In this document: positions 1-64,000 of the stretch, in pieces
Layout: every line of letters starts with the position of its first letter
Numbering within the stretch: the first letter of the stretch is position 1
Assembly (NCBI GenBank): GCA_963726785.1
Contig: CAVSDJ010000007.1
Coordinates: 2,484,615 to 2,548,614, forward strand
Direction of reading: 5' to 3'
Source of the DNA: Blastocatellia bacterium
GTDB lineage: Bacteria > Acidobacteriota > Blastocatellia > UBA7656
Length of the DNA: 64,000 nt
The notes under the pieces: model-generated
Databases searched by the model: none
The model's input: only the letters and a program-made list of their open reading frames with translations
What the model was told of the DNA's origin: nothing
Program-made: the position numbers and the translations under genes

Positions 1-2
1 AG

Positions 3-953
3 TTTTCATTCACGGGCGATTTCAAACAGTTGGCCTTCGTCGCAGCCGGTCCGAATGTCTACCCGGAAGTTTGCGTTTCGGATATGAAGCAGTTCTCGCC
101 TCGGCGGCTCACGGCGATGAGCGATCAGTTGAAAGATTTTCGCCTGGCTACTCGCGAAGTGATTGAATGGAAGTCAACGGACGGAGCTTCGATTGAAGGA
201 GTTTTGATCAAGCCCGCGGATTTTGATCCATCGAAAAAGTACCCCCTGCTTGTCGTAATTCATGGCGGGCCTACGGGAGTTGATACGCCTGTCCTCAGAG
301 GCGACCGCTACTATCCAGTAGAGATGTTTGCTGCGAAAGGCGCTTTGATCTTGCGCCCCAACTACAGAGGGTCAGCCGGGTACGGCGAAAAGTTCCGCTC
401 ATTGAACGTGCGCAATCTCGGCGTAGGCGATTACTGGGATGTGATTTCAGGCGTGGATTATTTGATCGCAAAAGGCATGGTTGATCGCGACCGTGTCGGC
501 GCGATGGGCTGGAGCCAGGGCGGATATATCTCTGCGTTCATCACAACGACGAGCGACCGCTTCAAAGCCGTGTCGGTCGGCGCGGGCATTTCAAACTGGA
601 TGACCTATTATGTGAATACAGACATTCATCCATTCACGCGGCAATATTTGAAAGCAACACCGTGGGACGACCCTGAAATTTATCAGAAGACTTCACCGAT
701 CTCTTACGTGAAGACTGCGAAGACGCCAACGCTGATTCAGCACGGCGAGCTTGACCGTCGCGTGCCGATTCCGAACGCTTATGAACTCAGACAGGCGCTC
801 GAAGACAAAGGCGTGCCCGTAAAGATGATCGTCTATAAAGGCTTCGGCCACGGCATAGACAAACCGCGCCAGCACCGCGCAGTGATGGAGCACAACTACG
901 AATGGTTCAGCCAGTGGATATGGGGCGAGAAGTCTGCACAGGAAGGGAAATAA
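3..953 (+). CDS. S9 family (prolyl oligopeptidase/acylaminoacyl peptidase) serine peptidase, 5'-truncated by window edge
   Basis: HGGP motif, PNYRGS, nucleophile GWSQGG, D-x-R-V-P and C-terminal GHG catalytic His; frame is open back to base 3. Confidence 0.9.
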   Translation, partial: FSFTGDFKQLAFVAAGPNVYPEVCVSDMKQFSPRRLTAMSDQLKDFRLATREVIEWKSTDGASIEGVLIKPADFDPSKKYPLLVVIHGGPTGVDTPVLRGDRYYPVEMFAAKGALILRPNYRGSAGYGEKFRSLNVRNLGVGDYWDVISGVDYLIAKGMVDRDRVGAMGWSQGGYISAFITTTSDRFKAVSVGAGISNWMTYYVNTDIHPFTRQYLKATPWDDPEIYQKTSPISYVKTAKTPTLIQHGELDRRVPIPNAYELRQALEDKGVPVKMIVYKGFGHGIDKPRQHRAVMEHNYEWFSQWIWGEKSAQEGK

Positions 954-959
954 GATTAT

Positions 960-1658
960 TTACTGGCGCGCGTATCGCAACGGATCACGCGCGCCAGCTT
1001 CCGCGAAGCCTTTCAACCTGAGCAAACAGCTATCGCATTTGCCGCACGCGAGACCGTCGGGTGTCGGGTCATAGCAACTGTGCGTGAGCGAATAATCAAC
1101 GCCTAGCTCTAAACCTTTCTTTATGATTTCAGCTTTCGTCATCGCAACCAGCGGCATGTGAATCTTCAATCGCATCGTACCTTCAACACCCGCTTTCGTT
1201 GCGAGATTCGCCATCGAAGCGAATGCTTCGATGTATTCCGGACGACAATCAGGGTAGCCGCTGTAATCAAGCGCATTAACACCGATGAAAATGTCTGAAG
1301 CCCCGAGCGCTTCAGCCCACGCCAGCGCGAATGACAAAAAAATAGTGTTGCGCGCTGGCACATAAGTCACAGGTATGCCTGATGACATCTCATCAGCCGA
1401 ACGCTCTTTGGGCACTTCTATCTCATCCGTGAGCGCGGAGCCGCCTATCGCGCGAAGATCAATGTCCAAGATCAGATGTTTTTCAACGCCTGCGGATTCG
1501 GCCACGCGGCCCGCGCTTTCAAGCTCAACCAGATGCCGCTGCCCGTAACGAAACGACAGAGCATAGACCGCGTAGCCTTCATCTTTAGCTATCCAAAGCG
1601 CAGTCGTTGAATCAAGACCGCCGCTTAATAATGCCACTGCTTTTTTCTTTTCACTCAT
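960..1658 (-). CDS. queC: 7-cyano-7-deazaguanine synthase
   Basis: [29 protein letters not shown]...CGKCDSC motifs. Confidence 0.97.
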
Positions 1659-1738
1659 TCTTTCGAGTTATCGCATAGCACGGCTGTTGATTCAACCTGA
1701 CAAGCGCGAGCGGCGCGTGATAATCTTCGGACAAAACG

Positions 1739-2821
1739 ATGAGCTATCAGACATATAATCATAATCGCAACTACGGCTGCCGAGTCACTGAATTCATTTA
1801 CGAAGGCCACCGCTCGGTCGCGCTCGAAAACGAAAAGCTCCGCGTCACGATCATTGCTGACAAAGGCACTGACATCTACGAGTTTTTATACAAACCGCGT
1901 GATGTTGATTTCATGTGGCGCACGCGAATCGGCCTCAGACAACGCGCTCACTTCCTCGCTTCAAGCCCGCGCGTTGCCGGGCCGCATAATGATTACTACG
2001 AGGGCGGCTGGCAGGAATTGTTTCCGAACTGCGGCAACTTTTCGCTGCATCAAGATGCTGAGATAGGCCAGCACGGAGAAGTCTTACTACTTCCGTGGCG
2101 TTATTCAATCACGAAAGATGAGCCGGATGAGATCGAAGTGCGATTCGATGTTCGCACTGTTCGCACGCCGTTTCATCTGGTAAAGACCTTGAGCCTTCGC
2201 CGCAACGAGGCCGTGCTGCGCATTCGCGAGCGCGTGACGAACGAAAGCGGCCAGTGCGTGGACTTCACGTGGGGGCATCATCCCGCGTTCGGCTGGCCGT
2301 TCATTGATGAAAGCTGTCGCGTGGATTTACCTGATTGCCGCATTCGGACGTTTGCAGAATTCACGCCCGCTAATTCTAGATTGAAGGCCGAGCAAGAGAG
2401 TGATTGGCCGATGGCTGAAGCAAGCGACGGCAGCAAGATTGACCTGTCTCAAATTCCCGGCCCTGAAGTAGCGGCGCAAGACATGGTTTTTCTTCAAGGT
2501 TTGCAAGATGGATGGTATGCGATAACCAACGCTTCTAAACAAGTGGGCTTTGCGATGCGATACCCGGCTGAGGTGTTTAAGCAGTTGTGGTACTGGCAAG
2601 TCTACAGAGGCGGGCACGATTACCCCTGGTGGAGCGCCACCTACAATATTGCGCTCGAACCCTGCGCTACTTTGCCGATACTTGAGCGAGCGGTCGAGCG
2701 CGGCGAAGCGCTTCGTCTTGGCGCAGGCGAAAGCCGCGAAATCGAATTGATGGCTGTTGCATTCGAGGGATTGGAACGAGTGAGCGACGTGAGCGCCGAA
2801 GGGGAAGTGAAAGGGAAGTGA
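1739..2821 (+). CDS. aldose 1-epimerase / DUF4432-like protein
   Basis: LENEKLRV..G.DI, GGWQELFPN, HGE, WGHHPAF motifs typical of the galactose mutarotase-like fold. Confidence 0.7.
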   Translation: MSYQTYNHNRNYGCRVTEFIYEGHRSVALENEKLRVTIIADKGTDIYEFLYKPRDVDFMWRTRIGLRQRAHFLASSPRVAGPHNDYYEGGWQELFPNCGNFSLHQDAEIGQHGEVLLLPWRYSITKDEPDEIEVRFDVRTVRTPFHLVKTLSLRRNEAVLRIRERVTNESGQCVDFTWGHHPAFGWPFIDESCRVDLPDCRIRTFAEFTPANSRLKAEQESDWPMAEASDGSKIDLSQIPGPEVAAQDMVFLQGLQDGWYAITNASKQVGFAMRYPAEVFKQLWYWQVYRGGHDYPWWSATYNIALEPCATLPILERAVERGEALRLGAGESREIELMAVAFEGLERVSDVSAEGEVKGK

Positions 2822-2833
2822 CGAGTAGAGCGA

Positions 2834-2896
2834 TCAGTAGCCCGACCGTGAGGGAGGGCGCTCCTCGTGCGTCCTCCCTCACGGTCGGGCTACTGA
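2834..2896. repeat. REP-like palindrome (CAGTAGCCCGACCGT...ACGGTCGGGCTACTG), copy 1
   Basis: Long inverted repeat between convergent genes; near-identical copy at 63486-63551. Confidence 0.85.
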
Positions 2897-2912
2897 CACT
2901 TATCACTCATCG

Positions 2913-3989
2913 CTATTTACTTGCTTGCGGTTTGGCCTGCTTCAAACGTTCAATGTTTGTGCGAACGGTTTCGTCGCGGCGGCCTGACGCTTCGTACACT
3001 TTTTCGTAAACGGCAAGCGCTTTGTCTAATTGTTTGTCGCTTTCGTAGACATAGCCTAGCTCTAATCCTGCGGCGACGTTCGTGGGCGCGAGCTTGAGTG
3101 TTTGTTCAAGAGCTTCGGCTGCTGGCTTCCATTGCGACGAGCGCGAATACGATACGCCGAGGTTATACCAGGCGGCACTCGAATCAGTATGAGCGCGAGC
3201 ATACTTATCAAGGAAAGGCACGGCCTTCGCGTACTGCTTGTCATACAAATAAGCTTGTCCGAGCAACACCCACGTGCGCTCATCATTGCGCACCGGAACT
3301 AATCGCTCGCCTACTGAAATGACTTGTTTGACCATCGCCGGGTTTTGCTTTATTTGCGCGAAATAAATTTCGCCGAGCAGCGCAAGCGTGTCGGCATCTT
3401 TGCCGTCAATCGCCAGCGCCTGATTGAGCGCAGCAATGGCCGGGTCTGCTTTTCCAAGCTTATATTGCGCAAAACCGAGAAGGTAATAATTCCCTGCGTT
3501 CGTTTTCATCTCAGCCGCCGCAGCCGTGAGCGCAGGGACAGCTTCGCTGTAACGGTTCGTGTAAATATAAGCGCGGCCCAGAGCGGCGTGCGTTGAAGGT
3601 TCTATTTTCTGCTGCCCCTTTTCTGAGAGCGCGATATATTTCGTCAGCGACGGTATCGCTTTATCGTACTGCTTCAATTGATACTGAGAGAAGCCGATGA
3701 AGTAGTATCCAGTGATTTGCGCTTTTTCGTCTTTTTCGCCTGCTTTGATGTAGTTCTGAAATGCGTCAATCGTGTCTTCGTAACCTTGAAGCTGATAGTG
3801 GCTGAAGCCTATGTAGTACCAGGACTGCCATGCGCTTGGATTGGCTTTGAGCACGGCGTGGAATTCGCTCGCCGCCTGGCGGTACTGCTTTTGATTGAAC
3901 AATGAAACGGCGCGGTCCCAGTCCTGCGCAAACGCAGACGCGGCGACAAGCATCAACACGGCTAAAATTGCAGAAAGTTTTTTAATCAT
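2913..3989 (-). CDS. secreted tetratricopeptide repeat protein
   Basis: Signal peptide MIKKLSAILAVLMLVAASAFAQ after AGGAG RBS (start moved to 3989); multiple TPR repeats. Confidence 0.85.
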   Translation of the reverse strand: MIKKLSAILAVLMLVAASAFAQDWDRAVSLFNQKQYRQAASEFHAVLKANPSAWQSWYYIGFSHYQLQGYEDTIDAFQNYIKAGEKDEKAQITGYYFIGFSQYQLKQYDKAIPSLTKYIALSEKGQQKIEPSTHAALGRAYIYTNRYSEAVPALTAAAAEMKTNAGNYYLLGFAQYKLGKADPAIAALNQALAIDGKDADTLALLGEIYFAQIKQNPAMVKQVISVGERLVPVRNDERTWVLLGQAYLYDKQYAKAVPFLDKYARAHTDSSAAWYNLGVSYSRSSQWKPAAEALEQTLKLAPTNVAAGLELGYVYESDKQLDKALAVYEKVYEASGRRDETVRTNIERLKQAKPQASK

Positions 3990-4469
3990 TTTGCTGCTCC
4001 TAATTTTCTGATGGCGAGCCATGTGCGCGGCCCAATTACTCCCATCAAGATTTTAGTCGCCTGCGCGCAGGCAACACAAGACCTCCAACCCAGAATCTGA
4101 GACTCTTCGGATTGCGTCTTGCGTTGCCTGCAAACTTCACCTTTGAAAACAATCATATCCGCAGCAGCCCCTGAAATCAGGTCTGACTATTAAAAACCTC
4201 TCTAACTCGCCGGAAAATCTCGTTCGGAGACAGAAGCTGCGATGAAGAAAGAAAGCGATAAATCACCTGATTTGTTGAAGCATCCTCATCATACGTCATT
4301 AAGTTTGACTGATGGTTCTCGTCTACAAGAAGGGCCAGCTTGTTATCGAGATCATGGGCGAGGTAGCATCCGCGCGCTTTTTGCGAGTTCAGTATTCTTC
4401 CCGACCGCGAAATTTTCCACAGCTTGTGTGTTGAAGGGATGGAGATGCTTTTCGGTCAATCGAGACAAG

Positions 4470-4511
4470 GAAGCGGTGACAGGCTGACTACCCATAGCCT
4501 GTCACCGCTTC
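4470..4511 (-). terminator. 16-bp perfect stem-loop 3' of precursor A2 (terminator or mRNA-stabilising hairpin)
   Basis: GAAGCGGTGACAGGCT-N10-AGCCTGTCACCGCTTC, 25 nt downstream of the precursor stop. Confidence 0.7.
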
Positions 4512-4535
4512 TTGATCTGTCAAACGTGAGAGGTC

Positions 4536-4658
4536 TTATCCGTGGCAATTAGCGCCCCATGAGCACGACCCTTCGGCCAACTGCTGGAGTTGCTCATCGG
4601 TCAATTCATTTTCCATGGACTCTGTCAATTGCGATTCGAGAATTTCCTTGGTCTCCAT
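4536..4658 (-). CDS. RiPP precursor peptide A2 (40 aa, METKEILESQLTESMENELTDEQLQQLAEG-SCSWGANCHG); not in ORF track
   Basis: Manual translation; GAAGGAGA RBS; 30/40 identical to the precursor at 26529-26651; ELTDEQL leader motif. Confidence 0.93.
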   Translation of the reverse strand: METKEILESQLTESMENELTDEQLQQLAEGSCSWGANCHG

Positions 4659-4696
4659 ACTTTCTCCTTCACTTAATGGTGTGTCATGCGGGTCAC

Positions 4697-4725
4697 AATG
4701 TATCATATCTAACTAAACCATACAA
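4697..4725 (-). promoter_or_regulatory. putative sigma70 promoter of precursor A2
   Basis: TTGTAT-N17-TACATT with TGn extended -10. Confidence 0.45.
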
Positions 4726-4746
4726 GTAAGTACGAGTACAAATTTA

Positions 4747-6765
4747 TTACATGACGGTGTCTGCAGTTGAAAATTCGCTTTGCCAGGCAGGCACGTCCGT
4801 GTAGCCGCCTGGAAACTCTTCGAGCGAGTCGGGAATGCGACTGACTTCGCGCAAGGCAAGACGCATATATCTATCGTTCAGCCCCAAAAGTATTCGGCGC
4901 TTCTGCAATTCATCGAGCACGTTTTGCACCTTTTCAACAGAAAGGTTTGAATGTCCGCCTTTTGCCAGGGCGCTCAAGATGCCGCTGCTGGTGTGTATGT
5001 CATCGCATACTTTATAAATCTCGCAAGCGAGACCATCAAGAATATGCGAGGAAGACACAGCGCAAGGGCGCGTATCTTTGATATGTATGCGGTTTTCTTC
5101 TTCCTGCATCACAAGGACAGGTTTTTCTCTCGTTGTTTCCATGCCTCCCTGTCCCCAGAGCATGTTCCAGACGGCGAGAGACTTCATCACTCTCTTGAGA
5201 TGAGGCCGTCTTTCGAGTTCTTCTTTCGCAGACCGCCTTTCCTGATCGTGGAAATAGTAAGCCAGGTCTTGCATCTGCGCGGAAGCGACCGGGTAGACAT
5301 AATTGTAAAGAGGGAAGGGCGTGAGAGAGAGTCCGAAACTTTCCGGCCTCTGGTGATAAGGACTGAAGCGGTGAAATTGTATGCGGTCTACACCGGGCGG
5401 CTGGAGGTGCGAGACCATCGGCAGCCATTCGGCCATCTCGCCATACCATTCGTCCTGTTCGCCGGGTACGTCCCAAAGAAAATTCCAGGTGATGAAGACG
5501 CCGATCTCTCTGGCCCACTTGAGAAGCCTGACGTTCTGTAGCGCCGTCGTGCCTTTGTCTATAAGCTTGAGAATTTCGTCATGCATGCTCTCGATGCCGG
5601 GTTGGAGCCTGCGGATTCCGGCTTCTGCAATCCGTTCCAACTGATCTCGCTTCAGATTCGCCTTGGTTTCAAAAAAGAGTGTATAAGGCTCGCCAGCAGC
5701 AAGGCGCGGAAGAACAGTCTGAATGTAAGACAGATCAAGAATGTTATCTACGATATTGAACTTTCGGATGCCGTACCGCTGAGACAATCCTTCCAATTCA
5801 GAGATCACACGGTCAGAACTCTTCGAGCGAAAAGCCATGTTGCCGCCGTTGAGACCGCAAAAAGTGCAATGATGCACCTTGCCCCACCAGCAACCGCGCG
5901 ATGTCTCCATGGCAAGCCCCGGCGAGATAAATTCTCGTAATGGAGAGAGACGCAACGCCGCGAAGTAGTCATCAAAATCGGGCATAGGCGTTTGATCCAT
6001 CTGTTGGACTGAAGCGCGAGGCGCTTCAGCATTGAAAATCAAACCCGGATGTTTGCCACTGATGACCCCCAGAGGCAATTCTTGAGCAGGGATGTTTTTC
6101 CCTGACGTGAGAACCTTGCGGCAAAGATCGGGGAAGATATGATCGGCTTCTCCAGAAACGACGAAGTCAATCCATGGGAAACACTTCCTGACTGCTATGC
6201 CCATGGCTCCTTCGCAGTTCGCTCCGCCTATCACTGTTACGACCTCGGGGGCCAGCTCGCGGATTTTTCTGAGCACTGCAAGAGATGCGCAGTGTTGCAT
6301 GAATGTGGACGTGCAGCCGACGATCCTGGGCCGTTTCTCCAAAACTCGATGGGCTACATTTTCGATGAACGCGGGCGCAGCTTCTCGCGCTTTCCACAAA
6401 GCAGCGCGCGGGTCAGAATCGAAGCCGCTTCTGCGCAAAAGCCCCCGCGAGACCGCGGCGGAAAGCACTGCGTCCAAATAAGCATCATGATCAGGATGAA
6501 AGTCCGGGAAAGCCGCTCCTGCGAAAGCCCACTCGCCCGCAAGAAACTCTTGCTTGCTATCGCTGATGAAGACGTAAACATCAAGTCCTATTTCTTCGGC
6601 AAACCAGACGCACGGGTAGAGATTTGATACGGAAATATCTGCCTCGCGCACGGCGGCTTTGAGCAAGCCCAGCGCCATTGACGGCTGATTGAGAGGAGGA
6701 AATGGCATAGACAGCAAACACACGTCAGACGTTTTCCCCGCATCGCTCTCAGATTTGTCAGGCAT
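4747..6765 (-). CDS. B12-binding radical SAM RiPP maturase (probable C-methyltransferase, TIGR03975/PoyC-like)
   Basis: N-terminal MPF..L.QPS.ALG.L, B12-binding region (GGANCEG), SRGCWWGKVHHCTFCGLN (Cx7Cx2C); start at MPDKS after AGGAG. Confidence 0.88.
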   Translation of the reverse strand: MPDKSESDAGKTSDVCLLSMPFPPLNQPSMALGLLKAAVREADISVSNLYPCVWFAEEIGLDVYVFISDSKQEFLAGEWAFAGAAFPDFHPDHDAYLDAVLSAAVSRGLLRRSGFDSDPRAALWKAREAAPAFIENVAHRVLEKRPRIVGCTSTFMQHCASLAVLRKIRELAPEVVTVIGGANCEGAMGIAVRKCFPWIDFVVSGEADHIFPDLCRKVLTSGKNIPAQELPLGVISGKHPGLIFNAEAPRASVQQMDQTPMPDFDDYFAALRLSPLREFISPGLAMETSRGCWWGKVHHCTFCGLNGGNMAFRSKSSDRVISELEGLSQRYGIRKFNIVDNILDLSYIQTVLPRLAAGEPYTLFFETKANLKRDQLERIAEAGIRRLQPGIESMHDEILKLIDKGTTALQNVRLLKWAREIGVFITWNFLWDVPGEQDEWYGEMAEWLPMVSHLQPPGVDRIQFHRFSPYHQRPESFGLSLTPFPLYNYVYPVASAQMQDLAYYFHDQERRSAKEELERRPHLKRVMKSLAVWNMLWGQGGMETTREKPVLVMQEEENRIHIKDTRPCAVSSSHILDGLACEIYKVCDDIHTSSGILSALAKGGHSNLSVEKVQNVLDELQKRRILLGLNDRYMRLALREVSRIPDSLEEFPGGYTDVPAWQSEFSTADTVM

Positions 6766-7070
6766 ATTTTCTCCTATAGAGGACAAGCAAGTCTGCAATT
6801 ACGCCCCGAACCCTTCTGGAATCAAATGGACACAGGCAAACCTGTGAGGCTCGCCATTAAGAAGTTTTATTTTCAGGTTTCTCGTCTTACCTTGCCGCCG
6901 GGTAAGATGGATTCCGCCCCGGCGGTGTGTTATTATAACTACGCTTCAGTGGTTTGTCATCTCTGCGAATTAGTAAAATTACGTTTCGGCGATTAATATA
7001 ATTAAAACGGGCGATTTTATAATCGCCCTGTGAAAAATCATACATTGTTGAAGGAGATAAAGATATAGCG

Positions 7071-8102
7071 ATGCCACAAAGCCCTCCTAGCCGGTTCCCG
7101 GCATATATACAAACATCAGCCGACGCTGCGAAGTATCTTGCGCCGCATTGTGTGCCGCCGTTCTTTTCCGGCGACAGCTTTGCAAACGTTTTAAAAAGAG
7201 CAGAAGCGCTTCCGGCGGCTCTCTCGCTGAGTCATCTGTTTGAACGTCCTATAAATGTGGAGGCCCACCCCGTAGATTTTTTTCTATGGATTCCCGGCAA
7301 TGGCCGTCGCGACATTTTGGCCGGAGCCAGCGAAGGCATACCGGATGCTTTTTACGCACACAACTCCTGGAGGCGAATTCGTGATTTTGCCCGCGAGTGG
7401 ATGGACGAAGCCTCGCCTTTGCATGAAGTGCGTTCGTTTTGGCTAGAGTTCGACATTCGCGGCGTGCCCGAAGGCATTCCTGTGCCGTTGATCTTTTTCA
7501 CTGTTGAACAGAATCTATCACCCAAACCGGCGATTGAACTTTTGCAGGACAGACCTTTCGCTTCACCTCAGCTTGCAAACTTTCGCCGCTGCTGGGAAGC
7601 GATTCCTGACACGTGCCGCTATCGCACAGCAGGCATACTTTATTCGCGGCCCACTGACGCGATTCGTTTTATTTTGATCATGACGCCGGACGAAGCATTT
7701 CCTTATCTCGAACGCATCGGCTGGCCTGGCTCTGTCGTTGACCTCAACAAGCGATTCGAAAAGTTTTTTCGCTTTCATAATCAAGTGTCCCTGCACTTTG
7801 ACGTTCACCCGGAAGGCGTAGAGCCGCAAGTCGGCATGGAAATCTACGTTGATGAACCGGCAATGTATAAAGGTCGCGGCGGAGATTGCTCGCCCTTGCT
7901 TGATCTCGCCGTAGAGCAATCGCTTTGTCTGCCGGAAATTCGTGATGCGCTTGTCAAATGGCCCGGCTCGGACACATTTCAGCTACTAGACAATCAAGAG
8001 ATGCGCGTGGACCGAATGTTTCACCACATGAAGATAGTGAGCCGATCAGACCTCAGTCTTTATGCCAAGGCATACACAACCGCTGAGTACGAGGTTAGGT
8101 GA
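7071..8102 (+). CDS. putative peptide prenyltransferase (paralog of 25317-26360)
   Basis: Shares WLEFD, LHxD(V/I), G.E, H(I/M)KIV, AKAY motifs with 25317-26360; co-located with isoprenoid genes; function inferred. Confidence 0.55.
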   Translation: MPQSPPSRFPAYIQTSADAAKYLAPHCVPPFFSGDSFANVLKRAEALPAALSLSHLFERPINVEAHPVDFFLWIPGNGRRDILAGASEGIPDAFYAHNSWRRIRDFAREWMDEASPLHEVRSFWLEFDIRGVPEGIPVPLIFFTVEQNLSPKPAIELLQDRPFASPQLANFRRCWEAIPDTCRYRTAGILYSRPTDAIRFILIMTPDEAFPYLERIGWPGSVVDLNKRFEKFFRFHNQVSLHFDVHPEGVEPQVGMEIYVDEPAMYKGRGGDCSPLLDLAVEQSLCLPEIRDALVKWPGSDTFQLLDNQEMRVDRMFHHMKIVSRSDLSLYAKAYTTAEYEVR

Positions 8103-8957
8103 TGGCGACGGATTTGGCCCAAACAGATTGGTTTCGACTCCGCACGGTTGACATCGCTCAAGTGGACGAACTTGCAGAAACTCTCGATGACTTCGCGCGG
8201 CACGCCATTGATGCATTAGTGATTCGGAATGTATACACGGCTGATTACATGCAAGAGATCAGCAGGCGGATTGAATTGCACGATCCGCCTTTTTACATTT
8301 TCCCTCCCTTTGGCCCTCCCGAAGAAGTGAGGAAATACAAGCATCTTTACGGCGTCACCCTGGTGGCTACCGACCCGAAGTTGATTGAATATTTCAACGC
8401 GGCGAAGAGCTTCCGCAGAGCATTGTCGCGAACTCTTTCGCGATGGCGATGACTTTGAGGAGCGCATCCGCCACATCTTTTCTGTGCTTTCAGAAGGCCG
8501 CCCCGTCGTTCTTCCGAAAGCACAGGCCGGTCAAATCTATATGCCCGCCACGATTCGCATTCTGCCGGAGGGCTCGACCATAGATCTGCATTGTGATAAT
8601 AATCTCAGTCATCATCCCAACTATGATCACTTGAGAACCCTGTGTGATGTGAATAATCAATTGAGCTACTTCGTGACGATAAACGCGCCGGACGAGGGAG
8701 GCGAGTTGGTTATCTACCGGCGGCAATGGTCTGCCGGTGACGACGCGCTCAATCAATATGATATGAGAAAAGATGATTCGATGGTCGAAGATTACGAATA
8801 TTTCTCTGTAAAGCCAGAGCCGGGCGACCTGATACTTCACGCGGGGGGACGCGTCTATCACCGGGTGACGCAGACAATCGGCCCACGCACGCGACACACT
8901 ATCGGCGGTTTTGTGGCAAATGCTCTCGACAGCAATACATTGTATTACTTTAGCTAA
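8099..8957 (+). pseudogene. Fe(II)/2-oxoglutarate oxygenase split by a +1 frameshift near 8417 (real or sequencing error)
   Basis: ORFs 8099-8452 and 8385-8957 join as ...AAKSFR-EHCRELF... if one base is removed (TTC CGC A GAG CAT); HCD...GGEL...YHRV...R motifs. Confidence 0.75.
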
Positions 8958-8995
8958 GTATCGTTGCCCTGTTGAACTGACGAAAGGTCTGAATT

Positions 8996-9559
8996 ATGGA
9001 AGAGCTGATACTGGTAAACGAAAACGATGAAGAAATCGGAGTCGGCGAGAAGCTCCAAACTCATCGGGAGGGGAAATTACACAGAGCCTTTTCGATCTTT
9101 ATTTTCGATTCTGCCGGGCGACTCCTGATGCAAAAAAGGTCTACATCGAAATATCATTCCGGCGGCCTGTGGTCGAATACTTGTTGCGGCCATCCACGGC
9201 CCGGCGAAAAAGTCGAAATGGCTGCGCATCGAAGGCTGAAAGAGGAGATGAATTTCGATTGCTCACTTCAATTTTGTTCCAGTTTTATATACAGAGCGGA
9301 GCTTGATCACAACCTGATTGAATGGGAACTCGATCATGTTTTTGCCGGAGTCTACGATAACGACCCGGACCCGGATGAAGCAGAAGCTGAAGACTGGCAG
9401 TGGGTTGATGTGAATGATCTGAAAGCCGGAATAGAGACGCAGCCTGACAGGTTTACATACTGGCTGAAAATAGCTCTGAGCAAATTGAATCTGGCGGCAA
9501 TTGCTGGCCTCGCGGCAAACGAACAATCAGCGAGCAATCAAAAACAAAATAGTTTTTGA
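8996..9559 (+). CDS. idi: isopentenyl-diphosphate delta-isomerase type 1
   Basis: LHRAFSIFIF, LWSNTCCGHP, EWELDHVF, FTYW Nudix IDI motifs. Confidence 0.96.
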   Translation: MEELILVNENDEEIGVGEKLQTHREGKLHRAFSIFIFDSAGRLLMQKRSTSKYHSGGLWSNTCCGHPRPGEKVEMAAHRRLKEEMNFDCSLQFCSSFIYRAELDHNLIEWELDHVFAGVYDNDPDPDEAEAEDWQWVDVNDLKAGIETQPDRFTYWLKIALSKLNLAAIAGLAANEQSASNQKQNSF

Positions 9560-9567
9560 GCTAAACG

Positions 9568-10218
9568 ATGAGCCGATTGGTCTATCAATTCGGACTGCCT
9601 CGCAGCGGCCTGTACGCCGTCGCAGAGTGGTATATAGATGGCATCGGCGAAGCGTGCCAACATCGAATCGGCGGAGGCTTCAAAGACATCTACGCGAACG
9701 TCAGTGGTTCAACGTCTCACCTCGCTACCATTGAGGCGCTGTCAATCGAGAATGTGCAAGAGGGCCTCGCGCATTGTGAAAAGATTGGAGCAGAAACCTG
9801 GGTTCAACTCCGCGACCCGTATAACTGGCTCTCCTCTTTGCAGCAGGGAATTAATTCCTATGCCGTCGCGTGGCGACCCGATTCGCCTCTAGGTCTGTGG
9901 AAAGATTACGCTCGGCATTGTTTGAATTGTGCGTCCTATATCAACTACAACAGGTGGTTCAGCGACCCGAATTACAGGTGTGAATTGGCCGGGCGCTTCG
10001 CATTCCAACAGCGCCGCAATGGAGAAGCCTGGGAACATGTGCCCGGTAGAGGAGGCGGCAGTTCGTTTGACGGCGAGCGATTTGCGAATCAGGCTCAAGC
10101 AATGGCAGTGCTTGAGCGTTACGCGCGTTTTGTAGACGACGCTTCGTTCCGCGCTCAATTCGATGATGAAGTGATTGCGTTGGCCGAGCAGTTATTCGAC
10201 ATGAAACGGCCTTGGTGA
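9568..10218 (+). CDS. sulfotransferase-like P-loop protein
   Basis: GLPRSG (5'-PSB-like) and LRDPYNW (3'-PB-like) motifs. Confidence 0.5.
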   Translation: MSRLVYQFGLPRSGLYAVAEWYIDGIGEACQHRIGGGFKDIYANVSGSTSHLATIEALSIENVQEGLAHCEKIGAETWVQLRDPYNWLSSLQQGINSYAVAWRPDSPLGLWKDYARHCLNCASYINYNRWFSDPNYRCELAGRFAFQQRRNGEAWEHVPGRGGGSSFDGERFANQAQAMAVLERYARFVDDASFRAQFDDEVIALAEQLFDMKRPW

Positions 10219-10254
10219 GGTTGGCTCAAAACTCATAACGATTGGAGAACCTGT

Positions 10255-11880
10255 ATGAGCGTTTCATGGGGAGAGCAACTAGATCATTTATTTGCAAACT
10301 GGAACACGTCTGATAGTCCGGGCTGCGCTCTTGGGGTTTATCAGGAAGGCAAAACAGTCTACAAACGCGGTTATGGCATCGCGCATCTTGAGCACGACAT
10401 TGCTATAACTCCCTCGACCGTCTTTCATATAGCATCGCTTTCCAAACAGTTCACTGCGATGGCAATCGGTCTGCTGGCTCGTTCGGGTCACATTTCGCTT
10501 TCCGATGACATACGAAAATACATCCCTGAACTTCAGATAAGCTCTGCCATCACTTTTCGCCAGATCATCCATCACACCAGCGGACTCAGAGACCAATGGG
10601 ATATGCTGCGTCTGGGCGGCTGGCGCGATGCGGACATCAAGACGAACGGTGACATCCTGAGACTGGCAGCCTCTCAAAAGGAAATGAACTTCGCTCCCGG
10701 CACGCGCTTCCAATACATCAACACGGGCTATACGCTGATGGGCATAGCCATCAAACGCATCACAGGGAAATCGCTTCGCGAATATACGGATGAAAATATG
10801 TTCGAGCCTCTGGGAATGCGAAGCACCTTCTTTCACGACGATTATGGAAAGGTTGTAAAGAATCGAGCGCAGGCCTACTCTCGCAACAAAAGCGACCAAC
10901 TCCGTATAGACATGCCCGCGTATGAGACTGTAGGCCCGACAAATCTTTTTTCTACCGTGGAAGACTTCGAGCACTGGGAGCGAAATCTACTCTCGCCGAC
11001 CGTCGGCGACAAAGACTTTATCAAACAGATGCTAACGCCCGGCTCGCTTGATAACGGTCAGCCCGTGAGCTACGGCTTCGGGTTCATCACAGGCAATTAT
11101 CGAGGACTGGAAACCGCCGAACACGCTGGCGGAGATGCGGGTTATCGCGCTTACTTCCTTCGATTCCCTGAAGAGCGATTTGCGGTCGCAATCTTCAGTA
11201 ACTTTTCGAGAGTAAATCCGGGGCAACTTGCGCACGAAGTCGCGGACATCTGTCTGGCCGAACGCTTCAAAGCTGAAAGTTCAGACAATCAGGAGATTCC
11301 TGCGTGGGCCGGTCGCGCCGCGGGCATCCGAACGCCTCTCTCTGTTGATCTCGATGGCAAGAGCGGTTTGTACAGAGACAGCCTCAGCAGCATGACTTGC
11401 CGGATTGAATCTCGCGGAGGTCGCATCTTTCTTGATGCGAGTGCTGGCGGAGAATATGAGTTAGTCGTGGTCGAAGAGAATCATTTTCGGTTTCTCAATG
11501 CTGATGCGGAATGTCTCTTCACGCCTGCTACGGCAGATCAACCCGTGCGGATGACCGTCAAGTATGCGGGACAAGAGACGGCTCTGTGCGAACGCATTAC
11601 CGATGAAGAGATAGCGCCTGATTTCAGAGCCGACGAATACGCAGGAACTTACCAGAGCGAAGAACTCGATGTCCAATACACTATTGAACTGTCAGGCGAA
11701 GAGATTATTTTGCGGCGCGTTAAATTCGAGCCAAGCCCTCTTGTCTTATTTGCTAAAGATGAATTTTCGGCTAACGATGAAGGACTGCACATTCGCTTTG
11801 CGCGAGACGATGCGGGCCAGATCACAGGATTGACCCTCAATGCCGAACGGGTCTGGAATGTCCGCTTTGATCGCCTTTGA
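10255..11880 (+). CDS. serine hydrolase, beta-lactamase/D-aminopeptidase family, with C-terminal beta domains
   Basis: SxxK (IASLSK), YxN (QYIN), HAG motifs; no evident signal peptide. Confidence 0.88.
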   Translation: MSVSWGEQLDHLFANWNTSDSPGCALGVYQEGKTVYKRGYGIAHLEHDIAITPSTVFHIASLSKQFTAMAIGLLARSGHISLSDDIRKYIPELQISSAITFRQIIHHTSGLRDQWDMLRLGGWRDADIKTNGDILRLAASQKEMNFAPGTRFQYINTGYTLMGIAIKRITGKSLREYTDENMFEPLGMRSTFFHDDYGKVVKNRAQAYSRNKSDQLRIDMPAYETVGPTNLFSTVEDFEHWERNLLSPTVGDKDFIKQMLTPGSLDNGQPVSYGFGFITGNYRGLETAEHAGGDAGYRAYFLRFPEERFAVAIFSNFSRVNPGQLAHEVADICLAERFKAESSDNQEIPAWAGRAAGIRTPLSVDLDGKSGLYRDSLSSMTCRIESRGGRIFLDASAGGEYELVVVEENHFRFLNADAECLFTPATADQPVRMTVKYAGQETALCERITDEEIAPDFRADEYAGTYQSEELDVQYTIELSGEEIILRRVKFEPSPLVLFAKDEFSANDEGLHIRFARDDAGQITGLTLNAERVWNVRFDRL

Positions 11881-11893
11881 ATCGCTCGCCCGT

Positions 11894-14006
11894 TCAGTCG
11901 TCTGACAATGGGCTGATCCTCACTTCCAACCCGCTGCCGAAAGGGCCTTCGCCATTTTGAAGCTGCCACAGGGAAGCGTAAAGACCTTCCTGTGCGAGAA
12001 GCTCTTCGTGATTGCCCTGCTCGCGAATCTTTCCTCTTTCGAGAACGAGAATTTTATCGGCGTTGCGAATCGTGGATAACCTGTGAGCGATCATGATCAC
12101 GCTCCTTCCTGTCGCGGCATTTTGGAGCGATCTTTTTACTGCGGATTCAGTTTCATAATCAAGGTGCGAAGTCGCTTCATCAAGAGCCAGAATCGGCGCT
12201 CCTTTCAACAACGCTCTCGCGATTGCCACGCGCTGTCTCTCCCCTCCCGATAGAAGTCGCCCGCGCTCTCCCACTTCGGACTCCAAGCCGCTGGGCAAGG
12301 ACGTGAGCATACCCAGTGCGCTTGCGTCGCGCATCGCGGAAATGATTCGCTCTTCGGAGGCGTGGGGCTGGCCGTAGGTCACGTTTCCCTGCACAGTTCC
12401 TTGAAATAAATATACATCCTGACTGACCCAACCTATGGCCGCTCGCAGGTCTTTGAGATTCATCGTTCGGATGTCCTTGCCATCTAAAAGTATTCGCCCT
12501 GAGTCAATATCGTAAAAGCGCATGAGAAGGCGCAGCATTGTGCTTTTGCCGGAGCCTGTCGGGCCTACGATGGCGAGCGTTTCGCCGGGTCGCAAGTGGA
12601 AGGAGACGTTTTCTAAAACTTTCACAGAAGGAAAATATCCGAAAGTGACATCATCAAAGACTATCTCTCCGCGCACTGTGCTGGCAGGAAGAAGGATCGG
12701 GCCGCTGCGGATTTTCGGACGAGAATCCAGGATTTCTGTCAGACGCTCTGCTGAATGAGTTGCGCCATAATACAGTCTGGTGAGTTGTTCAAGCCCCATC
12801 GAGAGAGCCCATCAATTGTGGAAACCAGTAAACAACTCGGAGGTATTCGCTCGGCGACATTCTTCCCGAAGCAAGCAGTTGGCCCCCATACCAGGCCGTC
12901 AATGTGAATCCGCTGAAAAAGATGCCTTGAGCAAGGTGTGATTGGATCGATGCCACGACTTCGGCTTCCATTGCGGCTTCTTCCAAGCGCAAATTGCTAT
13001 CGTGCAATCGGCGCGTTTCCTGCCGCTCGCCCGTGAAGCTCTTTACATCGGCAATGCCTGCGAGATTGTTTTCGAGCTTCTGATTATACTGGCTAGACAT
13101 TTCTCCCAGGCGGGCATAACGCTCGGCGGCTACTCGTCCAAAAAAACGAGAGGACAGCAGAATGAAAGGCAAGGGCAGGCAAGCGAGAATCGCGAGCCTC
13201 GGCGATGCGCTGATTAGAAAAGTGCTGGCGACGCCTATGGTCAGTGATTTCTCGATAACCTCGTCGCCCGCTTGTTCGACGAAACGTTTGATCTGCGCCG
13301 TGTCTTCTGTGACGAGATTGATGAGCGAGCCTGTATTATGGTCGTTGAAAAACGACAAGTCCTGACCTTGAATTCGCGCAACCAGTCTGGTGCGAAGTCT
13401 GTGCTCGGTCGCGCGGGCAAGCTTTCGCCATGCCTTCCTCCGCTTATACTGAACCCATAAATCTGCGCAGGTTAAAAACACACTCAGGCCGCTCATGAAG
13501 GCAAGGCGGGAACCCGTTTTGACCAGGCCCAAAGTTCGCAAGAAGCCCGGCCCCTCTCCTCTGGCCGTGTTCACTGTCCCGATGAAAGAGAGACCTTGTA
13601 GTATGTGAAGCGAATGGCCCAGAACAGATAAAGCAGGTGGGGCGATTAGCTCTTCACGTTTCGGAAGAGAGGATTTGAGGATGCGTGTTAAAGCATTCGA
13701 TTTTTTCGCAACTCTGATTTCAGAAAACTTGCGGTGAGAAAGCCTTTGCAGATTATCGCGGAGAAGCGATTCTACGTTAAGGTCGGAATATTCGGGAGAG
13801 TAAGTAACAAGAACTCTGCCTGATACGGGATTGGCGCGAACATCTAAAACGCCCGGATGTTGCAGGATGGCTTTTTCCAACTCCTGCGCCAGGTCTGGCC
13901 TTCTTAGTAAAGCCTTCACCTCCCAGCGTTCTCGCCCGCGTGTTGCAGACCTGAGGCGCATCTGATACGGGTCAGTCATTGAGGCATCTTTCTTATCGTT
14001 TATCAA
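11894..14006 (-). pseudogene. ABC exporter (N-terminal HMA2-like domain + TMD + NBD) split by a +1 frameshift in a G4 run at 12794-12797
   Basis: ORF 12789-14006 (TMD) and ORF 11894-12799 (GPTGSGKST, LSGGERQR, LDEAT) fuse as GSLDG-LEQL if one G is removed. Confidence 0.8.
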
Positions 14007-14236
14007 CTTCTCTTCTGGTCTTCCTGTGAAAGTTCCTCAGTGGCTTCGGCTGCTACGTCCTCTAAATCCTCCATGGCCTGCTGTGAAATCTCTTTGAGTT
14101 TGCGCCCGGCTCGGATGCCTGTCTTGATGCCTTCTTTAGCCAGTCCTCTCCAATACCGGGCAAGAACTACTCCTGAAACAACACCAGCCAAAAGCCCTCC
14201 GAAAAAAGGCAGTTTATTACTTTTGTCTTCATTCAT
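14003..14236 (-). CDS. small membrane protein (GxxxG helix + amphipathic helix; DUF5132/DUF1490-like)
   Basis: FGGLLAGVVSGVVL followed by LAKEGIKTGI..., E.LED.AAEA; translationally coupled to the ABC gene. Confidence 0.65.
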   Translation of the reverse strand: MNEDKSNKLPFFGGLLAGVVSGVVLARYWRGLAKEGIKTGIRAGRKLKEISQQAMEDLEDVAAEATEELSQEDQKRS

Positions 14237-14260
14237 ATAGTTTCTGACCGATTGAGAGAA

Positions 14261-14734
14261 TCAAGTTTCCTTATTCGTCTTCGACGACGAAGGCCTCTTT
14301 TTGGATGAGGGCTGCCTTCTCTTCGCAGCGCTTTGAGGTAGAGAATAAGCAGACTGGGAACTATCATCTTTTACCGCTCCTGTTTGGGAAACCGGAGGCG
14401 ATTGAGTAGTGAGAGCAGACTGGGAACTATCAGATGCTTTTATCTCAGTGTAGCCATCTTGATGGCTACACTGCTCTTCCTTCTTTTGGCCGATTCCCAG
14501 CCCGAGGTGTTCGTGGATGTGACGACCAGTCGTGGCTTTCGTAAACGAATTGGCAGAGACCGCAATCAAACCGGGAAGACCGAACATTGATCTGGCGATT
14601 AAACCCAGCGCAACATGAATCGCGCCTTGCGCGAGATCACCTTCTACAAGGTTGCTTCCACCCGGCAAGATATATTCGCTGGCAAGCTTAGCACTATTCT
14701 TCAGAGGCTCAAGTTCCTCCGCTTCGTTCTTCAT
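14261..14734 (-). CDS. small hydrophobic protein, paralog 2, with low-complexity S/Q/K tail
   Basis: PGGSNLVEG..QGAIHVALGLIARSMFGLPGLIAVSANSF shared with 14772-15050; GGAG RBS. Confidence 0.75.
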   Translation of the reverse strand: MKNEAEELEPLKNSAKLASEYILPGGSNLVEGDLAQGAIHVALGLIARSMFGLPGLIAVSANSFTKATTGRHIHEHLGLGIGQKKEEQCSHQDGYTEIKASDSSQSALTTQSPPVSQTGAVKDDSSQSAYSLPQSAAKRRQPSSKKRPSSSKTNKET

Positions 14735-14931
14735 TTTTTTTCATCTCCTCTGCAGCCTGCCGAAATCAAATCTATTCCTTCTTCGGTGAAGCGCTCCCCA
14801 GCCCGAGGTGTTCGTGGATGTGACGACCAGTCGTAGCTTTCGTAAACGAATTGGCAGAGACCGCAATCAAACCGGGAAGACCGAACATTGATCTGGCGAT
14901 TAAACCCAGCGCAACATGAATCGCGCCTTGC
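14496..14931. repeat. 135-bp direct duplication (14496-14630 and 14797-14931), one mismatch
   Basis: Direct base-by-base comparison. Confidence 0.9.
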
Positions 14932-15050
14932 ACATAATTCCCTTCCACAAGATTGCTTCCGCCCGGAACTATAAGCTCGCTGGCAAAATCCACTCCTGTT
15001 TTCAAAGCTTGGGGACTATTTTCTTGAGGGTTATTGTATTCTGAACTCAT
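14772..15050 (-). CDS. small hydrophobic protein, paralog 1 (92 aa)
   Basis: AAGGAGG RBS before MSSEYNN; paralog of 14261-14734. Confidence 0.75.
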   Translation of the reverse strand: MSSEYNNPQENSPQALKTGVDFASELIVPGGSNLVEGNYVQGAIHVALGLIARSMFGLPGLIAVSANSFTKATTGRHIHEHLGLGSASPKKE

Positions 15051-15159
15051 CTTTTTTTGCCTCCTTAAGTTTGGTGATGACTTGTGAATCAATTACGTCC
15101 GATGCGTGTGACGCTACTTGCTGGAATCGTGACGCAAATAACATACGATGCCCCTCAGT

Positions 15160-16635
15160 TTATACTCGATCACATTTTTCTGCAAGCATGCTCCCGGCTT
15201 TTTCCAACAGTTCTTCATCGCTATTGAGAAGATCGTTGTGCGTAGGCAGATGTAGCAGGTCGGGCACCACTCCGATGCTTTCTAAAAGTTGGTTTGACCG
15301 CTTGCGCACCCTTCGACACCTCCGTACTGCGACCCTGAACGTTGGGGCATCAGGCATAGGCTGGAACAACTCGTTGCCGGACAAATTGAAAATCGTAGAT
15401 TGATGCCAGGGCGACGCCCCACCTCCGCCCGTGCGACGCGCGGTTCCAAGCACGCGCCCTATAGCATGATCTTGGAAGCCTGCGGCAAACATCTCTGCAC
15501 TGCTGTAGGTCAGCGCGTCTACGATCACTACGACTGGGCCGAGGTATTTCTGGCCGACGGCGTTCGCTTTCTCCAAAGAGGTTAAAGGCAAACATCGCGA
15601 ATACCTATCTTCAGGCGGCGCTGAACTTTCGATTGCATCGCGCCATCCGTGAAGCGCGGGGCTGACGTTAATAATTTGCTGAACTAGGTCTGTCATCCTG
15701 AACTGAAACGGTTGAGGCTCGATTTTTGCCGGAGTGAAAAGCTGGAGCAGTTGTTCTGCCGTAGAAATAATGCCGTCCTCGCATGCGCGCAAATCCAATA
15801 TCAATCCTTCTTTGGGCAGAGATTCAAGGGCTTCGACAAAAGGCTTCAAAAAGGCATCGGGCCGCGCATGAAAAGAAGCGACTCGAATATAACCGAAGTC
15901 GCCGAAGGAAGTCTTAACAACTCGCGCTTGAAAGGATTCGTTTGAAAAATCGTTTTCTTCTTTTTCCACCTGGAAGACCGGAGCAAACCGGCGCATAAGA
16001 TAAGACATTTCCGCCACTCGCCACTCCAGCCGCATCTTTCGTCGTTGCCCATCAAGGCTAATGCTTTCCAGTATCACATCCCCTTCGGGCGGAGGCAGAA
16101 AAGCCAGCGGGCGAAAGGTCAAAGTCTGCACAGCCTTTGCGAGTCTCGCTTCCGTGTTGGCTCCGAGCTGAAGCGCCATGTGTTGTTCGAGCGTTTTCGC
16201 CACGGGGTCGCCGTTCCACGAGATTAAAGTGTCGCCTCGTTCGAGGTCGTCTATCCCGGAACCCACAACAGCAAGACGTTGCTTGCCGTTTTTAAAATAT
16301 TCTTTCACAAGGAAAGGAAGGAACGCCGTCTTTTCAGCGAAGGGCTTTGGCAGGAAACATTGTGTGTGCCGGTCTCCGATCTCTGCAAAAATCGAGAGCA
16401 GCGCGTGATAAAAGTGTGATGTGCTTTCGGGGAGATTCGAGCGCAGGTGATCCAATCGCTTTACGGGGTCAATGCCTCGCTCTCTAAGGAATGGCAGATG
16501 CACACAAGCCTGATCCAGCAAAGCTCTTGCCTGTGCGATGATAGCCTCGCATCTCTTTTCGCATATTGCTTCATCCCATTGCTTTACCGCTGCGAGCGGC
16601 TCTGTAGGGTTTTGCCTGTCCGCAGATTTCTCCAT
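15160..16635 (-). CDS. S41 family (tail-specific) peptidase
   Basis: GYIRVASF, LILDLR, TYSSAEMFA catalytic Ser motif, TGGGG, GVVPD; PDZ-like region. Confidence 0.82.
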   Translation of the reverse strand: MEKSADRQNPTEPLAAVKQWDEAICEKRCEAIIAQARALLDQACVHLPFLRERGIDPVKRLDHLRSNLPESTSHFYHALLSIFAEIGDRHTQCFLPKPFAEKTAFLPFLVKEYFKNGKQRLAVVGSGIDDLERGDTLISWNGDPVAKTLEQHMALQLGANTEARLAKAVQTLTFRPLAFLPPPEGDVILESISLDGQRRKMRLEWRVAEMSYLMRRFAPVFQVEKEENDFSNESFQARVVKTSFGDFGYIRVASFHARPDAFLKPFVEALESLPKEGLILDLRACEDGIISTAEQLLQLFTPAKIEPQPFQFRMTDLVQQIINVSPALHGWRDAIESSAPPEDRYSRCLPLTSLEKANAVGQKYLGPVVVIVDALTYSSAEMFAAGFQDHAIGRVLGTARRTGGGGASPWHQSTIFNLSGNELFQPMPDAPTFRVAVRRCRRVRKRSNQLLESIGVVPDLLHLPTHNDLLNSDEELLEKAGSMLAEKCDRV

Positions 16636-16638
16636 AGA

Positions 16639-19600
16639 TCACTCCCACGCCAGAACGCAGGGCAAGCTTTGCGGATGGGCGATTCTCAAAAGCTCGAAGC
16701 CGATTCCTGAAAGCCCTTGAAAGAACGAAGGGTCGAAGAAATCCTTTCCCGGCTGACCCGACAGCCTGTAACCGCCCGACCTGCGCGCGCGCTCCACAAC
16801 AACGGAAGCCAGTTCAACGACTTGGCGTTGCAACTGCTCATCTGCACTCTGTACTGATGCGGCAAGCATCATGTCCACTCTGCCAAGATTGCCGCAGCAC
16901 AATCCATCTTTCTCTCCTATCGGAGATTCTGTGACCTTTTTGAGAGCCGCGTTGATGTCCTGCCTGACTTCGTGTGAATCGAAGAGCGGCAGGCCGGACA
17001 TGCGAGCCAGTCCTATCCCTGCTGCGCCGTGACACCATGCGTTCATAAAGACGGAGCGATCATTCGACGAGTAACGAAAGTCTGGCCAGTTATTTTCAGT
17101 GGCATCGAATACCGAATCCTCGAACTCTATGGCTTTCTGCGCCGCCCAGTGGAATCGTTCTTCGCCTGACGCTTCGGACAGCCGCAGCAACGCAAGAGCG
17201 ATACCCGCAGCTCCATGAGAAAATCCCGTCATGAACTTGCCGTTTATCGCGCGCCACGATGCGCCTTTTCCGGCAGACTCTTGTTTTTTGAGCAAGTGAT
17301 CTCCGCAAAGCACAGCTTTTTTCACGACCGCAGAATCTCTCGTTGCTTCGTATAATGTCAGCAGCCCCAGAATCGCCCCGGCTGCTCCTGACATAGTATC
17401 GAAATTATTGTCAGCGGCTATCCATTCGGGCGTGATTCGTTCAGATGCCATGACCGCATCGGCAAAGAGCGCAGGCTCTTCAAGCAACACCGCGCACCGG
17501 CTTAGGCCGTAGATGAAAGAGCCGACCCCTGTCGCTATGCCGAGGTTGTATCCTTCGCGAATCATTCGAGTAGGGTCTGCCGTAGAAACAAATCTCCGCA
17601 ATGACCGAAGAGCGGAAAGCGATGTGCGACGACCAGTGTCCTGCACACGCTCCATGGCAGCAAAAAACAGCGCGACTCCTGCAATGCCATTGTATAAATC
17701 CATTCGCAGAGGACGCAGTTCGTGATGACTGGCGTGCGGTAGAAGCTGGGGCGCAATCCATGTGACTTCGTCGCGAAAGAAAATGGCGCGGCTCTCGATC
17801 TCTGCGGCTATGGCATTTGCTTCTGCGATCAGTTCGTCTGAGGTAAGCAATGAGATTTCATCCGGACTCCAGCCTTGGGCGGTTTCATCTGAGGCAGACT
17901 CATGCCCGACGGAAATGGACGAGACGCGCAACGCGGCTCGGATGAAGCCTGTCTGCATATCCATATCAGCCCGGTCGAATGATGCGAGCCTCTGCCGCAC
18001 ACGGTCGAGCGCCGTATCTTCAAAAACATTTTCCAAAGCATTGCCTGTTGGCAGAAAGAGAGAACGGCTGTTGGCAAGCACTGTAAATCGCGGAATGTCG
18101 AGCCGCTCCATCGCATCCACTTCGGCCTTTAGCAGAGGCCACAGCCGCGACTTATCCGAAGATTCAAGATAGAAGCGGCTGAAGACATCCGTTTCGATGC
18201 TGCGTTCAACACCGCTCCTCATATAGCGCGGGGCATACAACTTCTTCAGCAGCAAACCTGAGATGCGCGTTGCGTGAAAGAGTATTCGTATCTCTTGTTT
18301 TCCGAGCGCATCTATTAGCCCATCGGGAGCCGTCAATTCTTCTCTGAGTTCCATAAGCAATTCGTACATGTGACGGAACCCGGAGACTATCTCTTCTGCG
18401 TATTCGGCGGCTGTCAGCGAGACGGCGTTCAAGTGAGGAAGATGTTTTTCGGAGTCTACAAAAATCGGCTCATGCTTAAGCGACATGGAATCGGTGTTGA
18501 CGTTTTTCCAAACCCTCTTTTGATAAGGCGTGAGCTGACCTGCTTTCGCGCCAAGTCCGCTGATGTCTACACAAATCCCATTCTGACCGGCTTCCCAGAA
18601 TGGCAGAAAGCCCGCGCGGAATACAGAGGCAAACATTATGTTATCGGCCACTTCATTAGCGGGCGAAAGGTCAGCGCCGCGTCGAAGTGCGGGGCGCATG
18701 AGAGTCTCCATGTCTATAAGAACCGGGTAGCCTCCGCAGGCTATGATGTTCTCGTAGAAGCAATCAGAAGCTTCCAGCGCGTAAAGCAGGCAAGCCGTCA
18801 TGCCTGCGCGATAATAAAACTTTTTCGCTTCGTCACTATTATTACAATCGGCGTACTGCGCGACTTCCACCCATCCGTGACTTCCCCTGTCCAGCACTTT
18901 CAAAAGTCGGAAATCGCCGCCGCGTTTGTTGAGATGCTCAAGCAGAGAAAACCATGCTTTTTCAATACCGAGGGCGCGCGGTTTATGGACTAACTTCAAT
19001 CCGCTTTCAAATTCCAGAATGGTGACCGTGCGCCCCTCATTGTGTCTATCCGAAAGCGATGGATGCACAGCAACAACTCTTTCGACCTCTTCGCTATCAT
19101 TGAATACTTTTTGAATCGCTGGCAAATCAGCTTCCAGCGCGCAGGCCATCTCAGAGACGTTTCGCGCCCAGAGTTGCACAGTGATGGAAAGCAGGCGGGC
19201 CAGCACGGGGTATTCGGAAAAAAAATTCCAGAGCCTTCCGGCGAGCAATCCGGTCGCAAATTTTTCGTAAAGCCCTGTTTCATCGCGAGCCGCCTCTTCA
19301 GTGTATCCATGCTCCGAACGAAAGACTGAAAATTCCAGATAGAAGGTCGGGGCCGCGATGTGACTCAGTTCTCGCAAGAGATCGTCCGTCAGTTTAGCGA
19401 GAATCTCCGGCGATAAAAGTAAACGACAAGAGGGCGCGAGCATCCCGAAGCCGGTCTTTGCGAAAGGGAAGAGGATTGCCTCAAACGGATGGCCGGATGG
19501 CTTTGAAGCTTCGATCATTGTTGGCGCGGCATCCATCGCTTCGATGAACACTAGCGCCCATTGCGGAAACTCGCCTTCAAGGCGAACTTTTCCAAGTATG

Positions 19601-19809
19601 TTGAAAACTTTTTCCGGTGTGGTATCGAGCCAGGAGAGTCGTTTCTCGAATAGATTTGAGTTATTTAGCGCGGCCCTTTCACTCCATCTTTCAAACCGGG
19701 CCTCTGCCAGTCTTGCGCTGTCGGTATCAAGTTCTGGTACGTAAGAACCTTCGAGGCGTTCCCAGAGAGTCGAGGCATCAGCCACTATCTGGCGCAAAAA
19801 GTTGCTCAC
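16639..19809 (-). CDS. lanM: class II lanthipeptide synthetase
   Basis: DUF4135 dehydratase (SDRHNEG, HKPR, DxxYEN, IDMETL) and LanC cyclase (GFSHGAAG, WCHG, LCCG, FFQGLSG). Confidence 0.95.
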   Translation of the reverse strand: MSNFLRQIVADASTLWERLEGSYVPELDTDSARLAEARFERWSERAALNNSNLFEKRLSWLDTTPEKVFNILGKVRLEGEFPQWALVFIEAMDAAPTMIEASKPSGHPFEAILFPFAKTGFGMLAPSCRLLLSPEILAKLTDDLLRELSHIAAPTFYLEFSVFRSEHGYTEEAARDETGLYEKFATGLLAGRLWNFFSEYPVLARLLSITVQLWARNVSEMACALEADLPAIQKVFNDSEEVERVVAVHPSLSDRHNEGRTVTILEFESGLKLVHKPRALGIEKAWFSLLEHLNKRGGDFRLLKVLDRGSHGWVEVAQYADCNNSDEAKKFYYRAGMTACLLYALEASDCFYENIIACGGYPVLIDMETLMRPALRRGADLSPANEVADNIMFASVFRAGFLPFWEAGQNGICVDISGLGAKAGQLTPYQKRVWKNVNTDSMSLKHEPIFVDSEKHLPHLNAVSLTAAEYAEEIVSGFRHMYELLMELREELTAPDGLIDALGKQEIRILFHATRISGLLLKKLYAPRYMRSGVERSIETDVFSRFYLESSDKSRLWPLLKAEVDAMERLDIPRFTVLANSRSLFLPTGNALENVFEDTALDRVRQRLASFDRADMDMQTGFIRAALRVSSISVGHESASDETAQGWSPDEISLLTSDELIAEANAIAAEIESRAIFFRDEVTWIAPQLLPHASHHELRPLRMDLYNGIAGVALFFAAMERVQDTGRRTSLSALRSLRRFVSTADPTRMIREGYNLGIATGVGSFIYGLSRCAVLLEEPALFADAVMASERITPEWIAADNNFDTMSGAAGAILGLLTLYEATRDSAVVKKAVLCGDHLLKKQESAGKGASWRAINGKFMTGFSHGAAGIALALLRLSEASGEERFHWAAQKAIEFEDSVFDATENNWPDFRYSSNDRSVFMNAWCHGAAGIGLARMSGLPLFDSHEVRQDINAALKKVTESPIGEKDGLCCGNLGRVDMMLAASVQSADEQLQRQVVELASVVVERARRSGGYRLSGQPGKDFFDPSFFQGLSGIGFELLRIAHPQSLPCVLAWE

Positions 19810-20990
19810 CGGGTCTCTTCCACCTCCAGAAGACCATCACGAACCAGTCGCCGCGCCAGCACGAGCTTTTCTCGTTCAGTAAGATCACCTGCTATAGAAC
19901 GAACAGAGAACGAACGATGCTGGGCGACATAACGGAGAGCGGGGGCGATTTTTTCAGGCCCCAGAAGTTTCCCGCCTGAATATTGAATGGCCGCGTAGCC
20001 CGGCCCTTCGAGTGCGCGGCAAATCACTCCCTTGCGCCGCACGAGCACCGTATCTATGTCGAGTTCGGCCTCTTTTGCAAGCAGGTCGTCGCCGGGTGGA
20101 GGCGGGCTTTGAACGATCAATTTTTCCGCGAGGCGACCCATGCCATCATCAAGGCTCAAGTATTGCGGCAATGCGGCGAGCAATTCAGGAAACAGATCAT
20201 GCAATTCATTCGCTTTGTTGAGAAATCCCGGCGGCAAAGCCTTCCTGAACCTTTTGTCGTTTCTGGCAGCAGAGACTGCCGCAGAAAAAAGATCTATCCA
20301 CGTGACGACGTTCACACCAATCGTCAGATGCAGTGACGCAGCGCCGGTCGTGCGGGCCGCGTGAATGTATCCGCGAGGCAGATAAAGAACACTGCCTTCT
20401 TTCAGTTCTTCCTCTAGCACAATTTTTGAAAGGCTATCTTGAGGCAAGTCAGAGTGTTCGTCCCGAAGCGGCAATTCTTTTGCAGGTTCTCGCACCTCCC
20501 AGATTTTGCTTCCTTCCAACTGGAGGACAAAAACATCCATGATGTCGAAGTGAGGATTGAATGCCTGCGTGCCGGGCGGCGTGTAATACATGTTGACATT
20601 GAGCGGGTGGTGCAGGTCTTCTTGAAGAGCGGCTGCAAACAGCGCGACAGGTTCCCACAACTTGCCCAGATCATTGACGACGATAGTGTAACCGTCACGC
20701 ACAGCCGCGCTCACTTTTTCCAGGCGCGGCGACCCGTCCGGATTAGTCCAGTTGCTGTCATTATGGCGACTGCCTTTAATCAGCACCAAATCTTCAGGAG
20801 GGCCGGGTCGCAGGTAATGCAAAAGCCGCCCGATGTCGGCGGACGAAAACAGATGCGAGAATCGCCCCTCGTTGCCTGAAACCGCAAGCGGGCGCTTCTC
20901 CCAGTATTCATCTGAAAACTGCGATGGCGTGATTGGATAAATCAGTTCTGCCAGGCTCATTGATTGCGTCCGTTTCGTGTGGCTTTTCAA
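19806..20990 (-). CDS. JmjC/Cupin_4 (ROXA/NO66-like) 2OG oxygenase
   Basis: F..EYWEKRPL, Y.TPP, PHFD, LQLEGSKIW, YLPRGYIH, SLHLT; C-terminal winged-helix-like region. Confidence 0.88.
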   Translation of the reverse strand: MKSHTKRTQSMSLAELIYPITPSQFSDEYWEKRPLAVSGNEGRFSHLFSSADIGRLLHYLRPGPPEDLVLIKGSRHNDSNWTNPDGSPRLEKVSAAVRDGYTIVVNDLGKLWEPVALFAAALQEDLHHPLNVNMYYTPPGTQAFNPHFDIMDVFVLQLEGSKIWEVREPAKELPLRDEHSDLPQDSLSKIVLEEELKEGSVLYLPRGYIHAARTTGAASLHLTIGVNVVTWIDLFSAAVSAARNDKRFRKALPPGFLNKANELHDLFPELLAALPQYLSLDDGMGRLAEKLIVQSPPPPGDDLLAKEAELDIDTVLVRRKGVICRALEGPGYAAIQYSGGKLLGPEKIAPALRYVAQHRSFSVRSIAGDLTEREKLVLARRLVRDGLLEVEETR

Positions 20991-22240
20991 GCCAGCGTCA
21001 GCAGCCCTGTACGCACCAGCCTTCGGACAAGTATCAACTTTTCGTTGTCGTTGAGCGAACCCGGCAAAGAGGCCGGTGTGATGGTTTCAGCATCAGCTAT
21101 GTGCCGCAGAGCATCAATGATTTTCGCGGGGCCGAGTAGCTGATTCCCCGAGAACTGAATCCCTGCTACTCCGTTTTCCTCAAACACTCTGGCTAAAGTT
21201 GTGCGGCGCTTTCTCAAAAGCGTGTCGGGGCCTATAGCTGCGTTCAACACGGAGAAGTGCCCGTCAGCGGGCGGCGGATTTCTGACGGCGAGTACCTCGG
21301 TGTGCTTGCCCACAGCATCTTTGTGATTCGCCTGACTATGGAATATGTCCATAAATTGGCTGAACTCGTTTGCGAGAGATTGCATTACTGTTTCGTCATT
21401 CAAGAAACCAGCGGGCAGAGAACGACGAAATCGCGGATCACGTTCAGCCATAGCGGCCAGCGCGTCGTAGAGAAAATCGAACCATGTGCGAACGTGCACA
21501 TCAACTGTGATGTGCAGCGAAGGCTTATCGCCCGCCATGCCTTCGTGCACGAAACCTCTGGGTATATACAACGCGTCGCCCGGATTGAGAACTGTTTCGC
21601 AAATCGGCTCTGACAGCTTTTCTCTGGGCACGGGAGCATACGAGCCTTCGACGGGCGGAAACTCATGCAAAGGCTTGTATACCTTCCACTGCTTTGAGCC
21701 TTCGACCTGAAGCAGGAAGTTTTCCTGCGTGTCATAGTGAGGTTTGACGCCGTGAAAGTTCGGCGGCGATAAGTAAACAGCCATGGCGATTGGATGATTC
21801 AAGCATCCTTCCAACGCTCGCGAAAACAGAGTGAGCGGTTCCCAGGTCTGTTCCAGCCCGCTCAATATGACAGTGCTTCCTTTAAGGTAGCTTTCGATCA
21901 CCAGATTGACATTAGCCGTGCCGTCGCTGCTCAGAAAGTTATCGCGGACAAAGCCCTCTTCAGTGACAAGATCAAGTCGTCCGGGTTTGGGTTTGAAATA
22001 GCAGATCGCTCGATCAATATCATTGATGGAGAAAAGCGGAGTGAAGAATTCAGCCGGTCTTCCCTTGCTTACGAGCGGGCGCTTCTCCCAGTATTCCGCG
22101 AAAAACTTCTCCTGCGTCAGCGGAGCTATGATGTCTTCAAACCTGATCTCTTCGGCGCTCTTGATACCGATTTCCTGGCGCTCGAAAATCTCTGTCTCTT
22201 CCTGGTCTAGGGCTGTCATCTGTTCCTTGCTCATGGACAC
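20987..22240 (-). CDS. JmjC/Cupin_4 (ROXA/NO66-like) 2OG oxygenase, paralog
   Basis: FFAEYWEKRPL, PHYD, LQVEGSKQW, YIPRGFVH, SLHIT. Confidence 0.88.
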   Translation of the reverse strand: MSMSKEQMTALDQEETEIFERQEIGIKSAEEIRFEDIIAPLTQEKFFAEYWEKRPLVSKGRPAEFFTPLFSINDIDRAICYFKPKPGRLDLVTEEGFVRDNFLSSDGTANVNLVIESYLKGSTVILSGLEQTWEPLTLFSRALEGCLNHPIAMAVYLSPPNFHGVKPHYDTQENFLLQVEGSKQWKVYKPLHEFPPVEGSYAPVPREKLSEPICETVLNPGDALYIPRGFVHEGMAGDKPSLHITVDVHVRTWFDFLYDALAAMAERDPRFRRSLPAGFLNDETVMQSLANEFSQFMDIFHSQANHKDAVGKHTEVLAVRNPPPADGHFSVLNAAIGPDTLLRKRRTTLARVFEENGVAGIQFSGNQLLGPAKIIDALRHIADAETITPASLPGSLNDNEKLILVRRLVRTGLLTLA

Positions 22241-22255
22241 CTGCCTCCTGAAGCG

Positions 22256-23179
22256 TCACTCTGCATCCCAAGAGCGGCTGTAAACCAGCGGCGTCATGGG
22301 GCCTTCTGCTCGGTCTCCGGCCCGAAGTCCCGGCAGCGAAGTTGTGCGGTTTTGCTGGCGGATCATTCTTGCGTAAAACTCTTGAGGCGGAGCGCCGGGT
22401 TTCAAAGGCGCGTCTTCGGCCAGTCGCGCTCCATCGGCGAAGTAGACTATCACCATGGCTTCTCGCATGCGCGGAGACGTGTTTGTGCGAGAACTGTGCA
22501 GAGTCCACGCAGAGTGTACCGCCACATCTCCAACTTCAAAGGCCCCATAGTTGAAAACCTCGAAGCCTTTTGCGCGCACCTCGTCTTCAAACCGATCCAT
22601 CGAAGCGTCGTCGCCGTTAGAAGTTCCCATATAGCCCGCCCTGTTTGATCCAGTGACATAATTCATAGGCGCAAGGTCGGGCGTGATGTCCGTCAGCGGA
22701 ATCCACATGGTCAATATTTTTTCGCTATCGAGCGGCATGAAGTATGCGTCCTGATGCCAGGGCGTATTGGCTCCGTCAGGCCCTTTGAAATAAGACTGGT
22801 CACGAAACAATCGCACGGCTTCCACTTGCATGAGATCGGCTGCTATCCGGCCAAGACGTTTGCTCAATACGAACCGCCGCGCTGCCTCATCCAACGTCCA
22901 CAGGTTGTTTACGAACTTCCAATTCTTTCCAGCCCCTGCAACCTTCTGCTCCATCGCATGATTTTGTGTGCTGTTGTCATCAACAACCCGCCCCAGATGA
23001 TGGCGATAGGCTTCGATCTCTTCGGGAGTGAAGACCCCGTTGAGCTTGATGTGGCCGTCACGAAAGAAGCTTTCGATCTTCTCGTGTGTGAGCGTGTAGT
23101 TGCCGGAAATTTCTGGAAGCTGCTCGGCTGCGGCTTGTGCATTCATTGATATTTCCTCTCCCGCATGTGTTGTTGACAT
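22256..23179 (-). CDS. phytanoyl-CoA dioxygenase (PhyH) family Fe/2OG oxygenase
   Basis: TPWHQD, WIPLTD, HSAWTLHSS, R motifs. Confidence 0.88.
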   Translation of the reverse strand: MSTTHAGEEISMNAQAAAEQLPEISGNYTLTHEKIESFFRDGHIKLNGVFTPEEIEAYRHHLGRVVDDNSTQNHAMEQKVAGAGKNWKFVNNLWTLDEAARRFVLSKRLGRIAADLMQVEAVRLFRDQSYFKGPDGANTPWHQDAYFMPLDSEKILTMWIPLTDITPDLAPMNYVTGSNRAGYMGTSNGDDASMDRFEDEVRAKGFEVFNYGAFEVGDVAVHSAWTLHSSRTNTSPRMREAMVIVYFADGARLAEDAPLKPGAPPQEFYARMIRQQNRTTSLPGLRAGDRAEGPMTPLVYSRSWDAE

Positions 23180-23216
23180 TTTTTCTTCCCTTCGCTACTC
23201 GCTTCGATTGTATCAC

Positions 23217-24008
23217 TCAAGCGCCGCATCGAAAGACCACAGGATTCAGCGGCCCTTCCGCGAGGTCTCCCGAACTCAGCCCGGCGAAGTAAGTGTCTAG
23301 AAAACTTCGGACGATGGGCGCGCCTCCGCGCTCCAGGATGCGCGTGCCGTCAGCGTAGTAGCCTATAGTGATAACCTCTCGCATGTGTTCGCTTGAATTA
23401 CCCAAAGATGAATGAATCGTCCAACCCATGTGCAGCGAAGCGTCGCCCGCCTGCATAGCTCCGTGTTGCACAATTGGAAATCTCTCCGCATCTTTGCGCG
23501 GTATCAACTCGCCGGACAGGTGCGAGCCTTCGGCGAATAACAAGCCTCCCATATCCGGAGTAATGTCTGTTAGGGGTATCCATATAGAAACCATCTTGTC
23601 GGTATTCAACGGTATATAAGTAAGGTCTTGATGCCAGGGCGTGCCGGGGCCGCCGCCGGGTTTGAAAAAGCCGGAAAAATGCAAAAGCCTGACAGCTTCA
23701 ACGCCCAGAACGCGCGCGGCTATTTCGCCAAGACGCGGTGATGTCACTAGATCCACGACCGATTGCGGAGCCGTCTTAAGACTGAAGATAGTCTCGATGG
23801 GACTTGCGCCGACCGCTTGTTCATTTGCGCTCATGACTTCGCGTCTTGCCATGACATAGTCGCGAAGAATTGGACGGTGATGATCTAATTCTTCGCGCGA
23901 TAGAACGCCGCGAAGAACTCCGCAGCCGCGCCGTCGGACTTCCTCTATCTGAGAGTCTGCCAGGTGATATTTGCCATCAATCGTCATCTGTTCAGCTTGT
24001 TGAGCCAT
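23217..24008 (-). CDS. PhyH family Fe/2OG oxygenase, paralog
   Basis: TPWHQD, WIPLTD, HMGWTIHSS; start MAQQ after AGGAGG. Confidence 0.88.
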   Translation of the reverse strand: MAQQAEQMTIDGKYHLADSQIEEVRRRGCGVLRGVLSREELDHHRPILRDYVMARREVMSANEQAVGASPIETIFSLKTAPQSVVDLVTSPRLGEIAARVLGVEAVRLLHFSGFFKPGGGPGTPWHQDLTYIPLNTDKMVSIWIPLTDITPDMGGLLFAEGSHLSGELIPRKDAERFPIVQHGAMQAGDASLHMGWTIHSSLGNSSEHMREVITIGYYADGTRILERGGAPIVRSFLDTYFAGLSSGDLAEGPLNPVVFRCGA

Positions 24009-24240
24009 CGCCCCTCCTGGCAAAGTCGAGATTGGTGAAGGGATCAGCAAAGATTTATTGTTTAATGCTCCCCTCGCTCAGCGAATCGGGCGCGCCGCTT
24101 TTAGAGTGCAGGTTGCTGTAGCCTGATAAGCCAATCTTCGTATTAAAAGTAACATTATGCAGATTGAAGCGCGGAAATTAGGATAGTCCAACACAGACTT
24201 GAATGCAACTTATTTTACTTTCATTTTCGTCATCAATCGT

Positions 24241-25320
24241 TCAAGCGAACATCGAAATTTCCTGCAGGGCTTTTAAGACTGTGGCCGTCGTGTAAACGCC
24301 GAAATGATCGGGAGAATAATTATTGAAGGTGTGCTTTAAAACGCTCTCCATCGAAACTGGTCCGGCGGGTATGCCAGCCCACATAGTCCAATCCGACTTC
24401 GGGTCCGGGTTGAGGCTGTCAGGGCGCGGAACGCGAAGCCTTGCAGACGCAGACCACGAGCCGTCGGGCTTTTGCCATTCGACAAGCCGGGCTACTCCTC
24501 TGGAAAGACTGTTGCGCGCCTCTGCGAGATGATTTGTCCGGGCCAGGATGCGAAGAGCATGAGCGAGAGCAAAGGCGGGCGGGAATCGACCTTCAGTTGC
24601 AATAAGAATATCAATACGACCGAGCGCCCAGAGCGCGGCTCGTTCGATGCAGGAAGCGATTTCAGCTTCGCAGTCCATTGCCGTTCGCCCTTTTCCGGCA
24701 AGAGCCGCCACGGCCTCAGCCGTCGCATACTCATCGTCGAACCACCAATAGGCGATCCACTTTCCATCTTCAGATTGTTTCTCTAAAAGGTATTGGCGAA
24801 ACCGCTCGCGGTAACTGTCCATATTCGCGCAGGCTGCCGTGACGCAAACGTGCGGCTGCGTCCAGCCTCCGAATGGAACAAAAGGCGGAAGCCCTATGTA
24901 GTTGCGCACAGGAGCCGCTGACGCATAAGTGGTGAGGCCGCCATCATCGCGAATGTGCCGCTCAATAAATTCGGCGGCTTTGAGCGCAGACTCCGATTCA
25001 TTCGCGTTGAGGCTCTCGGCAAGTCGAAGCCCCCAGAGCGTGCTATCGGCATCGCCGGGCACTTGAGGGTTGTAACTCCAGCCGCCGTCCGGCGTCATAA
25101 CTTTTTCGAGGAATCGCCATCCGGCACGCGCGGCGTTGCGCGCTTCTTCTTCCGGCCTGACAGCCAGAACATCGCCGACGTAGGCAGTAACCCAGACGTT
25201 GCTGTTACCGGCAGGAAGAAGAAAGTCCTTCCACGCTCCCTGGCCGTCTTGAGATTTCAAGAGAAAATCCAGAGCAGCTTGCACCGCTCCTGAAAGATTG
25301 ATTCCGGTATCGGCTGTCAT
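24241..25320 (-). CDS. prenyltransferase/squalene-oxidase-repeat protein; probable monodomain class II terpene cyclase
   Basis: QW repeats (QDGQGAW, QSEDGKW, QKPDGSW), GGWSY..PGDADST acidic motif at the DxDD position. Confidence 0.75.
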   Translation of the reverse strand: MTADTGINLSGAVQAALDFLLKSQDGQGAWKDFLLPAGNSNVWVTAYVGDVLAVRPEEEARNAARAGWRFLEKVMTPDGGWSYNPQVPGDADSTLWGLRLAESLNANESESALKAAEFIERHIRDDGGLTTYASAAPVRNYIGLPPFVPFGGWTQPHVCVTAACANMDSYRERFRQYLLEKQSEDGKWIAYWWFDDEYATAEAVAALAGKGRTAMDCEAEIASCIERAALWALGRIDILIATEGRFPPAFALAHALRILARTNHLAEARNSLSRGVARLVEWQKPDGSWSASARLRVPRPDSLNPDPKSDWTMWAGIPAGPVSMESVLKHTFNNYSPDHFGVYTTATVLKALQEISMFA

Positions 25321-26360
25321 TCAGATTTCCCTAATGTGCGATGGGCAATTCCGAAATATGCTTTTGCCGCCGGGTCTGCACCGGGGCGAAGTACGATCTT
25401 GATATGACTCAGGCCGCGAAGCAAGAGGCTTTCACGCCCGTTTAAAGAAATGCTCTGATGGCCGATCCAGTCTAGCAGAGCCTGTTTTTTTTCAGGCGCT
25501 AATAAACCAAACTCTGAAAGCTGATCGAACTGACCATACCATCGCGGCTCTCTGCGCGGCTGGCGAGACCAGCAGCCTGCCACAAAATTAGGCTCTACGC
25601 CGATATGCGGATAGACCCGCTCCCCAATATCCAGATGCAAGCCGATGAAGTCGGCATGCGGGCGAAATGCATCCATGTATTTTTGCAATTCATCAATGGG
25701 GCCTTCCCATCCGATTTTATCCATAAAGGGAAGCAGTTTATCTTTCGGGAGATCGAAAATACAAAGCCGAATGACCTGAATATTGCGTGCCAGCATTACT
25801 CCGACTTGAAAATCGTTCGTCTCCACAGGACACGCTTCGAGGCATCTTAGAAAATTTTGCTGCAAAGACTCAGAGACCGAATCCCCCAGCAACATTGGAA
25901 TGATAGTACCCGCGAGCCATTCGGGGGGGCGCTTTATCTCAACGTCACGCGGCCAATATCCAAACAAAAGATTTGGCGCAGGCAGCTCCGACGACATGTC
26001 AAACTCAAGCCAGGTTGCTCCGGCATCACTGTATGGAGGCTGACGTGTATCGCCCCACTCTTTATAGAAGCTCTGTATCTTTTCCCACGGGCCGTGTTGC
26101 AACTGCTCTGGCGGAGAAATTGAATGCCTGCCCGCGAGCATTCTGGCTCCGTCCGGCGTCAGGTTCAGCGCGCAGTCGGTTGGTCCAATGCCCGCTCCCA
26201 ACCTGCACTCAAACCCGAAAAAATCTACGGCGAAGATGGGCAGCGCCTGAGCCACTTTCCTTATGTGGGCGAAGCTTTCAGCAGACATCAACACAGAATG
26301 CATATGATCCTTGACCATATCCAAGGATGTATCGAGTCTTCGCGTAATCTCGTCTTGCAT
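25317..26360 (-). CDS. putative peptide prenyltransferase
   Basis: FGFECRLG, WLEFD, GLHLDIG, LSHIKIV, AKAYFG; lies between precursor and cyclase, overlapping the cyclase start by 4 nt. Confidence 0.6.
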   Translation of the reverse strand: MQDEITRRLDTSLDMVKDHMHSVLMSAESFAHIRKVAQALPIFAVDFFGFECRLGAGIGPTDCALNLTPDGARMLAGRHSISPPEQLQHGPWEKIQSFYKEWGDTRQPPYSDAGATWLEFDMSSELPAPNLLFGYWPRDVEIKRPPEWLAGTIIPMLLGDSVSESLQQNFLRCLEACPVETNDFQVGVMLARNIQVIRLCIFDLPKDKLLPFMDKIGWEGPIDELQKYMDAFRPHADFIGLHLDIGERVYPHIGVEPNFVAGCWSRQPRREPRWYGQFDQLSEFGLLAPEKKQALLDWIGHQSISLNGRESLLLRGLSHIKIVLRPGADPAAKAYFGIAHRTLGKSE

Positions 26361-26467
26361 GGAGATGATTTATTATTGACTGATTGTTACAAAATCTAAA
26401 AGCTCAAGGTTGAGGCTGAGGAAAAACAAATCTGGATTTCTGTGAACTCGCAGACGCTTTGAGAAAT

Positions 26468-26502
26468 CTCGCGACGCAACGACCTTCATGCCGCGTCGCG
26501 AG
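26468..26502 (-). terminator. stem-loop 3' of precursor A1
   Basis: CTCGCGACGC...GCGTCGCGAG 10-bp stem. Confidence 0.55.
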
Positions 26503-26528
26503 TGAGTTTCAACGTAGCTCTTGCGCGA

Positions 26529-26651
26529 CTAACTTCCGCAGTTGGCTCCCCAGGTGCAGGAACCTTCTGCTAGTTGCAGGAGTTGCTCGTCGGTCAATTC
26601 ATTTTCCATGACTTCTGTCAGTTCCGATTCATACGTCTGTTTGCTTTCCAT
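26529..26651 (-). CDS. RiPP precursor peptide A1 (40 aa, MESKQTYESELTEVMENELTDEQLLQLAEG-SCTWGANCGS)
   Basis: GAGGAGA RBS; ELTDEQL-type leader; Ser/Thr/Cys/Trp core; paralog at 4536-4658. Confidence 0.93.
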   Translation of the reverse strand: MESKQTYESELTEVMENELTDEQLLQLAEGSCTWGANCGS

Positions 26652-26687
26652 TTTTCTCTCCTCTTTGCAAATCTTGAAGTGGGCCAG

Positions 26688-26717
26688 AGTATACCATGTT
26701 ACAAAACTTCCGTGCAA
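26688..26717 (-). promoter_or_regulatory. putative sigma70 promoter of precursor A1 operon
   Basis: TTGCAC-N18-TATACT with TGn extended -10. Confidence 0.55.
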
Positions 26718-26794
26718 GTTGTTACACATCGCAGCGCCGGAAGTTCGCGAAGATAATCATCACGCACTTTTAATTGTTTCGATGCGTGGCGGGA

Positions 26795-27859
26795 TTATGA
26801 TTGAACCGTCCAGGAGAAAGTCGGAATAACCGAAACGATAGGCTGTAGGAAGAGGCGGCATGCTTCATCGAGAACTTTACTCAAAGCCGGGTAAGAGGTG
26901 AGAGCTTGCACATGGAGAGCCGCATCTCTGCGACGGGCGAGTTCCTTGAGAGCGAATGCGAGGGAATCAGAACGCTCGAACATAGCTCTTACTCCGGCTA
27001 TGTCTTGCGCGGTAGTGCGGCTCCGAGGTTTATCAAGCACCTCTTTGAGCCAAGCGGATTCTTGCGCCGAGACCGATTCGAGGCAATGCACGACAAGCAC
27101 GCTGCGTTTGCCCTCGCGAATGTCGTTGCCGGACATGTCGCGTCTTTTATCACCGTAGATGTCGAGAATGTCATCCTGTATCTGAAAGAGAACGCCAATA
27201 TGACAGGCAGCCTCCACAAGCCCGCGTTCAACCTCTTCGGAAGCGCCGCATAACAACGCCGCGCCACCCATTGGAAGAGCAAATAGCCTTGAGGTCTTGC
27301 CTTCGACCATTTGCATATAATCGGCAAGGGTGACATCAGATTGCACCTTGAGTTCCAAATCCTGGACTTGCCCTTCGATCACCCGCAGCATTTCCAGTAG
27401 CACACGGCAAGTGGCTCGCTCTCGTAATGCCGCGGGCACATCCAGCCGATGCATGAGCAGTATCGTGTGAGCGATCATGGCATCTCCCAGATTTATTGCC
27501 TGGGGCGTGCCGAATTTTCTCCAAACGGCAGGTTGCCCGCGACGGACGCTATCGCCATCCTGAAGATCATCATGAACCAGAGATGCGTTGTGCAGCATCT
27601 CGCAGGCGGCCCCAAAAGGCACCATCCGACCGGGGTCAACGCCAAGAGCTTCAGCTATTAGAAGGGGAAGAATTGCCCGCAGCCGCTTGCCTTCCGACTG
27701 CAAATGATAATCGGCCATCCGCCTGAGCAACGAGCCGTCCGCACTCGATTCATGGATTACCTCATCCATAACGGCGCGAATTGACGGCCACCAGGCCGCG
27801 CGCAAAGATTCAAAGCGCGTCCTTATATCGGCATTTTTTTTCTCGGTGACTCTTTGCAA
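26795..27859 (-). CDS. trans-polyprenyl diphosphate synthase (GGPP or longer)
   Basis: GKRLR, FARM SLVHDDLQD..RRG, KT, SARM FQIQDDILD, EGK. Confidence 0.93.
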   Translation of the reverse strand: MQRVTEKKNADIRTRFESLRAAWWPSIRAVMDEVIHESSADGSLLRRMADYHLQSEGKRLRAILPLLIAEALGVDPGRMVPFGAACEMLHNASLVHDDLQDGDSVRRGQPAVWRKFGTPQAINLGDAMIAHTILLMHRLDVPAALRERATCRVLLEMLRVIEGQVQDLELKVQSDVTLADYMQMVEGKTSRLFALPMGGAALLCGASEEVERGLVEAACHIGVLFQIQDDILDIYGDKRRDMSGNDIREGKRSVLVVHCLESVSAQESAWLKEVLDKPRSRTTAQDIAGVRAMFERSDSLAFALKELARRRDAALHVQALTSYPALSKVLDEACRLFLQPIVSVIPTFSWTVQS

Positions 27860-28138
27860 TTCGATCAGCGGACTTATTTCTAAATTAACCTGCCATATAG
27901 ATCATTGCATCAACAGCGGCTCTATAGTCAAGCAATGAGATGGCCGAAGGCAGGAGTCATTCTATACTGCTTGTAGCCTTTAGTACAGAACGAAAGCCTG
28001 GTGAGAGCAGTCAATGCAGGTGGTGCCGCAAAATCAGGAGCAACTGAGCCGCTTGCCAATGGCCGCAAGGTTAAAGCACAATACATAAAGCGTTGGGGCC
28101 GTTGCGCTCGCAACCGTGTTGCTTAATTCCAAAGAAGA

Positions 28139-29164
28139 ATGAGGTCAATGATGAAATTAAGACTATTCGCCATGACGAAAGCGTTATCGGTGTGCGCTAT
28201 TATGGCTATGTTTGTACTAGCCTCAAGCTCTTATGCGGCGCAGGACAAACCAGCGCCACAAGCTTCCAAAGCCGAGCAAGATGCGGGGGCGAAGGTGCAA
28301 GCTGCTCCAGACGCCGCGACCAAGTTGAAAGCCGCTGGCGAGTTCGTTAAGAAATATCCCCAAAGCGCGCAGCGAGCGATGGTCGTCGGTTACGTCGTGC
28401 AAGAGATAAACAAATCGCCTGACGCGACGCAGAAAATTTCGCTCTTAGAGAATGCGCTGACTGTATTCAAAGAACAGGGCGATGTTGATATTATCAGCCC
28501 GATTCTTATAGATGTGTACGTCAATGCCAATCGTTTAGACGACGCATTTCGCACAGGGGCAGCGGCTATTGCGAAGAACCCGAATGATGTTGTCACCCTG
28601 ACGAACATGGCGCTTATCGGCATAGAACAGGCCAAAAAACAGAATCCGAAATACGCAGAGCAGAGCCAGCAATACGCGGTGAAAGCCATAGAGTTAATCG
28701 AAGCGGGCAAGAAACCTGAAAACATGGACGATGCGCGGTGGAGCGATTTTCAGACCCGATTGCTGCCGGAGCTTTATCAGGCGGCGGGCATAGTTGCGAT
28801 GATGACCGGCAAAAAAGACGAAGCGAAGACGCGGCTCGAAAAAGCTGTATCGCTCAAATCCGACAACCCGTTCGCCTATGTGCTGCTCGGCACAATTGCC
28901 AACAACGAGTATCAGGAGTTTGCCGAGAAACATAAAGCCCAGTCGGCGGGTCCGCTCAAGGATGAGTTGCTTCGTCAAGCGCATGCGAAGATGGATCAGG
29001 TGATTGATCTGTATGCCCACGCAGTTGCTCTATCGGAGGGAAGCGAGCCGTACAAGCAACTTCATGATCAGGTTTTTGAAGACCTTAAGTCCTATTACAG
29101 TTACCGCCACGCAGGCTCGACTAAAGGGCTGGACGAGTTAATAGCAAAATACAAAAAGCAGTAG
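28139..29164 (+). CDS. secreted TPR-like helical protein
   Basis: Signal peptide (…ASSSYAA), helical repeats. Confidence 0.75.
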   Translation: MRSMMKLRLFAMTKALSVCAIMAMFVLASSSYAAQDKPAPQASKAEQDAGAKVQAAPDAATKLKAAGEFVKKYPQSAQRAMVVGYVVQEINKSPDATQKISLLENALTVFKEQGDVDIISPILIDVYVNANRLDDAFRTGAAAIAKNPNDVVTLTNMALIGIEQAKKQNPKYAEQSQQYAVKAIELIEAGKKPENMDDARWSDFQTRLLPELYQAAGIVAMMTGKKDEAKTRLEKAVSLKSDNPFAYVLLGTIANNEYQEFAEKHKAQSAGPLKDELLRQAHAKMDQVIDLYAHAVALSEGSEPYKQLHDQVFEDLKSYYSYRHAGSTKGLDELIAKYKKQ

Positions 29165-29172
29165 GCAAAAGA

Positions 29173-29242
29173 CAGAAGGCGGAAGGCAGTAATTTAGGGA
29201 TTCCAGTTTTGCGATTTCAAATTAACTGCCTTCCGCTTTCTG
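29173..29242. repeat. intergenic palindrome (CAGAAGGCGGAAGGCAGT...ACTGCCTTCCGCTTTCTG)
   Basis: Inverted repeat seen directly. Confidence 0.6.
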
Positions 29243-29255
29243 AGAGAGGGTTGCA

Positions 29256-29729
29256 ATGCCAGTTAGCAAGGATGAGTTTCGCAGCGCGATTGGCCGATTT
29301 GCCAGCGGTGTGACGGTCGTTACCACCAAGACTAAAGACGATAAACCCAGAGGCATCACCGTCAGCGCGTTCTCGTCTGTTTCGCTTGAGCCTCCTTTGA
29401 TCCTCGTTTGCATAGACAAACGCGCGTCCGTTCATGACATTTTTGAAGAAGGCCATCACTTCGCGGTGAATGTTCTTGCCGAAAATCAGGAGGTAATCTC
29501 TCGCCGCTTCGCTTCAAAAGAGCCTGACCGTTTTGCTGGCATAGGTTACACGGAAGGCATAGCCGGAGATCCGCTTCTTACCGACGTCATCGCCTGCGTT
29601 GAATGCCGCGTCGTGCATACGTATCCCGGCGGCGATCACACAATCGTCGTGGGCGAGGTTGAAACAATTAACGTGAGCGACGGCAAACCTCTGGCCTACT
29701 TTCGCGGCGGCTACGTCCAGCTTGCTTGA
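29256..29729 (+). CDS. flavin reductase family protein
   Basis: FRSAIGRFASGVTVVT, SVSLEPPL, GGDHTIVVGEV. Confidence 0.93.
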   Translation: MPVSKDEFRSAIGRFASGVTVVTTKTKDDKPRGITVSAFSSVSLEPPLILVCIDKRASVHDIFEEGHHFAVNVLAENQEVISRRFASKEPDRFAGIGYTEGIAGDPLLTDVIACVECRVVHTYPGGDHTIVVGEVETINVSDGKPLAYFRGGYVQLA

Positions 29730-29923
29730 AGCAGCTTGAGTGCGAGCGAAATAACTTGTCTTGCTCATGGTCAAAGCGGCCCGCCAACCTGCTCGCGTTC
29801 CACTTCGTTCTTGTACCTTCATCCGGCCTGCTTTTCTGTGCTATGCTTTCCGACGCAAAGACTTGCATAACGTCTTGCCTTTTAGAATTGAAAACGGTGT
29901 CAGCCTCGCGCTGAGGGTAAATA

Positions 29924-31552
29924 ATGATGAAGAAGCCAGCCTTTGCTTTTCTATTCATCGCTTTGCTTCCGGTTCTGCCTTTCTTCGTTTCGCAGTCTCG
30001 CGCGACCGGGCCGGAATACGACATTGCGATAATCAATGGCCGCATAGTTGACGGGACAGGAAACCCCTGGCTGTACGGCTCGGTTGCGATAAAAGACGAC
30101 CGCATAATCAAAGTCGGCGCTGTTGACCCCCGACGAGCCGCCCGCGTGATTGATGCGAAAGGGATGATCGTCGCGCCCGGTTTCATTGACGTTCACACAC
30201 ACGTCGAAGGCAGTCTCGCCGATAATCCGACGGCAGACAACTTTGCCTATATGGGCGTAACTTCGATGGTCACGGGCAATTGCGGTTCGTCTGATACTCA
30301 AGTGGGCGATCTCTTTTCAAGGCTCGAATCGAAAGGAATATCGGTCAACATAGCGACGCTCGTCGGGCACGGCTCTGTGCGCCGCGAGGTGATGAAAGAA
30401 GAAGACCGCGACCCGCAACCCGAAGAGTTGGATCGCATGCGAGAGATAGTTGATCGCGCAATGCGCGAGGGCGCTGTTGGAATGTCAACCGGTCTCATCT
30501 ATGTGCCGGGCACTTATGCCAAGACGGCTGAAGTCGTAGAGCTTGCGAGAGTCGTCGCGCGACACGGTGGCGTCTACTCAACGCACATGCGCGACGAAGG
30601 CAACAAAGTAACGGACTCGATAAAAGAGACCCTTACCATAGGCGAGCAGGCCGGGCTTCCTGTAGACATCTCGCATTTCAAAGTGTCATCAAAGAAGCGT
30701 TGGGGCGACAGCCGCATTACTTGCCAGATGGTCGCAGATGCGCGAGCGCGCGGCCAGCAAGTGACCGTTGACCAGTACGTTTACACAGCATCGTCCACTT
30801 CGTTAAGCGTGCTATTGCCTTCGTGGGCGCTCGAAGGCGGACGCGAGAAAGCGAAGCAGCGGCTCGCGGACCCTCAAACTCACGCGAAGATCAAGCGCGA
30901 GATGATAGATTCGATTCGCAAGAGCGGCTTCAAAGATTTTTCTTACGCGGTCGTATCGGGCTACGGCGCTGACCACTCTTACGAAGGCAAGAGCATCACC
31001 GAGATTACAAAGATTGCGCGAGGTAAGACCGGCCCTGAAGAAGAAGCCGAACAGGTCATCACGATGTACCTGAATGGTTCTGCGGGCATGATCTACCACA
31101 AGATGAGCGAGGCGGACGTTGAACGCATAATCGCGCAGCCTTACACGATGATTGCGTCAGACAGCGGCGTGATTCGGATGAACAACGGCGCGCCGCACCC
31201 GCGCGGGTACGGCAACAACGCGCGCGTGCTTGCCAGCTACGTGCGCGACAAGAAATTGATAGGGCTTGAAGACGCCGTGCGCAAGATGACCTCGCTTCCG
31301 GCTGCGACGTTCAGACTCTGGGATCGCGGAATCATTCGCCCCGGCATGGCTGCCGACATCGTCATCTTCGATGAAAACAAGGTGGCCGACCTTGCGACTT
31401 TTGATAAGCCTCACCAGTATGCCGTCGGATTCGCCTGCGTAATTGTCAACGGCAAATTTGTGATCGAAGACGGCAAGCACACGCGCGCCACGCCGGGCCG
31501 CGCGCTCTACGGCCCGGGCAAAGACGGGCGCGGGGAAACGGCGACGCGATAA
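29924..31552 (+). CDS. N-acyl-D-amino-acid deacylase family amidohydrolase
   Basis: PGFIDVHTH, GNCG, THMRDE, SHFK, ASD, HPRGYG; signal peptide. Confidence 0.9.
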   Translation: MMKKPAFAFLFIALLPVLPFFVSQSRATGPEYDIAIINGRIVDGTGNPWLYGSVAIKDDRIIKVGAVDPRRAARVIDAKGMIVAPGFIDVHTHVEGSLADNPTADNFAYMGVTSMVTGNCGSSDTQVGDLFSRLESKGISVNIATLVGHGSVRREVMKEEDRDPQPEELDRMREIVDRAMREGAVGMSTGLIYVPGTYAKTAEVVELARVVARHGGVYSTHMRDEGNKVTDSIKETLTIGEQAGLPVDISHFKVSSKKRWGDSRITCQMVADARARGQQVTVDQYVYTASSTSLSVLLPSWALEGGREKAKQRLADPQTHAKIKREMIDSIRKSGFKDFSYAVVSGYGADHSYEGKSITEITKIARGKTGPEEEAEQVITMYLNGSAGMIYHKMSEADVERIIAQPYTMIASDSGVIRMNNGAPHPRGYGNNARVLASYVRDKKLIGLEDAVRKMTSLPAATFRLWDRGIIRPGMAADIVIFDENKVADLATFDKPHQYAVGFACVIVNGKFVIEDGKHTRATPGRALYGPGKDGRGETATR

Positions 31553-31611
31553 CAATCCTTGAAACCGGCTCTGGCAGCCGGTTTCGGCGGCTCCTGCCCG
31601 GAAATTAAGAA

Positions 31612-34191
31612 GTGATCGAAGCGCTGTCGAAATACAAGATCATAGAAAAGCTCGGCGCAGGCGGCATGGGCGAAGTCTACAAAGCCGAAGACCCTGCGCT
31701 GCTTAGGATCGTCGCCATCAAGGTGATGTCGAAACAGGGCCGCGATGCGGTCGTTTCAAAATCCCGGTTCGTGCGCGAAGCGCAGGCCGCATCGTCCATC
31801 AATCACCCGAACATAGTAACGATTTACGAGATAGGCGAAACCGACGAGCACGCTTACATCGTGATGGAGTACGTCCGGGGCCGCAGCATACGCGATGTGA
31901 TCTCTGCGCGCTCGCTCACGCCGGGCTCGATACTGAACATAGCCATTCAGATTTGTGATGCGCTCGCCGAAGCTCACTCTCGAAAGATCATTCACCGCGA
32001 CATCAAACCGGAAAACATATTGTTGACCGAGCGCGAGCAAGTAAAGGTGCTTGACTTTGGCCTGGCGAAGACGCTCGCAGGGATTGAACCCGGACAAGAC
32101 GACAAGTCTGCCATTGAGCAGCTCACTGAATCAGGCGTTGTTGTCGGCACGCTTTCTTATATGTCGCCCGAACAGCTTCGAGGCGAACTGCTCGACGAGC
32201 GGACTGACATATTCTCTTTCGGGATAGTGCTCTACGAGATGTTAACCGGGGGCCTGCCGTTTCGCGGCGCGAACGCATTTGAAGTCGCAGCTTCTATATT
32301 GAAGGATGAAGCGATGCGAATATCGCGATTGCCTGCCGGTATGCCTGCGGGCGTGAGCGATATAGTAATGCGCCTGCTTGCAAGACAGCGCGGCAACCGC
32401 TATTCGTCTTTCGCGGAAGTGAAACGCGCTTTGGAAGATGTGAAGCAGAAGACGCCTGAGATTGCGCCGAGCGATAGCCGGATAACCGTAGAGCTTGAGT
32501 CAACGGATGAAATCAATCGAAAGTCTGCCGGGGTAAAGAGCACTTCTTCGATGAGCCCGTCAGAGCAGCGGTCATTAAAATCATTTTCGCCAAAACCATT
32601 TTCGCCGCCCACGATTCTCGTCCTGCCGCTTGAGCCTGTAGCTTCAAGCGATGAAAGCACGTTCATAGGCATAGGTCTTGCGCACGCGATAACGACAGAC
32701 CTTGCGAAGATCAGCGGCTTGTCGGTGCTTTCTAAATCGGCGGGGGCGGATCGAATGCGAGAGGCGGGACTGGGGGCGCGCGAGCTTGCGCGCGAGCTTG
32801 GAGCGACGATACTGCTTGAAGGCGAAGTGATGCGAGCGGGCCAGGTGATAGGCGTGATGGCGCGGCTGACTGATGTGGAAACGGCGCGGGTCATATGGGG
32901 GTCGCAGTATCGTGGCGATGCGGCGGACCTGTTCAGCATTCAAGATGCGGTCTGCGAAAGCGTGGCTGCCGCCTTGCAGGTAAATGTTTCCGGCAAAGTC
33001 AGAGACCAGATAGCGAAACCGGCGACGACTAACATAGATGCATTCGAGTTTTATTCAAAAGGGCGAGCCTTCCTTGAGCGTCGCGACGTTAAAGCCAACC
33101 TGGATTTCGCTATACAGATGTTCGATGAAGCGCTCAGGCTCGATCAGGATTTCGCGCTGGCTTATGCAGGGCTGGGCGAAGCATACTGGCAGAAATATCA
33201 GGCTACGCACGAAAACGCTTTGGTGGAGCGTGCGATAACGGCGAGCGACCATGCGCTTGCACTGGACCCGCATCAGGCGCAAGTACATGTCTCGCTCGGC
33301 ATCATCTATCACGGAACAGGGAAGATTGAAACGGCCATCGAAGAATTCGAGCAAGCAGTGAGCCTGCAGCCCAGAAATGACGATGCATACAGATGGCTTG
33401 GGCGCTGCCTCCAGCATCAGGGAGATATGCAAGAGGCAGTCAAATATTTTGAGAAGGCTATCGAAATTCGCCCGGGCTACTGGGATAACTATAACGCTCT
33501 GGGATTTTGTTATTATACTTTTGGTAGCTATCGCGAGGCAGCCGAACAATTCCGCCGAATAATCATGATCCAGCCGGATAATTTTCATGGCTATAGCAAT
33601 CTGGGTTCGATGTACTACCTTCTTGGGCTTTACGAAGATGCTGTAGCAATGTCGTTGCGGGCTATCAAGATTTATCCGAACGGAGATTCTTATACCAATC
33701 TTGGGACGGCCTATTTTTACCTTGAGCAATATGAAGAAGCGATAGCAGCGTACAAAGCCGCTATCGAGTTAAATTCCCGTGACGACATCCTCTACCGCAA
33801 TCTTGGTGATGCTTACATGCGGGTTGGAAGAGTGGAGGAAGCGAAGGGACAATTTAAGACGGCAATCGGACTGTTGACCGAGTACTTGAGCATTAACCCG
33901 GATGATGCGCTACGCCTGGGCGGCCTGGCAATTTGCTATGCCAAGATTGGAGAACAACCGGAAGCTATGACGAGCATAGAACGAGCAACCGAGCTTGAGC
34001 CGCACAATACAAATCTTATGTATGAAAAAGCTGTAGTTTATGCGCTTACCGAACATCCTGAGAAAGCCTTAGAGAGCTTGAGCAGTGCGCTCGCGCATGG
34101 TTACAGCCGTTCGGAAGCTGAACGCGACCCCGACCTGGCGACTCTCAGAAATAGATCAGAATACCGGTCTTTGTTCACTGTTAAAGATTGA
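31612..34191 (+). CDS. Ser/Thr protein kinase with TolB-like and TPR domains
   Basis: GAGGMGEVY, VAIK, HRDIKPEN, DFGLAK, YMSPE, C-terminal TPRs. Confidence 0.93.
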   Translation: MIEALSKYKIIEKLGAGGMGEVYKAEDPALLRIVAIKVMSKQGRDAVVSKSRFVREAQAASSINHPNIVTIYEIGETDEHAYIVMEYVRGRSIRDVISARSLTPGSILNIAIQICDALAEAHSRKIIHRDIKPENILLTEREQVKVLDFGLAKTLAGIEPGQDDKSAIEQLTESGVVVGTLSYMSPEQLRGELLDERTDIFSFGIVLYEMLTGGLPFRGANAFEVAASILKDEAMRISRLPAGMPAGVSDIVMRLLARQRGNRYSSFAEVKRALEDVKQKTPEIAPSDSRITVELESTDEINRKSAGVKSTSSMSPSEQRSLKSFSPKPFSPPTILVLPLEPVASSDESTFIGIGLAHAITTDLAKISGLSVLSKSAGADRMREAGLGARELARELGATILLEGEVMRAGQVIGVMARLTDVETARVIWGSQYRGDAADLFSIQDAVCESVAAALQVNVSGKVRDQIAKPATTNIDAFEFYSKGRAFLERRDVKANLDFAIQMFDEALRLDQDFALAYAGLGEAYWQKYQATHENALVERAITASDHALALDPHQAQVHVSLGIIYHGTGKIETAIEEFEQAVSLQPRNDDAYRWLGRCLQHQGDMQEAVKYFEKAIEIRPGYWDNYNALGFCYYTFGSYREAAEQFRRIIMIQPDNFHGYSNLGSMYYLLGLYEDAVAMSLRAIKIYPNGDSYTNLGTAYFYLEQYEEAIAAYKAAIELNSRDDILYRNLGDAYMRVGRVEEAKGQFKTAIGLLTEYLSINPDDALRLGGLAICYAKIGEQPEAMTSIERATELEPHNTNLMYEKAVVYALTEHPEKALESLSSALAHGYSRSEAERDPDLATLRNRSEYRSLFTVKD

Positions 34192-34226
34192 ATGATAGGC
34201 ATCGGGTATGGATTATTTATTACCTA

Positions 34227-34718
34227 TCATTGACTGACTACAATTCGCGGGTCTAAGTCTTTCAACCGGGTTACGGCTCCGCTAGGCGACGTGACGCTCG
34301 CGTGAATTGTGTACTTGTATGTATTTGCCTTGGCTGCCGTAGTATCGTCTCCTACTGGATACGCAGAGGTAGTGCCGGATTCTATCCTCGTCACCTCAAA
34401 AGAAGTCTTACCGCTTTTGAACGGACTCTCAGGGTTAGTAGTCCCGTCAATAATGAAAGTATCTATCTTAACAGCTACCTGTCCGTCGCTGCGATTATTG
34501 TAGACAACCCATTTAATTTTATCGCCGGATTTTATCTTAATAGGATCTGGGACTACGGATATAACAGTTTCCGCATCCGTACCATCAGCAACGATAATCG
34601 CTATCGTCTTTAAAGTTGGATCGGCAGGAACAGTAATAGGGTGCTTGACTGAGTGTGAGTTGCAACCAAAGACAAACGCTAAGGCTATCGTCAATAATCC
34701 GGGTAAAATTCTCTTCAT
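34227..34718 (-). CDS. putative lipoprotein, beta-rich (cupredoxin-like?)
   Basis: Lipobox FVFGC; GGAGG RBS; ends YKYTI...LDPRIVV. Confidence 0.6.
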   Translation of the reverse strand: MKRILPGLLTIALAFVFGCNSHSVKHPITVPADPTLKTIAIIVADGTDAETVISVVPDPIKIKSGDKIKWVVYNNRSDGQVAVKIDTFIIDGTTNPESPFKSGKTSFEVTRIESGTTSAYPVGDDTTAAKANTYKYTIHASVTSPSGAVTRLKDLDPRIVVSQ

Positions 34719-34993
34719 GCTGAGAGTCCTCCTGTCTAGGTTAGTCTTGAAACAATACCGACGAGAAGTTGCTGACCGGCAGTTTCTGTTTTAGTTCGGT
34801 CGTTGAGGCCGGGATATATCGCCTCAGTGATCGCAATTTGCTGCTGCCGAAGCAGGCAGCTTAATGAACAACCTTCCAGGGCCGCGTGAAGGTGCGACCG
34901 GATTCTACGCCTGCGCGCTGTTAATGTCTACAAGTATTTTAATCGGCCTGGCAGGCAATCTGGAATGATGTGAGCCTTAAAGCCTTTGCCTTA

Positions 34994-35740
34994 TCAATCG
35001 AGTCCGGTAAATAAATCGGTCTCGATTTCCGGCAAGCCCGTTATGGTTGATGACGCGCGATGATAAGGCTCCGTGTTGTTGTTGGCAGCTATCCACTCTT
35101 TCAGCCGTTCAGTCCATTCCTGCTGGCTGCGATGCAGCTTGAATGCTTCAAGCTTTGTGTCAACAAGGTCAGAGATGTCTATTATGGTAGTGATCGGCAT
35201 AAACGGCCTGCTCATCTCGCGCCAGGGTGTTTGGTGCCCGCTCTGGTAATAAAACTTTTTGACGAGATGCGGAGCAAGCCCGCTTTGAATCTGGTCTGGA
35301 AACCCACCGGGGTCTGCCGCCGCTGCAACAGCCGCAGTTGCTATGCGCGAAATTCTTTTATGGTCGCGATGTTCGTTGCCTGCGCCTTCGGGGCCAAACG
35401 TCACCACTACATCGGGCCTCTCTTTTCGCAAGAGGCGCACGACTTTTTCTTCAACTTCCGTTTCATCCGCCTCGTCGAGTTTGCCATCCATATAGCCGAA
35501 GAAGTGAATAGTCGAAACGCCCAGATACCTGCCCGCAGCGCGCGCTTCATCTTCGCGCACATGGCCAAGCTCTTCGGGAGTCGCCGCCGCGCCACCTGCG
35601 CGGCCTGCCTGCCCGCTCGTCGCGATGACGACAGAGATGCGCACTCCCTCACGCGCGTACTTTGCAATTGTGCCTCCCGGCCCGAAGGTTTCATCATCGG
35701 GATGCGCGAACACGAACATAAGCGATTTGTCAGACATCAT
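34994..35740 (-). CDS. PIG-L family deacetylase
   Basis: AHPDDE, R..E...A, HRDH, H.SQ. Confidence 0.92.
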   Translation of the reverse strand: MMSDKSLMFVFAHPDDETFGPGGTIAKYAREGVRISVVIATSGQAGRAGGAAATPEELGHVREDEARAAGRYLGVSTIHFFGYMDGKLDEADETEVEEKVVRLLRKERPDVVVTFGPEGAGNEHRDHKRISRIATAAVAAAADPGGFPDQIQSGLAPHLVKKFYYQSGHQTPWREMSRPFMPITTIIDISDLVDTKLEAFKLHRSQQEWTERLKEWIAANNNTEPYHRASSTITGLPEIETDLFTGLD

Positions 35741-35770
35741 ATCTCCTCAAATAACGAGCGATGAATTGCT

Positions 35771-36577
35771 TTAATCTATCGCCGACGCGTTCAGCTTTTC
35801 TATGAATTCAACAAGAATGGCGTTGAACTCATGCGGTCTCTCTAAATTTGACAGGTGGCCCGCGCCTTCGATCACGCGCATATCAGAGCCCTGTATCCCA
35901 TCGCGCATCGCTTCCGCTTCGGCCACAGGCGTGAGCGCATCTTCTGACCCGACTATTATCAAAGTGGGAAAATCTATTGCGGCAAGTATGTAAGTTGAAT
36001 CACGACGCTCGGCCATGCCGCGTTGCGCGGCGGCGATGCCTTCAGGCGAATTCGCTTCAATCATCCTTCGGACTCGCTCGACCGTGTCAGGCCGATTTTC
36101 GACGGTCGAGCGAGCAAGCAAGTTCGGAATCATATCATCGGCTACGCTCGCGGCCCCTTCGAGTTCAGCCTTCTCGGCAGACTTCTTTCGCCGCTCGCGC
36201 CCTTCGTGAGTGTCCGCGCTTGCTCGCGTGTCTGCCAGCACCATCGCGCGCACGGCTTCGGGATAGTTTCGATAAAGCGCGAGCGATATGTATCCGCCCA
36301 TCGAAAGACCGACAATCGTTGCTTGTTCAATGTCGAGCGTTGACATCAATGCGCGCACATCGGAAGCCATCTGATCCATAAAGTATGGCCCATCAGTAAC
36401 GTCCGAGTTCCCAAAGCCACGCAGGTCGAGCGTGATTGCGCGACAACAATTCTTAACCGCTGCCACTTGCTCGTCCCACATTGTTTGATTGAGTGGAAAT
36501 GCATGAATGAAGATGACAGGCTCGCCTTCACCTTCATCGCGATAATCTATGTTGATGCCATTGGTTTTTATCTTCAT
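35771..36577 (-). CDS. alpha/beta hydrolase (3-oxoadipate enol-lactonase-like)
   Basis: DLRGFG, GLSMGG, GSED, AGHLSNLE; start approximate. Confidence 0.88.
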   Translation of the reverse strand: MKIKTNGINIDYRDEGEGEPVIFIHAFPLNQTMWDEQVAAVKNCCRAITLDLRGFGNSDVTDGPYFMDQMASDVRALMSTLDIEQATIVGLSMGGYISLALYRNYPEAVRAMVLADTRASADTHEGRERRKKSAEKAELEGAASVADDMIPNLLARSTVENRPDTVERVRRMIEANSPEGIAAAQRGMAERRDSTYILAAIDFPTLIIVGSEDALTPVAEAEAMRDGIQGSDMRVIEGAGHLSNLERPHEFNAILVEFIEKLNASAID

Positions 36578-36971
36578 CGCTTCACCTCGGTTTATTAAGG
36601 TCATTAACGATTCTATCAAAGCTTGGCGCAGAGTTTAATCTTGCCTGCGCGACCGCCATAACCGTTCGTTTCCGATGGTTACGATAGAGTTGCGAGCGAT
36701 TATCAACACTTACAGAGAGTGTTGCGCGCGCAAGAAAATTGCAAGAATCAGCCGTAAGCTCTTACGACGTGGTGATTAATCAAGCCCTGAGCCTTCATAG
36801 CCCGCAAGCGGCGGCGCTTTAAGTCTAGCATTCTCAACTTCGCGTGATATACTGGCGCTCTTTTGTAGCGTGCTAATCGAAGTATTGAAGTAAAAAAATT
36901 GACGAGTAACGCTCTGGTTGCCGTCGGCTTCGGTTCAGTGCAAATTGTTAACCAAATAGCAGGAGGCAAGA

Positions 36972-37670
36972 ATGAATCCATACCCCCAAAGTAGATTCAC
37001 CAACGGCCTCACCTCAGGCTTGTATATCTTGGCGATCTTTGCAATTGGGTACTGCTTTAGCGGCAACGTCGTTTCGGCTAATACGGACGACAACCCCCCC
37101 GCCGCTTCTAAAGCTTCCGAAGATAATTCAATAGAGATACCAGGCACTTTCAAAAACCTGCCTGGCGCAAAAGACGCAGTCACATCTAAGCAATCGGTCG
37201 AAGAGTTTCAACCAGCCCCGACCAATTCAACAACTAAAGCTCAACTGGTGATTGATGAAAAGAAAGGCGTAACAAACATTCCTAACAAAAACGTCGTCAT
37301 CAATCCCAACAAAAGCGTCGTCGTCGTCGAAGGCGATAGAGGCGACTTCCAGGAATTTCATGCGACTGCGTATTGTCTGAAAGGTCGCACGGCCTCAGGC
37401 GCAACAACACAACAGGGAATGATAGCGGCTGACCCCAGAGTATTGCCCCTCGGCACAGTAGTTCACATACGTGCAGGAAGTTACACGGGAACCTACACGG
37501 TTACGGACACTGGAAGCCGAATCAAAGGACGCATCGTTGATGTCTATGTTCCGACCTACAAAGAGGCAAAGCAGTTTGGTCGGCGACAGGTGAAGATCAA
37601 AGTGATCGGTCGCGCAAAGCGCAGCACCAATTCATCACGCAGCAGCAATGTGCTGGCAGACATCAAATAG
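36972..37670 (+). CDS. 3D domain-containing cell-wall protein
   Basis: ATAY, IAADPRVLPLGT, DTG..IKG..VD, FGRR. Confidence 0.88.
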   Translation: MNPYPQSRFTNGLTSGLYILAIFAIGYCFSGNVVSANTDDNPPAASKASEDNSIEIPGTFKNLPGAKDAVTSKQSVEEFQPAPTNSTTKAQLVIDEKKGVTNIPNKNVVINPNKSVVVVEGDRGDFQEFHATAYCLKGRTASGATTQQGMIAADPRVLPLGTVVHIRAGSYTGTYTVTDTGSRIKGRIVDVYVPTYKEAKQFGRRQVKIKVIGRAKRSTNSSRSSNVLADIK

Positions 37671-37705
37671 ACCCTTAAGGCTAGTGGGGCTAAACGCAAA
37701 CCTGA

Positions 37706-37745
37706 AAGCCCGCGACTGTGAAGTTTCATAGTCGCGGGCTTTTGG
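37706..37745 (+). terminator. intrinsic terminator
   Basis: AAAGCCCGCGACTGTGAA..TTCATAGTCGCGGGCTTTT. Confidence 0.8.
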
Positions 37746-37805
37746 TTTTTATATATGCAGAAGCGGGTTGGCTTGATCGCTGACCCGCTCGCGGTACTGT
37801 TTGCT

Positions 37806-39662
37806 CTAGTTTCTAATCAAGGCGCTGTCGAGCGAGCCGCGCCGGTTCGTGGCCGTTGAAAAGTAACGCACGAGCGCGTCTCTGTATCTATCCATCTTTT
37901 TAATAGTCGAGCTTGATGCTGCGGTTCCTTGTTCCGTCAGCAGGATGAACGCTACGCGAAACTCTTTCGGTGAATTGGCAGCATCGGGCACGCGCGGCCC
38001 TTCGCGCTCGATGATTTGATCTAGCGACACATTTTTGCGAGTCGCATTCATTGAGAATCCAGAGATCGGAGATTTTCCGCGCAGTAACGATTTGAACTGT
38101 TCGTCTGTATCCAGATAAAAAAACGAGCCGACGCTGTCAGCCGAACGAAGCCCCATCAGATATTCATCAAGCGCAGAAAAATAGTTGACCGCAGATTCGG
38201 TAGTAGTGAATGCGCCTGTGCCGAAATCGCGCCACGCATTGCCTTCCATCAATGACGAATAACTGCCCTCGGAATTCGTTCGCGTGTCTACAAGAAAACT
38301 CCAGTGAGATTCATCACGCCCAAGCAAATTGTCTTTGCCGCTGTTTCGCGCGTCGAAGCGAATATAGGAAAGCCAGCGATGGCCCAGTTCGTGACAGACA
38401 ATGCTAATGGCGGTGTTTAGACTGACGGCGTGTTGTTGCGGGTCGGAAGGCCAGTCGCTTTGATTGCCCATCGTTATTATCGTAGCCAAACGCGACTGGC
38501 TCCCGTAGGTCGAGCTGCGATCAAAAATCGGCAAGCCTATACCTTCAATATCGTTTCGCACGTTGAAAGAGTGCGCGACGCCAGCCCCGTTGTCATAAGA
38601 AAAATCCGCCCACACATAAATCGTGTCAACAACATCTGCGTGCGTGCGATAGAAAGCTCGTATGAGCGAAGGCAGGTCTAAACGCTTCTGCCCTGAGAAC
38701 GTTTCAAAAAACGGGCCGGTCACAGTTTCCGCCGGAGGCTTTGATAGATCGACGGCTTGCGCGATCAGTTCGGGATTGCCCGGCGAAACGCCCACCAGCG
38801 TCGCCTTGGCTTTGATTTTCTTATAGACGAAAGCTATGCGACCGTCATCATAAAGCACTGCCTGAAAAGTGCTCGCGCCGCTGGAAGAGACTTCTGCTAT
38901 CGCGTTCCATGTGATGACGTGGCGATCATCGAGCCGGTTGTAATAAACATCTCCTTTTTTTGTCGCGTTGAGGTCTGCCCACAGCGGCGCAATGCGCGGC
39001 AAGCCTGCGGCAAGCGCTGCGGCTGACACGCGCGGGCTGGTGTCGCCCTGGTTGAATGTTATGTAGCCGTTTGTGCCTATGAAGATTGTGTCGTAAGAGA
39101 TTCCATAGAAAGGGAACTGAGCGCCGACCAGATGAACGTCTCGATAGCCGTTGTCGGCGTTGTCTAAAACCTGGTTATCAATTCCAAGAAAGGAATCCAG
39201 CTTGGAACCCCGGTCATCGTTGAACTCGATGTCAGTAGAAGTGATCAGGTAGCCTTCGCCGTCAGGAGTGAAAACGAGCGAGCGATTCTTCAAATCAAAT
39301 TTGCTTGGTGAAACTACCATCGTGCCGTCATCTTCGATCACTGCGATGTCGCCTTCGTCCTGAGCTTGGAGCTTGACTCTCTGCGAGGCCGCCGCAGTGC
39401 TCAATCGAAGCGCATTGAGGCGGTGGTTGTATGTTTCATCTTCTGCACCGCGCGGGTCATAGCCGCAATCGAATCTGCCGTCATCTCGCGCCGAAAATAT
39501 TGTCTGCCGCTCGCCGTTCGACTCGCTTTCTGCCTTGAGCGCGGGAGCGGCGACCAATGTGCACGAAAGCGCGAAGGCTAGCAAGCCGTTCGACCATCCT
39601 CGCGCAATTCGACTGAGAAAAAACCTCAAGTGGAATGAATCTTTCATAGTCTGATTTCGCAA
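37806..39662 (-). CDS. secreted protein with nidogen(NIDO)-like domain and HExxH metallopeptidase domain
   Basis: FPFYG...TNGYITF...IAPLWADL; CHELGHRW; SHWS. Confidence 0.65.
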   Translation of the reverse strand: MRNQTMKDSFHLRFFLSRIARGWSNGLLAFALSCTLVAAPALKAESESNGERQTIFSARDDGRFDCGYDPRGAEDETYNHRLNALRLSTAAASQRVKLQAQDEGDIAVIEDDGTMVVSPSKFDLKNRSLVFTPDGEGYLITSTDIEFNDDRGSKLDSFLGIDNQVLDNADNGYRDVHLVGAQFPFYGISYDTIFIGTNGYITFNQGDTSPRVSAAALAAGLPRIAPLWADLNATKKGDVYYNRLDDRHVITWNAIAEVSSSGASTFQAVLYDDGRIAFVYKKIKAKATLVGVSPGNPELIAQAVDLSKPPAETVTGPFFETFSGQKRLDLPSLIRAFYRTHADVVDTIYVWADFSYDNGAGVAHSFNVRNDIEGIGLPIFDRSSTYGSQSRLATIITMGNQSDWPSDPQQHAVSLNTAISIVCHELGHRWLSYIRFDARNSGKDNLLGRDESHWSFLVDTRTNSEGSYSSLMEGNAWRDFGTGAFTTTESAVNYFSALDEYLMGLRSADSVGSFFYLDTDEQFKSLLRGKSPISGFSMNATRKNVSLDQIIEREGPRVPDAANSPKEFRVAFILLTEQGTAASSSTIKKMDRYRDALVRYFSTATNRRGSLDSALIRN

Positions 39663-39804
39663 CTCCTGGGGCTATGCTCATCGCATTATATGAAACCCGC
39701 TGCGCCGTCACAACCGATAAATCGGATTGCCGTTTCTTCGCTTGCCTCCTTGCTCGATGAATAGTATAAGAGAGCAGAAAAATTCACCGGGAGGACATCT
39801 GGTT

Positions 39805-40245
39805 ATGGCAAAACTCACTGACGAAAAAGTCGCGATGGCTTTTCAACCTTACCTTGAGCCGGGCGAACAAATCTATCACGGGGCCTTCGGCGTCAAACAG
39901 CCTAATATTCTGGCTATGATTCCACTCTTCATTCTCGGCGTGTTGCCGGGCGTGATAGCTACGCAGATATTGACGAAGAATTACATTGTGGCGTTGACCG
40001 ACCGCCGCTTCATCGTGCTGCAAGTAGCCTCGATGGGCAATCTGACAGTCAAAGAAATGATGGAGTACAGGCTTAACAACCTGCCTCCGGTCGAAGCTTC
40101 AACCGGAGCGCTGTTCACGCACATAAAGATCAAAGACCCCGCGCGCCCGTTCGTCGCCAAGTTCCATCGGTTGGGAATGCCAAACAATCGCATGCACACT
40201 CAAGCTATGGAAGCCGCTCTCACAGGCAGGCCGTTGAGAACGTAG
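39805..40245 (+). CDS. hypothetical membrane-anchored protein (PH-like C-terminus)
   Basis: GGAGG RBS, LEPGE..., TM segment, ALTDRRF. Confidence 0.6.
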   Translation: MAKLTDEKVAMAFQPYLEPGEQIYHGAFGVKQPNILAMIPLFILGVLPGVIATQILTKNYIVALTDRRFIVLQVASMGNLTVKEMMEYRLNNLPPVEASTGALFTHIKIKDPARPFVAKFHRLGMPNNRMHTQAMEAALTGRPLRT

Positions 40246-40347
40246 CGTAATAAAAGTTGAAGCACGATAAAACACCGGCAGCAGCTTGATGAGCAGGCCG
40301 TTACATCTGCTCATCAAGTTCTACAATCGCAATCGCGCAGAGGAACT

Positions 40348-40635
40348 ATGAGAGAAGAACAGACAAGCGCAGGAAATATCGGCGGGTACAGTCGAGTCTG
40401 CCCGTTTTGCGGTTCTCCATCGCCTGAACTGCGATGCCCTACGTGCGGACTGGACACGACAGCGCCGCGACGGCCTTGCCCTAATTGCAAGCGAATGATA
40501 CCGACCGCCAATACGTTTTGCTCAAACTGCGGCGCGAAGTTCAAAGGCGAGATGCGTTGGAAAGTTCCGCTGATAATTCTGATCTTTGTCATCTTTTTCA
40601 TCCTCAGCGTTTTGATAAGAGTGCTAATGGGATGA
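40348..40635 (+). CDS. double zinc ribbon protein with C-terminal TM helix
   Basis: CPFCG, CPTCG, CPNC, CSNCG. Confidence 0.75.
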   Translation: MREEQTSAGNIGGYSRVCPFCGSPSPELRCPTCGLDTTAPRRPCPNCKRMIPTANTFCSNCGAKFKGEMRWKVPLIILIFVIFFILSVLIRVLMG

Positions 40636-40889
40636 CGCGGCAAATGACGCCGCGTCTCAAAGCCTGACTCATCATTTCGTACCTGTTCTTGTTGCTTTCG
40701 TTCCAAAATTCAGAGCCTTCATACCAAAACCGTTGCCTTCCAACATCACCCGGCTTAAGGTCAACGCCGAAGCGCGAGAGGCGCGAGCGCAAAAACACAC
40801 ACAGGTGAATGCCTGACGCAAGTGTCCTTGATCCGGATGCGTCTCGCGCCTTGAGCGTCCCATCTTTTTCACAGAGGGGTCGACTACTG

Positions 40890-42251
40890 ATGGCTACCGT
40901 TACTCATTTGAAAGCCGTTGAAACCGAAAGCGCGCGTGATACATCGGGCATCGGCGGCCACCCGCGAGGCTTGACTACTCTTTTCTTCACAGAGTTCTGG
41001 GAGCGATTCAGCTATTACGGCATGCGCGCAATACTCGTGCTTTACATGGCTGCGCCTGCGTCTCAGGGCGGGCTTGAATTCGATACCGCGAAGGCCACAA
41101 GCATCTATGGCACATACACGATGTCTGTCTATCTGACATCTCTGCCGGGCGGCTGGCTGGCAGACCGTTTATTAGGCGCGAGGCTGGCTGTGCTGTTAGG
41201 CGGCATCACCATCGCGCTCGGCCATTTCGCTATGGCAGTTGATTCGATGTCGTTTTTTTACGGCGGCATGATCTTGATAGCTATAGGCACGGGCTTGCTC
41301 AAGCCTAACATCAGCACGATGGTCGGCGGCCTCTACGGCGAAGACGACCCGCGCCGCGATGGGGGCTTCTCGATTTTTTACATGGGAATCAATCTCGGCG
41401 GCATGGTCGCCGCTCTCGTGTGCGGCTATCTCGGACAGCGAGTCAATTATCACGTAGGTTTCGCAGCCGCAGGTGTAGGCATGGTGTTTGGCCTCGTTCA
41501 ATACGTAGCTCATCGCAAGCGACTGGCTAAGGTCGGCGCTCGAAACAAGCGGGCGAGCGAAGAAAAGACAGTCATTATCAAGCAGCCTATGACAGCAGAA
41601 GAAAAGAAGAGGTTGGTCGTCATAGGCTTTCTGTTTCTGTTTTCGATTCTATTCTGGACAGCATTCGAGCAGACAGGGTCGAGCTTCAATCTTTTCGCCG
41701 ACCGACAAACCCGCAACCAGATATTCGGGTATGAATTCCCTTCGAGCTGGTTTCAATCCGTCAACTCGTTCTTCATCCTCGCGCTTGCTCCGGTATTTGC
41801 TTGGCTGTGGGCGCGATGGGGGAAACGTCAGCCTTCAAGCCCTTCCAAGTTTTCGTTCGCCCTGCTGTGCGCCGGTTTGGGTCTGTTCATAATGGCACTT
41901 GCCTCATCGCTAACAAGCTCAGGCAAAGTCAGTCCCCTGTGGCTCGTCGCGCTTTATTTTATTCACACGGTCGGAGAACTTTGCCTCAGTCCGGTTGGCC
42001 TCAGCACTGTAACAAAGCTTGCGCCAGCGAGAATGGTCGGGCTGATGATGGGCGTGTGGTTTCTTTCGATTGCGATTGGCAACAAGTTCGCAGGGTGGGC
42101 GGCAGGCTTTTATCGCGACGATGCGGGCGCTCTGTTTCGATTATTCGGAACGCTTGGTCTGGTAACCATTGCGGGCGCGGTAATGGTGGCTTTGTTGACT
42201 CCGTTCATTCGTCGGCTCATATCGGGTCAGTCGGCGAATGCGAATCAGTAG
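40890..42251 (+). CDS. POT family proton-dependent oligopeptide transporter
   Basis: GHPRGL..FFTEFWERFSYYGMR, GLLKPNIS, FYMGIN. Confidence 0.95.
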   Translation: MATVTHLKAVETESARDTSGIGGHPRGLTTLFFTEFWERFSYYGMRAILVLYMAAPASQGGLEFDTAKATSIYGTYTMSVYLTSLPGGWLADRLLGARLAVLLGGITIALGHFAMAVDSMSFFYGGMILIAIGTGLLKPNISTMVGGLYGEDDPRRDGGFSIFYMGINLGGMVAALVCGYLGQRVNYHVGFAAAGVGMVFGLVQYVAHRKRLAKVGARNKRASEEKTVIIKQPMTAEEKKRLVVIGFLFLFSILFWTAFEQTGSSFNLFADRQTRNQIFGYEFPSSWFQSVNSFFILALAPVFAWLWARWGKRQPSSPSKFSFALLCAGLGLFIMALASSLTSSGKVSPLWLVALYFIHTVGELCLSPVGLSTVTKLAPARMVGLMMGVWFLSIAIGNKFAGWAAGFYRDDAGALFRLFGTLGLVTIAGAVMVALLTPFIRRLISGQSANANQ

Positions 42252-42445
42252 CCTTGGTGTCGGCGCAGAGCGCGCGCTGACGACAGGGCTACTGATAATA
42301 CCTTGTCACACGTATTTATTGGTTCGTCCCCGAAGCCGAGACCTTTATCCCAAACCTCTTCTCCTTTTATTATGTGACCGATAGTATTATTATTTAACAA
42401 ACACAAGCTTTCTCCAGCGCCGTGCCCGGACAGGGAGGTTTTGAA

Positions 42446-44050
42446 ATGCAGGTTATAAGCATTGAATACTTGCGCGCGACGAGCCGGACAACTCGATTTA
42501 TAATTGCCTTTGCAATACTCGTCGCGATGGCGGGTTCGCAAGCCGTGGCTGCTGCGCCAGAAGAGCAGAAGGTAAAAGACCCGAATAACAAGATTTACCG
42601 CGAAGGCTTGAAGGCCATGCGCGCGGGTCGTTATGAAGACGCGATAAAAATCTATCGCGAAATTCTTGGCCGCGACAGCAGCGACGTGCAGGCTCACCTG
42701 CTGACTGCGCATGCGTATCTCAAGAATCAAAATTATCGCCTCTGCTTTGACGAAGCTTCGGAAGCGCTTAAACTCGACCCGAACAACGCGCGCGGGTACG
42801 CGCTTCGAGCTTCGGCCCTGCTTCGCTCCGGTCATATTAATAACGCAATCGAAGCACTCCGTCAGGCTTTCAAGTTCGACCCAAAAGAGCCCCTGGCTTT
42901 CTGGGCCGCCGCAGAGATTGATTACTACGATGGCCGTTCTGCCGACGCTCGCTCGCGAGCTTACCAGGCGCACCTGCTCGACCCGGAAGAGCCTGATTAC
43001 GTGTTGACGTTTGCTCACGCTTCGTCGCGGATCGAGATGTTCAAGGATGCGGCAGATGCGCTCAAGCTTTTTCTGCAACTCGCGCCTAAGAACGACACCG
43101 ACCGCCGCGATTCAATAGAAGGATTGATTCGGTTCTATACCAGGCTGGCCGGATTGAAAGTTCACGAAGTGAGCGGGCCGAAGGTCGCTGATATTGCTTT
43201 CCAGTTGCGCTCAGACCGCCGTCCCTACTTGCGAATAAAGATCAACGGGCGCGACGCGACTTTTGTGATAGACACAGGCTCAGGCTTTACGGTCATCTCT
43301 GAAGAGGCTGCGAAACGGCTCGGCGTTTCCGAAGTGTCGCGCGGAGGCAAATCTCAGGCGTTTGGCGGCGACGGGAAGTTCAAGATAGTCTACGGCCTTG
43401 TCAAATCGCTTGAGATGGGCAATGTGAAAGTGAAATCGGTTCCGTGCTACATCCGCCATTTTCATGTTGCCGACGGGACTGACAAAGGCGAACAGGCCGA
43501 CGGCTATATCGGATTATCTGTTCTGTCGCACTTCTTGATGGAGCTTGATTACAAAGAGCACGTGTTGCGACTCGACCGCAGCGAGAACGCGACTTTGACG
43601 GCCCCGCCTTCCGCGACAGTGGTTCCTTTCCGCAGAACTCACAACGGGTTGATAAGCATCGAGACGGAATTCGAGGGCAACCGGCATATAAATGCGATAC
43701 TCGATTCGGGCGCAAGCTCGTCGGTTATCTCTTCCGAAGCCGTACAGCGATTAAACATGAGCGAGCAGATAATCAAAGGCGAGACTACGCGAGTATTCGG
43801 CGCGGCGGGCATAGCCGATAACGTCGCCCTGCTGTTCATTCGCCAGTGCCGAGTCGCCAACCTTCAGCGTGAAAACATTCGCGCGCTGGTGTTGGACTTT
43901 GGCGCGATCAATGAAACTTCCGGGTTTGAGCAGAGCGGGATACTCGGCGGCGATTTCATGAAGAACTTTCACATCACGATAGACTTCAATCGCTCGCTAG
44001 TGGCCTTCATCCCTCATGCGGAAAGCGGCTCGCGTCTCAATTATAGATGA
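42446..44050 (+). CDS. TPR protein with two retropepsin-like aspartyl protease domains
   Basis: TPRs, FVIDTGSG...GYIG and AILDSGAS...GILGGD. Confidence 0.85.
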   Translation: MQVISIEYLRATSRTTRFIIAFAILVAMAGSQAVAAAPEEQKVKDPNNKIYREGLKAMRAGRYEDAIKIYREILGRDSSDVQAHLLTAHAYLKNQNYRLCFDEASEALKLDPNNARGYALRASALLRSGHINNAIEALRQAFKFDPKEPLAFWAAAEIDYYDGRSADARSRAYQAHLLDPEEPDYVLTFAHASSRIEMFKDAADALKLFLQLAPKNDTDRRDSIEGLIRFYTRLAGLKVHEVSGPKVADIAFQLRSDRRPYLRIKINGRDATFVIDTGSGFTVISEEAAKRLGVSEVSRGGKSQAFGGDGKFKIVYGLVKSLEMGNVKVKSVPCYIRHFHVADGTDKGEQADGYIGLSVLSHFLMELDYKEHVLRLDRSENATLTAPPSATVVPFRRTHNGLISIETEFEGNRHINAILDSGASSSVISSEAVQRLNMSEQIIKGETTRVFGAAGIADNVALLFIRQCRVANLQRENIRALVLDFGAINETSGFEQSGILGGDFMKNFHITIDFNRSLVAFIPHAESGSRLNYR

Positions 44051-44052
44051 GG

Positions 44053-44153
44053 ATTCACCGCAGAGACGCAGAGGACGCGCAGAGGTTACGCAGAGAGTTC
44101 TATATTTGCTTACCCTCTGCGCAATCTCTGCGCCCTCTGCGCCTCTGCGGTGA
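44053..44153. repeat. palindromic repeat (TTCACCGCAGAGACGCAGAG...CTCTGCGCCTCTGCGGTGAA)
   Basis: Imperfect inverted repeat built from GCAGAG units. Confidence 0.75.
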
Positions 44154-44178
44154 ACTCTCTGGTTTCTTTATTAAAGAG

Positions 44179-45595
44179 ATGAATATCAAGCGAAATATTA
44201 TTAAAGCAATCTTGCTGATTACAGTTCTTATCGTGTCGTCGCAAGCTTTGAGCGCGCAGGCGCAAGAGATTCACAGAGGCAAGCTACTTGAAAAAGTCAT
44301 CTGCCGGTCGGACGCGCAACAAAGCTATGCGTTGTATTTGCCGTCCGGTTATACGCACGACAGGCGATGGCCGATAATCTATTGCTTCGACCCCAGCGCG
44401 CGCGGCCAGAGGCCCGTTGAGCGTTTCAAAGACGCTGCCGAAAAGTATGGCTACATCGTCGTAGGCTCGAACAACTCTCGCAACGGCTCAACCGGAGCAT
44501 CCCAAGCCGCAGCCAACGCGATGCTCGAAGGATACGCAGGCGCGGTTCTCCATAGATGAGCGTCGCGTCTATACGGCGGGCTTTTCCGGCGGCGCGCGAG
44601 TCGCTTCGAGCGTCGGCTACGCGCTTACGGGGACAATCGCGGGAGTCATCGCCTGCGGCGCAGGTTTCCCGCAAGGCTTAAGCCCGTCGCGTTCTACCCC
44701 GTTCCCATTTTTCGGCATAGCGGGCATCGAAGATTTCAACTTTCCCGAAGTTAAGCAACTCGCGCGCGCGCTCGACAGCTACGGGATCGCGAGTCGAGTC
44801 GCGGTCTTCGAAGGCGCTCACGAATGGCCGCCTTCGTCCGTCTGCGTCGAGGCCGTTGAGTGGATGGAATTGCAAGCGATGAAATCAGGCAGGCGGGCGA
44901 AAGACGAACGGCTCATCGAAGAGTTGTTCAATAAAAACGTTGAACGCGCTCGCGGACAGGAAGCAGCCGGGAAACTCTACGATGCTTTCGTTTCTCAAGA
45001 CGCGATTGCTCACGACTTCAAAGGGCTGAAGGATGTAAGCGAATTTGAAAAGCGCGCCGCCGAATTGAAAGAGCGGAAAGAAGTAAAGCAAGCGATCAAG
45101 CAAGAGACGGAGATGGAGAAAGAGCAAAAGAGACGTGTGGATGAATTGTTCGCGCTCAGAAACTCTTTGCAAGATTCCGAATTGAGCGTCATCGCGCTCG
45201 CAGACCTGAAAAGAAATATCGCAAATCTCAGGAAGAAATTAGAAGATAAAGAACTTAGCGCCGAAAGAATCGTCGCGCGCCGCGTGCTGAATCAGGTGCT
45301 CGTGTCTCTATTTGAAATCGCGAACGAGTTGACCATTCGCAAGCAGTACGATCAGGCCGCGCAGAATCTCTCGATAGTCGTTCTCATAATGCCTGATAAC
45401 CCGCGAGCGCATTACAACCTTGCCTGCGCTTACGCGCTCAACAAAGACAAGAACCGCGCAATCGAAGCGTTAAAGAAATCGCTCGAAAAAGGATTCAACG
45501 ACCGGGCGGCCCTTGAAAGCGACAAGGAGTTGGACTCGCTCCGCGAAGATGCGGATTACAAGCGCATAGTCGAAGACCTGAAGAAGAAATCTTAG
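44179..45595 (+). pseudogene. secreted alpha/beta hydrolase (esterase-like) with C-terminal TPR, split by a +1 frameshift near 44530
   Basis: Removing one G in ATG CTC GAA G GAT gives ...MLEDTQARFSIDERRVYTAGFSGGAR...GAHEW... in frame with ORF 44864-45595. Confidence 0.8.
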
Positions 45596-45681
45596 CTGCT
45601 AATTTTTCCTTGCAAAATAATTACCCAGCCGCTAACGCAGCACAATGGGCTAAGAGTTGTCTTTCAAAAGGTCTAATTAAC

Positions 45682-46836
45682 ATGGCCTCAGTCAGTTCTG
45701 ACCACAAAAAAGATTTGCGCCATCGTGTCTTAAAGTGGGCGATCATCTTTGGCGCGTGGACGCTGGTCGGCCTGCTTATGACGAGCCAGGACTATGTTCG
45801 CCAGATTCGCGCGGGCCGCCACCCCGACTGGCAAAAAATGCTTTTCCTGGTCGAACTGCCGTTCGCTTATCTTTGGGCATTATTCACGCCGTTGCTGTTT
45901 AATCTCTCGCGGCGCTTTCCAATAGAACGCGGGCGATTGCTTCGCAACACGCTCGTTCACATAGCTGTGAGCCTGTTGCTCTCTATCATCACGATGGTAG
46001 GGTTCAGCACGGTCAACACCTTTCTGTTTGCGGCAGAATCGGAAAGATACTTCTCGTTTGCGCGCGTGGTCGCGTCTGTTTACACCTTCTTCGATTATTA
46101 CATGCTGATCTACTGGCTGATCGTGATGATAAGCCACGCGATTTATTATTACACGCGATTTCGAGAAGGCGAGCTTCGAGCTTCGCAGCTTCAAGCGCAA
46201 CTGGCGCAAGCCGAACTTCAAGCGCTCAAGATGCAACTGCATCCACATTTTTTATTCAACACGCTTCACTCTATCTCCGCGCTTCAGCTTAAAGACATCG
46301 AAGCAGCAAACCGAATGATCGCTCGGCTCGGCGATTTCCTGCGGCTCACTTTAGACAACTCCGGCGCGCAGGAAGTAACGCTTCAAAAAGAGCTTGAGTT
46401 CTTGAAGTGTTATCTCGAAATCGAAAGCATACGGTTTCAAGATCGCCTTTCGGTGAACATGGACATCGAGCCTCAGACGCTGGACGCGCGAGTGCCGAAC
46501 CTCATCCTGCAACCGATTGTCGAAAACGCAATCAAACACGGCATCTCGCCGCGCGCCGCGCCCGGGCGCATCAGCATTCGAGTCCGCCGCGCTAACGGGC
46601 TGCTCGAAATCGAGGTCGAAGACAACGGGCGCGGGCTGCAATCGAACGGAAGGGCGGGCAATAGAGTTAAAGAAGGGCTGGGCCTGTCAAACACGCGAGC
46701 GCGATTGGATCAGCTATACGGCTCAAGCTATCGCCTGGATTTGGCGAACGTTTCAGAAGGCGGGCTGCGCGTGACTCTAGAGATACCTTTGAAGGCAGTC
46801 GCGACCGGCGCGCAGTTGAATGGAGATGGCGCATGA
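45682..46836 (+). CDS. LytS/YehU-type sensor histidine kinase
   Basis: LKMQLHPHFLFNTLHSI, LQPIVENAIKHG, DNGRG, GLGL.N. Confidence 0.93.
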   Translation: MASVSSDHKKDLRHRVLKWAIIFGAWTLVGLLMTSQDYVRQIRAGRHPDWQKMLFLVELPFAYLWALFTPLLFNLSRRFPIERGRLLRNTLVHIAVSLLLSIITMVGFSTVNTFLFAAESERYFSFARVVASVYTFFDYYMLIYWLIVMISHAIYYYTRFREGELRASQLQAQLAQAELQALKMQLHPHFLFNTLHSISALQLKDIEAANRMIARLGDFLRLTLDNSGAQEVTLQKELEFLKCYLEIESIRFQDRLSVNMDIEPQTLDARVPNLILQPIVENAIKHGISPRAAPGRISIRVRRANGLLEIEVEDNGRGLQSNGRAGNRVKEGLGLSNTRARLDQLYGSSYRLDLANVSEGGLRVTLEIPLKAVATGAQLNGDGA

Positions 46837-47600
46837 AAGATGCGAAAACAATTCGTGCCCTTGTCGTAGACGACGAACCGCTCGCCCGCGAAATCATCCG
46901 CGAGATGATTCGCCGCGACTCAGAGATTTCAGTCGTAGGCGAGTGCGGTAACGGCTTGGATGCCGTAACGATGATTGAAACAGAGCGCCCTGACATGGTT
47001 TTTCTCGATATACAGATGCCCGAAATGGACGGCTTCGCGGTGATCGAAGCGGTCGGCGCGCAGGCTATGCCCGTTGTGATTTTTGTTACGGCTTACGATC
47101 AATACGCGGTGAACGCTTTCAAAGTACACGCGCTCGATTACATCTTAAAGCCGTTCGATTGGGAGCGATTCGCAGACGCATTGCTGCGAGCGAAATCGCA
47201 AATCAGACGCGAGAGCGACTTGAGCGATAAGCTCGATGCGTTGCTGCGACAGATGAGAAAAAAACATGACTTCGTCGAGCGGCTCATAATCAAAACCAAC
47301 GGGCGAGTGATTTTTTTGAGAACAGAAGAGATTGACTGGATAGAAGCCGAAGGGAATTATGTGCGCCTGCACGTCGGCAAAGATTCGTACCTGCAGCGAG
47401 ACACCATCGGCGGCATGGAAGCGAAGCTTGATCCGACACAGTTCCCGCGCATTCATCGTTCGGCAATAGTCAACATAGACCGAGTTCAGGAATTGCGGCC
47501 ATGGTTTCAAGGAGATTATTGCGTGATCCTCAGAAATGGAAAAGAACTTCCGCTCAGTCGCAACTACTGGGACAAGTTGCGCCAGATTCTAGGAAGGTAA
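46833..47600 (+). CDS. LytTR family response regulator
   Basis: VDDEPLAR, FLDIQMP, FVTAYD, RIHRSAIVN. Confidence 0.95.
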   Translation: MKDAKTIRALVVDDEPLAREIIREMIRRDSEISVVGECGNGLDAVTMIETERPDMVFLDIQMPEMDGFAVIEAVGAQAMPVVIFVTAYDQYAVNAFKVHALDYILKPFDWERFADALLRAKSQIRRESDLSDKLDALLRQMRKKHDFVERLIIKTNGRVIFLRTEEIDWIEAEGNYVRLHVGKDSYLQRDTIGGMEAKLDPTQFPRIHRSAIVNIDRVQELRPWFQGDYCVILRNGKELPLSRNYWDKLRQILGR

Positions 47601-47733
47601 TCCATCGAACAAGGATGTAACGATGAGGAGCTATCCAGCCGCGTAGCGGCGCGTGAGTTTAGCCGTGCACTGAAGTACACGGCTAAATTCAACCTGCCGC
47701 TAACGCGGCTGGGCAGGCCGAGGAGTTACAATA

Positions 47734-48636
47734 ATGATAAGAAAAATTCTCGCTTTTATAATCACCTTTACGATTGGTCAAATCGCGTTCGCTCAAAAGA
47801 TGAGCAATCAGGTGACGCTCGATTCGCTTGTAGCAGCCGAACGCGGATTTGCCAGTGCATCAGTCGCAAAAGGCACACGCGAAGCTTTCATCATGAACCT
47901 GGCCGATGACAGCACGCTTTTTCGCCCGCACGCCGTAGCTGGCAAGAAGTGGATGCTGGAACAACCCGCGCGACCGGGACTGCTGACGTGGCAGCCGATC
48001 TTCGCAGACGTATCGGCTTCGGGCGAACTCGGATACACGACAGGCCCTTGGGAGTTCCGGCGGAACGGGCCAGATGATAAAGAGGTCGCGCACGGCAACT
48101 TCATCTCGCTCTGGAAGAAGCAGGCGGATGGAACGTGGAAGGTCGTCGTTGATACAGGCATCAGCAACCCGCCGCCCGAAACGAAACCGGAAGGCGTGCA
48201 ATCCCCAGGCGTCAACTCTGCGCCTTTGAAAAGCAGGAAAATAAACGTCGCATCCGAACAAGCCATGCTGCTCGACACAGACCGTGAGTTTTCGCGCGTT
48301 TCTGAAAATAAGGGTGCGCTCTCATCTTATCTTGCTTATACGACGGATGATGTGAGGGTTTTTCGAGAAGAGAAATTTCCATTCATCGGAAAGCAAGCCA
48401 TGCAAGCATTGCTGTCTGAGCAGGCAGGGCTATTGAAATGGCAGCCTGCGAAAGCGGACGTAGCCAGAGCGGGAGATTTGGGCTACACCTATGGCATCGC
48501 AGAATTCAAAGCGCCGGGCGCGTCTAAAACAGAGTATTTCAATTACGTGAGAATCTGGAAGAGACAAGCGCAAGGCGCGTGGAAAGTCGTTTTGGATGCC
48601 TTCAATCCGTGCCCGCCGCCTCCTTCGAGTCGGTAA
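47734..48636 (+). CDS. secreted tandem DUF4440/SnoaL-like protein
   Basis: Two repeats of WQP..ADV..G.LGYT.G ... WK.Q..G.WKVV.D. Confidence 0.8.
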   Translation: MIRKILAFIITFTIGQIAFAQKMSNQVTLDSLVAAERGFASASVAKGTREAFIMNLADDSTLFRPHAVAGKKWMLEQPARPGLLTWQPIFADVSASGELGYTTGPWEFRRNGPDDKEVAHGNFISLWKKQADGTWKVVVDTGISNPPPETKPEGVQSPGVNSAPLKSRKINVASEQAMLLDTDREFSRVSENKGALSSYLAYTTDDVRVFREEKFPFIGKQAMQALLSEQAGLLKWQPAKADVARAGDLGYTYGIAEFKAPGASKTEYFNYVRIWKRQAQGAWKVVLDAFNPCPPPPSSR

Positions 48637-48653
48637 TGTGATTGGAGGAACAT

Positions 48654-48721
48654 CAGTACCGCGAGCGGTAGCGAGCGGGTTGGCTTGATCGAAGACCCGC
48701 TCGCTACCGCTCGCGGTACTG
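48654..48721. repeat. REP-like palindrome (CAGTACCGCGAGCGGTAGCGAGCGGGT...); partial copy at 37762-37799
   Basis: Perfect long inverted repeat between convergent genes. Confidence 0.85.
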
Positions 48722-48730
48722 TTTGTATAC

Positions 48731-49429
48731 TTAGCCTAGAAACTTGTACCCGACGCGATGGACAGTGATGATGTATTTCGGCTCGGCAGGCGTAGGTTCA
48801 ATCTTCTGCCGCAGTTTTGCGATGTGGTTGTCAACGGTGCGCGTGAAAGGATAGTTGTCATATCCCCAAACATCGTCCAGCAATTGATCGCGTGTGATCG
48901 TCTCGCCTCGATGCTGTATGAAATATTTCAATAACTCGAACTCGCGCGGCGACAGTTCAAGCTCTCGCCCGTCTCTTATGGCTTCGTACTTCTTGAAGTT
49001 CAGACTGACATCCCCAATCGCGTAAGACTCGATTTCGGCCACTTGGCGGGTCGCTCGACGCAGGTGAGCGCGGGCTCGCGCGAGCAGTTCCTTGATGCTG
49101 AAAGGCTTCGTCACGTAATCATCAGCGCCCATCTCAAGGCCGATGACTTTATCTATCTCTTGCCCGCGCGCCGTAAGCATTATCACAGGCGTATCTACGC
49201 CGTTGCTTCTCAACTGGCGGCACACATCAAGCCCGCTCATCTTTGGCAGCATTATGTCGAGCAGTATGAGATCAGGGTGATCTGCGAGCGCCCGATCAAG
49301 GCCTTCGCGCCCATCGCGCGCTACGAGCACGTCATATCCTTCGTACTCGAAATTGTCTCTGAGACCGAGCACCATATCCGGCTCGTCCTCAATTATTAGG
49401 ACTTTCTGCAACTTTGTATCCTCCATCAA
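48731..49429 (-). CDS. OmpR family response regulator
   Basis: [32 protein letters not shown]. Confidence 0.95.
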
Positions 49430-51146
49430 ACTTCACTTCTTTAGTTTTGACGCTGGCGGCGCTCGCAGGGATAAGAACCGTAAACTTGCTCCCTTTGCCC
49501 GGCGCACTCTCTACGGTTATCTGTCCTTTGTGAGCTTCAACGATGTGTTTGACTAAGGCAAGCCCCAGCCCGCTCCCTTTCGTGTTGTGAACCAGCCCCG
49601 TGCTTACGCGATAGAACTTCTCGAAAATCTTTTCGTGTTCAGAACGCGGTATGCCTATGCCTGTGTCTGAGACCTCTATTGCTACGAAGCTATCGCGAGC
49701 GCGCACTCGGACGTTGATCTTCTTATCTTCATCAGAGTATTTGACGGCGTTGTTGATCAGGTTGAGCACGGCTTGCGAAATGGCGTCGCGGTCTATCGAA
49801 GCAACCGGCAGGTCGTGCCCTATGTCTGTGGCAAGCTCGAAGCCCGCGTTGACGATCTGGTACTCGTAGCTGCGAATGACTTCTTCGACCACTTCGGCCA
49901 CATCCATCTCTTGAAACTCATATTCCTTGCGGCCCGCTTCGATCTTTGAAAAATCGAGAATGTTGTTTATGAGTTGCGTGAGCCTGCGGCTCTCGTTATT
50001 TATGATGCGATAATACTCCTGCGCTTTTTCTGTTGATTTCACTCGACCGAGTTCGAGCGTTTCAGCGAACAACCTGATGAGCGCGAGCGGAGTCTTCAAC
50101 TCGTGCGATACGTTCGACACGAAAATTGACTTCGCTTGTGCCAGTTTCATCTCGCGCGATGTTGCGCGCAGCGTCAGGATTATGCCGAGCACCAGAAGCG
50201 ACAGCACGAACAAGGTCAGCATCAGGTTCTTCTGGAAGTTGTCCTTTGCCAGCGCCTCTATAGTAGTGTCTTTGTAGCCAACGGCAAGTTTCCATCTCGG
50301 AAACGCGGGTGCGAAACTCGATTTCAATTCGTAATCGCCCCACTTCGTTCTATTCGTGTATACCTCGTTATTAGTGTCGTCGAATATGCCAAGAGCCAGA
50401 GCCGAGTCGCGGTCATCTATGTCGCAACTGCGCAGCAGTTCGGGAATGATATGCGGCAGGAAGGTTTCTTGAATATAGCTCGGCTTCAAACTAAGCCCCG
50501 CGCATGCGATTGAGTCTTTGCCGTCAGCGCAAGGTAATGTGCGAAAGATGTACTCTTGAAACTGTCGCCCGTTCTTGTTGGGCGATTCCTGGCTTGAGGT
50601 TTGCCAGAAAAGATACTCGCTTTTTACGTCCGTGGAAATGCGGGTTGCGCGCGCGTTTTCAAAAGCCCAGAGCGCCATGTACGCGTCGGGGTTCTCTTTG
50701 AATTGAGTCGCCCCAATTCGCTTTAACCCATCACTCGTATGAAACAGCGCAAAACGTTTATCCATCGGCTCGCACATCCAGAAGATAAACAGGTTTTCTA
50801 TCTCAGGATGTTTGAGCTTGATCGCCGCAAAGTAGCGGTCGAGTTTTTCAAAGTTTTCAGGTTCAAGATCAGTTCTGCCTATCGAACCCAAAGTTTTTCG
50901 CGCAGTATACTTGAGATTGTCTTCGACCTTGTGAGTGATTGTCTGTAAGGTTTGCCGCAAGTTGTCCTGCACGGCAACTTTTGTCTTGCTTTCAAGATCA
51001 ACGAGCGAGCGATATTGGATGATTGAGAGGATCGTCGTTGGCAACATCAACGCCACGACTGCCAGCAATATCAGTTTCGTTCTCGAAGACAAACTAATTT
51101 TCCACCACCTGAGCATAACAACGAAGTATACACGGAAAATCGCCAT
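49389..51146 (-). CDS. sensor histidine kinase
   Basis: [30 protein letters not shown]; two TM segments. Confidence 0.93.
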
Positions 51147-51423
51147 TCAAATATGCGATAGATTGTAAAAAATTGTAATCCTGCGAAAGACATCTTTTTA
51201 CAGCATTTGACAACCTGTTGATGACTTGCGCAAGTCACAATTCATAGTATTGCTCAACTCTTCGAGAAAGCCGCAGGGCGCAGCCGAGCACAGGGCCTAC
51301 ACCTAGAATTGCCTGCTGCGCTTCTGCGGTTCGTTTCTTAATTGGCACGCGCTGTAGATATTGAAGTGGCACTTGTCTATCGAATGCTCTGAGGTAGGAT
51401 AGTCGGCAGAGGAGCGAAAGACA

Positions 51424-51972
51424 ATGGCACGAATAGAAGGCGTGAACCCGGAGGAAGTCGAACCCTACATCAAGAAAGTCTTCGAGGCGCAAACGAAAAA
51501 GTGGGGAGCGCCGCTCTTAAATCATCTGATTTACGCGCGACGGCCTTCGATATTTCGCGGCGCTCGCGGAATGTGGACAGGCATTGGCTCTTCTGCATTG
51601 ATTGACGAGCGGCTTCAAGCCTTAATCAACCGTCGCGTCGCTTCGATCAATGGTTGTGTGTTCTGACAGGACATCAATGCTGCCGTCGGCAGCGAACTCG
51701 GAGTCTCGGACGAAAAAATTTGTGCGTTGCCGGACTATGCTACAAGCCCGCTCTACAGCGAAGCCGAGCGAGTCGCGCTTTTCTATGCAGACGCTATGAC
51801 GATCACCGGGCGAGAAGTGAGCGATGAAATGTTTGCTCGATTGCGAGAGTTTTACAACGATGACCAGCTTGTTGAATTGACCGCTATCATCGCGTGGGAG
51901 AACGCTTCGAGCAAATTCAACCGCGCTCTGCGCGTGCCTTCGCAGCAGTTGTGGAAACGCGAGGACAAATGA
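51424..51972 (+). CDS. AhpD/carboxymuconolactone decarboxylase family selenoprotein (CxxU; Sec at TGA 51664-51666)
   Basis: ORFs 51424-51666 and 51727-51972 are in one frame separated only by TGA at the second position of NGCVF-U; SECIS-like hairpin follows; stop overlaps next ATG. Confidence 0.85.
51679..51693 (+). ncRNA. putative bacterial SECIS element
   Basis: GCTGCC-GTC-GGCAGC hairpin 12 nt after UGA, loop starting with GU. Confidence 0.65.
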
Positions 51973-52394
51973 GCAAAAGAATACTTTTGGCAGAAGCGGA
52001 TCACGAGATTCAAAGTTGTTATCAGGTGATGGCAGAACTCAGACCTCACGTGCCACCGGACGAGTTCCTGCTGAGAGTCAAACGTCAGGCTGAAATTGCA
52101 GGTTATAAATTAGCTTATCTCGTGGATGGAGAAGTCAAAGCGGTTGCCGGATTCAGAATTTCCGAGTGTTTGGCGTGGGGCAAATTTCTGTGGGTGGATG
52201 ATATTGTCGCTAAAAGCGATGATAGATCGAAAGGCTATGGCGGAGCTTTATTCGATTTCCTGGTTGATTATGCGAGGAAAGAACGATGCGAGCAGTTTCA
52301 CTTAGACTCTGCCGTGCAGAGATTTGATGCTCACAGGTTCTACTTGAACAAAAGAATGAGCATAGCCGCTCATCATTTCGGTTTAAGGTTGTAG
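51969..52394 (+). CDS. GNAT family N-acetyltransferase
   Basis: VDDIV....RSKGYGG, HLDS, AHRFY. Confidence 0.9.
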   Translation: MSKRILLAEADHEIQSCYQVMAELRPHVPPDEFLLRVKRQAEIAGYKLAYLVDGEVKAVAGFRISECLAWGKFLWVDDIVAKSDDRSKGYGGALFDFLVDYARKERCEQFHLDSAVQRFDAHRFYLNKRMSIAAHHFGLRL

Positions 52395-52395
52395 T

Positions 52396-53901
52396 TTACT
52401 TCCTGCCACGCGCGATGGCGCGCAAGACGGTCGAGAGCTTTCTGACGCCGACGCGAATCTGTCGCTCGTCGTATCCTGCGTAGCCTAGCAACAATCCGCC
52501 GCGCGTTCGATGTTTGATGCTGAATGAAGACAACGCCTGCGCTTCGACTCCCTCGCCCGCAGCCGCTTCCGATGCCTTGCGATCATCTATGCCATCGGCA
52601 AGCCATCCGACGAGGTGAATACCTGCTTCGTGCGGGTTGACTTCAAGCAAGTCGTCCATCTCGCGCCGCGTAGTTTCAACCAGCACAGCTTGCCGCTCCG
52701 CATACAGCGTTCGCATTCGACGAATGTGGCGCGCGAAGTGGCCTTCATTTATGAAGTCTGCGAGCACCGCCTGATCTATCGAAGGCGTGAAGCGACTGAG
52801 CACGCCGCGCGCGGCTGCGAACGCATCTACCATATCAGGCGGGACTACCATGTAACCCACGCGGAGCGAAGGGAAGAGGACTTTGCTGAACGTGCCGAGA
52901 TAGATCACGCGGCCTTCCTGATCAAGCCCTTGAAGCGCCGCAAGCGGGCGGCCCGCGTAGCGATATTCGCTGTCATAATCGTCTTCGATTATCCACGCGC
53001 CAGCACGGTTGGCCCATTCGAGAAGAGCGAGCCTGCGCGCAAGGCTCATCGTCACGCCGAGCGGGTATTGATGCGAAGGCGAAACGTAAACCAGGCGCGC
53101 ATCGGGCGCACGCGCTTCTCCTGCTGCTACGTCGAGCCCTTCTCCATCCACAGGCACTGGAATCAATCGCGCCCCTGCGCCGATGAAGGCGGCGCGCGTG
53201 CCGAGATAGCCGGGGTCTTCTATCCACGCAGCGTCGTCGGGGCCGAGCAACAATCGCGAAACCAGATCGAGCGCCTGCTGCGCGCCTGCGACTATGATCA
53301 CTTGATCGGGTTCGCAATTGACGGCTCGCGCTGCGCCAAGGTACGAAGCGATTGCTTCGCGCAGCGCTTTGTACCCGGCTGAATTGCTGTAGCCCAAAAG
53401 CTCTCGCGGCGGATTACGCCAGCGCCGAGCAAGTAGCCGCGACCACACCTCTGATGGGAAAGCATCGAGCGCGGGTGTGCCCGGTCGAAACGCGCGCACC
53501 GCTATCGAACTGTATGAAGCATTGACCGCAGCCCTGGCCAGAGCCGCGCCTCGCTCTGAAAGCACTCGCCCCTTTCGAGAAAGGCGGAGCGCGCGCGAGC
53601 GAGAAGCCGGAATGTAAAGCATGTCGTCAGGCAGTGCTCGCGAAACGTAAGTGCCTGACCCGATCTGCCCTTCAAGATAGCCTTCGGCCAGTAGTTGCTC
53701 GAATGCGTTCATCACCGTGTTGCGCGAAACGCCAAGCTCAGTGGCAAGCTCGCGCGTGGATTGAAGCCGCGTGCCGGGTCTGAGTTGGCCTGCCAGAATA
53801 GCACCGCGCAACCAATCATAAAGCTGGCGATAGAGCGGGTCGGGAGAAGAGCTATCGAGCGAAACTGTGGTGAATGAAACGGCTATCGAGTGTTTAGACA
53901 T
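52396..53901 (-). CDS. MocR/PdxR family PLP-dependent GntR regulator
   Basis: PLYRQLY, STRELA..LGVSRNTV, SHQYPLG, EDDYDSEY, GTFSK. Confidence 0.95.
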   Translation of the reverse strand: MSKHSIAVSFTTVSLDSSSPDPLYRQLYDWLRGAILAGQLRPGTRLQSTRELATELGVSRNTVMNAFEQLLAEGYLEGQIGSGTYVSRALPDDMLYIPASRSRALRLSRKGRVLSERGAALARAAVNASYSSIAVRAFRPGTPALDAFPSEVWSRLLARRWRNPPRELLGYSNSAGYKALREAIASYLGAARAVNCEPDQVIIVAGAQQALDLVSRLLLGPDDAAWIEDPGYLGTRAAFIGAGARLIPVPVDGEGLDVAAGEARAPDARLVYVSPSHQYPLGVTMSLARRLALLEWANRAGAWIIEDDYDSEYRYAGRPLAALQGLDQEGRVIYLGTFSKVLFPSLRVGYMVVPPDMVDAFAAARGVLSRFTPSIDQAVLADFINEGHFARHIRRMRTLYAERQAVLVETTRREMDDLLEVNPHEAGIHLVGWLADGIDDRKASEAAAGEGVEAQALSSFSIKHRTRGGLLLGYAGYDERQIRVGVRKLSTVLRAIARGRK

Positions 53902-53916
53902 CGCGGCCCTCGTGAA

Positions 53917-53966
53917 AATTGGCACTATCAATATACGCCATAATGGAACTTGTTTCCATGCCAATT
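53917..53966. promoter_or_regulatory. putative MocR operator (direct + inverted TGG/CCA repeats)
   Basis: AATTGGCAC ... AATGGAAC ... GCCAATT in the divergent intergenic region. Confidence 0.45.
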
Positions 53967-54015
53967 CCTGTTAGAGTTAGACTGGAAAAGATATTGTGAT
54001 TGGGAGTGATGCTCA

Positions 54016-54723
54016 ATGGAAAGACTCGCACAAACTGAGCGAACTACGCTGAAACGATTGCCTAAACGCGCAGAATATGACCGCGCGCGGGTTTACGAAA
54101 TTCTCGACGAAGCGTTCATCTGTCACGTCGGCTTCGTCGTTGACGGCCAGCCTTTCGTGATTCCTACAGGCTATGCGCGAATGGGGGATTGTTTGTACAT
54201 TCACGGTTCGGCGGCAAGCCGTATGCTTCGGGCGTTAGGTCAGGGCATAGAAGTTTGCGTGACTGTGACACTGCTTGACGGGCTGGTGCTGGCGCGCTCG
54301 GCGTTTCATCACTCGGTCAATTACCGTTCGGTCATGGTGTTCGGTCAAGCGACGGTTGTTGAAGAGGCGGAAGAAAAAATGGAAGCGCTGCGCGCATTCA
54401 CCGAGCACGTTGTGCCGGGACGATGGGCAGAGGTTCGCTGGCCCAACGAGAGCGAGATGAAAGCGACAACCGTATTAGCTTTGCAGCTCACGGAAGCTTC
54501 GGCAAAGATTCGCACAGGCCCGCCGATTGATGACGAAGAAGATTACGAGATCGATGTGTGGGCGGGCGTGCTCCCGCTTCGACTTGTAGCGGATGATGCG
54601 ATCAAAGATGACCGTCTGAGATCAGGTATAAGCTTGCCGAATTATGTGCGCCAGTATCGCAGGCCCGCAGATCATCGAAAGGAGGCGCAAGCGGATGTCG
54701 TTAGAGATGAGGTGCGTTTGTGA
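54016..54723 (+). CDS. pyridoxamine 5'-phosphate oxidase-like flavin-binding protein
   Basis: YIHGSAASRM, DGLVLARSAFHHSVNYRS, SAKIRTGPP. Confidence 0.9.
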   Translation: MERLAQTERTTLKRLPKRAEYDRARVYEILDEAFICHVGFVVDGQPFVIPTGYARMGDCLYIHGSAASRMLRALGQGIEVCVTVTLLDGLVLARSAFHHSVNYRSVMVFGQATVVEEAEEKMEALRAFTEHVVPGRWAEVRWPNESEMKATTVLALQLTEASAKIRTGPPIDDEEDYEIDVWAGVLPLRLVADDAIKDDRLRSGISLPNYVRQYRRPADHRKEAQADVVRDEVRL

Positions 54724-54907
54724 AAGATGTTTGAAGACGCTAGCGATGGATGGCGAAGCATACATCTGCTCTTACGAGTGCACGTTCTGCCGCACTTGCA
54801 CACAAGAGATGGATTCTGTCTGCCCTAACTGCAAAGGCAAACTGGTCGAGCGCCCGCGCCGCGTGTCTAGCGAAGTGGAGGCAGGGCTGTCCCTGCCCGA
54901 ACCGTGA
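54695..54907 (+). CDS. DUF1272 family small Cys-rich protein
   Basis: LEMR..CERC, AYICSYECTFC, CPNC.G.LV.RPRR; AGGAGG RBS. Confidence 0.85.
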   Translation: MSLEMRCVCERCLKTLAMDGEAYICSYECTFCRTCTQEMDSVCPNCKGKLVERPRRVSSEVEAGLSLPEP

Positions 54908-54995
54908 AGCGGTGACAGAATTATGATTCAGCAATCTTCAAATCAATCATTGCCTTCGGCAACGGGCAGGGACGCCTGCGCTCCCAGGAAAAAGA

Positions 54996-55271
54996 TTAAC
55001 CGCCCGCGATAGCAGGGACTATCGAAACCTCTGCGCGCTCAGGAACTCGCGTTGACAGGTTATCCAGAAAGCGCACGTCTTCGCCGTCAATGTAGATGTT
55101 GATGAATCGGCGAAGCTGGCCTCCGTCTTCGCACACGCGCGCGCGAAATCCGGGATAACGCTCGTCCAATCGATCTAAAATATCTTTCACGGTTTCAGCC
55201 TCGACCTCTACCGCATCGGCGTTCTCTGTCAACCTGCGCAGCAACGTTGGAATGATTACTTTGTGTGACAT
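54996..55271 (-). CDS. MoaD/ThiS family sulfur carrier protein
   Basis: IPT.LR, RRFINIY..GEDVRF, C-terminal PAIAGG. Confidence 0.92.
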
Positions 55272-55300
55272 CTCGTTTCTCCTTTCAATAAGCCACATTT

Positions 55301-56539
55301 CTACGCCTTAGCCGCAAGCCCCGTGATCGCCTGCTCGAACTGTTTCAGTCGAGGCTCGATTGCGACAGGCGGCGCAAGCTCTATTGCTTCTTGAGTCTTC
55401 AATCCGTTTCCGGTGATGGCAATCACAGTTAAATCGTCAGGCTTGATGCGGCCCTGCTCGATGAGCTTTCTGGTCACGGCGACGGTCACGCCGCCCGCCG
55501 TTTCTGTGAAGACGCCTTCGGTCTCGGCCAGCAAACGGATGCCTGCGACGATCTCTTCATCCGTCACGTCTTCGGCCCAGCCGCCGCTTTCTGCGATCAC
55601 ACCAGCCGCAAGATAGCCGTCAGCCGGATTGCCTATGGCGAGCGACTTTGCAATCGTTGCGGGTTTGAGCGGACGAATGTCGCGCGCACCTCGCTTCACC
55701 GCATCAACTATCGGGTTACACCCCGCAGCTTGCGCGCCGTAAACACGTGTGTGAACCTCATCTTCGAGAAGCCCGAGTTGTTCGAGTTCTTTCAGCCCTT
55801 TGTGAATCTTCGTAATTAGCGAGCCGCCAGCCATCGGCACAATCACGGCATCGGGCGCGCGCCATCCGAGTTGTTCGGCTATTTCATAACCGAAAGTCTT
55901 CGAGCCTTCGCCGTAATACGGCCTGAGATTTACGTTGACGAATCCCCAGGGGAATCGGTCGGCTATCTCGCTGCACAGCCGGTTCACGTCGTCGTAGTTG
56001 CCGCGCACAGCGATGACGCGCGCGCCATAAACAGATGTAGCGTTGATCTTGCTGCGCTCCAGGTTTTCAGGAATCAAGACGTAAGCGGGCAGTCCTGCCG
56101 CCGCCGCGTTGGCCGCGACAGAGTTTGCGAGGTTGCCCGTCGAAGCGCAGCCGACAGCTTCGAGCTTGAACTCGATTGCTTTATTGATGGCGACAGCCGT
56201 CACGCGATCTTTGAATGAAAGCGTCGGGGCGTTGACGCTGTCGTTTTTGATGTAGAGATTGCCTGCGCCGAGCGCGCGTGCGAGTCGGTCTGCGCGAATT
56301 AACGGAGTCGCTCCGCTCGTGCGGCCTACGGTCGGCTCCGTATCGAGCGGCAGAAGTTCGCGGTATCGCCACAGAGTCTTTTCGCGCGACTCGATCACTT
56401 CGCGCGACAACACGCGCGCTATTGCGTCGTAATCGTAAGCGACCTCAAGCGGCGCGAAGCAGTCTTCGCAACCGGCTATAAGGCTCTTGGGGTAAAAGCG
56501 TCCGCACTCGCGGCATTTCAATCCTTTTACATGACTCAT
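55301..56539 (-). CDS. thrC: threonine synthase-like PLP enzyme (possibly a sulfhydrylase)
   Basis: N-terminal CxxC..Cxx[35 protein letters not shown]. Confidence 0.85.
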
Positions 56540-56590
56540 TTGTTCACCTCCGGGTTCATGGTTAATCGGATACAGCCACGGGCAGCAGGG

Positions 56591-56628
56591 AAAAGAAAAG
56601 GCCCCGCGCCAACTAGCGCGGGGCCTTT
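56591..56628 (-). terminator. intrinsic terminator of riboswitch 2
   Basis: AAAGGCCCCGCGC-N6-GCGCGGGGCCTTTTCTTTT on minus strand. Confidence 0.8.
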
Positions 56629-56640
56629 CAAATCCTTCCG

Positions 56641-56689
56641 GGCTGTTTAGCAGTTTTTAACGTGGAGCAAGTTGCCTAAATCGCCACGT
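56641..56689 (-). ncRNA. SAM-II-type riboswitch, downstream copy
   Basis: ACGTGGCGATTTAGGCAACTTGCTCCACGTTAAAAACTGCTAAAC resembles the SAM-II pattern CGUGG.GAUUU...UUGC..CCACGU.AAA...GCUAAA. Confidence 0.78.
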
Positions 56690-56712
56690 ATCAGTTGTTG
56701 AAAGAGCAAAAT

Positions 56713-56744
56713 AAAAACCCTGCGCCAAATCAGCGCAGGGTTTT
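56713..56744 (-). terminator. intrinsic terminator of riboswitch 1
   Basis: AAAACCCTGCGC-N7-GCGCAGGGTTTTT on minus strand. Confidence 0.8.
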
Positions 56745-56755
56745 GAAAATCCTTT

Positions 56756-56806
56756 CGCGATTTAGCACATATTTAACGTGGAGCAAGTTGCCTTAAATCA
56801 CCACGT
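56756..56806 (-). ncRNA. SAM-II-type riboswitch, upstream copy
   Basis: ACGTGGTGATTTAAGGCAACTTGCTCCACGTTAAATATGTGCTAAATCG. Confidence 0.78.
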
Positions 56807-56823
56807 CCGTTTTCGGATGCTTC

Positions 56824-56853
56824 AAGGTACATCCAATGAGCTTCCGATGTCAA
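56824..56853 (-). promoter_or_regulatory. putative sigma70 promoter for riboswitch-thrC-moaD
   Basis: TTGACA-N18-TACCTT just upstream of aptamer 1. Confidence 0.55.
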
Positions 56854-56870
56854 TTGAAAAGTGAAACCAG

Positions 56871-56942
56871 CGATGAACACAGATGAAACATTTCACGGAT
56901 AGAAGCAATTCGCGAATTCAAATGTTTCATCTGTGTTCATCG
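56871..56942. repeat. palindrome (CGATGAACACAGATGAAACATTT...AAATGTTTCATCTGTGTTCATCG)
   Basis: 23-bp perfect inverted arms. Confidence 0.8.
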
Positions 56943-56948
56943 GCAATC

Positions 56949-57164
56949 TCATTCACACCCGATCTTCAGATGTTTCTGGTCTTTGCTGACATGCTCATAG
57001 GTTATTGCTTCGGGATTGAAAGAGATGCTCGAATCAAATTCGCGCAGGTCGCGAGCGAAAGCGCGCACCGAATCGGCCACGAATGCGTGGAACTCCTGCT
57101 CGCTTGAATAACGCCCCTTGTAACGCAGCAGATGAGCCATCAAGTCTCCATATTCTTTCTTCAT
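56949..57164 (-). CDS. small hypothetical protein (71 aa), probably sigma54-dependent
   Basis: GAAAGGAG RBS; sigma54 motif upstream. Confidence 0.65.
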   Translation of the reverse strand: MKKEYGDLMAHLLRYKGRYSSEQEFHAFVADSVRAFARDLREFDSSISFNPEAITYEHVSKDQKHLKIGCE

Positions 57165-57283
57165 TGTGTCGCTCCTTTCCTGACAAGCTGGTTTATTGAT
57201 AATCGTGAGCCTCGTCGAAGATAGTTATTAACTTAAGCGCTTCATACAGAGGGCTCAAATGATTATTTCGCCTCTGCCTTACG

Positions 57284-57297
57284 GCAAGCTTTATGCC
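57284..57297 (-). promoter_or_regulatory. sigma54 (-24/-12) promoter
   Basis: GGCATAAAGCTTGC = GG-N10-GC. Confidence 0.7.
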
Positions 57298-57382
57298 GGG
57301 CGGCGCAGGAATTGTCGGAATGGATTAAAACGCGTGAACAAAAACTTTCCGGTTCGGCCAGTTCATTGCCGCAAAAAAGCAA

Positions 57383-57426
57383 TCTGACAAATTTGTCGGA
57401 GAATGATAGAGCACGAACAAATTTGT
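57383..57426. promoter_or_regulatory. putative enhancer (UAS) pair ACAAATTTGT x2
   Basis: GACAAATTTGTC at 57386-57397 and ACAAATTTGT at 57417-57426, ~100 bp upstream of the sigma54 promoter. Confidence 0.55.
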
Positions 57427-57452
57427 ATTTTGAAATTGATCGCAGAAAGCAG

Positions 57453-59030
57453 CTAACGGAAGCGGGCGCAATCTATGGCGTATTTTTTTACTTTGTAGCC
57501 GAGTATCCGCTCGGTCGTGTCCAGTAATTTTGCCGCGCGGGCGCGGTTGCCTCGCGCAGTCTTGAGCGCATCCAGAATCAAATCTTTCTCGTAAGCTTCG
57601 ACCGCCGTGACAAGCGACAATCTGGTTACTGTGCCGCTTGATGAAGCTGTCTGCAAAGTCGGTGGCAGGTGATGCCCGTGTATGACGTTCCCGTCGCAGA
57701 CAAGCGCCGCGCGCTCGATGCAGTTTTCAAGCTCGCGCACGTTGCCCGGCCAGTGATAAGCCGTCAGCATGTCAATCGCAGGAGTCGAGATGCGCTTGAT
57801 GTTCTTGCCGTGCTCGTGCGAGTACTTCTCAAGGAAATGATCCGCCAGCAGCAACACATCGGGCTTTCGCTCTCTGAGCGGCGGCACGAATATGGTAAAA
57901 ACGTTGAGCCTGTAAAACAGGTCTTCGCGGAACGCGCCCTCGGTGATAGCTTTTTCCAATTCTTTGTTCGTAGCCACGATCAGCCTGACGTTGATCTTCA
58001 CGGTTTCGATGCCGCCCAATCGCTCGAACTCGCGCTCTTGCAACACGCGCAGCAGCTTCACCTGAGTCGAAAGATTCAAGTCGCCTATCTCATCCAAAAA
58101 CAGAGTGCCGCCTTCGGCCAAGTCGAAGCGACCTTTTTTGCGAGCCTGCGCTCCGGTGAACGCCCCCTTCTCGTAGCCGAAAAGTTCCGACTCGATCAAT
58201 GTTTCTGGCAGCGCGGCGCAGCTAACCTTGATCAACGGCTTGTTGGCTCTCGGCGAGTTGTAGTGAATAGAATGAGCGATCAACTCTTTGCCCGTTCCCG
58301 AATCGCCGCGTATCAACACGGTCGTGTTAGTGCGCGCGACCTGCGCGACTTGCTCGTAGACCAGACGCATCGGGCCACTGTTGCCTACTATGTTCGTGAA
58401 ATCGTATCGTTCTTTGAGTTCTTGCCGCAGGTGAATGTTCTCGTCCAACAAGCGTTGTCGCTCGGCTTCGACCGAACGCTGAACCTTGACCGCTTGAGCG
58501 ATCATCGAAGCTATCACGCGCAGAAAGCGGACCGTGCGATCATAATCGCGGTCTTTCTTGAAACGCAGGTCAATTCCGATAGCTCCTACGGACTTGCGAT
58601 TGAGAATGATCGGCACGCATACAAAAGTCAGCTCCTGCCTGCCCAGTTCTTTGCGCTGCGCCGCGCGATTCAAGAACAAGGGCTCGCGGCTGACCTGCGG
58701 CACGACTATATGTTTGCCGCTTTCGACAACGCGCCCCGTGATCCCTTCGCCAATCTTGTAGCGAGCGCGTTGCCCATCGGCTGTGATCCCGTTGGCCGCC
58801 TCTATGTGAAGCTCATCCGAATCATCGTGGAGCAAGGTCACAGTGCTGCGAATCATTCCGTGATGTTGTTCAAGTATCTCCAGCACGCGATGAAGCGCCG
58901 CCCTCAGATTGAGCGTAGTAGAAAGCGCCTGGCTCACATCGAGCAATGTGGTTAGCTTCCTTATTTCGCCTGTCTTGTCTGTCATTTGCAATCCTGATTT
59001 AGATAACGCAATCCCGGTCAGAGACTGCAT
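57453..59030 (-). CDS. sigma54-dependent activator, NifA-like (GAF-AAA+-HTH)
   Basis: GAF (GEGITG), [37 protein letters not shown], Fis-type HTH. Confidence 0.93.
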
Positions 59031-59145
59031 TGGCTTTCCTACAAAAACGGTACCGTGCTCTTATTTATTCGACATAATTGTATGCAGGCAAAAGAAAGGT
59101 CAGTCAACCCTTAATGGGCAAAAACTCGATCCTTGCGGAATATGT

Positions 59146-59205
59146 CAGTAGCCCGCGCGTAAGCAAGGGCTAAGACTTGCGCCCTTGCTTACGCGCGGGC
59201 TACCG
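59146..59205. repeat. REP-like palindrome (CAGTAGCCCGCGCGTAAGCAAGGGC...)
   Basis: Inverted repeat with GTAG end, related to 2834 and 63486 copies. Confidence 0.8.
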
Positions 59206-59348
59206 ATTCCGGAGCAAGCGAACTTTGCAAGCTGGATTACCGTATCACTTAACGAATAAATTACGTTTGCGAGCATGGTTTTTACAAAAAAGTGATTGAC
59301 TCAGTGATAGGCCGGGTGTTATACCATTAGCGACAAAGGATCTCTTTA

Positions 59349-59453
59349 ATGTTTATGAACCGCGCGATGTGTTGTATGTATTGCATCTGTTGTAGCGCGC
59401 CAGTGGCGCGCCGCGCGGAGCCTAAAGTGGAGATCCATCAGTGTAATACATAA
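59349..59453 (+). CDS. Cys/Met-rich leader peptide MFMNRAMCCMYCICCSAPVARRAEPKVEIHQCNT
   Basis: Manual translation; AAGGA RBS; followed by terminator and cys operon. Confidence 0.8.
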   Translation: MFMNRAMCCMYCICCSAPVARRAEPKVEIHQCNT

Positions 59454-59482
59454 GCGCTGAATCAAATTTAGAGTTCTCGGAT

Positions 59483-59525
59483 AACCCACCACAGGCACCG
59501 CGCCTCTGGTGGGTTTTTCGTTTTT
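59483..59525 (+). terminator. attenuator terminator of cys operon leader
   Basis: AACCCACCA.AGGC-ACCGC-GCCT.TGGTGGGTT followed by T tracts. Confidence 0.8.
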
Positions 59526-59542
59526 GGGCAGTTCGAGATGCT

Positions 59543-60370
59543 ATGAATGATCGGGCGGGAAAAATCGGAAAGATTTATTTGATCGGCGCAGGGCCGGGCG
59601 ACCCGAAACTGCTCACGATCAAGGCAGCCGAGTGCATAGCCGCTGCTGACGTGATCGTTTACGATTATCTGGTTAACCCGGAAGTGTTAGCGCATGCTCG
59701 GCGCGGCGCAGAGTTGATCTACGCGGGCAAACGCGCGGGCGAGCCTTCTGTTTCGCAATCCGAGATCAATCGCATAATCATCGAACAGGCTCAGGCGGGC
59801 CGCGTAGTCGCGCGGCTCAAAGGCGGCGACCCGTTCATATTTGGTCGCGGCGGCGAAGAGGCCGAAGCGCTCGTTCAGGCAGGCATCGAATGGGAAGTCA
59901 TACCGGGCATATCTTCGGGCGTAGCCGCTGCCGCATACTGTGGCATCCCTCTCACCCATCGCAATTACGCTTCGAGCGTTGCATTTTTCACAGGCCACGA
60001 TAATCCCAACAAAAACAGGCAAGCCGTTAACTGGCGGGTCGCCGGAAACGCTGCCGATACGCTTGTGATTTTCATGTGCGCTGAAACTATCGCAAAGATC
60101 GCGCGCGAACTCATAAATGGTGGCCGCGCGCCTCAGACGCCTATAGCCATCATCCGATGGGGAACCTACGAGCATCAGGAAATCTATTCAGGCTCGCTCG
60201 AAGAGATTGCGGCGGGCGAAATTGAGCGAATGCGCATCGAGCCGCCAGCCATCGCGATTGTCGGCGACGTTGTGTCGCTCAAAGACAAACTGCACTGGTT
60301 CGGCAATCCGGCGCTTGAATATTCGCTCGAAGAACTCGCCTGTGAAGGTTTAATCGGAGGAATCAAGTGA
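59543..60370 (+). CDS. cobA: uroporphyrinogen-III C-methyltransferase
   Basis: LIGAGPGDP.LLT, RLKGGDPFIFGRGGEE, IPLTHR. Confidence 0.95.
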   Translation: MNDRAGKIGKIYLIGAGPGDPKLLTIKAAECIAAADVIVYDYLVNPEVLAHARRGAELIYAGKRAGEPSVSQSEINRIIIEQAQAGRVVARLKGGDPFIFGRGGEEAEALVQAGIEWEVIPGISSGVAAAAYCGIPLTHRNYASSVAFFTGHDNPNKNRQAVNWRVAGNAADTLVIFMCAETIAKIARELINGGRAPQTPIAIIRWGTYEHQEIYSGSLEEIAAGEIERMRIEPPAIAIVGDVVSLKDKLHWFGNPALEYSLEELACEGLIGGIK

Positions 60371-61143
60371 TGCAGATTGAAAGTGAACTCGTCAGTCTCG
60401 CCTACAAACCCTCGAATAGAATAGAGGCCGCAGCCGTGCGCCTCGAAGACGCTACACCGGCAGAGACGCTCGCCTGGGCGTTTGATGAGTTTGGTGATCG
60501 CGCGGGAATTGCCACAGGGTTTGGCGCGGAAGGCATGGCGCTCATCCACATGGCAGTCCAGGTCAATCCGCATCCGAACATATTCTTTCTCGACACCGGC
60601 TTTCTTTTTCCAGAAACATACGAACTGCGCCGCCGCATCGAAGACCGTTACCAGATAGAGATTCGCGCCGTTCAAACTGCCGTCACGCCAGCCTCGCAAG
60701 AAGAGATGTTCGGGCCGAAGCTCTGGTCGCGCGACCCTGACCTCTGCTGCCGAATCAGAAAACTTGAACCGCTGAAAGAAGAGTTGAGCGAACTGAGCGC
60801 GTGGATAACGGCAATCCGGCGCGACCAGACCGCCGCGCGAGCAAGCGCCCGCGCAGTTGAATGGGACGCGCGCTGGCAGCTTGTGAAGGTCAATCCGCTC
60901 ATCCGTTTCAGCAAGCGCGATGTTTGGAGTTACATCTTGAAAAACGATGTGCCTTATAACCCGCTGCACGATGCGGGCTATCCGAGCATCGGCTGCACGC
61001 ACTGCACGCGCGCCGTCGGCGAAGGCGAAGACGAACGCGCAGGTCGCTGGTCTGGTCACGCGAAGACTGAATGCGGGCTTCACAGTGAAGCGCCGAAACT
61101 GAGTGAAAGGCCGAAACTGGTTCCGCTAAAAGTTCAGCTTTGA
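60367..61143 (+). CDS. cysH: (phospho)adenylyl-sulfate reductase
   Basis: LDTGFLFPET, CCRIRK.EPL, GYPSIGCTHCT, RAGRW, ECGLH. Confidence 0.95.
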   Translation: MMQIESELVSLAYKPSNRIEAAAVRLEDATPAETLAWAFDEFGDRAGIATGFGAEGMALIHMAVQVNPHPNIFFLDTGFLFPETYELRRRIEDRYQIEIRAVQTAVTPASQEEMFGPKLWSRDPDLCCRIRKLEPLKEELSELSAWITAIRRDQTAARASARAVEWDARWQLVKVNPLIRFSKRDVWSYILKNDVPYNPLHDAGYPSIGCTHCTRAVGEGEDERAGRWSGHAKTECGLHSEAPKLSERPKLVPLKVQL

Positions 61144-61179
61144 AATTTCAAATTCGATATACGAGGAGACAATCGCAAC

Positions 61180-61767
61180 ATGGGAAGCAAAGGACAGGTA
61201 ATCTGGCTCACGGGTCTTTCGGGCGCGGGCAAAACTACGCTCGCTCGCGCGCTTCGCGGTGAGCTTACAGCTTTGGGGTATCGCGTTGAAACGCTCGACG
61301 GTGACGAGGTGCGCGAGAATTTGAGCCGTGGGCTTACATTCTCGAAAGAAGACCGCGAAACCAACGTCCGTCGCATAGGTTTCGTCGCGCGACTGCTGGC
61401 GCGCAATGGCGTAATAGTGCTCGCCTCAGCCATCTCGCCGTACCGGCAGTCCCGCGACGATGTTCGCCGCTCGGTTGAAAGCGACGGCGCGCAGTTCATT
61501 GAAGTTTTTGTCGGCTGTCCGCTTCAGGTATTGATCGAGCGCGATGTGAAAGGGCTCTACAAAAAAGCGCTCGCGGGCGAGATCGAAAATTTCACAGGCA
61601 TCAGCGACCCTTATGAAGTACCGCTCGCGCCTGATGTTGTGATTGACAGTTCCGCTGAATCGGTTGAAGAGAGCGCCGCGCTAATACTAGAGCGACTGAT
61701 CGAAAGCGGCGCGCTCGCAAACCGACAGACTCAACCAGCGGTTGAGTCTGTCGAAGCGGCGTATTGA
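61180..61767 (+). CDS. cysC: adenylyl-sulfate kinase
   Basis: [34 protein letters not shown]. Confidence 0.96.
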
Positions 61768-61783
61768 GATTTTGAGGTGAATC

Positions 61784-63403
61784 ATGAATATCGAAGAAGT
61801 CAAAAAACGCAAGGACGGGCTTGATGTAATTCACGACATCTATCGCTATGCGCAGCTTGGGCATAAGGCCGTAACGCCTGATGACGAGGCGCTGTTTCGC
61901 TGGCATGGCATCTATACGCAGAGGCCCGCCGAAGACGGATTTTTCATGGTTCGCCTCCGCATACCGGGCGGCGACCTGACGCCTGAGCAGTTGCGCCTGA
62001 TAGCCGATTTATCCAACGAACACGGGCGCGGGCTTGCTGACATAACAGTGCGGCAAAACATTCAGCTTCATTGGGTGAGAATCGAAAGCCTGCCCGACAT
62101 ACTTGATCGCCTGCGCGATATTGGGCTTTCGACGACCGAAGCTTGCGGCGACTGCGTGCGCAACATAATCAACTGCCCTGTGTCGGGCGCGGACGCACAT
62201 GAGCTTTACGACACGACTCCGCTCCTGCGCGAGATCAATGATTACTTCGTCGGCAACCGCGACTTCTCGAATCTGCCGCGCAAATTCAAAATCGCGGTCA
62301 CAGGCTGTCACGTGCGATGCGTTTATCCTGAGATCAACGACGTAGGCATATTCGCCGTGCGCGACCCGGAAGCGGGAGTCGCATTTCGCGCACGCGTCGG
62401 AGGCGGGCTTTCGACCACGCCGCGATTCTCGAAAGACCTCGGCGTTCTGGTCGGGCCGGATGAAGTAGTCGAGTTGTGCGCCGCAGTCGCATCGGTCTTT
62501 CGCGACGAAGGCAACCGCGCAAACCGCAAGCGCGCGCGATTGAAATTTCTCGTCGAGCAATGGGAGATACCTCGATTCCGCGAAGAGGTCGAAGCGCGAT
62601 TGGGGCGCAAACTTCGCCGCGCAGAAAGCCCGGATGCCGAACCGATAACAGAACGTGATCGCACGCATCTCGGCATACATCAGCAGCGCGAGCGGGGGCT
62701 TAATTACGTCGGCATCTCGATACTTGGCGGTCGAACGTCGGGCGATGAGTTGAAGCGATTGGCCACGCTCGCCGAAGATTATGGCAGCGGTCGCGTGCGA
62801 ACTACGAACACACAAAACATAATCCTGCTTGATGTGCCCGATCAGAAGCTCAGTTCGCTCAGGCAAGAACTTGACCGTAGCCATCTCGATTACAAGCCGA
62901 GTTGGGCGCGTCGCGGGATAATCGCTTGCACGGGCGTTCAATTCTGCAAGCTCGCGCTTGCCGAAACGAAAAATCGCGCGGTCGAGTTGGATGAGTATCT
63001 CGCAAATAATGTCGCTTTAGACGACGGAGTTCGCATCAGCGTCACGGGATGTCCGAACTCTTGCGGCCAACATCACATTTGCGACGTAGGACTTGAGGGG
63101 TCGCTGACGACCATCAACGGCGTGAAGCGAGAGACGTTTCAGGTATTTTTAGGCGGCGGCGTAGGCTTACACGAAACCTTTGGCCGCCGAGTAGGCGCGC
63201 GCATTCCTTCAGATGAACTTGCGGAATCGCTTGCGCGATTGTTTGCGCGGTACAAGGAAGACCATACGCCCGACGAGACATTTCAAGAATACTGTTTGCG
63301 ACACAGCAATGAGGAGTTGGTCTCATATCTGGCTCCGCCCTTAGCCGTAACCGATACTGCGGCAACACAAGCGGAGGCCAAGTCAAATAATCTCTGTAGT
63401 TGA
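61784..63403 (+). CDS. sir: ferredoxin-dependent sulfite (nitrite) reductase
   Basis: GIYTQR, FMVRLRIPGG, NLPRKFK, ACTG..FC, TGCPNSC; position in cys operon. Confidence 0.88.
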   Translation: MNIEEVKKRKDGLDVIHDIYRYAQLGHKAVTPDDEALFRWHGIYTQRPAEDGFFMVRLRIPGGDLTPEQLRLIADLSNEHGRGLADITVRQNIQLHWVRIESLPDILDRLRDIGLSTTEACGDCVRNIINCPVSGADAHELYDTTPLLREINDYFVGNRDFSNLPRKFKIAVTGCHVRCVYPEINDVGIFAVRDPEAGVAFRARVGGGLSTTPRFSKDLGVLVGPDEVVELCAAVASVFRDEGNRANRKRARLKFLVEQWEIPRFREEVEARLGRKLRRAESPDAEPITERDRTHLGIHQQRERGLNYVGISILGGRTSGDELKRLATLAEDYGSGRVRTTNTQNIILLDVPDQKLSSLRQELDRSHLDYKPSWARRGIIACTGVQFCKLALAETKNRAVELDEYLANNVALDDGVRISVTGCPNSCGQHHICDVGLEGSLTTINGVKRETFQVFLGGGVGLHETFGRRVGARIPSDELAESLARLFARYKEDHTPDETFQEYCLRHSNEELVSYLAPPLAVTDTAATQAEAKSNNLCS

Positions 63404-63441
63404 AACTCTGTCAATAGGATTCATCCGTCAGTCTCTCTCCT

Positions 63442-63481
63442 TCAGCTTCGCCCTTTGCAAAGGGCGAAGCTGATTTTTTTT
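63442..63481 (+). terminator. intrinsic terminator after sir
   Basis: TCAGCTTCGCCCTTT..AAAGGGCGAAGCTGA followed by T8. Confidence 0.85.
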
Positions 63482-63485
63482 GTTT

Positions 63486-63551
63486 CAGTAGCCCGACCGT
63501 CAGGGAGGGCGCGAATGAGCACTCACGCCCTCCCTGACGGTCGGGCTACTG
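63486..63551. repeat. REP-like palindrome, copy 2
   Basis: Near-identical arms to 2834-2896. Confidence 0.85.
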
Positions 63552-63779
63552 TTGGGCTAACTCCCTTGCCCTGTATCATTACGTCAAATTGACGCCTGCC
63601 CGTTTATCAAATGATAAAGATTAATTATTTGCCCGCTTCCGGGAATCGTGGTATCCACTATAAGTCTTCAAGAATCTTAGAAGATCAAGATTTACAACGA
63701 AATCATCAAAGCCGCTTCCGTAGGACGAGATGTTGAGTTGCGGAAGCGATGAACTTCAAGGGGCTGCGGATTGAGAGTT

Positions 63780-63914
63780 ATGAATTTGCACTCGGATCAA
63801 ATATTCCGAACGAAGTCAGAGCGCATATCTGTTGTCGCTCTGCATTCTGTGCTCGTTAAATGGCTCATCAATATTATTGTAGTCAGCCTTATTCTGCTCA
63901 ACAGCAGCGGATGA
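63780..63914 (+). CDS. putative Ile/Leu/Val-rich leader peptide (…VLVKWLINIIVVSLILLNSSG)
   Basis: Manual translation; followed by terminator with an overlapping antiterminator; true start uncertain. Confidence 0.55.
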   Translation: MNLHSDQIFRTKSERISVVALHSVLVKWLINIIVVSLILLNSSG

Positions 63915-63938
63915 TGGTGAACACCAAACAAGTTCTCC

Positions 63939-63976
63939 AAAAGGCCATCATCCAAAGCAAGCGATGATGGCCTTTT
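63939..63976 (+). terminator. terminator/attenuator hairpin
   Basis: AAAAGGCCATCATC-N10-GATGATGGCCTTTT. Confidence 0.75.
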
Positions 63977-64000
63977 GAATTTTACGAACAATCGATTTGA

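What the first reader, a model, noticed from the sequence alone, without database searches (positions are those of the whole stretch)
4536..4658. Hidden second precursor peptide 22 kb from the first
Below the ORF-track cutoff. Manual translation gives METKEILESQLTESMENELTDEQLQQLAEG-SCSWGANCHG, with a GAAGGAGA RBS. It is 30/40 identical to A1 (core SCTWGANCGS). The invariant S-C-(S/T)-W-G-A-N-C defines the core and links the rSAM/PT2/Idi half to the LanM/cyclase half as one system. Each precursor lies near a different prenyltransferase paralog (A1 directly adjacent; A2 separated by the rSAM gene), which suggests two congeners or a two-component product (inference).
Basis: seen in the sequence. 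Interest (0 to 1): 0.85.

Follow-up and report, generated by a model that had tools for sequence, protein, structure and literature searches.

The report
Second lanthipeptide precursor beside rSAM methylase
A real, conserved 40-residue gene encodes a second precursor peptide for a soil bacterium's prenylated, terpene-cyclised lanthipeptide pathway, and its steady partner in related genomes is a radical-SAM methyltransferase rather than a private prenyltransferase.

Summary
Window 4536-4658 (-) encodes a 40-aa peptide with a GAAGGAGA ribosome-binding site. It is 30/40 identical to a second peptide at 26529-26651 (-), and these are the only two copies in the 8.9-Mb genome.

It is a real gene. 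Orthologues of both types persist in two genera, with 9 synonymous against 1 non-synonymous change, and 17 against 5. A strong hairpin follows it. A 161-nt contig from a soil RNA library covers the ORF; DNA carry-over is not excluded.

The cluster has one LanM, two ABBA-type prenyltransferase paralogues, an MstE-like terpene cyclase, a prenyl-diphosphate synthase, Idi, five 2OG oxygenases and a B12 radical-SAM C-methyltransferase. It resembles the published NctPC-type prenylated-and-cyclised RiPPs, but transferase and cyclase are separate genes.

"One system" is supported. "One prenyltransferase per precursor" is not general. A precursor directly downstream of the rSAM gene occurs in 5 genomes, and 3 of them lack PT2. 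Relatives number 152, also in Myxococcota.

Verdict: new variant of a known kind, moderate interest.

The parts
4536..4658 (-). A2, second precursor peptide: 40 aa, a 30-aa leader ending LAEG and the core SCSWGANCHG
   Evidence: Translation. 75% identity to A1. Orthologues in G041 and G065 with pN/pS 0.03 and 0.07. A 161-nt contig from a soil RNA library covers 4521-4681.
4663..4670 (-). Ribosome-binding site GAAGGAGA, 4 nt before the ATG
   Evidence: Read directly. AAGGAGA is conserved upstream of all 7 orthologous or paralogous precursors examined.
4470..4511 (-). 16-bp GC-rich hairpin 25 nt after the A2 stop; probable transcript end or stabiliser
   Evidence: Fold: z -3.86, and 0 of 200 shuffles fold as well. 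A strong hairpin follows 12 of 13 family precursors examined. The consensus terminator scan did not call it because there is no T-run.
4747..6798 (-). B12-binding radical-SAM RiPP C-methyltransferase, 88 nt upstream of A2 on the same strand
   Evidence: TIGR03975 at 773.6 bits against a cutoff of 281.85. Pfam Radical_SAM, with B12-binding below its curated cutoff.
6932..6960 (-). Sigma-70-like promoter candidate (ATGACA-17-TATAAT, 11 of 12) upstream of the rSAM gene
   Evidence: This is a consensus match only: 1 site found against 2.4 expected in shuffles.
7071..8102 (+). PT2, a divergent paralogue of PT1; ABBA prenyltransferase by homology
   Evidence: 29% identity to PT1, E 2e-30. It keeps all 14 invariant columns of the family alignment. 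No Pfam or NCBIfam hit.
8099..8957 (+). WelO5-like Fe/2OG oxygenase, split here into two overlapping frames (8099-8452 and 8385-8957)
   Evidence: The Pfam WelO5 profile matches positions 3-96 and 91-277 in the two ORFs. The gene is a single ORF of 284-285 aa in G405 and G041.
8996..9559 (+). Type 1 isopentenyl-diphosphate isomerase (Idi)
   Evidence: NF002995 at 167.6 bits against a cutoff of 127.
9568..10218 (+). 216-aa protein with a sulfotransferase-like P-loop fold
   Evidence: No Pfam or NCBIfam hit. AF2 model pLDDT 90.5. Best Foldseek hits are SULT7A1, SULT4A1 and TPST2, at E 2e-4 to 2e-3 and TM 0.42-0.56. The atlas also gave a sulfotransferase lead.
10255..11880 (+). Beta-lactamase-family serine hydrolase
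   Evidence: Pfam Beta-lactamase E 6e-57. It keeps its place in the cluster in every relative in which that region was visible.
11894..14006 (-). ABC exporter: ATPase at 11894-12799 and membrane part at 12789-14006; no C39 peptidase domain detected
14261..14734 (-). DUF6072 protein
15160..16635 (-). S41 peptidase, candidate leader protease (inference)
   Evidence: Pfam Peptidase_S41 E 7e-18.
16639..19809 (-). LanM class II lanthionine synthetase, the only one in the genome
   Evidence: DUF4135 E 2e-114 and LANC_like E 3e-61. The whole-genome search gave this gene plus one weak LanC-like fragment.
19806..22240 (-). Two JmjC-type Fe/2OG oxygenases
22256..24050 (-). Two PhyH-type Fe/2OG oxygenases
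24241..25320 (-). Monodomain class II terpene cyclase, an MstE homologue
   Evidence: Full-length match to PDB MstE 6sbg, E 2.7e-56. The aligned G-D-A-D segment is kept.
25317..26360 (-). PT1, an ABBA-fold prenyltransferase; its stop overlaps the cyclase start by 4 nt
   Evidence: AF2 pLDDT 92.7. All Foldseek PDB hits at E<=1e-3 (25) that were displayed are ABBA aromatic prenyltransferases (5-/6-DMATS, IptA, PriB, AnaPT, CloQ, FunA and others), TM about 0.34-0.53; PatF and PagF follow at weaker E.
26468..26502 (-). 13-bp hairpin after A1, between A1 and PT1
26529..26651 (-). A1, first precursor peptide, core SCTWGANCGS
26795..27859 (-). Trans-isoprenyl diphosphate synthase with canonical DDxxD motifs
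   Evidence: Pfam polyprenyl_synt E 9e-60. The best NCBIfam hits are GGPP-synthase-like, all below their equivalog cutoffs.

Best explanation
A2 is a translated second LanA-type precursor of a single roughly 23-kb RiPP pathway. What is shown is that the gene is real and conserved, and that the enzymes listed below are present. The pathway steps themselves are inferred.

Inferred transcription: A2 is transcribed with, or just behind, the B12 radical-SAM C-methyltransferase gene, and the transcript ends at a strong hairpin.

Inferred processing:
1. The leader, which carries the L-x4-L motif ELTDEQL and ends in AEG, brings the peptide to the genome's only LanM.
2. LanM dehydrates Ser/Thr3 and closes a six-residue (methyl)lanthionine ring onto Cys8, enclosing Trp4.
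3. The ABBA prenyltransferase PT1 puts a long prenyl chain on Trp4. The donor comes from the cluster's prenyl-diphosphate synthase and Idi.
4. The MstE-like cyclase cyclises that chain.
5. Further tailoring follows: five Fe/2OG oxygenases, the rSAM C-methyltransferase, PT2 and a sulfotransferase-like protein.
6. The S41 peptidase removes the leader and the ABC pump exports the product.

A1 and A2 therefore give two congeners on one enzyme set. They would differ at the ring-forming residue (Thr gives MeLan, Ser gives Lan) and in the two-residue tail. The evolutionarily steady partner of the second precursor is the rSAM gene, not PT2.
For: The gene is real:
- RBS and ORF are present.
- Separate A1-type and A2-type orthologues occur in two genera. 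A2 shows 9 synonymous against 1 non-synonymous difference versus G041, and 17 against 5 versus G065. Within G000, A1 versus A2 has pS 0.78, so the duplication is old.
- Hairpins follow the precursors.
- An RNA-library contig covers 4521-4681, and its one listed difference is synonymous.

One system:
- Synteny holds in G041, G065 and G405.
- The genome has a single LanM.
- In G401 and G402 the prenyl-diphosphate synthase sits beside the rSAM-linked precursor while PT1 and the cyclase sit with the other precursor, 160 kb and 20 kb away.
- The core SCSWGANCHG, identical to A2's, lies directly upstream of PT1 in L025.

Enzyme identities:
- LanM.
- TIGR03975 at 773.6 bits.
- ABBA fold for PT1.
- MstE homologue at E 2.7e-56.
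- Idi and the prenyl-diphosphate synthase.

Precedent from papers:
- NctPC puts C20 on Trp and then cyclises it (review PMC13290415, sections read).
- MppC geranylates a Trp of a LanM-cyclised peptide in a leader- and L-x4-L-dependent way (PMC12715784, whole text read).

Family invariants: x-x-[ST]-W-G-x(2-3)-C in 120 of 120 listed relatives.
Against: - No chemistry or enzymology exists for this cluster. Ring topology, prenylation site, chain length and the target of the rSAM enzyme are all inferred.
- The RNA evidence is three short contigs (95-99% alike) from one soil library, held as contigs. DNA carry-over cannot be excluded, and the organism in that run is a close relative, not necessarily this strain.
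- The rSAM-precursor adjacency is not universal. rSAM orthologues in G403, G406 and G407 have no precursor downstream. In G405 the contig ends 56 nt after the rSAM gene.
- The promoter is only a consensus match, with 1 site found against 2.4 expected by chance.
- The hairpin lacks a T-run, so it is not a canonical intrinsic terminator.
- Cys2 of the core has no assigned role.
Confidence: 0.75

Rival explanations
1. Private pairing. A1 is prenylated by its neighbour PT1, and A2 by PT2 and the rSAM-side enzymes. The two halves would then make two differently lipidated products through separate transferases.
For: - The geometry in the window fits: A1 lies 168 nt upstream of PT1, and A2 lies in the divergent rSAM/PT2 region.
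- PT2 keeps all 14 invariant family columns, so it is probably active.
- Four leader or core positions differ consistently between the A1 and A2 types in both genera: Y7/L7, E10/Q10, T33/S33 and G39/H39.
Against: - PT2 was not found in G065, G401 or G402, which do have an rSAM-adjacent second precursor. Only the PT1 orthologue, at about 30% identity to PT2, was found there.
- The A2 core occurs next to PT1 in L025.
- Only PT1 is translationally coupled to the cyclase.
Confidence: 0.1
2. Two-component peptide. The mature A1 and A2 products act together, as in two-peptide lantibiotics made by one LanM.
For: Two distinct paralogues are kept under purifying selection over long times in several lineages.
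Against: - The peptides are 75% identical, with nearly the same ring motif.
- In 3 of the 12 genomes with family precursors only one precursor was seen, on short contigs (L025, L029, L033). In 2 more, both copies seen are tandem (L022, L034).
- No activity data exist.
Confidence: 0.08
3. Dosage copy. A2 merely raises precursor supply and has no distinct role.
For: The leader motif and ring motif are the same as in A1.
Against: Synonymous sites between A1 and A2 are near saturation (pS 0.78), yet type-specific residues are kept across genera. The same two-type pattern, NKGC against NSGCK tails, recurs in Terriglobia and Bryobacteraceae and among metagenome relatives.
Confidence: 0.06
4. Not a gene: a chance ORF or a decaying relic of a duplication.
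For: It is short, and it lies outside the main operon.
Against: See the pN/pS values, the conserved RBS, the conserved position and the 152 family members.
Confidence: 0.01

Closest known systems
RiPPs with cyclised geranylgeranyl groups on Trp (NctPC and ChrPC pathways; Hubrich et al. 2024, Chem 10:3224). I know these only through the review PMC13290415 and a citation in PMC12715784.
   Same: There is an ABBA-fold peptide prenyltransferase, an MstE-like monodomain class II cyclase, a Trp in a short core, a lanthipeptide context, and prenyl-donor genes in the cluster.
   Different: - Transferase and cyclase are two genes here (overlapping by 4 nt), not one fused PC enzyme.
- The precursors have 30-aa leaders. 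MppE's Nif11-type leader is described as atypically long (PMC12715784); the Nct and Chr leader types were not checked.
- This cluster adds a second transferase paralogue, a B12 rSAM methyltransferase, five 2OG oxygenases and a sulfotransferase-like protein.
- It carries a second precursor 22 kb away.
- I could not read the original paper, so I cannot say whether split acidobacterial or myxobacterial versions are already shown there or in its supplements.
MppE/MppM/MppC of Moorena producens (PMC12715784)
   Same: A class II lanthipeptide is first cyclised by LanM. An ABBA prenyltransferase then prenylates a ring Trp in a leader-dependent way. The L-x4-L leader motif is also present in A1 and A2 as ELTDEQL.
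   Different: MppC adds C10 and no cyclase follows. MppE has a long Nif11-type leader. No sequence-level relation of PT1 to MppC was tested here.
Multi-precursor class II lanthipeptide systems with remote precursor genes (prochlorosins; recalled, not checked in a call)
   Same: One LanM serves several precursors, some encoded far from it.
   Different: Prochlorosin cores are hypervariable. Here the core is almost invariant across phyla, and the remote copy has a fixed enzyme neighbour.
TIGR03975 RiPP radical-SAM C-methyltransferases (PoyB/PoyC-type; those names are recalled)
   Same: The match is far above the curated cutoff, and the gene is directly followed by a precursor gene.
   Different: The substrate position is unknown. 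Here it sits in a lanthipeptide-terpenoid context rather than with proteusin-type precursors.

Membership tests
Class II lanthipeptide precursor (LanA served by LanM) | Short ORF with an N-terminal leader and a C-terminal core holding Ser/Thr and Cys | tested here: met
   40 aa. The core SCSWGANCHG has 2 Ser and 2 Cys.
Class II lanthipeptide precursor (LanA served by LanM) | Leader recognition motif (L-x4-L within an acidic stretch) and a Gly at the end of the leader | tested here: met
   ELTDEQL followed by [LQ]Q[LM]AEG occurs in 120 of 120 listed relatives. The motif is as described in PMC12715784. The actual cleavage site is not known.
Class II lanthipeptide precursor (LanA served by LanM) | A LanM encoded with it | tested here: met
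   LanM lies at 16639-19809, 12 kb away in the same syntenic block, and is the only LanM in the genome.
Class II lanthipeptide precursor (LanA served by LanM) | Dehydration and thioether formation on the peptide | not testable with these tools
   This needs co-expression and mass spectrometry.
Prenylated and terpene-cyclised RiPPs (NctPC type) | ABBA-fold peptide prenyltransferase | tested here: met
   The PT1 model has pLDDT 92.7, and the Foldseek hits at E<=1e-3 that were displayed are all ABBA prenyltransferases. Activity on peptides was not tested.
Prenylated and terpene-cyclised RiPPs (NctPC type) | MstE-like monodomain class II terpene cyclase | tested here: met
   E 2.7e-56 to MstE over residues 9-353 of 359, with the D-x-D segment aligned. 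The role of D-x-D in MstE is taken from PMC12324236.
Prenylated and terpene-cyclised RiPPs (NctPC type) | Transferase and cyclase fused in one bifunctional protein | tested here: not met
   They are two ORFs, 25317-26360 and 24241-25320, in this window and in all 13 relative loci in which both genes were visible.
Prenylated and terpene-cyclised RiPPs (NctPC type) | Trp acceptor in the core | tested here: met
   Trp4 is invariant in 120 of 120 relatives. That it is the acceptor is inferred.
Two-peptide (two-component) lantibiotics | Two dissimilar peptides, usually each with its own LanM, acting in synergy | tested here: not met
   There is one LanM and the peptides are 75% identical. Synergy cannot be tested here.
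TIGR03975 RiPP maturation radical-SAM C-methyltransferase (the neighbour of A2) | Score above the curated cutoff, with radical-SAM and B12-binding domains | tested here: met
   773.6 bits against 281.85. Pfam Radical_SAM E 6e-17. B12-binding is at 27.1 bits, below its 32.1 cutoff.

The most novel reading that the evidence does not exclude
The rSAM-linked precursor and the PT1-linked precursor form an anciently split, functionally distinct pair. Only the rSAM-linked peptide would be C-methylated, and, where PT2 exists, doubly prenylated. The two terpenoid-lanthipeptides would then act together on, or be sensed by, one conserved target. That would explain why a six-residue ring motif [ST]-W-G-A-N-C is almost frozen from Acidobacteriota to Myxococcota, which is unlike ordinary lantibiotic cores. 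The family would then look more like a conserved signal or cofactor-like lipopeptide than a variable antibiotic.
Probability: 0.15. Interest if true: 0.8.

Novelty: new variant of a known kind. Interest (0 to 1): 0.55.

Why it matters
- The result turns a single-precursor reading of this cluster into a two-substrate one, and it fixes the cluster borders at about 4.5-27.9 kb of the window.
- It defines a large, uncharacterised family: 152 precursors and 102 PT1 homologues. These are lanthipeptides that probably carry a cyclised terpenoid on Trp.
- The family occurs in Acidobacteriota, which are rarely cultured. It also occurs in named Myxococcota records (Cystobacter fuscus, Stigmatella aurantiaca, Myxococcus species), where the chemistry may be testable.
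- The near-invariant core and the recurrent rSAM-precursor unit give concrete hypotheses for enzymology.
- The pathway supplies split prenyltransferase and cyclase parts that may be easier to engineer than the fused PC enzymes.

Tried and rejected
- The key paper, Hubrich et al. 2024 (PMC11484575), is not held. I know its content only through PMC13290415 and PMC12715784. Its supplements, and those of PMC12715784 (Figures S67-S71, other lanthipeptide prenyltransferase clusters), were not seen and may already show clusters of this kind.
- Five literature searches found no paper on this family: lanthipeptide + prenyltransferase + terpene cyclase + Acidobacteria; RiPP + terpene cyclase + geranylgeranyl + tryptophan + lanthipeptide (0 papers); Acidobacteriota + lanthipeptide + radical SAM + prenyl (0 papers); the core strings WGANC, SCSWGANC, SCTWGANC and CTWGANCGK (only unrelated hits); and myxobacteria + lanthipeptide + prenyltransferase + LanM. 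The library holds open-access papers only.
- Complex prediction of PT2 with A2 gave "no answer" (score 0.02 against a mark of 0.32). It is evidence neither for nor against binding.
- A profile of the PT family has no sequence-level hit in the PDB. Only the fold comparison placed it.
- Pfam and NCBIfam gave nothing for PT1, PT2, the 216-aa protein or the precursors, apart from chance-level zinc-finger hits on the peptides.
- Two of the seven genomes with a match in the class-wide search (G372 and G387, E 0.006-0.009) were false. They are longer sigma-factor-like ORFs that share an ELPLST-type stretch, and I dropped them from all counts.
- The consensus terminator scan did not call the A2 hairpin.
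- The parts of 4300-7000 with no RNA contig cover (4300-4520 and 5139-7000) say nothing, because the run is held as contigs and holds only 0.05 of the sampled words.
- No tree of the precursors was built, because 40 residues do not resolve whether the rSAM-linked copies share one origin.
- Rfam found nothing in the cluster, for example no cobalamin riboswitch.
Full report
**1. The observation**

On the minus strand, 4536-4658 reads METKEILESQLTESMENELTDEQLQQLAEGSCSWGANCHG plus a stop. GAAGGAGA lies at 4663-4670 (-), 4 nt before the ATG. A longer reading from an ATG at 4706 (56 aa) is possible. That extension is not conserved in relatives, whereas the METKE start and its AAGGAGA site are.

The first precursor is at 26529-26651 (-), MESKQTYESELTEVMENELTDEQLLQLAEGSCTWGANCGS. 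It is 30 of 40 residues identical and about 21.9 kb away.

A degenerate DNA pattern for W-G-A-N-C hit only these two places, and 0 of 100 shuffles gave two or more hits. A six-frame search of the whole 8.93-Mb assembly found only these two copies.

**2. Is it a gene?**

A six-frame profile search of 401 genomes of the same class, the window's own included, gave matches in 7. Two of them (G372, G387; E 0.006-0.009) are longer sigma-factor-like ORFs, and I dropped them. The true ones are:
- G000, the window's own genome.
- G041, same genus, with two copies 23.2 kb apart.
- G159, same genus, a fragmented assembly with one copy.
- G065, another genus, with two copies 18.9 kb apart.
- G324, another family, with two tandem copies.

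A1-type peptides (core SCTWGANCG[SK]) and A2-type peptides (core SCSWGANCH, with or without a final G) are each conserved as separate orthologues in both genera.

Codon comparison gives the following:
- A2 of G000 against G041: 9 synonymous and 1 non-synonymous difference (pN/pS 0.03).
- A2 of G000 against G065: 17 synonymous and 5 non-synonymous (0.07).
- A1 against A2 inside G000: pS 0.78 and pN 0.15. The duplication is therefore old and has not been homogenised.

All seven orthologues or paralogues examined have AAGGAGA at the right distance.

A 16-bp hairpin at 4470-4511 follows A2 (z -3.86; 0 of 200 shuffles fold as well). A strong hairpin follows 12 of 13 family precursors looked at, with differing stem sequences.

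One soil metatranscriptome run holds 0.05 of the sampled words of 4300-7000. When it was laid, three contigs fitted at 95-99% likeness. One, of 161 nt, spans 4521-4681, which is the whole A2 ORF; its one listed difference (4650 G>A) is synonymous. The other two, of 151 nt each, lie in the 3' part of the rSAM gene. This is a hint of expression in a close relative and no more. The run is held as contigs, and DNA in the library is not excluded.

**3. The surroundings**

Reading from A2 to A1, with each gene's strand in brackets:
- A B12 radical-SAM enzyme at 4747-6798 (-), 88 nt upstream of A2. It matches TIGR03975, "RiPP maturation radical SAM C-methyltransferase", at 773.6 bits against a cutoff of 281.85.
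- Divergently, a 343-aa protein with no family (PT2, +).
- A WelO5-like oxygenase (+).
- A type 1 Idi (+).
- A 216-aa protein with no family (+).
- A beta-lactamase-family hydrolase (+).
- An ABC exporter (-).
- A DUF6072 protein (-).
- An S41 peptidase (-).
- LanM (-).
- Two JmjC and two PhyH oxygenases (-).
- A 359-aa protein weakly like squalene-hopene cyclase (-).
- A 347-aa protein with no family (PT1, -).
- A1 (-), followed by a trans-prenyl-diphosphate synthase (-).

PT1 and PT2 are paralogues (29% identity, E 2e-30). PT1 has 102 homologues, all labelled hypothetical, in Acidobacteriota, Myxococcota and Chloroflexota. Its AlphaFold model, built from 40 sequences, has pLDDT 92.7. It matches only ABBA aromatic prenyltransferases among the displayed Foldseek hits at E <= 1e-3 (5-DMATS, IptA, PriB, AnaPT, CloQ and others; TM about 0.34-0.53), with PatF and PagF at weaker E. 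The protein-atlas leads pointed the same way. PT2 keeps all 14 invariant columns of the family alignment.

The 359-aa protein is a full-length homologue of the monodomain class II terpene cyclase MstE (E 2.7e-56), with the D-x-D segment aligned. The role of D-x-D in MstE comes from PMC12324236 (passages).

The 216-aa protein models well (pLDDT 90.5). It most resembles PAPS sulfotransferases, but weakly (E 2e-4, TM 0.44-0.56). That its conserved P-R-S-G and R-D-P stretches correspond to PAPS-binding loops is my recollection and was not tested.

**4. What is known**

I read the full text of PMC12715784 (Wakeel et al. 2025). There the lanthipeptide MppE is cyclised by a LanM and then geranylated on a ring Trp by the ABBA transferase MppC, in a manner that depends on the leader and its L-x4-L motif.

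That paper cites Hubrich et al. [quoted passage not shown] The review PMC13290415 (sections 2.3-2.4 and found passages) summarises it. NctPC is a fusion of an ABBA transferase and an MstE-like cyclase that puts C20 on Trp and cyclises it. ChrPC does the same with an IDS-like transferase.

The window's cluster has the same parts as two genes whose ends overlap by 4 nt. The precursors carry ELTDEQL, which is an L-x4-L motif, and one Trp. The cluster is therefore best read as a split, more heavily decorated variant of that kind.

**5. One system? One transferase per precursor?**

Synteny is as follows:
- G041 keeps the whole order from the genes left of A2 to the genes right of the prenyl-diphosphate synthase.
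- G405, a Pyrinomonadaceae MAG, keeps rSAM | Idi-PT2-WelO5-216aa-Blac | ABC ... LanM ... cyclase-PT1-precursor-synthase on one 24.6-kb contig. That contig ends 56 nt after the rSAM gene, so a second precursor could not be seen.
- G065 has Blac(-), 216aa(-), rSAM(+), A2(+) joined to the main operon, but without PT2, WelO5 or Idi.
- In a Terriglobia MAG (G401) and a Bryobacteraceae MAG (G402) the unit Blac(-) 216aa(-) rSAM(+) precursor(+) synthase(+) lies 160 kb and 20 kb from the unit precursor-PT1-cyclase-PhyH-JmjC. There the only synthase seen in the loci examined sits with the rSAM-linked precursor.

Together with the single LanM in G000, this supports one system.

PT2 orthologues were found in G000, G041 (90% identity) and G405 (65%). 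They were not found in G065, G401, G402, G403 or G404, where only the PT1 orthologue matched, at about 30% identity. So 3 of the 5 genomes with an rSAM-adjacent precursor lack PT2. In addition, L025 carries A2's exact core next to PT1. Private pairing is therefore not the rule.

The rSAM link has exceptions too. Of 12 genomes with family precursors:
- 5 have a precursor directly after the rSAM gene.
- 3 have an rSAM orthologue (60-74% identity) with no precursor downstream (G403, G406, G407).
- 1 is cut at the contig end (G405).
- 1 has no orthologue at E <= 1e-30 (G404).
- 2 were not searched (G159 and the genome of L033).

G403 also has an orphan precursor 240 kb from its cluster, among unrelated genes.

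**6. The family**

A profile search of 5.8 billion proteins found 152 relatives at E <= 1e-3, of which 120 were listed. They include records named Cystobacter fuscus, Stigmatella aurantiaca, Archangium, Myxococcus dinghuensis and one Sphingomonas.

Among the 120 listed relatives:
- All 120 have EL[ST]DEQL-x2-[LM][AS]EG followed by x-x-[ST]-W-G-x(2-3)-C.
- 109 have WGANC.
- 103 have Cys at core position 2.
- 7 share A2's exact core and 3 share A1's.

A Terriglobia locus even has a third precursor, with core MSSWGAGCNKGC.

The invariant residues suggest a ring from Ser/Thr3 to Cys8 around Trp4; this is an inference. Such constancy over phyla is unusual for lanthipeptide cores, which is my own knowledge and was not tested here.

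**7. Mechanism proposed**

Shown: the gene is real and conserved, and the enzymes listed are present. Inferred: everything in this section.

- A2 is made from the rSAM transcript. A promoter-like site lies at 6932-6960, but it is a weak consensus match.
- A2's leader recruits LanM, and PT1 prenylates Trp4 of the cyclised peptide.
- The donor comes from the prenyl-diphosphate synthase. Its small residues at positions -4 and -5 before the first DDxxD (sequence) argue for C20 or longer by the usual chain-length rule, which I recalled and did not test.
- The MstE-like enzyme then cyclises the chain.
- Oxygenases, the rSAM methyltransferase, PT2 and the sulfotransferase-like protein decorate the product.
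- The S41 peptidase and the ABC pump finish the process.
- A1 and A2 give two congeners (MeLan against Lan, and GS against HG tails).

Confidence that A2 is a real precursor of this pathway is about 0.9. Confidence in the whole statement is 0.75.

**8. Verdict**

The "one system" reading is right. "A prenyltransferase for each precursor" is not general. The steadier companion of the second precursor is the radical-SAM methyltransferase.

The cluster is a new variant of a recently described kind, with the caveat that the founding paper and its supplements could not be read. Interest is moderate: the second precursor itself is ordinary for lanthipeptides. The large, nearly invariant, uncharacterised family that it exposes is the more valuable part.

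Noticed in passing
window 8099-8957 (+): The WelO5-like Fe/2OG oxygenase is split into two overlapping ORFs in different frames: 8099-8452 matches profile positions 3-96, and 8385-8957 matches 91-277. In G041 and G405 it is one ORF of 285 and 284 aa. This is either a real frameshift or an assembly error in this genome.
   Followed up: partly
L021:6303-7339 (G041, same genus): The PT1 orthologue matches in two pieces that overlap by about 10 nt (6303-6743 and 6734-7339). That points to a frameshift or a sequencing error in that MAG.
   Followed up: no
window 47637-47682 (-): Rfam match to Acido-Lenti-1 RNA (RF01687) at 37.5 bits against a gathering score of 37. It lies outside the cluster.
   Followed up: no
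G000:C7:2424952-2426766 (about 60 kb left of the window): A second TIGR03975-like radical-SAM gene, 32% identical to the one beside A2. It may mark another RiPP cluster.
   Followed up: no
L032 (Thermoanaerobaculia MAG, G403), match at 6001-6114: An orphan family precursor (core SCSWGANCNKAC) lies 240 kb from its cluster. Its neighbours are unrelated genes: a methyltransferase, a spermine-synthase-like protein, a TetR regulator and a Band 7 protein.
   Followed up: partly
L027:5536-5649 (Terriglobia MAG, G401): A third, tandem precursor with core MSSWGAGCNKGC lacks Cys2. This shows that Cys2 is dispensable in the family.
   Followed up: partly
window 9568-10218 (+): A conserved 216-aa protein of no known family has a sulfotransferase-like fold. 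In 5 relatives besides the window it lies next to the beta-lactamase-family gene, and where the rSAM gene is present it lies on that side of the cluster.
   Followed up: partly
window 12789-14006 (-): The ABC exporter membrane protein has a weak N-terminal heavy-metal-associated-like domain (HMA_2, E 3.5e-5, below cutoff) where lanthipeptide exporters often carry a C39 peptidase domain.
   Followed up: no

Follow-up and report, generated by a model that had tools for sequence, protein, structure and literature searches.

Gene content of the locus

The window, a stretch of 64,000 nucleotides from contig CAVSDJ010000007.1 of a Blastocatellia bacterium, carries a biosynthetic gene cluster with two candidate prenyltransferases, here called PT-A and PT-B (Table 1). 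Judging from a LanM profile score above cut-off and from core peptides with Ser/Thr and Cys, the cluster is of the class II lanthipeptide type, with a predicted ring topology. PT-A is the first gene of a same-strand run that continues with the WelO5-like gene, idi, a sulfotransferase-like ORF (no Pfam match) and a serine hydrolase, and two precursor copies flank the cluster. The WelO5-like oxygenase and the ABC exporter both read as frameshifted in this genome. A promoter and terminator scan of the cluster stayed at chance level; sequencing runs covered small shares of the stretch only, and from RNA only two contigs, each of 151 nt and located in the WelO5-like gene, were obtained, which does not suffice to demonstrate expression.

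Precursors of this type are about 39-54 aa in total, of which the leader takes about 30 aa. In 19 aligned precursors W, G, the last C and the ELTDEQL/AEGS segments are invariant, Trp being the sole conserved aromatic residue of the core. The long structured Nif11/NHLP leader found with MppC (see below) is absent, and only the acidic ELTDEQL...AEG segment is retained.

Table 1. Genes and features of the cluster (positions in the window).
Feature	Coordinates	Strand	Description
Precursor peptide 1	4536..4658	-	40 aa from METKE; leader ...ELTDEQLQQLAEG, core SCSWGANCHG; cleavage site inferred from double-Gly-like leader motif
B12-radical SAM RiPP C-methyltransferase	4747..6798	-	TIGR03975 773.6 bits, cut-off 281.85
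PT-A	7071..8102	+	343 aa; optional, predicted ABBA-fold prenyltransferase; bulkier barrel lining, predicted short-chain donor
WelO5-like Fe/2OG oxygenase, HCD (hydroxylase-type) motif	8099..8957	+	PF22814; two ORFs here (8099-8452, 8385-8957)
Type-1 IPP isomerase (idi)	8996..9559	+	NF002995, TIGR02150 above cut-off; only genome copy by tblastn
Sulfotransferase-like ORF (lead only)	9568..10218	+	ESM Atlas feature score 0.96 to cluster with PF00685 in 43% of members
Serine hydrolase (beta-lactamase/D-aminopeptidase-like) with DUF3471	10255..11880	+	Pfam/NCBIfam profiles
ABC exporter with N-terminal HMA-like domain	11894..14006	-	Pfam; two ORFs here, single ORF in relatives
DUF5132 and two DUF6072 small proteins	14003..15092	-	Pfam
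S41 peptidase, candidate leader protease	15160..16635	-	PF03572; role inferred
Class II lanthipeptide synthetase LanM	16639..19809	-	TIGR03897 836.6 bits, cut-off 304
Two JmjC-type Fe/2OG oxygenases	19806..22240	-	PF08007
Two PhyH-type Fe/2OG oxygenases	22256..24050	-	PF05721
MstE-like monodomain class II terpene cyclase, GDAD (DxD) motif	24241..25320	-	MstE E 2.7e-56
PT-B	25317..26360	-	347 aa; core, predicted ABBA-fold prenyltransferase; cyclase-coupled, predicted long-chain donor
Precursor peptide 2	26529..26651	-	40 aa from MESKQ; core SCTWGANCGS
trans-Polyprenyl diphosphate synthase	26795..27859	-	PF00348; GGPP-synthase models below cut-off

Two divergent homologs with a predicted ABBA barrel

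A preliminary description of this DNA had reported two ORFs with five common motifs, and we recovered both ORFs with all motifs in register (positions in PT-A/PT-B: WLEFD, 124/117; LHFDV/LHLDI, 241/241; GME/GVE, 255/254; HMKIV/HIKIV, 319/319; AKAY, 332/332). BLASTP aligned the two proteins with 105 bits (99/339 identical residues, 29%, E 2e-30), while the maximum in 100 shuffles was 25.8 bits; by this comparison PT-A and PT-B are confirmed as homologs. A genome search returned them as the sole members of their family. Profile searches against Pfam and NCBIfam gave no match for either at E<=0.01, and neither did a PDB sequence search with the single proteins and profile A1 give a significant one; by sequence, they matched none of the DMATS (Trp_DMAT), NphB/Orf2-type and cyanobactin F families, the leads to sequence families being limited to weak ESM Atlas scores of 0.89-0.90. 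The family, which the preliminary description could not assign with certainty, has no library model, but it comprises as many as 4519 clusters at 50% identity and very probably includes the characterised enzymes NctPC and MppC, which were likened to it by description and not by sequence. No Moorena-named protein was present among the 120 listed of 392 matches, and no exact match to W336/F340 of MppC was found among 385 proteins examined.

The ABBA-like fold proposed earlier for both proteins was supported by AlphaFold and Foldseek. AF2 models had a pLDDT of 94 for both (94.3, pTM 0.92) and displayed the ten-strand alpha-beta-beta-alpha pattern. In a wide VIA structure search the best match of PT-B reached Z 16.2 (rmsd 4.6, 311 aligned residues), ranks 1-19 were ABBA prenyltransferases throughout and the next Z was only 5.6; the best match of PT-A reached Z 15.2 (rmsd 4.5, 291 aligned), and Foldseek concurred on the barrel for both. 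From their predicted ten-stranded antiparallel barrel, both would belong to the ABBA aromatic prenyltransferase superfamily. Small-molecule DMATS-type enzymes were the best structural matches of both: indole prenyltransferases such as MpnD, CymD, PriB, 5-/6-DMATS and FgaPT2 share the barrel at Z 14-16, and the cyanobactin enzymes PagF, LimF and PatF at Z 11-12.7, whereas identity to either group in the structural alignments is 6-13%, with an rmsd of 4-5 Å and no profile match. The complex predicted for PT-A and precursor 1 scored 0.02 (mark, 0.32) and was counted neither for nor against an interaction.

PT-B and its cyclase form the core of the cluster

PT-B is the core enzyme of a cluster type conserved across Acidobacteriota, Myxococcota and Alphaproteobacteria. 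Its gene overlaps the cyclase start by 4 nt, and the cyclase lies directly behind PT-B in 16/18 loci (the remaining two contigs end inside PT-B); a precursor gene directly precedes PT-B, also in 16/18. Loci L008 and L071 consist of the precursor-PT-B-cyclase trio, with none of the other cluster genes nearby. In addition, a prenyltransferase-cyclase fusion (P0155), 40% identical to PT-B and 46% to the cyclase, falls inside the PT-B clade with support of 100/99. Together with the homology to MstE, these facts substantiate the coupling of PT-B to the cyclase that had been noted before.

The chain length delivered to PT-B can be approached through the synthase of the cluster. In polyprenyl synthases the residues ahead of DDxxD set product length; here A/S stand five and four residues before the first DDxxD, and these small residues suggest a product of C20 or longer. 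In myxobacterial clusters only a distant, partly matching synthase-like gene was found (33-35%). The cyclase has the beta-only domain and DxD acid motif of MstE-like monodomain class II cyclases (motif as defined in PMC12324236, where MstE is described as acting on a C20 chain). The loci yielded 18 different strings for this motif, each of them with DxD.

PT-A is an optional module with a constant oxygenase partner

PT-A was intact in 7/21 genomes with PT-B, and 13/21 had neither the gene nor a remnant, several of these being fragmented assemblies. When 201 genomes of the family of genome G112 were sampled, the four with PT-A were all among the seven with PT-B, so that PT-A was never found without PT-B (4/4). 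It is confined to this cluster type in Acidobacteriota and Myxococcota (7/7 genomes with both genes located), although the position of the PT-A/WelO5-like module within the cluster varies. Among named species, PT-A is present in records for Stigmatella aurantiaca, Cystobacter fuscus and Myxococcus dinghuensis and missing from the Sphingomonas rustica cluster. A search of 400 other genomes of the phylum found no gene of the PT-A clade, only two distant family matches, and a metagenome scan yielded one short locus from 137 candidates. PT-A is under purifying selection (dN/dS 0.119 versus L064; 0.065-0.155 for cluster genes).

The WelO5-like oxygenase, not idi, is the constant partner of PT-A. 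Wherever the DNA around an intact PT-A was read (8/8), the oxygenase gene came immediately after it; the PT-A stop and the oxygenase start overlap. The oxygenase gene was matched in 7/20 genomes, six times behind an intact and once behind a deleted PT-A. In the latter case (genome G107) most of the PT-A body is lost and the oxygenase gene is intact, so the oxygenase may work without PT-A. The split of the ORF here results from one extra base near 8417-8426; the gene is a single ORF in 4/4 relatives read, and a contig from a close strain has one base fewer, net, at the split. An HxD motif is of the hydroxylase type and HxG/A leaves a site for chloride; solved WelO5 homologs align with HVG where this enzyme has HCD, as does every copy whose motif was read, and on this motif we rejected halogenation. 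As for idi, PT-A does lead the same-strand run that includes it, as previously noted, but the link does not hold across genomes: no type-1 idi was matched in four PT-A genomes, and three clusters have idi without PT-A. We therefore no longer take idi to indicate that PT-A uses DMAPP.

Candidate active site and barrel lining

The PT-A clade retains E58, D69, E126, D128, R193, R199, D244, E257, R315, H319, K321, K333 and Y335 in 17/17 sequences, and in both clades invariant R, K, K, Y, E and D occupy alternating strand positions, a candidate diphosphate/acidic site. Taking the invariant polar residues as the reference for alternation along each strand (hydrophobic fraction 0.23 versus 0.90), we assigned 25 positions from sequence as inward-facing. 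Their summed residue volume was 3636 ± 53 Å3 in clade A (17/17 rows complete), 3067 ± 22 Å3 in clade B (79/81 rows), 3155 Å3 in six fusions and 3244 ± 105 Å3 in other family rows (147/169), so that the PT-B clade had the lowest mean of the four groups; PT-B itself (3061 Å3) was close to the fusion in its clade (3027 Å3), and the inferred lining of PT-A was about 570 Å3 bulkier than that of PT-B. Alternate, non-inward positions barely differed (4613 versus 4551). The exchanges in clade A were G49>M, A64>F, G134>T, C200>I, G337>T and A339>E.

On this sequence-derived estimate a bulkier lining fits a short donor for PT-A, although a filled barrel could also reflect a different acceptor or lost donor binding. 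The split into a long-chain and a short-chain donor suggested in the preliminary description thus finds a new argument in the lining of the PT-A clade, but none in idi. A 17-residue insert is absent from both proteins and present in 116/169 other family rows (88 with WPxx[LFIM]); our guess is that it is the site of MppC W336/F340.

Phylogeny

Both clades are fully supported and each has members in two phyla, for which reason a recent duplication within this genome was rejected as the origin of the pair. Clades A and B stand apart in a 304-row FastTree; their sister grouping was not rejected in a 50-row AU test (p 0.78), in which the constrained tree scored higher, and they group together at 87/80 (unstarred) in a 32-row tree built after removal of long-branch and redundant rows. 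The stem branch of the PT-A clade amounts to 1.2 changes per site.

Comparison with known systems

According to section 2.3 of PMC13290415 (citing Hubrich et al., 2024, Chem), NctPC is an ABBA prenyltransferase fused to an MstE-like domain that geranylgeranylates Trp and then cyclises the chain. As described there, it resembles PT-B plus cyclase in its ABBA barrel, low likeness to cyanobactin prenyltransferases, MstE-like cyclase and peptide Trp; compared by description, the present system differs in having one gene each for prenyltransferase and cyclase, a leader of about 30 aa, and an additional divergent prenyltransferase with a WelO5-like oxygenase. NctPC-like fused members of the family are P0155, P0208, P0262 and P0386, and P0269, P0270, P0272 and P0273 from Nostoc. 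Both PT-A and PT-B combine a predicted ABBA fold with low similarity to the cyanobactin enzymes, as NctPC and MppC do, and PT-B also has the MstE-like cyclase and the Trp precursor; PT-A lies in the same cluster, not beside the cyclase. The kind of system is therefore already known, as PT-B and the cyclase follow NctPC/MppC logic.

The mpp cluster of Moorena producens PAL (MppC, MppD, MppM, MppG, MppE) likewise combines a class II lanthipeptide whose ring includes Trp, a stand-alone ABBA prenyltransferase, a separate terpene synthase and an Fe/2OG oxygenase (PMC12715784; PMC11791876; bioRxiv 10.64898/2026.10.04.756588). MppC prefers GPP (C10), geranylates indole C5 of Trp (PMC12715784; PMC11791876) and needs a 77-aa Nif11 leader, through W336/F340; the final mpp product is cryptic. 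Against its one prenyltransferase, the cluster described here has two, together with a short leader lacking a structured part, five Fe/2OG enzymes, a B12-radical SAM enzyme and isoprenoid supply genes of its own. A two-prenyltransferase lanthipeptide cluster or this precursor type was not described in the literature searched, to which Hubrich 2024, the 2026 Hubrich review and the supplement of PMC12715784 stand as further possible sources.

Proposed pathway and alternatives

We tentatively favour, with confidence somewhat short of even, a pathway in which the two enzymes act in turn on the single Trp of the lanthipeptide, PT-B and the cyclase building a polycyclic terpene (probably C20) and PT-A adding a second, short prenyl (probably C5). 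The catalytic steps, donors, sites and order that we infer would be as follows. LanM would join Ser/Thr3 to Cys8 by a thioether, enclosing Trp4 in the ring; the long donor would come from the polyprenyl synthase, and PT-B would ionise it and alkylate the indole; the DxD acid of the cyclase would protonate the distal alkene and start a cation cascade; PT-A would place its prenyl group on another carbon of the indole or on a newly introduced hydroxyl; and the terpenoid would be hydroxylated, or a ring closed on it, by the HxD oxygenase. Further tailoring could be due to the JmjC, PhyH, radical SAM and sulfotransferase-like enzymes, leader removal to the S41 peptidase or the serine hydrolase, and secretion to the ABC exporter.

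With one Trp available, the prenyltransferases could compete instead of adding. PT-A and PT-B would then share that residue or each favour one precursor, giving a C5/C10 congener beside a cyclic diterpene congener, with the WelO5-like enzyme on one branch. The single conserved aromatic, the two precursor copies, the optional character of PT-A and the possibility that a bulky polycyclic Trp does not fit its narrowed barrel agree with this; we nevertheless regard it as unlikely, as clusters L060, L094 and L096 have PT-A and one precursor gene in the DNA read, before PT-B, and as a stand-alone alternative enzyme would need no PT-B, without which PT-A was never found. Still less probable is a PT-A that transfers no prenyl group and whose barrel presents the terpenylated peptide to the oxygenase or carries out a different cation reaction on the attached terpene: its long stem branch, the exchange of family-wide Gly residues for bulky ones, the overlap with the oxygenase gene and the common fusions of this family with 2OG oxygenases would suit such a role, but all the family-invariant acidic, basic and Tyr residues expected of a diphosphate/cation site are kept (17/17) and the oxygenase persists where PT-A is deleted.

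Cyclase proximity does not prove a C20 donor, since MppC prefers GPP despite the terpene synthase in its cluster. PT-B could thus use GPP or FPP and the cyclase form one or two rings, so that site more than chain length would set the prenyltransferases apart, a reading with which the poor synthase matches in myxobacteria agree; we find it quite improbable in view of the low estimated lining volume of PT-B, like that of the fusion, the C20 substrate of MstE and the small residues before DDxxD in the synthase. That PT-A and its oxygenase are cargo serving a separate small molecule (free Trp, indole or a phenol) is very improbable: WelO5 substrates are small indole terpenoids, the best structural matches are small-molecule enzymes and the module moves within the cluster, but PT-B yields the same structural matches, and in every genome where both genes were located PT-A lay within this cluster type, in two phyla.

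Implications

Fungal indole-diterpene pathways consist of core prenylation and cyclisation followed by late DMATS-type prenylation and oxidation. The logic proposed here for the sequential pathway is the same (long-chain indole prenylation, cyclisation, C5 addition, oxidative tailoring), while the fungal systems differ in their small-molecule indole, in the enzyme families of the first steps and in having no peptide. A bolder version, possible although on the doubtful side, is that the product is a RiPP counterpart of these compounds, a lanthionine-ring Trp with a polycyclic diterpene and a second prenyl, made by two size-specialised barrels that go back to an ancient duplication, the terpenoid being oxidised, or a ring closed on it, by a WelO5-like HxD oxygenase.

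The class of terpenylated lanthipeptides is recent, and few of its enzymes have been characterised. The named species with and without PT-A are natural plus/minus controls, the 40-aa precursor makes the cluster easy to rebuild in E. coli, and the system could yield a peptide prenyltransferase that accepts a short leader. What determines donor length in a large family without a library model could be tested directly on PT-A and PT-B and, if the bolder version is true, the six exchanges in the lining would amount to a natural switch of donor length for this family of some 4500 clusters.

Fold and relationship of the two putative prenyltransferases

Both open reading frames, PT-A and PT-B, were found where the preliminary description had placed them, and the five motifs it gave as common to them are all in register. 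The products align end to end (29% identity, 105 bits, E 2e-30), the maximum in shuffled controls (n=100) being 25.8 bits. Neither matched any Pfam or NCBIfam entry at E<=0.01, and sequence comparison with the PDB gave nothing significant for either protein, singly or with a 99-row profile. They are the only members of their family in the 8.9-Mb genome and have their nearest named relatives in Blastocatellia assemblies (95% and 89%); the family comprises 4519 clusters at 50% identity.

Positions in the window of the genes discussed
Feature	Position	Strand	Product
PT-A	7071-8102	+	343 aa ORF
WelO5-like gene	8099-8957		
idi	8996-9559		type-1 IPP isomerase
Sulfotransferase-like ORF	9568-10218		216 aa ORF
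ABC exporter	11894-14006		two frames
Cyclase	24241-25320		MstE-like class II terpene cyclase
PT-B	25317-26360	-	347 aa ORF

AlphaFold2 modeled the two proteins equally well (pLDDT 94.3 and pTM 0.92 in each case), with ten strands in alpha-beta-beta-alpha repeats in both. When PT-B was searched against 48,161 representative chains, ranks 1-19 were exclusively ABBA prenyltransferases, with Z from 16.2 (rmsd 4.6 Å, 311 aligned residues) down to 11.2, and the next match had Z 5.6. In a second-look structure search PT-A matched MpnD with Z 15.2 (rmsd 4.5 Å, 291 aligned), and Foldseek gave the same outcome for both. DMATS-type enzymes scored slightly above the cyanobactin F enzymes, at identities of merely 6-13%. 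Judging from these models, PT-A and PT-B almost certainly adopt the ABBA fold. Since both predicted structures matched ABBA prenyltransferases, the proposal held at the point, the fold, on which it had been said beforehand that it could fail.

PT-B as the core enzyme of a lanthipeptide cluster

PT-A and PT-B lie within a 23-kb class II lanthipeptide cluster with two precursors, a LanM and a B12-rSAM C-methyltransferase (both exceeding NCBIfam cut-offs), two JmjC and two PhyH oxygenases, an S41 peptidase, an ABC exporter and a serine hydrolase, along with the isoprenoid genes idi, a polyprenyl synthase and the cyclase (MstE-like match, E 2.7e-56, DxD motif present). The 19 aligned precursors, an alignment outside which the variant AEGMSSWGAGC lay, share an invariant leader segment (ELTDEQL...AEGS), a Trp, the Gly after it and the last Cys. 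This Trp is the likely acceptor, because it is their sole conserved aromatic residue.

In 18 genome loci retrieved with the PT-B alignment, the cyclase directly follows PT-B in 16, as the coupling noted previously would have it, and the remaining two contigs stop inside PT-B; a precursor precedes PT-B in 16 of the 18. One locus (L008/L071, in G106) contains precursor, PT-B and cyclase alone; the preceding 10 kb and roughly 18 kb that follow carry no further gene of the cluster. PT-B is thus the core enzyme of this cluster type. LanM is absent near this minimal trio.

Fusions of the prenyltransferase with an MstE-like domain were found three times among the best 150 family members. One of them, P0155, is nested in the PT-B clade (40% identity to PT-B); others come from Nostoc clusters, and one more was read from locus L101. 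Tandem double prenyltransferase domains (P0131, P0149, P0163) and fusions with 2OG oxygenases (P0138, P0145, P0161) were also present, which shows that each of the two pairings has more than one instance among family members. P0152, P0200 and P0203 have an N-terminal helical domain and P0202 a methyltransferase-like domain. Distant members adjoin LanM and Nif11/NHLP-type precursors in cyanobacterial plasmid clusters (L078, L079).

Several other genes were observed in or near these clusters. A second RiPP B12-rSAM homolog (31% identity over 638 aligned residues) is located about 58 kb before the window (G000:C7:2424955-2426763). The ABC exporter, accompanied by small DUF5132 and DUF6072 genes, has an unusual N-terminal HMA-like domain; divided between two frames in the window, it is a single ORF of ~690-705 aa in the relatives L067 and L069. 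The otherwise unannotated ORF after idi, sulfotransferase-like by ESM Atlas features, occurs in clusters with and without PT-A; in L094 a different ORF, judged sulfotransferase-like by eye, lies behind the WelO5-like gene. A variable slot of two clusters holds ORFs of 634 aa (L106:3898-5802) and 856 aa (L094:12822-15392), FAD-linked-oxidase-like by eye.

PT-A as an optional module

In the 21 PT-B genomes surveyed (the window's and 20 others, every one picked via PT-B), PT-A was intact in 7, deleted in 1 and not seen in 13, several of which are fragmented. Among 201 genomes sampled evenly within the family of G112, PT-A was present in 4 genomes and PT-B in 7, all 4 PT-A carriers being PT-B carriers. 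PT-A is therefore an optional, distinct module.

Intact PT-A was directly followed by the WelO5-like gene in all 8 cases read, including the window and L093, and an independent search found this gene in 7 of the 20 genomes, six times behind PT-A and once behind a remnant of it. In that remnant (L104:2159-2506, in G107) an internal deletion has left the first ~40 and last ~25 residues of PT-A, with the downstream gene intact. At the place of the HVG motif of solved WelO5 homologs, the WelO5-like protein reads HCD, which we take to mark a hydroxylase-type enzyme and not a halogenase. Its frame is broken in the window by one extra base near 8417-8426. Four relatives carry the gene as a single ORF, and a low-depth contig from a close strain is shorter there by a net one base, so the break is likely due to faulty assembly or to a mutation private to this genome.

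The preliminary description captured a real feature, largely as guessed, except for its argument from idi. The gene accompanies PT-A in the window, G104 and G110, but it also occurs in clusters lacking PT-A (G102, G103, G105), and no type-1 idi match was found in the PT-A-bearing genomes G112, G116, G197 and G261.

Divergence of the predicted barrel lining

PT-A and PT-B form separate, fully supported clades, each across two phyla. Their sister relation varied, the clades being apart in one tree, not rejected as sisters in a second and grouped at 87/80 in a third. The PT-A stem branch is long. The PT-A gene is under purifying selection, with a dN/dS of 0.119, within the 0.065-0.155 of other cluster genes.

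The family-invariant acidic, basic and Tyr residues are all kept in PT-A, but on the strand face that bears them it carries the replacements G49>M, A64>F, G134>T, C200>I, G337>T and A339>E, at small residues common to PT-B and mostly to the fusions. Summed over 25 positions whose inward facing was deduced from strand alternation and not from coordinates, residue volume was 3636 Å3 in PT-A, 3067 in PT-B, 3155 in six fusions and 3244 in other members; three positions were left out, two for alignment gaps and one for breaking the alternation. On the alternate face the groups were nearly equal. Read most simply, these sequences suggest that the donor pocket is smaller in PT-A and that PT-B has a roomy one. 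Both proteins lack a 17-residue insert, often with WPxx[LFIM], that 116 of the 169 remaining rows of the family possess; this insert may correspond to the element through which MppC is described as binding its leader. The precursors of PT-A/PT-B clusters have short leaders.

A proposed model of sequential prenylation

NctPC, a fused prenyltransferase and MstE-like protein, is reported to geranylgeranylate Trp and cyclise it (PMC13290415), an architecture shared by fusions such as P0155. In the mpp cluster, prenyltransferase and terpene synthase are encoded apart from each other and adjoin LanM, and MppC carries out leader-dependent geranylation of indole C5 (PMC12715784, PMC11791876). Therefore this kind of system is already known, and by analogy the terpenylating core is NctPC/MppC-like. 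NctPC and MppC would belong to the family on fold, architecture and context rather than on their own sequences. No paper listed by the literature searches described a lanthipeptide cluster with two prenyltransferases, although studies that mined the family may list one.

We propose that PT-B would attach a long chain to the single Trp and the cyclase would fold it, that PT-A would next add a short prenyl group to the same Trp, and that the WelO5-like enzyme would then carry out oxidative tailoring. Action of PT-B and the cyclase on Trp is highly probable, and a putative PT-A active with a shorter donor is somewhat favored; the complete sequence of double prenylation and tailoring is a tentative proposal, held at slightly under even chances. 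Its weakest link is that prenylation by the two enzymes would be additive rather than alternative. Against the proposal, MppC takes C10 though a terpene synthase adjoins, the narrowed PT-A barrel could exclude a bulky acceptor, and one genome has kept the oxygenase after losing PT-A. In the sequential model, what is new would be the second barrel, specialised for size and accompanied by a WelO5-like enzyme of HxD type, which can be tested in named species.

Follow-up and report, generated by a model that had tools for sequence, protein, structure and literature searches.

The minus strand of the window (the whole stretch of DNA that was analysed, 64,000 nt) carries the entire feature described here, which is the leader of an ORF beginning at 56539. 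The leader contains two riboswitch units, A and B, whose aptamers start at 56806 and 56689 (an offset of 117 nt), and the genes behind it encode a PLP enzyme and a small sulfur carrier. The elements, in the order of transcription, are:

56824..56853, minus strand: likely sigma-70-type promoter, called from the sequence and of presumed function (−35 TTGACA, 56853-56848; −10-like TACCTT, 56829-56824; spacer 18 nt)
56757..56806, minus strand: SAM-II-type aptamer A (RF00521 match, descriptor match, model R1)
56806-56801 with 56781-56776, minus strand: P1 of aptamer A, with L1 GAUUU at 56799-56795
56786-56783 with 56766-56762, minus strand: P2b of aptamer A, UUGC with GCUAA; P2a has only ~2 bp
56708..56744, minus strand: terminator A (12-bp arms, 7-nt loop, U tract 56717-56708)
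56732-56721 with the aptamer A tail 56769-56758, minus strand: predicted antiterminator A (12 bp, three of them G-U)
56640..56689, minus strand: SAM-II-type aptamer B (RF00521 match, descriptor match, relatives' model)
56689-56684 with 56665-56660, minus strand: P1 of aptamer B, with L1 GAUUU at 56682-56678
56670-56667 with 56651-56647, minus strand: P2b of aptamer B, UUGC with GCUAA
56676-56674 with 56643-56641, minus strand: P2a of aptamer B, GGC with GCC
56591..56629, minus strand: terminator B (13-bp arms, 6-nt loop, U tract 56599-56591)
56612-56607 with the aptamer B tail 56652-56647, minus strand: predicted antiterminator B (6 bp contiguous)
56547..56551, minus strand: Shine-Dalgarno-like GGAGG, ~40 nt downstream of terminator B
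55301..56539, minus strand: threonine-synthase-family PLP enzyme of 412 aa whose N-terminus carries CxxC motifs (TIGR00260 thrC, 280 bits; PF00291)
54996..55271, minus strand: 91-aa MoaD/ThiS-family sulfur carrier ending in Gly-Gly (PF02597, NF041918)

No ORF lies between units A and B, and each unit is a complete switch with a terminator platform of its own. Hairpin and U tract, as called by the scans for terminator-like hairpins and inverted repeats, span 56744-56714 in unit A and 56629-56596 in unit B. In all 22 two-aptamer leaders inspected, TTGAC precedes the first aptamer by at most 62 nt, and the promoter at 56824..56853 is absent from the matches of the consensus promoter scan. A second promoter before unit B was considered and rejected, its −10-like bases being those of the terminator A U tract and not conserved. 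Translational control was also rejected, as the Shine-Dalgarno-like site lies outside both aptamers.

Several other elements surround the leader. Just upstream of the promoter there is a perfect 23-bp inverted repeat with a 26-nt spacer (56871-56942), single-copy in the genome and otherwise seen in one same-genus relative only, which may mark the end of an upstream transcript and insulate the riboswitch promoter. Further upstream, a 71-aa ORF (56949-57164, minus strand) without a Pfam or NCBIfam match is kept in five related loci at 35-93% identity and is covered by soil metatranscriptome contigs; from these data it is likely a real small gene without assigned function. In addition, an Acido-Lenti-1 RNA (RF01687) was recognised at 47637-47682 of the window (minus strand), with 37.5 bits, barely above the cut-off.

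The identity of the aptamers was studied with Rfam models, a structural descriptor and comparative data. RF00521 (SAM_alpha) aligned end to end with both of them, and in an E-value search it gave 32.7 bits (E 1e-5) for aptamer B and 21.4 bits (E 0.012) for aptamer A. The gathering threshold of RF00521 is 36 bits, and neither A, nor B, nor a third copy in the genome (32.9 bits) reaches it; for RF01726 (SAM-II long loop), whose cut-off is 44 bits, B obtained 17.2 bits and no match was listed for A. Because both score under 36 bits, a scan of the window at the Rfam gathering threshold finds neither aptamer. The remaining Rfam matches of the E-value search (miRNA, snoRNA, Leu/Thr leaders and F6) were rejected since they fit generic hairpins only. 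SAM-I (RF00162) was not found in the genome among the 150 of 488 candidates scored, and the Rfam E-value search listed no SAM-V match in the leader region.

A SAM-II pseudoknot descriptor identified three sites in the 8.9-Mb genome, two of them being A and B, and 0, 0, 0, 1 and 0 sites in five shuffled genomes, from which it follows that the A and B sites are not due to chance. The same three sites were recovered by a model built from the aptamers of relatives. Model R1 gives aptamer A 66.6 bits, a score for a sequence that is itself in the alignment of the model. According to PMC3764141, the SAM-II pocket and its triples comprise G8, U10-U12 of L1 and, for P2b, U20, U21, G22, C23, G42, C43, U44 and A45-A47, and every base in this list has a counterpart in both A and B. 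Both units also fit an H-type pseudoknot with a 6-bp P1 and a 4-bp P2b.

Covariation was analysed in an alignment of 76 sequences chosen from 109 distinct aptamers among the matches listed. P1 and P2b are invariant in it because the search pattern fixed them, and P2a was left free. P2a covaries, with changes on both sides at 3 of 3 pairs and 88% of cells paired in the 76 aligned aptamers. The covariation score of the whole structure was reached by none of 500 shuffles, and sliding the partners by −1 gave 22 both-side changes, more than the 18 of the true structure. By structure, pocket and context, the pair is SAM-II without belonging to the Rfam families at their thresholds. A SAM-II-like variant for another ligand, for instance SAH or another sulfur metabolite, could also explain why the aptamers lie below the RF00521 and RF01726 cut-offs and why their loops are shorter than in the Rfam consensus. 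However, the score is lost through loop deletions and flanks, one close relative's aptamer is above the RF00521 cut-off (37 bits) and no pocket base departs from the SAM-II set, so that we give this explanation very little chance.

The claim of the earlier note that the leader carries two SAM-II-type riboswitches in tandem, both with an intrinsic terminator of their own, is therefore borne out by the RF00521 and descriptor matches, the covariation of P2a and the hairpins with their U tracts. Its view of the aptamers as near-identical applies to the 25-nt core common to A and B (96% identity); tails and platforms differ, and conservedly so. The GGATTT linker that it described is common to both copies in the window but is not kept in relatives, and for this reason it is probably not a functional element.

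A further SAM-II unit, which is single, lies elsewhere in the genome (G000:C8:2002979, minus strand; L001:1470-1570), downstream of the end of an aspartokinase-like gene and with an antisense-loop terminator of its own. It precedes a gene for a PRK08645 bifunctional homocysteine S-methyltransferase/MTHFR (yitJ-like).

Terminators accompany most of the related aptamers: among the matches listed, one lies within 110 nt of 127 of 137 aptamers and none was called for the other 10. The motif TTT[AG]GC, which is the antisense of the aptamer tail GCUAAA, stands in the loop and at the start of the 3' arm of 92 of the 126 distinct terminators among the matches listed, and this exact motif is absent from 34. 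It occurs in only 4 of 229 terminator-like hairpins genome-wide, which were called with a hairpin finder different from the one used for the relatives. In the 92 terminators with the motif, the base after GCUAAA covaries with the base before TTT (G-C 50, C-G 29, G-U 7, U-A 2, A-C 3, G-G 1). The flanking pair is Watson-Crick in 81 of the 92 terminators and in 43 on average after permutation, a difference that kinship inflates, yet three pair types occur; as relatives are not independent, the permutation and Fisher values overstate the case. In A units alone (n=21) the antiterminator pair is C-G in 15, U-A in 5 and U-G in 1.

Folding of growing transcripts predicted a ligand-free helix between tail and terminator at transcript lengths of 78-88 in unit A and 80-84 in unit B, and with the aptamer blocked, as it would be with SAM bound, the terminator closed earlier. 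For both units, the minimum-energy structure of the RNA that contains the complete hairpin is the terminator, with or without ligand, so that read-through must be kinetic. The contiguous antiterminator of unit B has only 6 bp because the host's genus lost one U; in the folding, its pairing continues beyond a small internal loop.

The aptamer tail corresponds to the P2 strand that is protected by SAM in the metX riboswitch (PMC10907184). At low SAM, the free tail (GCUAAA and its neighbours) would pair with the loop of the emerging terminator and the first bases of its 3' arm, and this antiterminator would prevent the terminator from closing and give read-through. At high SAM, the tail would be held in the P2 pseudoknot triplex and no antiterminator would form, so that the hairpin would close at the U tract, transcription would stop and the genes would be off. 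From directly observed sequences, complementarity, covariation, gene context and conservation we infer SAM binding, termination, and the thresholds and enzyme activity discussed below, and we put at roughly 0.85 the probability that these two SAM-II-type aptamers in series, with their tail-complementary terminators, are SAM-dependent transcriptional OFF switches of what is likely a methionine-pathway operon. The new point here is the likely switch, with an explicit antiterminator predicted from the complementarity of the aptamer tail to the loop and 3' arm of the terminator.

In the RNA data, one run covers the region (share 0.06), in the form of contigs without ends or strand. A contig of 158 nt from a relative (depth 3.7) spans 56646-56803, and two of its differences are partners in the terminator A stem (C-G to U-A), with the terminator kept and the antiterminator mismatched.

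The tandem is conserved. Two aptamers are present in this leader in 21 of 25 genomes of the host's family (its own and 24 more); among the remaining ones, one has unit B only and in three no such leader was found (one of these genomes being 72% complete). Other families of the class have tandems as well; at least 14 are among the matches listed, 11 of them before a thrC-like gene. In 20 of the 21 genomes, unit A resembles the A of another genome more than the B beside it. A tree separates the copies by type, A from B, with 3 changes versus 14 when shuffled; its support is weak (a star on 1 of 39 branches), and two loci from the same genus were omitted from it. Since A copies resemble other A copies and the tree splits A from B, the duplication is likely old.

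The two units are also unequal. Unit A has the more stable tail duplex in 19 of the 19 pairs that could be scored, and unit B has the more stable P2a in 18 of 22 pairs and the more stable terminator in 14 of 21. The median contiguous antiterminator has 12 bp in A versus 8 bp in B (12 versus 6 in the window). With a longer antiterminator and a weaker P2a, A likely needs more SAM than B. As both units would be passed in series, their read-through fractions would multiply, lowering the leak and steepening the curve wherever the ranges of A and B overlap; if A does need more SAM, as its sequence makes likely, the response would be flatter than with pure steepening by a tandem.

An extreme form of inequality would be that only unit B is effective and A is a weakened copy with near-constant read-through or fixed-fraction attenuation. 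A has the lower RF00521 score (21.4 bits) and a P2a of ~2 bp, and its 12-bp antiterminator is perhaps beyond the power of SAM to out-compete. In addition, the pocket-flanking base of aptamer A that corresponds to G8 is changed from G to A in one genome of the same genus, which together with the family member that has B only indicates that unit A is dispensable in some lineages. However, in the window A keeps all pocket bases, and 21 of the 25 genomes of the family have an A unit with its own terminator and an antiterminator pair that covaries (C-G 15, U-A 5, U-G 1), none of which is expected of a dead copy. For these reasons we consider it improbable that A is ineffective.

The opposite explanation, in which the units are equal and the tandem does no more than sharpen the response by pseudo-cooperativity, as the earlier note had inferred, has to be taken seriously and has nearly an even chance. 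It is the published reading of SAM-II tandems with two terminators (PMC9481103), the pocket cores are near identical and one relative from another family (L150) has two B-type units. Furthermore, transcription timing could offset the weaker terminator and stronger antiterminator of A. Against equality stand a tail duplex more stable in A in 19 of 19 pairs, a P2a more stable in B in 18 of 22 and antiterminators of 12 versus 8 bp, counts that come from kin and not from independent genomes.

The distribution of these leaders was studied with an exact-pattern scan of GTDB genomes, which gave at least 120 stretches; the 80 with a title are mostly, among the matches listed, from Acidobacteriota (Blastocatellia, Pyrinomonadaceae, Terriglobia). 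The RF00521 cut-off is passed by only 1 of 30 aptamers in 20 tested loci. When the phylum was searched with the relatives' model, at least 16 of 151 genomes were positive (38 candidates per genome scored). No description of a SAM-II subfamily from Acidobacteriota or Blastocatellia was found in the literature searched; PMC12452182 pools the SAM families, and the accessible part of its main text does not mention Acidobacteria.

Methionine- or sulfur-type genes lie downstream in 72 of the 76 leaders with at least 1 kb of flank among the matches listed: thrC-like 47, metB-like 9, yitJ 8, metY-like 6, metX-like 1 and sulfite-reductase-like 1, where the seed labels beyond thrC and yitJ rest on a reading of the ORFs. 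Of these 72, 47 count only if the presumed role of the thrC-like gene in methionine synthesis is accepted, and the other 25 are free of this assumption. The downstream gene is unassigned in 4 of the 76 long-flank leaders and in 17 among the at least 120 stretches, mostly those with short flanks.

Some of the related leaders have other arrangements. Tandem SAM-II leaders precede a carboxypeptidase-regulatory/TonB-receptor-like ORF in L011 and a short-chain dehydrogenase-like ORF in L021 (both labels from reading), possibly reflecting SAM-controlled uptake or an unassigned step. In L094, L103 and L121 the aptamers stand before metY-like genes with no terminator called, and a second CCACG copy is found downstream, near the ribosome site; this sequence arrangement suggests a different, perhaps translational, platform. 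In L069 the aptamer lies directly before a metX-like start, also with no terminator, and two tRNA genes are immediately upstream.

The gene regulated in the window encodes an enzyme 79-85% identical to those of related Blastocatellia loci, and the order thrC-like then MoaD-like is kept across the class. The genome has three other thrC paralogues. No member of the MetA family was found in it (97.7% complete), the best MetX-like match was weak (100.6 bits, with a cut-off that no control genome passed either) and there are two Cys/Met PLP enzymes, one of them above the cystathionine gamma-synthase cut-off. A cysteine synthase, a 227-aa ORF, a Mec-like ORF and a MoaD-MoeZ-rhodanese fusion are clustered at L128:2856-6595 (G000:C1), the Mec-like label being a reading of the translation (a 168-aa ORF with an HSH motif). 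In most relatives, the MoaD domain is found in a frame of 470-670 aa.

In Streptomyces, MetO, Mec, MoeZ and MetM form a route from O-phosphohomoserine to homocysteine (PMC13759103), the metM gene of S. albulus has a SAM riboswitch upstream (PMC12172450) and the supplement of PMC13759103 notes that the annotation of MetM as threonine synthase is a frequent error ("often misannotated"). The genes of such a route are recognisable here, with a thrC homologue and an adjacent Gly-Gly carrier in the operon, and MoeZ and a putative Mec in the genome. A predicted complex of the thrC-like and MoaD-like proteins scored 0.50 against 0.00 for the best control, with runs agreeing in at least 87% of contacts and a partner pLDDT of at least 81. 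The mark used for complexes is reached by 116 of 157 solved pairs and 2 of 215 mismatched pairs, and at 0.60 or below it takes in 18 of the 157 solved pairs and both mismatches. The predicted complex thus gives weak support, and likeness to solved enzyme-carrier complexes may explain its score. No solved structure named MetM is among the sequence relatives of the 412-aa protein. Altogether, the thrC-like and MoaD-like genes probably represent the MetM/MetO homocysteine route. The operon would then make homocysteine from O-phosphohomoserine with a thiocarboxylated carrier.

An ordinary threonine synthase beside an unrelated MoaD-like neighbour, with SAM merely tuning homoserine flux, is the alternative to this assignment. 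The enzyme passes the TIGR00260 thrC cut-off, its closest solved relatives are threonine synthases and a cyanobacterial MetM-like ThrC had threonine synthase activity (PMC12172450). However, the other genes behind the same switch are methionine or sulfur genes, the adjacency of the carrier gene is kept across the class, the genome has three further thrC paralogues and no MetA was found in it. Moreover, a SAM OFF switch suits methionine synthesis and not threonine synthesis. An ordinary threonine synthase is for these reasons unlikely, and the MetM/MetO route is the assignment that we prefer.

About 3 kb from the operon there is a sulfate-assimilation-like cluster (59543-63403, plus strand) with cobA/cysG, cysH-like, cysC-like and sulfite/nitrite reductase genes, the cysH and cysC labels being readings of the ORFs. 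It is divergent from a NifA-like GAF sigma-54 activator (57453-59030).

We propose, tentatively and as a possibility rather than a probability, that the tandem is no mere duplicate but an old and deliberately unequal pair, with a hard-to-trip A and an easy-to-trip B giving a staged or widened response in place of the steeper one that is assumed for tandem riboswitches, and that it belongs to a large Acidobacteriota subfamily missed by Rfam and marks MetM/MetO as a main homocysteine route in these soil bacteria. The doubled SAM-II architecture is already published. What is added here is the Rfam-missed Acidobacteriota subfamily, the covariation-backed antiterminator, the conserved inequality of the units and the likely MetM/MetO target. 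There has been little experimental work so far on SAM-II control of terminators, according to PMC9373788, and these 100-nt units offer an explicit antiterminator that is open to direct testing. The family-wide A/B inequality is a way to ask whether tandems steepen or widen the response. The sub-threshold subfamily, in which 1 of 30 aptamers passes Rfam, brings Acidobacteriota into the range of SAM-II and suggests that many genes annotated as "threonine synthase" likely encode homocysteine synthases.

The aptamers share with SAM-II (metA motif; RF00521; Corbino 2005, PMC1273637; structure 2QWY) P1, the GAUUU loop, the UUGC/GCUAAA pseudoknot and the pocket bases, as well as a promoter close before P1, a terminator after P2 and methionine genes downstream (Corbino 2005, PMC1273637). 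They depart from the Rfam SAM-II consensus in their shorter loops 2 and 3 and in scores under the cut-off. The earlier note had described SAM-II as found mainly in Proteobacteria and Bacteroidetes, usually single and often acting on translation, and its framing of the layout as unusual is not supported: terminators accompany many SAM-II representatives (Corbino 2005, PMC1273637), SAM-II is mostly terminator-linked in alpha- and beta-Proteobacteria (Barrick and Breaker 2007), and 44 tandem SAM-II are known, some with a terminator behind each aptamer (Sherlock 2022, PMC9481103). A terminator loop antisense to the aptamer tail was not found described in the accessible parts of the SAM-II literature searched.

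The closest parallel is the SAM-II/SAM-II tandems of Sherlock 2022 (PMC9481103), which likewise have two aptamers per leader with an intrinsic terminator each. They were read there as pseudo-cooperative, and hence sharper, provided that both switches are similarly sensitive; the leader in the window has the two complete switches of the same class that such a tandem requires. Acidobacteria are mentioned 0 times in the main text of that paper, the leaders studied here may be among the 44 of its supplement, and no discussion of a conserved A/B inequality was found in its accessible sections. The SAM-II/SAM-V bi-mechanism tandem (PMC9481103) also begins with a SAM-II unit with terminator; in contrast to it, the second unit here is again SAM-II with a terminator, and the distant ribosome site is outside the aptamer. 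In the S. meliloti metZ SAM-II riboswitch (PMC9373788) a terminator is also predicted on SAM binding, and the terminated sRNA rises at high SAM; unlike the leader in the window, it is a single unit from an alphaproteobacterium.

With regard to the target, the operon differs from the S. albulus MetM/MetO route (Hasebe 2024, via PMC13759103 and PMC12172450) in that MoeZ here is fused at its N-terminus to a MoaD domain and is encoded on a contig other than that of the operon. As in that route, a threonine-synthase homologue stands beside a sulfur carrier with a SAM riboswitch upstream, and Mec- and MoeZ-like genes are present in the host genome.

Follow-up and report, generated by a model that had tools for sequence, protein, structure and literature searches.

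A putative cysteine-specific, terminator-type leader-peptide attenuator upstream of sulfate assimilation genes in Blastocatellia

Leader open reading frames (ORFs) with runs of cysteine codons are known from Actinobacteria, as an earlier note on the DNA described here had stated. Cys leaders were predicted in Mycobacterium, Propionibacterium and Bifidobacterium and, in the parts of that report available to us, are presented without terminators (PMC1262725). [quoted passage not shown] The only terminator-type case encountered in the literature searched is uORFC-8-2, a Cys upstream ORF (uORF) with a terminator located upstream of cysS in Rhodobacterales, which the accessible text puts forward as a ribosome-mediated attenuator (PMC8632094). 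[quoted passage not shown] The statement of the earlier note that it knew of no described terminator-type Cys case controlling cobA-cysH-cysC-sir in this lineage is thus in agreement with the available portions of the literature searched. The regulation of sulfur assimilation is essentially uncharted in the Acidobacteria, which are abundant and hard-to-grow soil bacteria.

The window examined in this work is the whole stretch of 64,000 nucleotides from a Blastocatellia bacterium (GCA_963726785.1), and all the features described below are located on its plus strand. It contains a group of genes with functions (NCBIfam) in siroheme synthesis and in the reduction of activated sulfate to sulfide: cobA, encoding the uroporphyrinogen-III C-methyltransferase of the siroheme branch (59543-60370; NF004790, 328.5 bits, cut-off 198), cysH, encoding phosphoadenylyl-sulfate reductase (60367-61143; NF002537, 271.8 bits, cut-off 154), cysC, encoding adenylyl-sulfate kinase (61180-61767; NF002059, 266.3 bits, cut-off 244), and a gene for a sulfite (or nitrite) reductase haemoprotein of the NirA/Sir family (61784-63403). 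Thus, the first three names of the cobA-cysH-cysC-sir operon given in the earlier note are supported by scores above the cut-offs, and the last gene is assigned at the level of the NirA/Sir family, its best NCBIfam matches (NF007125 and NF007126) both being below the equivalog cut-offs. A hairpin followed by a U tract, read from the sequence at 63444-63486, is likely the operon terminator. Based on the evidence presented below, the region preceding cobA is probably a ribosome-mediated transcription attenuator that senses charged tRNA-Cys and controls these genes, with cobA, cysH and cysC belonging to the pathway of the sensed amino acid.

The 34-codon Cys-rich ORF reported in the earlier note is found at 59349-59453 (TAA stop codon at 59451-59453) and its translation is MFMNRAMCCMYCICCSAPVARRAEPKVEIHQCNT. 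It contains four Met and five Cys codons, the latter at 59370-59372, 59373-59375, 59382-59384, 59388-59390 and 59391-59393 (codons 8, 9, 12, 14 and 15, that is, five Cys within eight codons), and sequence reading together with the alignment of homologues designates 59370-59393 as the candidate regulatory Cys codons. Across homologues, conservation as regulatory codons is limited to the Cys codons and does not extend to the four Met. The proposed ribosome-binding site is also present, as a Shine-Dalgarno (SD)-like AAGGA at 59336-59340, about 8 nt 5' of the ATG; in most other genera an AAGG is located only 3-4 nt 5' of the leader ATG. Further upstream, a promoter-like site (59296-59325) displays the arrangement that had been pointed out, with a -35 element TTGACT (59296-59301), an 18-nt spacer and a -10 element TATACC (59320-59325), and a TG at 59317-59318 occupies the extended -10 position. 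A consensus promoter scan of the window leader region reported no site, because the scan rule requires T as the last base of the -10 element and TATACC fails it. A similar motif, TTGAC-N16-20-T[AG]TAnn, precedes 40 of the 52 distinct homologous leaders. The distance from the end of the -10 element to the leader ATG is 23 nt in the window, with the SD-like element in between, and mostly 20-43 nt among these 40 homologues; for three of them, at 0, 1 and 11 nt, an upstream in-frame ATG was taken as the start by the script. The leader mRNA would accordingly be expected to start a few bases 3' of the -10 element (59320-59325), that is, with a 5' UTR.

Downstream of the ORF, folding predicts the U-tailed intrinsic terminator that had been proposed at this place (59485-59525), and its inner stem was also reported by a terminator scanner. 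The 5' arm (59485-59496, region 3) and the 3' arm (59502-59513, region 4) enclose a loop at 59497-59501, and the stem is followed by the U tract (59514-59525), which reads TTTTTCGTTTTT up to 59525. The minimum free energy (MFE) of the fold of 59330-59545 is -80.9 kcal/mol (z = -4.13), and none of 200 shuffled sequences was equally stable. Region 2 (59413-59436) is composed of two overlapping strands, the antiterminator 5' strand (59413-59430) and the 3' strand of a helix termed P1 (59423-59436). The antiterminator described in the earlier note holds up in the present analysis: 59413-59430 (GCGCGGAGCCTAAAGTGG) and 59486-59503 (CCACCACAGGCACCGCGC) form 6+4+4 pairs with a duplex energy of -19.6 kcal/mol, the downstream strand overlaps the terminator, and compensatory changes occur in homologues. 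The P1 5' strand, or region 1 (59338-59348, GGATCTCTTTA), overlaps the SD and ends at the start codon; in the window it is paired with 59423-59436 in the MFE fold (duplex energy, -13.2 kcal/mol). Folding also reveals a hairpin directly 3' of the last Cys codon, P2 (GCGCGCC-AGT-GGCGCGC, 59395-59411). A protector strand of a different kind, CCGCGCG at 59360-59366, inside codons 4-6, had been suggested to pair with 59412-59418. It is indeed a perfect 7-bp complement of this segment and is paired with it in the MFE fold, but the CCGCGCG:CGCGCGG pairing is absent outside the window's genus, and the candidate protector at the level of the family is P1. In the window the proximal part of P1 is remodelled and the genus-specific pairing is added, and the extra strand sits within the expected footprint of a stalled ribosome.

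With these elements, a cysteine sensor coupled to a terminator/antiterminator switch is the probable mode of action, for which we infer leader translation, stalling and timing from the sequence. A ribosome would be loaded on the leader ORF at 59349 and, under scarcity of Cys-tRNA, would stall on the Cys codons (59370-59393), leaving region 2 (59413-59430) free to pair with the terminator 5' arm and loop (59486-59503) as soon as these are transcribed; formation of the antiterminator would block the terminator and RNA polymerase would continue into cobA. When Cys-tRNA is plentiful, the ribosome would pass region 2 and reach the stop codon, and region 2 would then be occupied, or captured behind the ribosome by region 1 (59338-59348) as P1, supplemented in the window's genus by CCGCGCG (59360-59366). 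With region 2 unavailable, the terminator (59485-59513) and its U tract would form and transcription would end. In the case of a leader without any translation P1 would form first, leading again to termination, and its formation would also bury the SD of the leader. Read-length contigs of close relatives (90-99% alike) from five soil RNA runs cover 59342-59471, 59373-59524, 59512-59662 and parts of cobA; these metatranscriptome contigs represent small shares of the stretch per run and show coverage, not ends, strand, levels or regulation.

The distribution of the leader was examined with a covariance model containing P1, P2 and the terminator, built from an alignment of 25 leaders. A single forward match was obtained in 51 of the 53 genomes of the window's family, representing 20 of 20 genera, so that the model can serve to locate the leader in nearly every genome of the family; the two genomes without a match also have no CysH match to the window's protein, and one of them is only 72% complete. 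Among the 49 loci having at least 300 nt downstream, cobA is found within 120 nt of the leader in 46, usually followed by cysH, and a small extra gene is inserted before cobA in three loci (a hemerythrin-domain protein in L161). A DNA search of 41 related genomes gave a match in 24, many of them beginning inside the leader, and a short ORF with at least three Cys was present 5' of cobA in 18 of 20 loci examined, the two exceptions being a locus ended by the contig end and one with another gene in between. Among the matches listed in a pattern scan of public genomes, at least nine leader-bearing loci came from sequences labelled "Blastocatellia bacterium" and one from an "uncultured Clostridia bacterium". 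The scan retrieved at least 119 stretches, most of which were chance or unrelated occurrences from genomes of high GC content; a repeated element of Solirubrobacterales was among these. Since the homologues are related by descent, the counts across leaders given here and below are not independent.

An ATG-started ORF with two to seven Cys codons just 5' of the GC hairpin P2 is present in all 52 distinct leaders, some of which hold as few as two or three. In 51 of them no stop codon interrupts the Cys frame between its ATG and the 3' end of region 2 (the exception is a copy from another family, with an earlier stop), compared to 1 and 17 of the 52 for the two remaining frames. The codon located four positions before P2 encodes Cys in every leader (TGT in 14, TGC in 38), and two further positions are Cys in 50 and 46. 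Regarding codon usage, the leaders contain 158 TGT and 84 TGC codons and the long ORFs of the window's genome 3728 TGT and 9136 TGC; thus, the leaders favour the Cys codon that is less used in this genome.

These coding features bear on the very improbable alternative that the leader is a riboswitch or a protein-binding RNA that senses a sulfur metabolite directly, with an incidental ORF. Riboswitches of the S-box type control sulfur metabolism in other phyla, and a strongly conserved RNA structure with an expression platform (terminator plus antiterminator) would be compatible with this type of regulation. However, the Cys codons vary at the third base with the amino acid kept, and the Cys frame is the only one maintained open; moreover, the helices are simple, without a conserved multi-helix core, and an Rfam search of 58900-59700 with E up to 10 returned no family on the leader (none inside 59296-59545), be it an amino-acid leader, a SAM or other sulfur-related riboswitch or a T-box, the three matches listed being chance matches on a neighbouring palindrome (59136-59206).

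The leader peptides themselves are variable in their N-termini and in the residues interspersed among the Cys (I, M, N, S, Y), they range from 19 to 46 residues in length and their Cys codons begin at codon 6-20. Conversely, the block GAGCCUUUAGUGGAG is nearly invariant at the nucleotide level although its reading frame is shifted by one base between genera, giving EPLVE or, in the other frame, RAFSGG or EAFDGG. This indicates that it is conserved as RNA and not as peptide, an argument to which we give more weight than to any other; the leader stop codon lies 10-28 nt 3' of this block, or 5' of it in one other family. An ORF that stays open across the block in either frame is what would be expected if the block has to be translated, irrespective of the peptide produced. 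This evidence is difficult to reconcile with a functional Cys-rich micropeptide (e.g., a metal- or sulfur-binding peptide or a precursor peptide), for which the position before a cys operon would mean co-expression and not sensing. The conservation of a Cys-rich ORF in 52 of 52 copies and the C-A-P-x-A-R motif found 3' of the Cys run in many of them could be accommodated by such a peptide, but its C-terminal half would be encoded in two frames between genera with the nucleotides kept, its N-terminal part is unconserved and its length fluctuates more than twofold, and the CAPxAR motif coincides with P2, which several genera replace by other complementary sequences (GUAUGC..GCAUAC, GCGCGG..CCGCGC). 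A micropeptide is therefore considered just as improbable as a riboswitch.

The elements of the attenuator, their conservation, their covariation and the mutual exclusivity of the structures are shown by the present analysis. Base pairs were counted on a model-fitted alignment of 57 rows, 55 of them distinct, and fitting to the off-state model favours that structure. In the off-state (P1, P2 and terminator) 88.1% of 1811 cells were paired, compared to 34-50% in slid controls; none of 500 shuffles reached the observed values, and both-side changes were present in 22 of 34 pairs. By helix, the paired cells and the pairs with both-side changes amounted to 99.4% and 6 of 12 for the terminator, 98.8% and 4 of 6 for P2, 86.4% and 5 of 8 for the proximal P1 helix, and 64.4% and 6 of 7 for the distal P1 helix, the register of which varies between genera; P1 overall showed compensatory changes in 12 of 16 pairs. 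The antiterminator, tested as 15 hand-written pairs, was paired in 82.4% of 748 cells (26-50% when slid), with compensatory pairs at alignment positions 133-316 (GC 30, AU 12), 141-308 (AU 34, GC 7) and 132-318 (GC 21, AU 5). Duplex energies pointed in the same direction: the means for cognate and non-cognate strands were -17.6 and -15.3 kcal/mol for P1 (z of -2.2 versus shuffled strands) and -19.6 and -16.7 kcal/mol for the antiterminator (z of -3.5). Owing to misalignment of the 5' region, P1 was missed by RNAalifold on a MAFFT alignment, and the helix was recovered by means of the duplex energies and the model-fitted alignment. Region 2 is complementary at once to its P1 partner and to its terminator-arm partner, and in the L005/L141 lineage, where region 2 carries GCU in place of GCC, the partners have changed as well, with AGC for GGC in the 5' arm of the terminator, GCU for GCC in its 3' arm and AAAGCUU for AAGGCUU in region 1. 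Across the family, region 2 has a competing partner in the 5' UTR, which contains the SD-like AAGG and is involved up to the last base 5' of the AUG, and the typical P1 pairing involves UAAAGGCUU with AAGCCUUUA plus GGAUCUC with GGAGAUC. Conservation and covariation upstream of the cys genes of relatives, which the earlier note had proposed to look for, are thus evident both in the number of genomes with the leader and in the compensatory changes of its helices.

The persistence of the terminator is also relevant to the possibility that the leader works mainly on translation or via Rho, as in mycobacteria, with the hairpin and U tract acting here as an inefficient terminator. In favour of this alternative, the poly-Cys leaders that have been studied experimentally expose a downstream ribosome-binding site, according to the part of that study available to us (bioRxiv 10.1101/834739), and intrinsic termination is not known to have been studied in the lineage of the window. 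Nevertheless, all 52 copies retain a GC-rich stem of 12 pairs and its U tract, the terminator ends 18 nt before the cobA start in the window and 18-50 nt before it among homologues, leaving the cobA start region outside the hairpin, and similar hairpin-plus-U structures are located at the operon end (63444-63486) and in the neighbouring ilv leader. Based on this evidence, a control mainly at the level of translation or via Rho is improbable, and termination of transcription is the favoured output of the leader.

As suggested in the earlier note, alternative structures were folded, and in the predicted folds of the 52 leaders terminator and antiterminator were mutually exclusive. When the full leader was folded without a ribosome, the terminator was predicted in 52 of 52 and the antiterminator in none. 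In the RNA located 3' of a ribosome stalled at the first or the last Cys codon, ending before the terminator 3' arm, the antiterminator was predicted in 52 and 51 of the 52 leaders, respectively. In all homologues region 2 begins 19-28 nt 3' of the last Cys codon, beyond the expected footprint of the ribosome. For the nascent RNA up to region 2, P1 was predicted in 40 of the 52 leaders, and behind a ribosome at the stop codon in 37. The stop codon is located about 20 nt 3' of region 2 in most copies, hence a ribosome at the stop would leave region 2 uncovered, and the termination branch would depend on timing or on P1.

The role of P1 is less certain than the sensor and the terminator/antiterminator switch. 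The chances are about even that P1 acts as the protector and that its formation is blocked by a ribosome stalled in the interval between its strands; the P1 5' strand is located upstream of the ORF, and we therefore infer, from its position, that the ribosome would prevent P1. A variant within attenuation, possible although rather unlikely, has two states: the antiterminator would form by default, and the terminator would depend on a ribosome that keeps pace with the polymerase while translating region 2, P1 being no anti-antiterminator but a lock that silences the leader SD after the first round of translation or a stabiliser of the terminated leader RNA. This variant is consistent with the equilibrium folds of ribosome-free RNA ending 5' of the terminator 3' arm, in which the antiterminator prevailed over P1 (29 versus 14 of 52), meaning that P1 could protect only by forming first. 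It also agrees with the lack of P1 in the predicted MFE folds of 12 of the 52 copies, two whole genera among them, and with the position of the P1 5' strand outside the footprint of a ribosome at the Cys codons (from codon 6-20). On the other hand, both P1 strands are transcribed about 70 nt ahead of the terminator 5' arm and pair in most of the nascent RNAs, most pairs of P1 show compensatory changes, and in the L005/L141 lineage region 2 changes jointly with region 1 and with both terminator arms.

Leaders of this type were also searched for beyond the family. With the covariance model at E up to 0.01, 44 of 151 genomes of the class were matched: 33 of 34 in the family and 10 of 116 beyond it; the genome of the window, likewise matched, is left out of the family count. 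At the eleven places inspected outside the family, a Cys-run ORF with a terminator was present in eight, a His-run leader preceding a HisZ-like gene in two and neither of these in one. Two of the eight Cys leaders are homologous leaders before cobA in another family, with the stop codon just 5' of region 2, so that a terminating ribosome would cover region 2. The remaining ones precede genes for PALP (cysK/M-like) enzymes, in one case followed by JAB and ThiS/ThiF genes, for a PAPS reductase, accompanied by a TauE gene, and for two DUF1684 proteins. Of the matches in 151 genomes of the phylum, three weak ones outside the class are Cys-run leaders with terminators, two of which precede ATP sulfurylase.

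In the genome of the window, a scan for a second Cys leader (at least four Cys in eight codons plus a terminator-like hairpin) gave none convincing beyond that described here; it selected 16 candidates among 360 small ORFs, six of which were copies of one small ORF in a repeated element. A strict-rule scan of the same genome for leaders rich in His, Trp, Phe, Thr, Met, Tyr, Ile, Pro, Asn, Gln, Lys, Asp or Glu likewise gave nothing convincing. At the end of the window, an Ile/Leu/Val-rich leader, accompanied by a terminator and followed by ilvB, was seen by eye; the strict-rule scan had missed it.

It can be tentatively proposed, as a conjecture slightly less probable than its opposite, that a phylum-wide, terminator-type "cysteine ribulon" exists in the Acidobacteriota and that the protector built from the SD in the family studied here represents a design not described for classical attenuators. 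The basis for this proposal is the occurrence of unrelated Cys-run leaders with terminators in at least seven other families, the genes behind these leaders being cobA-cysH, ATP sulfurylase, cysK/CysM-like genes, PAPS reductase with TauE, and DUF1684. If this is correct, P1 would combine in one helix an anti-antiterminator and a lock on the translation of the leader, and the stalled ribosome would exert its effect from a position between the P1 strands and not by covering one of them. Altogether, the sequences suggest that classical attenuation (Cys, Ile/Leu/Val, His) may be in regular use in the Acidobacteriota. The leader described here, of which all four strands have been delimited to the nucleotide, is a concrete candidate for a cysteine sensor and may lead towards more Cys-regulated genes of unknown function such as those encoding DUF1684 proteins. 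It would also extend terminator-type cysteine attenuation beyond the single predicted cysS motif of Alphaproteobacteria.

The trp-style, Cys-specific attenuator put forward in the earlier note is thus supported as far as the sequence components are concerned, all of which are present and conserved with compensatory changes across the family. Its assignment as a Cys-specific, terminator-type member of the classical leader-peptide attenuators, conserved in a family of Blastocatellia and undescribed for this group in the literature searched, is well supported by the comparative evidence. In common with the poly-Cys leaders of mycobacteria and other actinobacteria, as these are described in the portions of the reports at hand, an upstream ORF with a Cys run would sense cysteine via stalling, the genes belong to cysteine/sulfur operons and several loci are involved. 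The mycobacterial leaders, according to the same portions, are leaderless, whereas the leader described here is predicted to possess an SD-containing 5' UTR as well as a canonical pair of terminator and antiterminator. Compared by its description in the accessible part of the source, uORFC-8-2 resembles the leader in its tandem Cys codons and in its two stems, one of which contains or succeeds these codons and the other of which is a U-tailed terminator, and differs in preceding a cysteinyl-tRNA synthetase gene, in belonging to another phylum and in having two Cys codons, at positions 14-15; a protector made of the SD and directed against the antiterminator does not appear in that part. The closest parallel in overall logic is provided by the classical attenuators (trp, his, leu, thr, ilv and phe of Proteobacteria; trp and ilvB of Actinobacteria), with which the leader shares a short ORF in which codons for the end product form a run, an intrinsic terminator 5' of the first structural gene together with an antiterminator that overlaps it, and regulated genes that make the sensed amino acid; a candidate protector helix is present as well. 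The differences are that the amino acid is cysteine, that the lineage is the Acidobacteriota (class Blastocatellia) and no Rfam leader family matches, that the family-wide region 1 corresponds to the SD/5' UTR of the leader and not to the stretch of regulatory codons, and that, unlike in classical attenuators including trp, the stop codon is located well beyond region 2.

A second leader-type element is present at the end of the window (63771-63983), where an Ile/Leu/Val-rich ORF, MRVMNLHSDQIFRTKSERISVVALHSVLVKWLINIIVVSLILLNSSG, is followed on its 3' side by a strong hairpin and a U tract, the fold of the region having a z value of -5.05. Roughly 50 nt beyond the window end lies the start of the gene for the acetolactate synthase large subunit (L200:367-2130, in coordinates of the locus L200; TIGR00118, 844.6 bits). 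This element is probably an ilvB leader-peptide attenuator. In two loci from other families of the class (L172 and L179), short ORFs with runs of His codons, MIRNLVHGHHAYWHHHIGGG... and MIFSSTHHHHSLLHAGHHGG..., are accompanied by terminators and precede genes encoding proteins with a tRNA-synt_His domain (HisZ- or HisS-like); they are probably histidine leader attenuators.

The cys operon is flanked by two long palindromes (59143-59206 and 63487-63552) with the ends GTAGCCCG...CGGGCTAC. The genome contains at least 130 copies of this pattern, and the palindromes are thus assigned to a REP-like repeat family; the presence of such a repeat near the Cys leader, the Cys-rich ORF and terminator preceding cobA-cysH-cysC-sir, accounts for the chance Rfam matches obtained there. 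Also upstream of the leader, a gene for a sigma-54-dependent activator (57453-59030, minus strand) is transcribed away from it; the protein scores 528.7 bits with the NifA model, just short of the cut-off of 528.85, and no link to the Cys attenuator was apparent.

The pattern scan of public genomes returned a repeated element of Solirubrobacterales MAGs (among loci L025-L132, those titled Solirubrobacterales or Actinomycetes), which reads ...CWCAPMARRNRIAF... in one frame and has many copies among the matches listed. It was caught by the search pattern because of its GCGCGCC..GGCGCGC hairpin and was rejected as unrelated to the Cys leader. In the window's own genome, an 11-codon ORF, MLHKMNCCCEC, occurs in six identical copies (e.g., C7:501626-501661), all of them within a repeated element.

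In three other genomes (L161, L189, and L190) the Cys leader and cobA are separated by a small additional gene, which in L161 encodes a hemerythrin HHE domain. Cys leaders also precede other genes in the class. In another family, genes for proteins with DUF1684, a domain of unknown function, are preceded by long poly-Cys leaders with terminators (L177 and L178), which hints at a connection of this domain with cysteine or sulfur supply. In L175, a Cys-run leader and terminator are followed by a gene for a PALP enzyme and then by JAB-domain and ThiS/ThiF genes, a set resembling that for cysteine synthesis via a sulfur-carrier protein (CysM, Mec, CysO).
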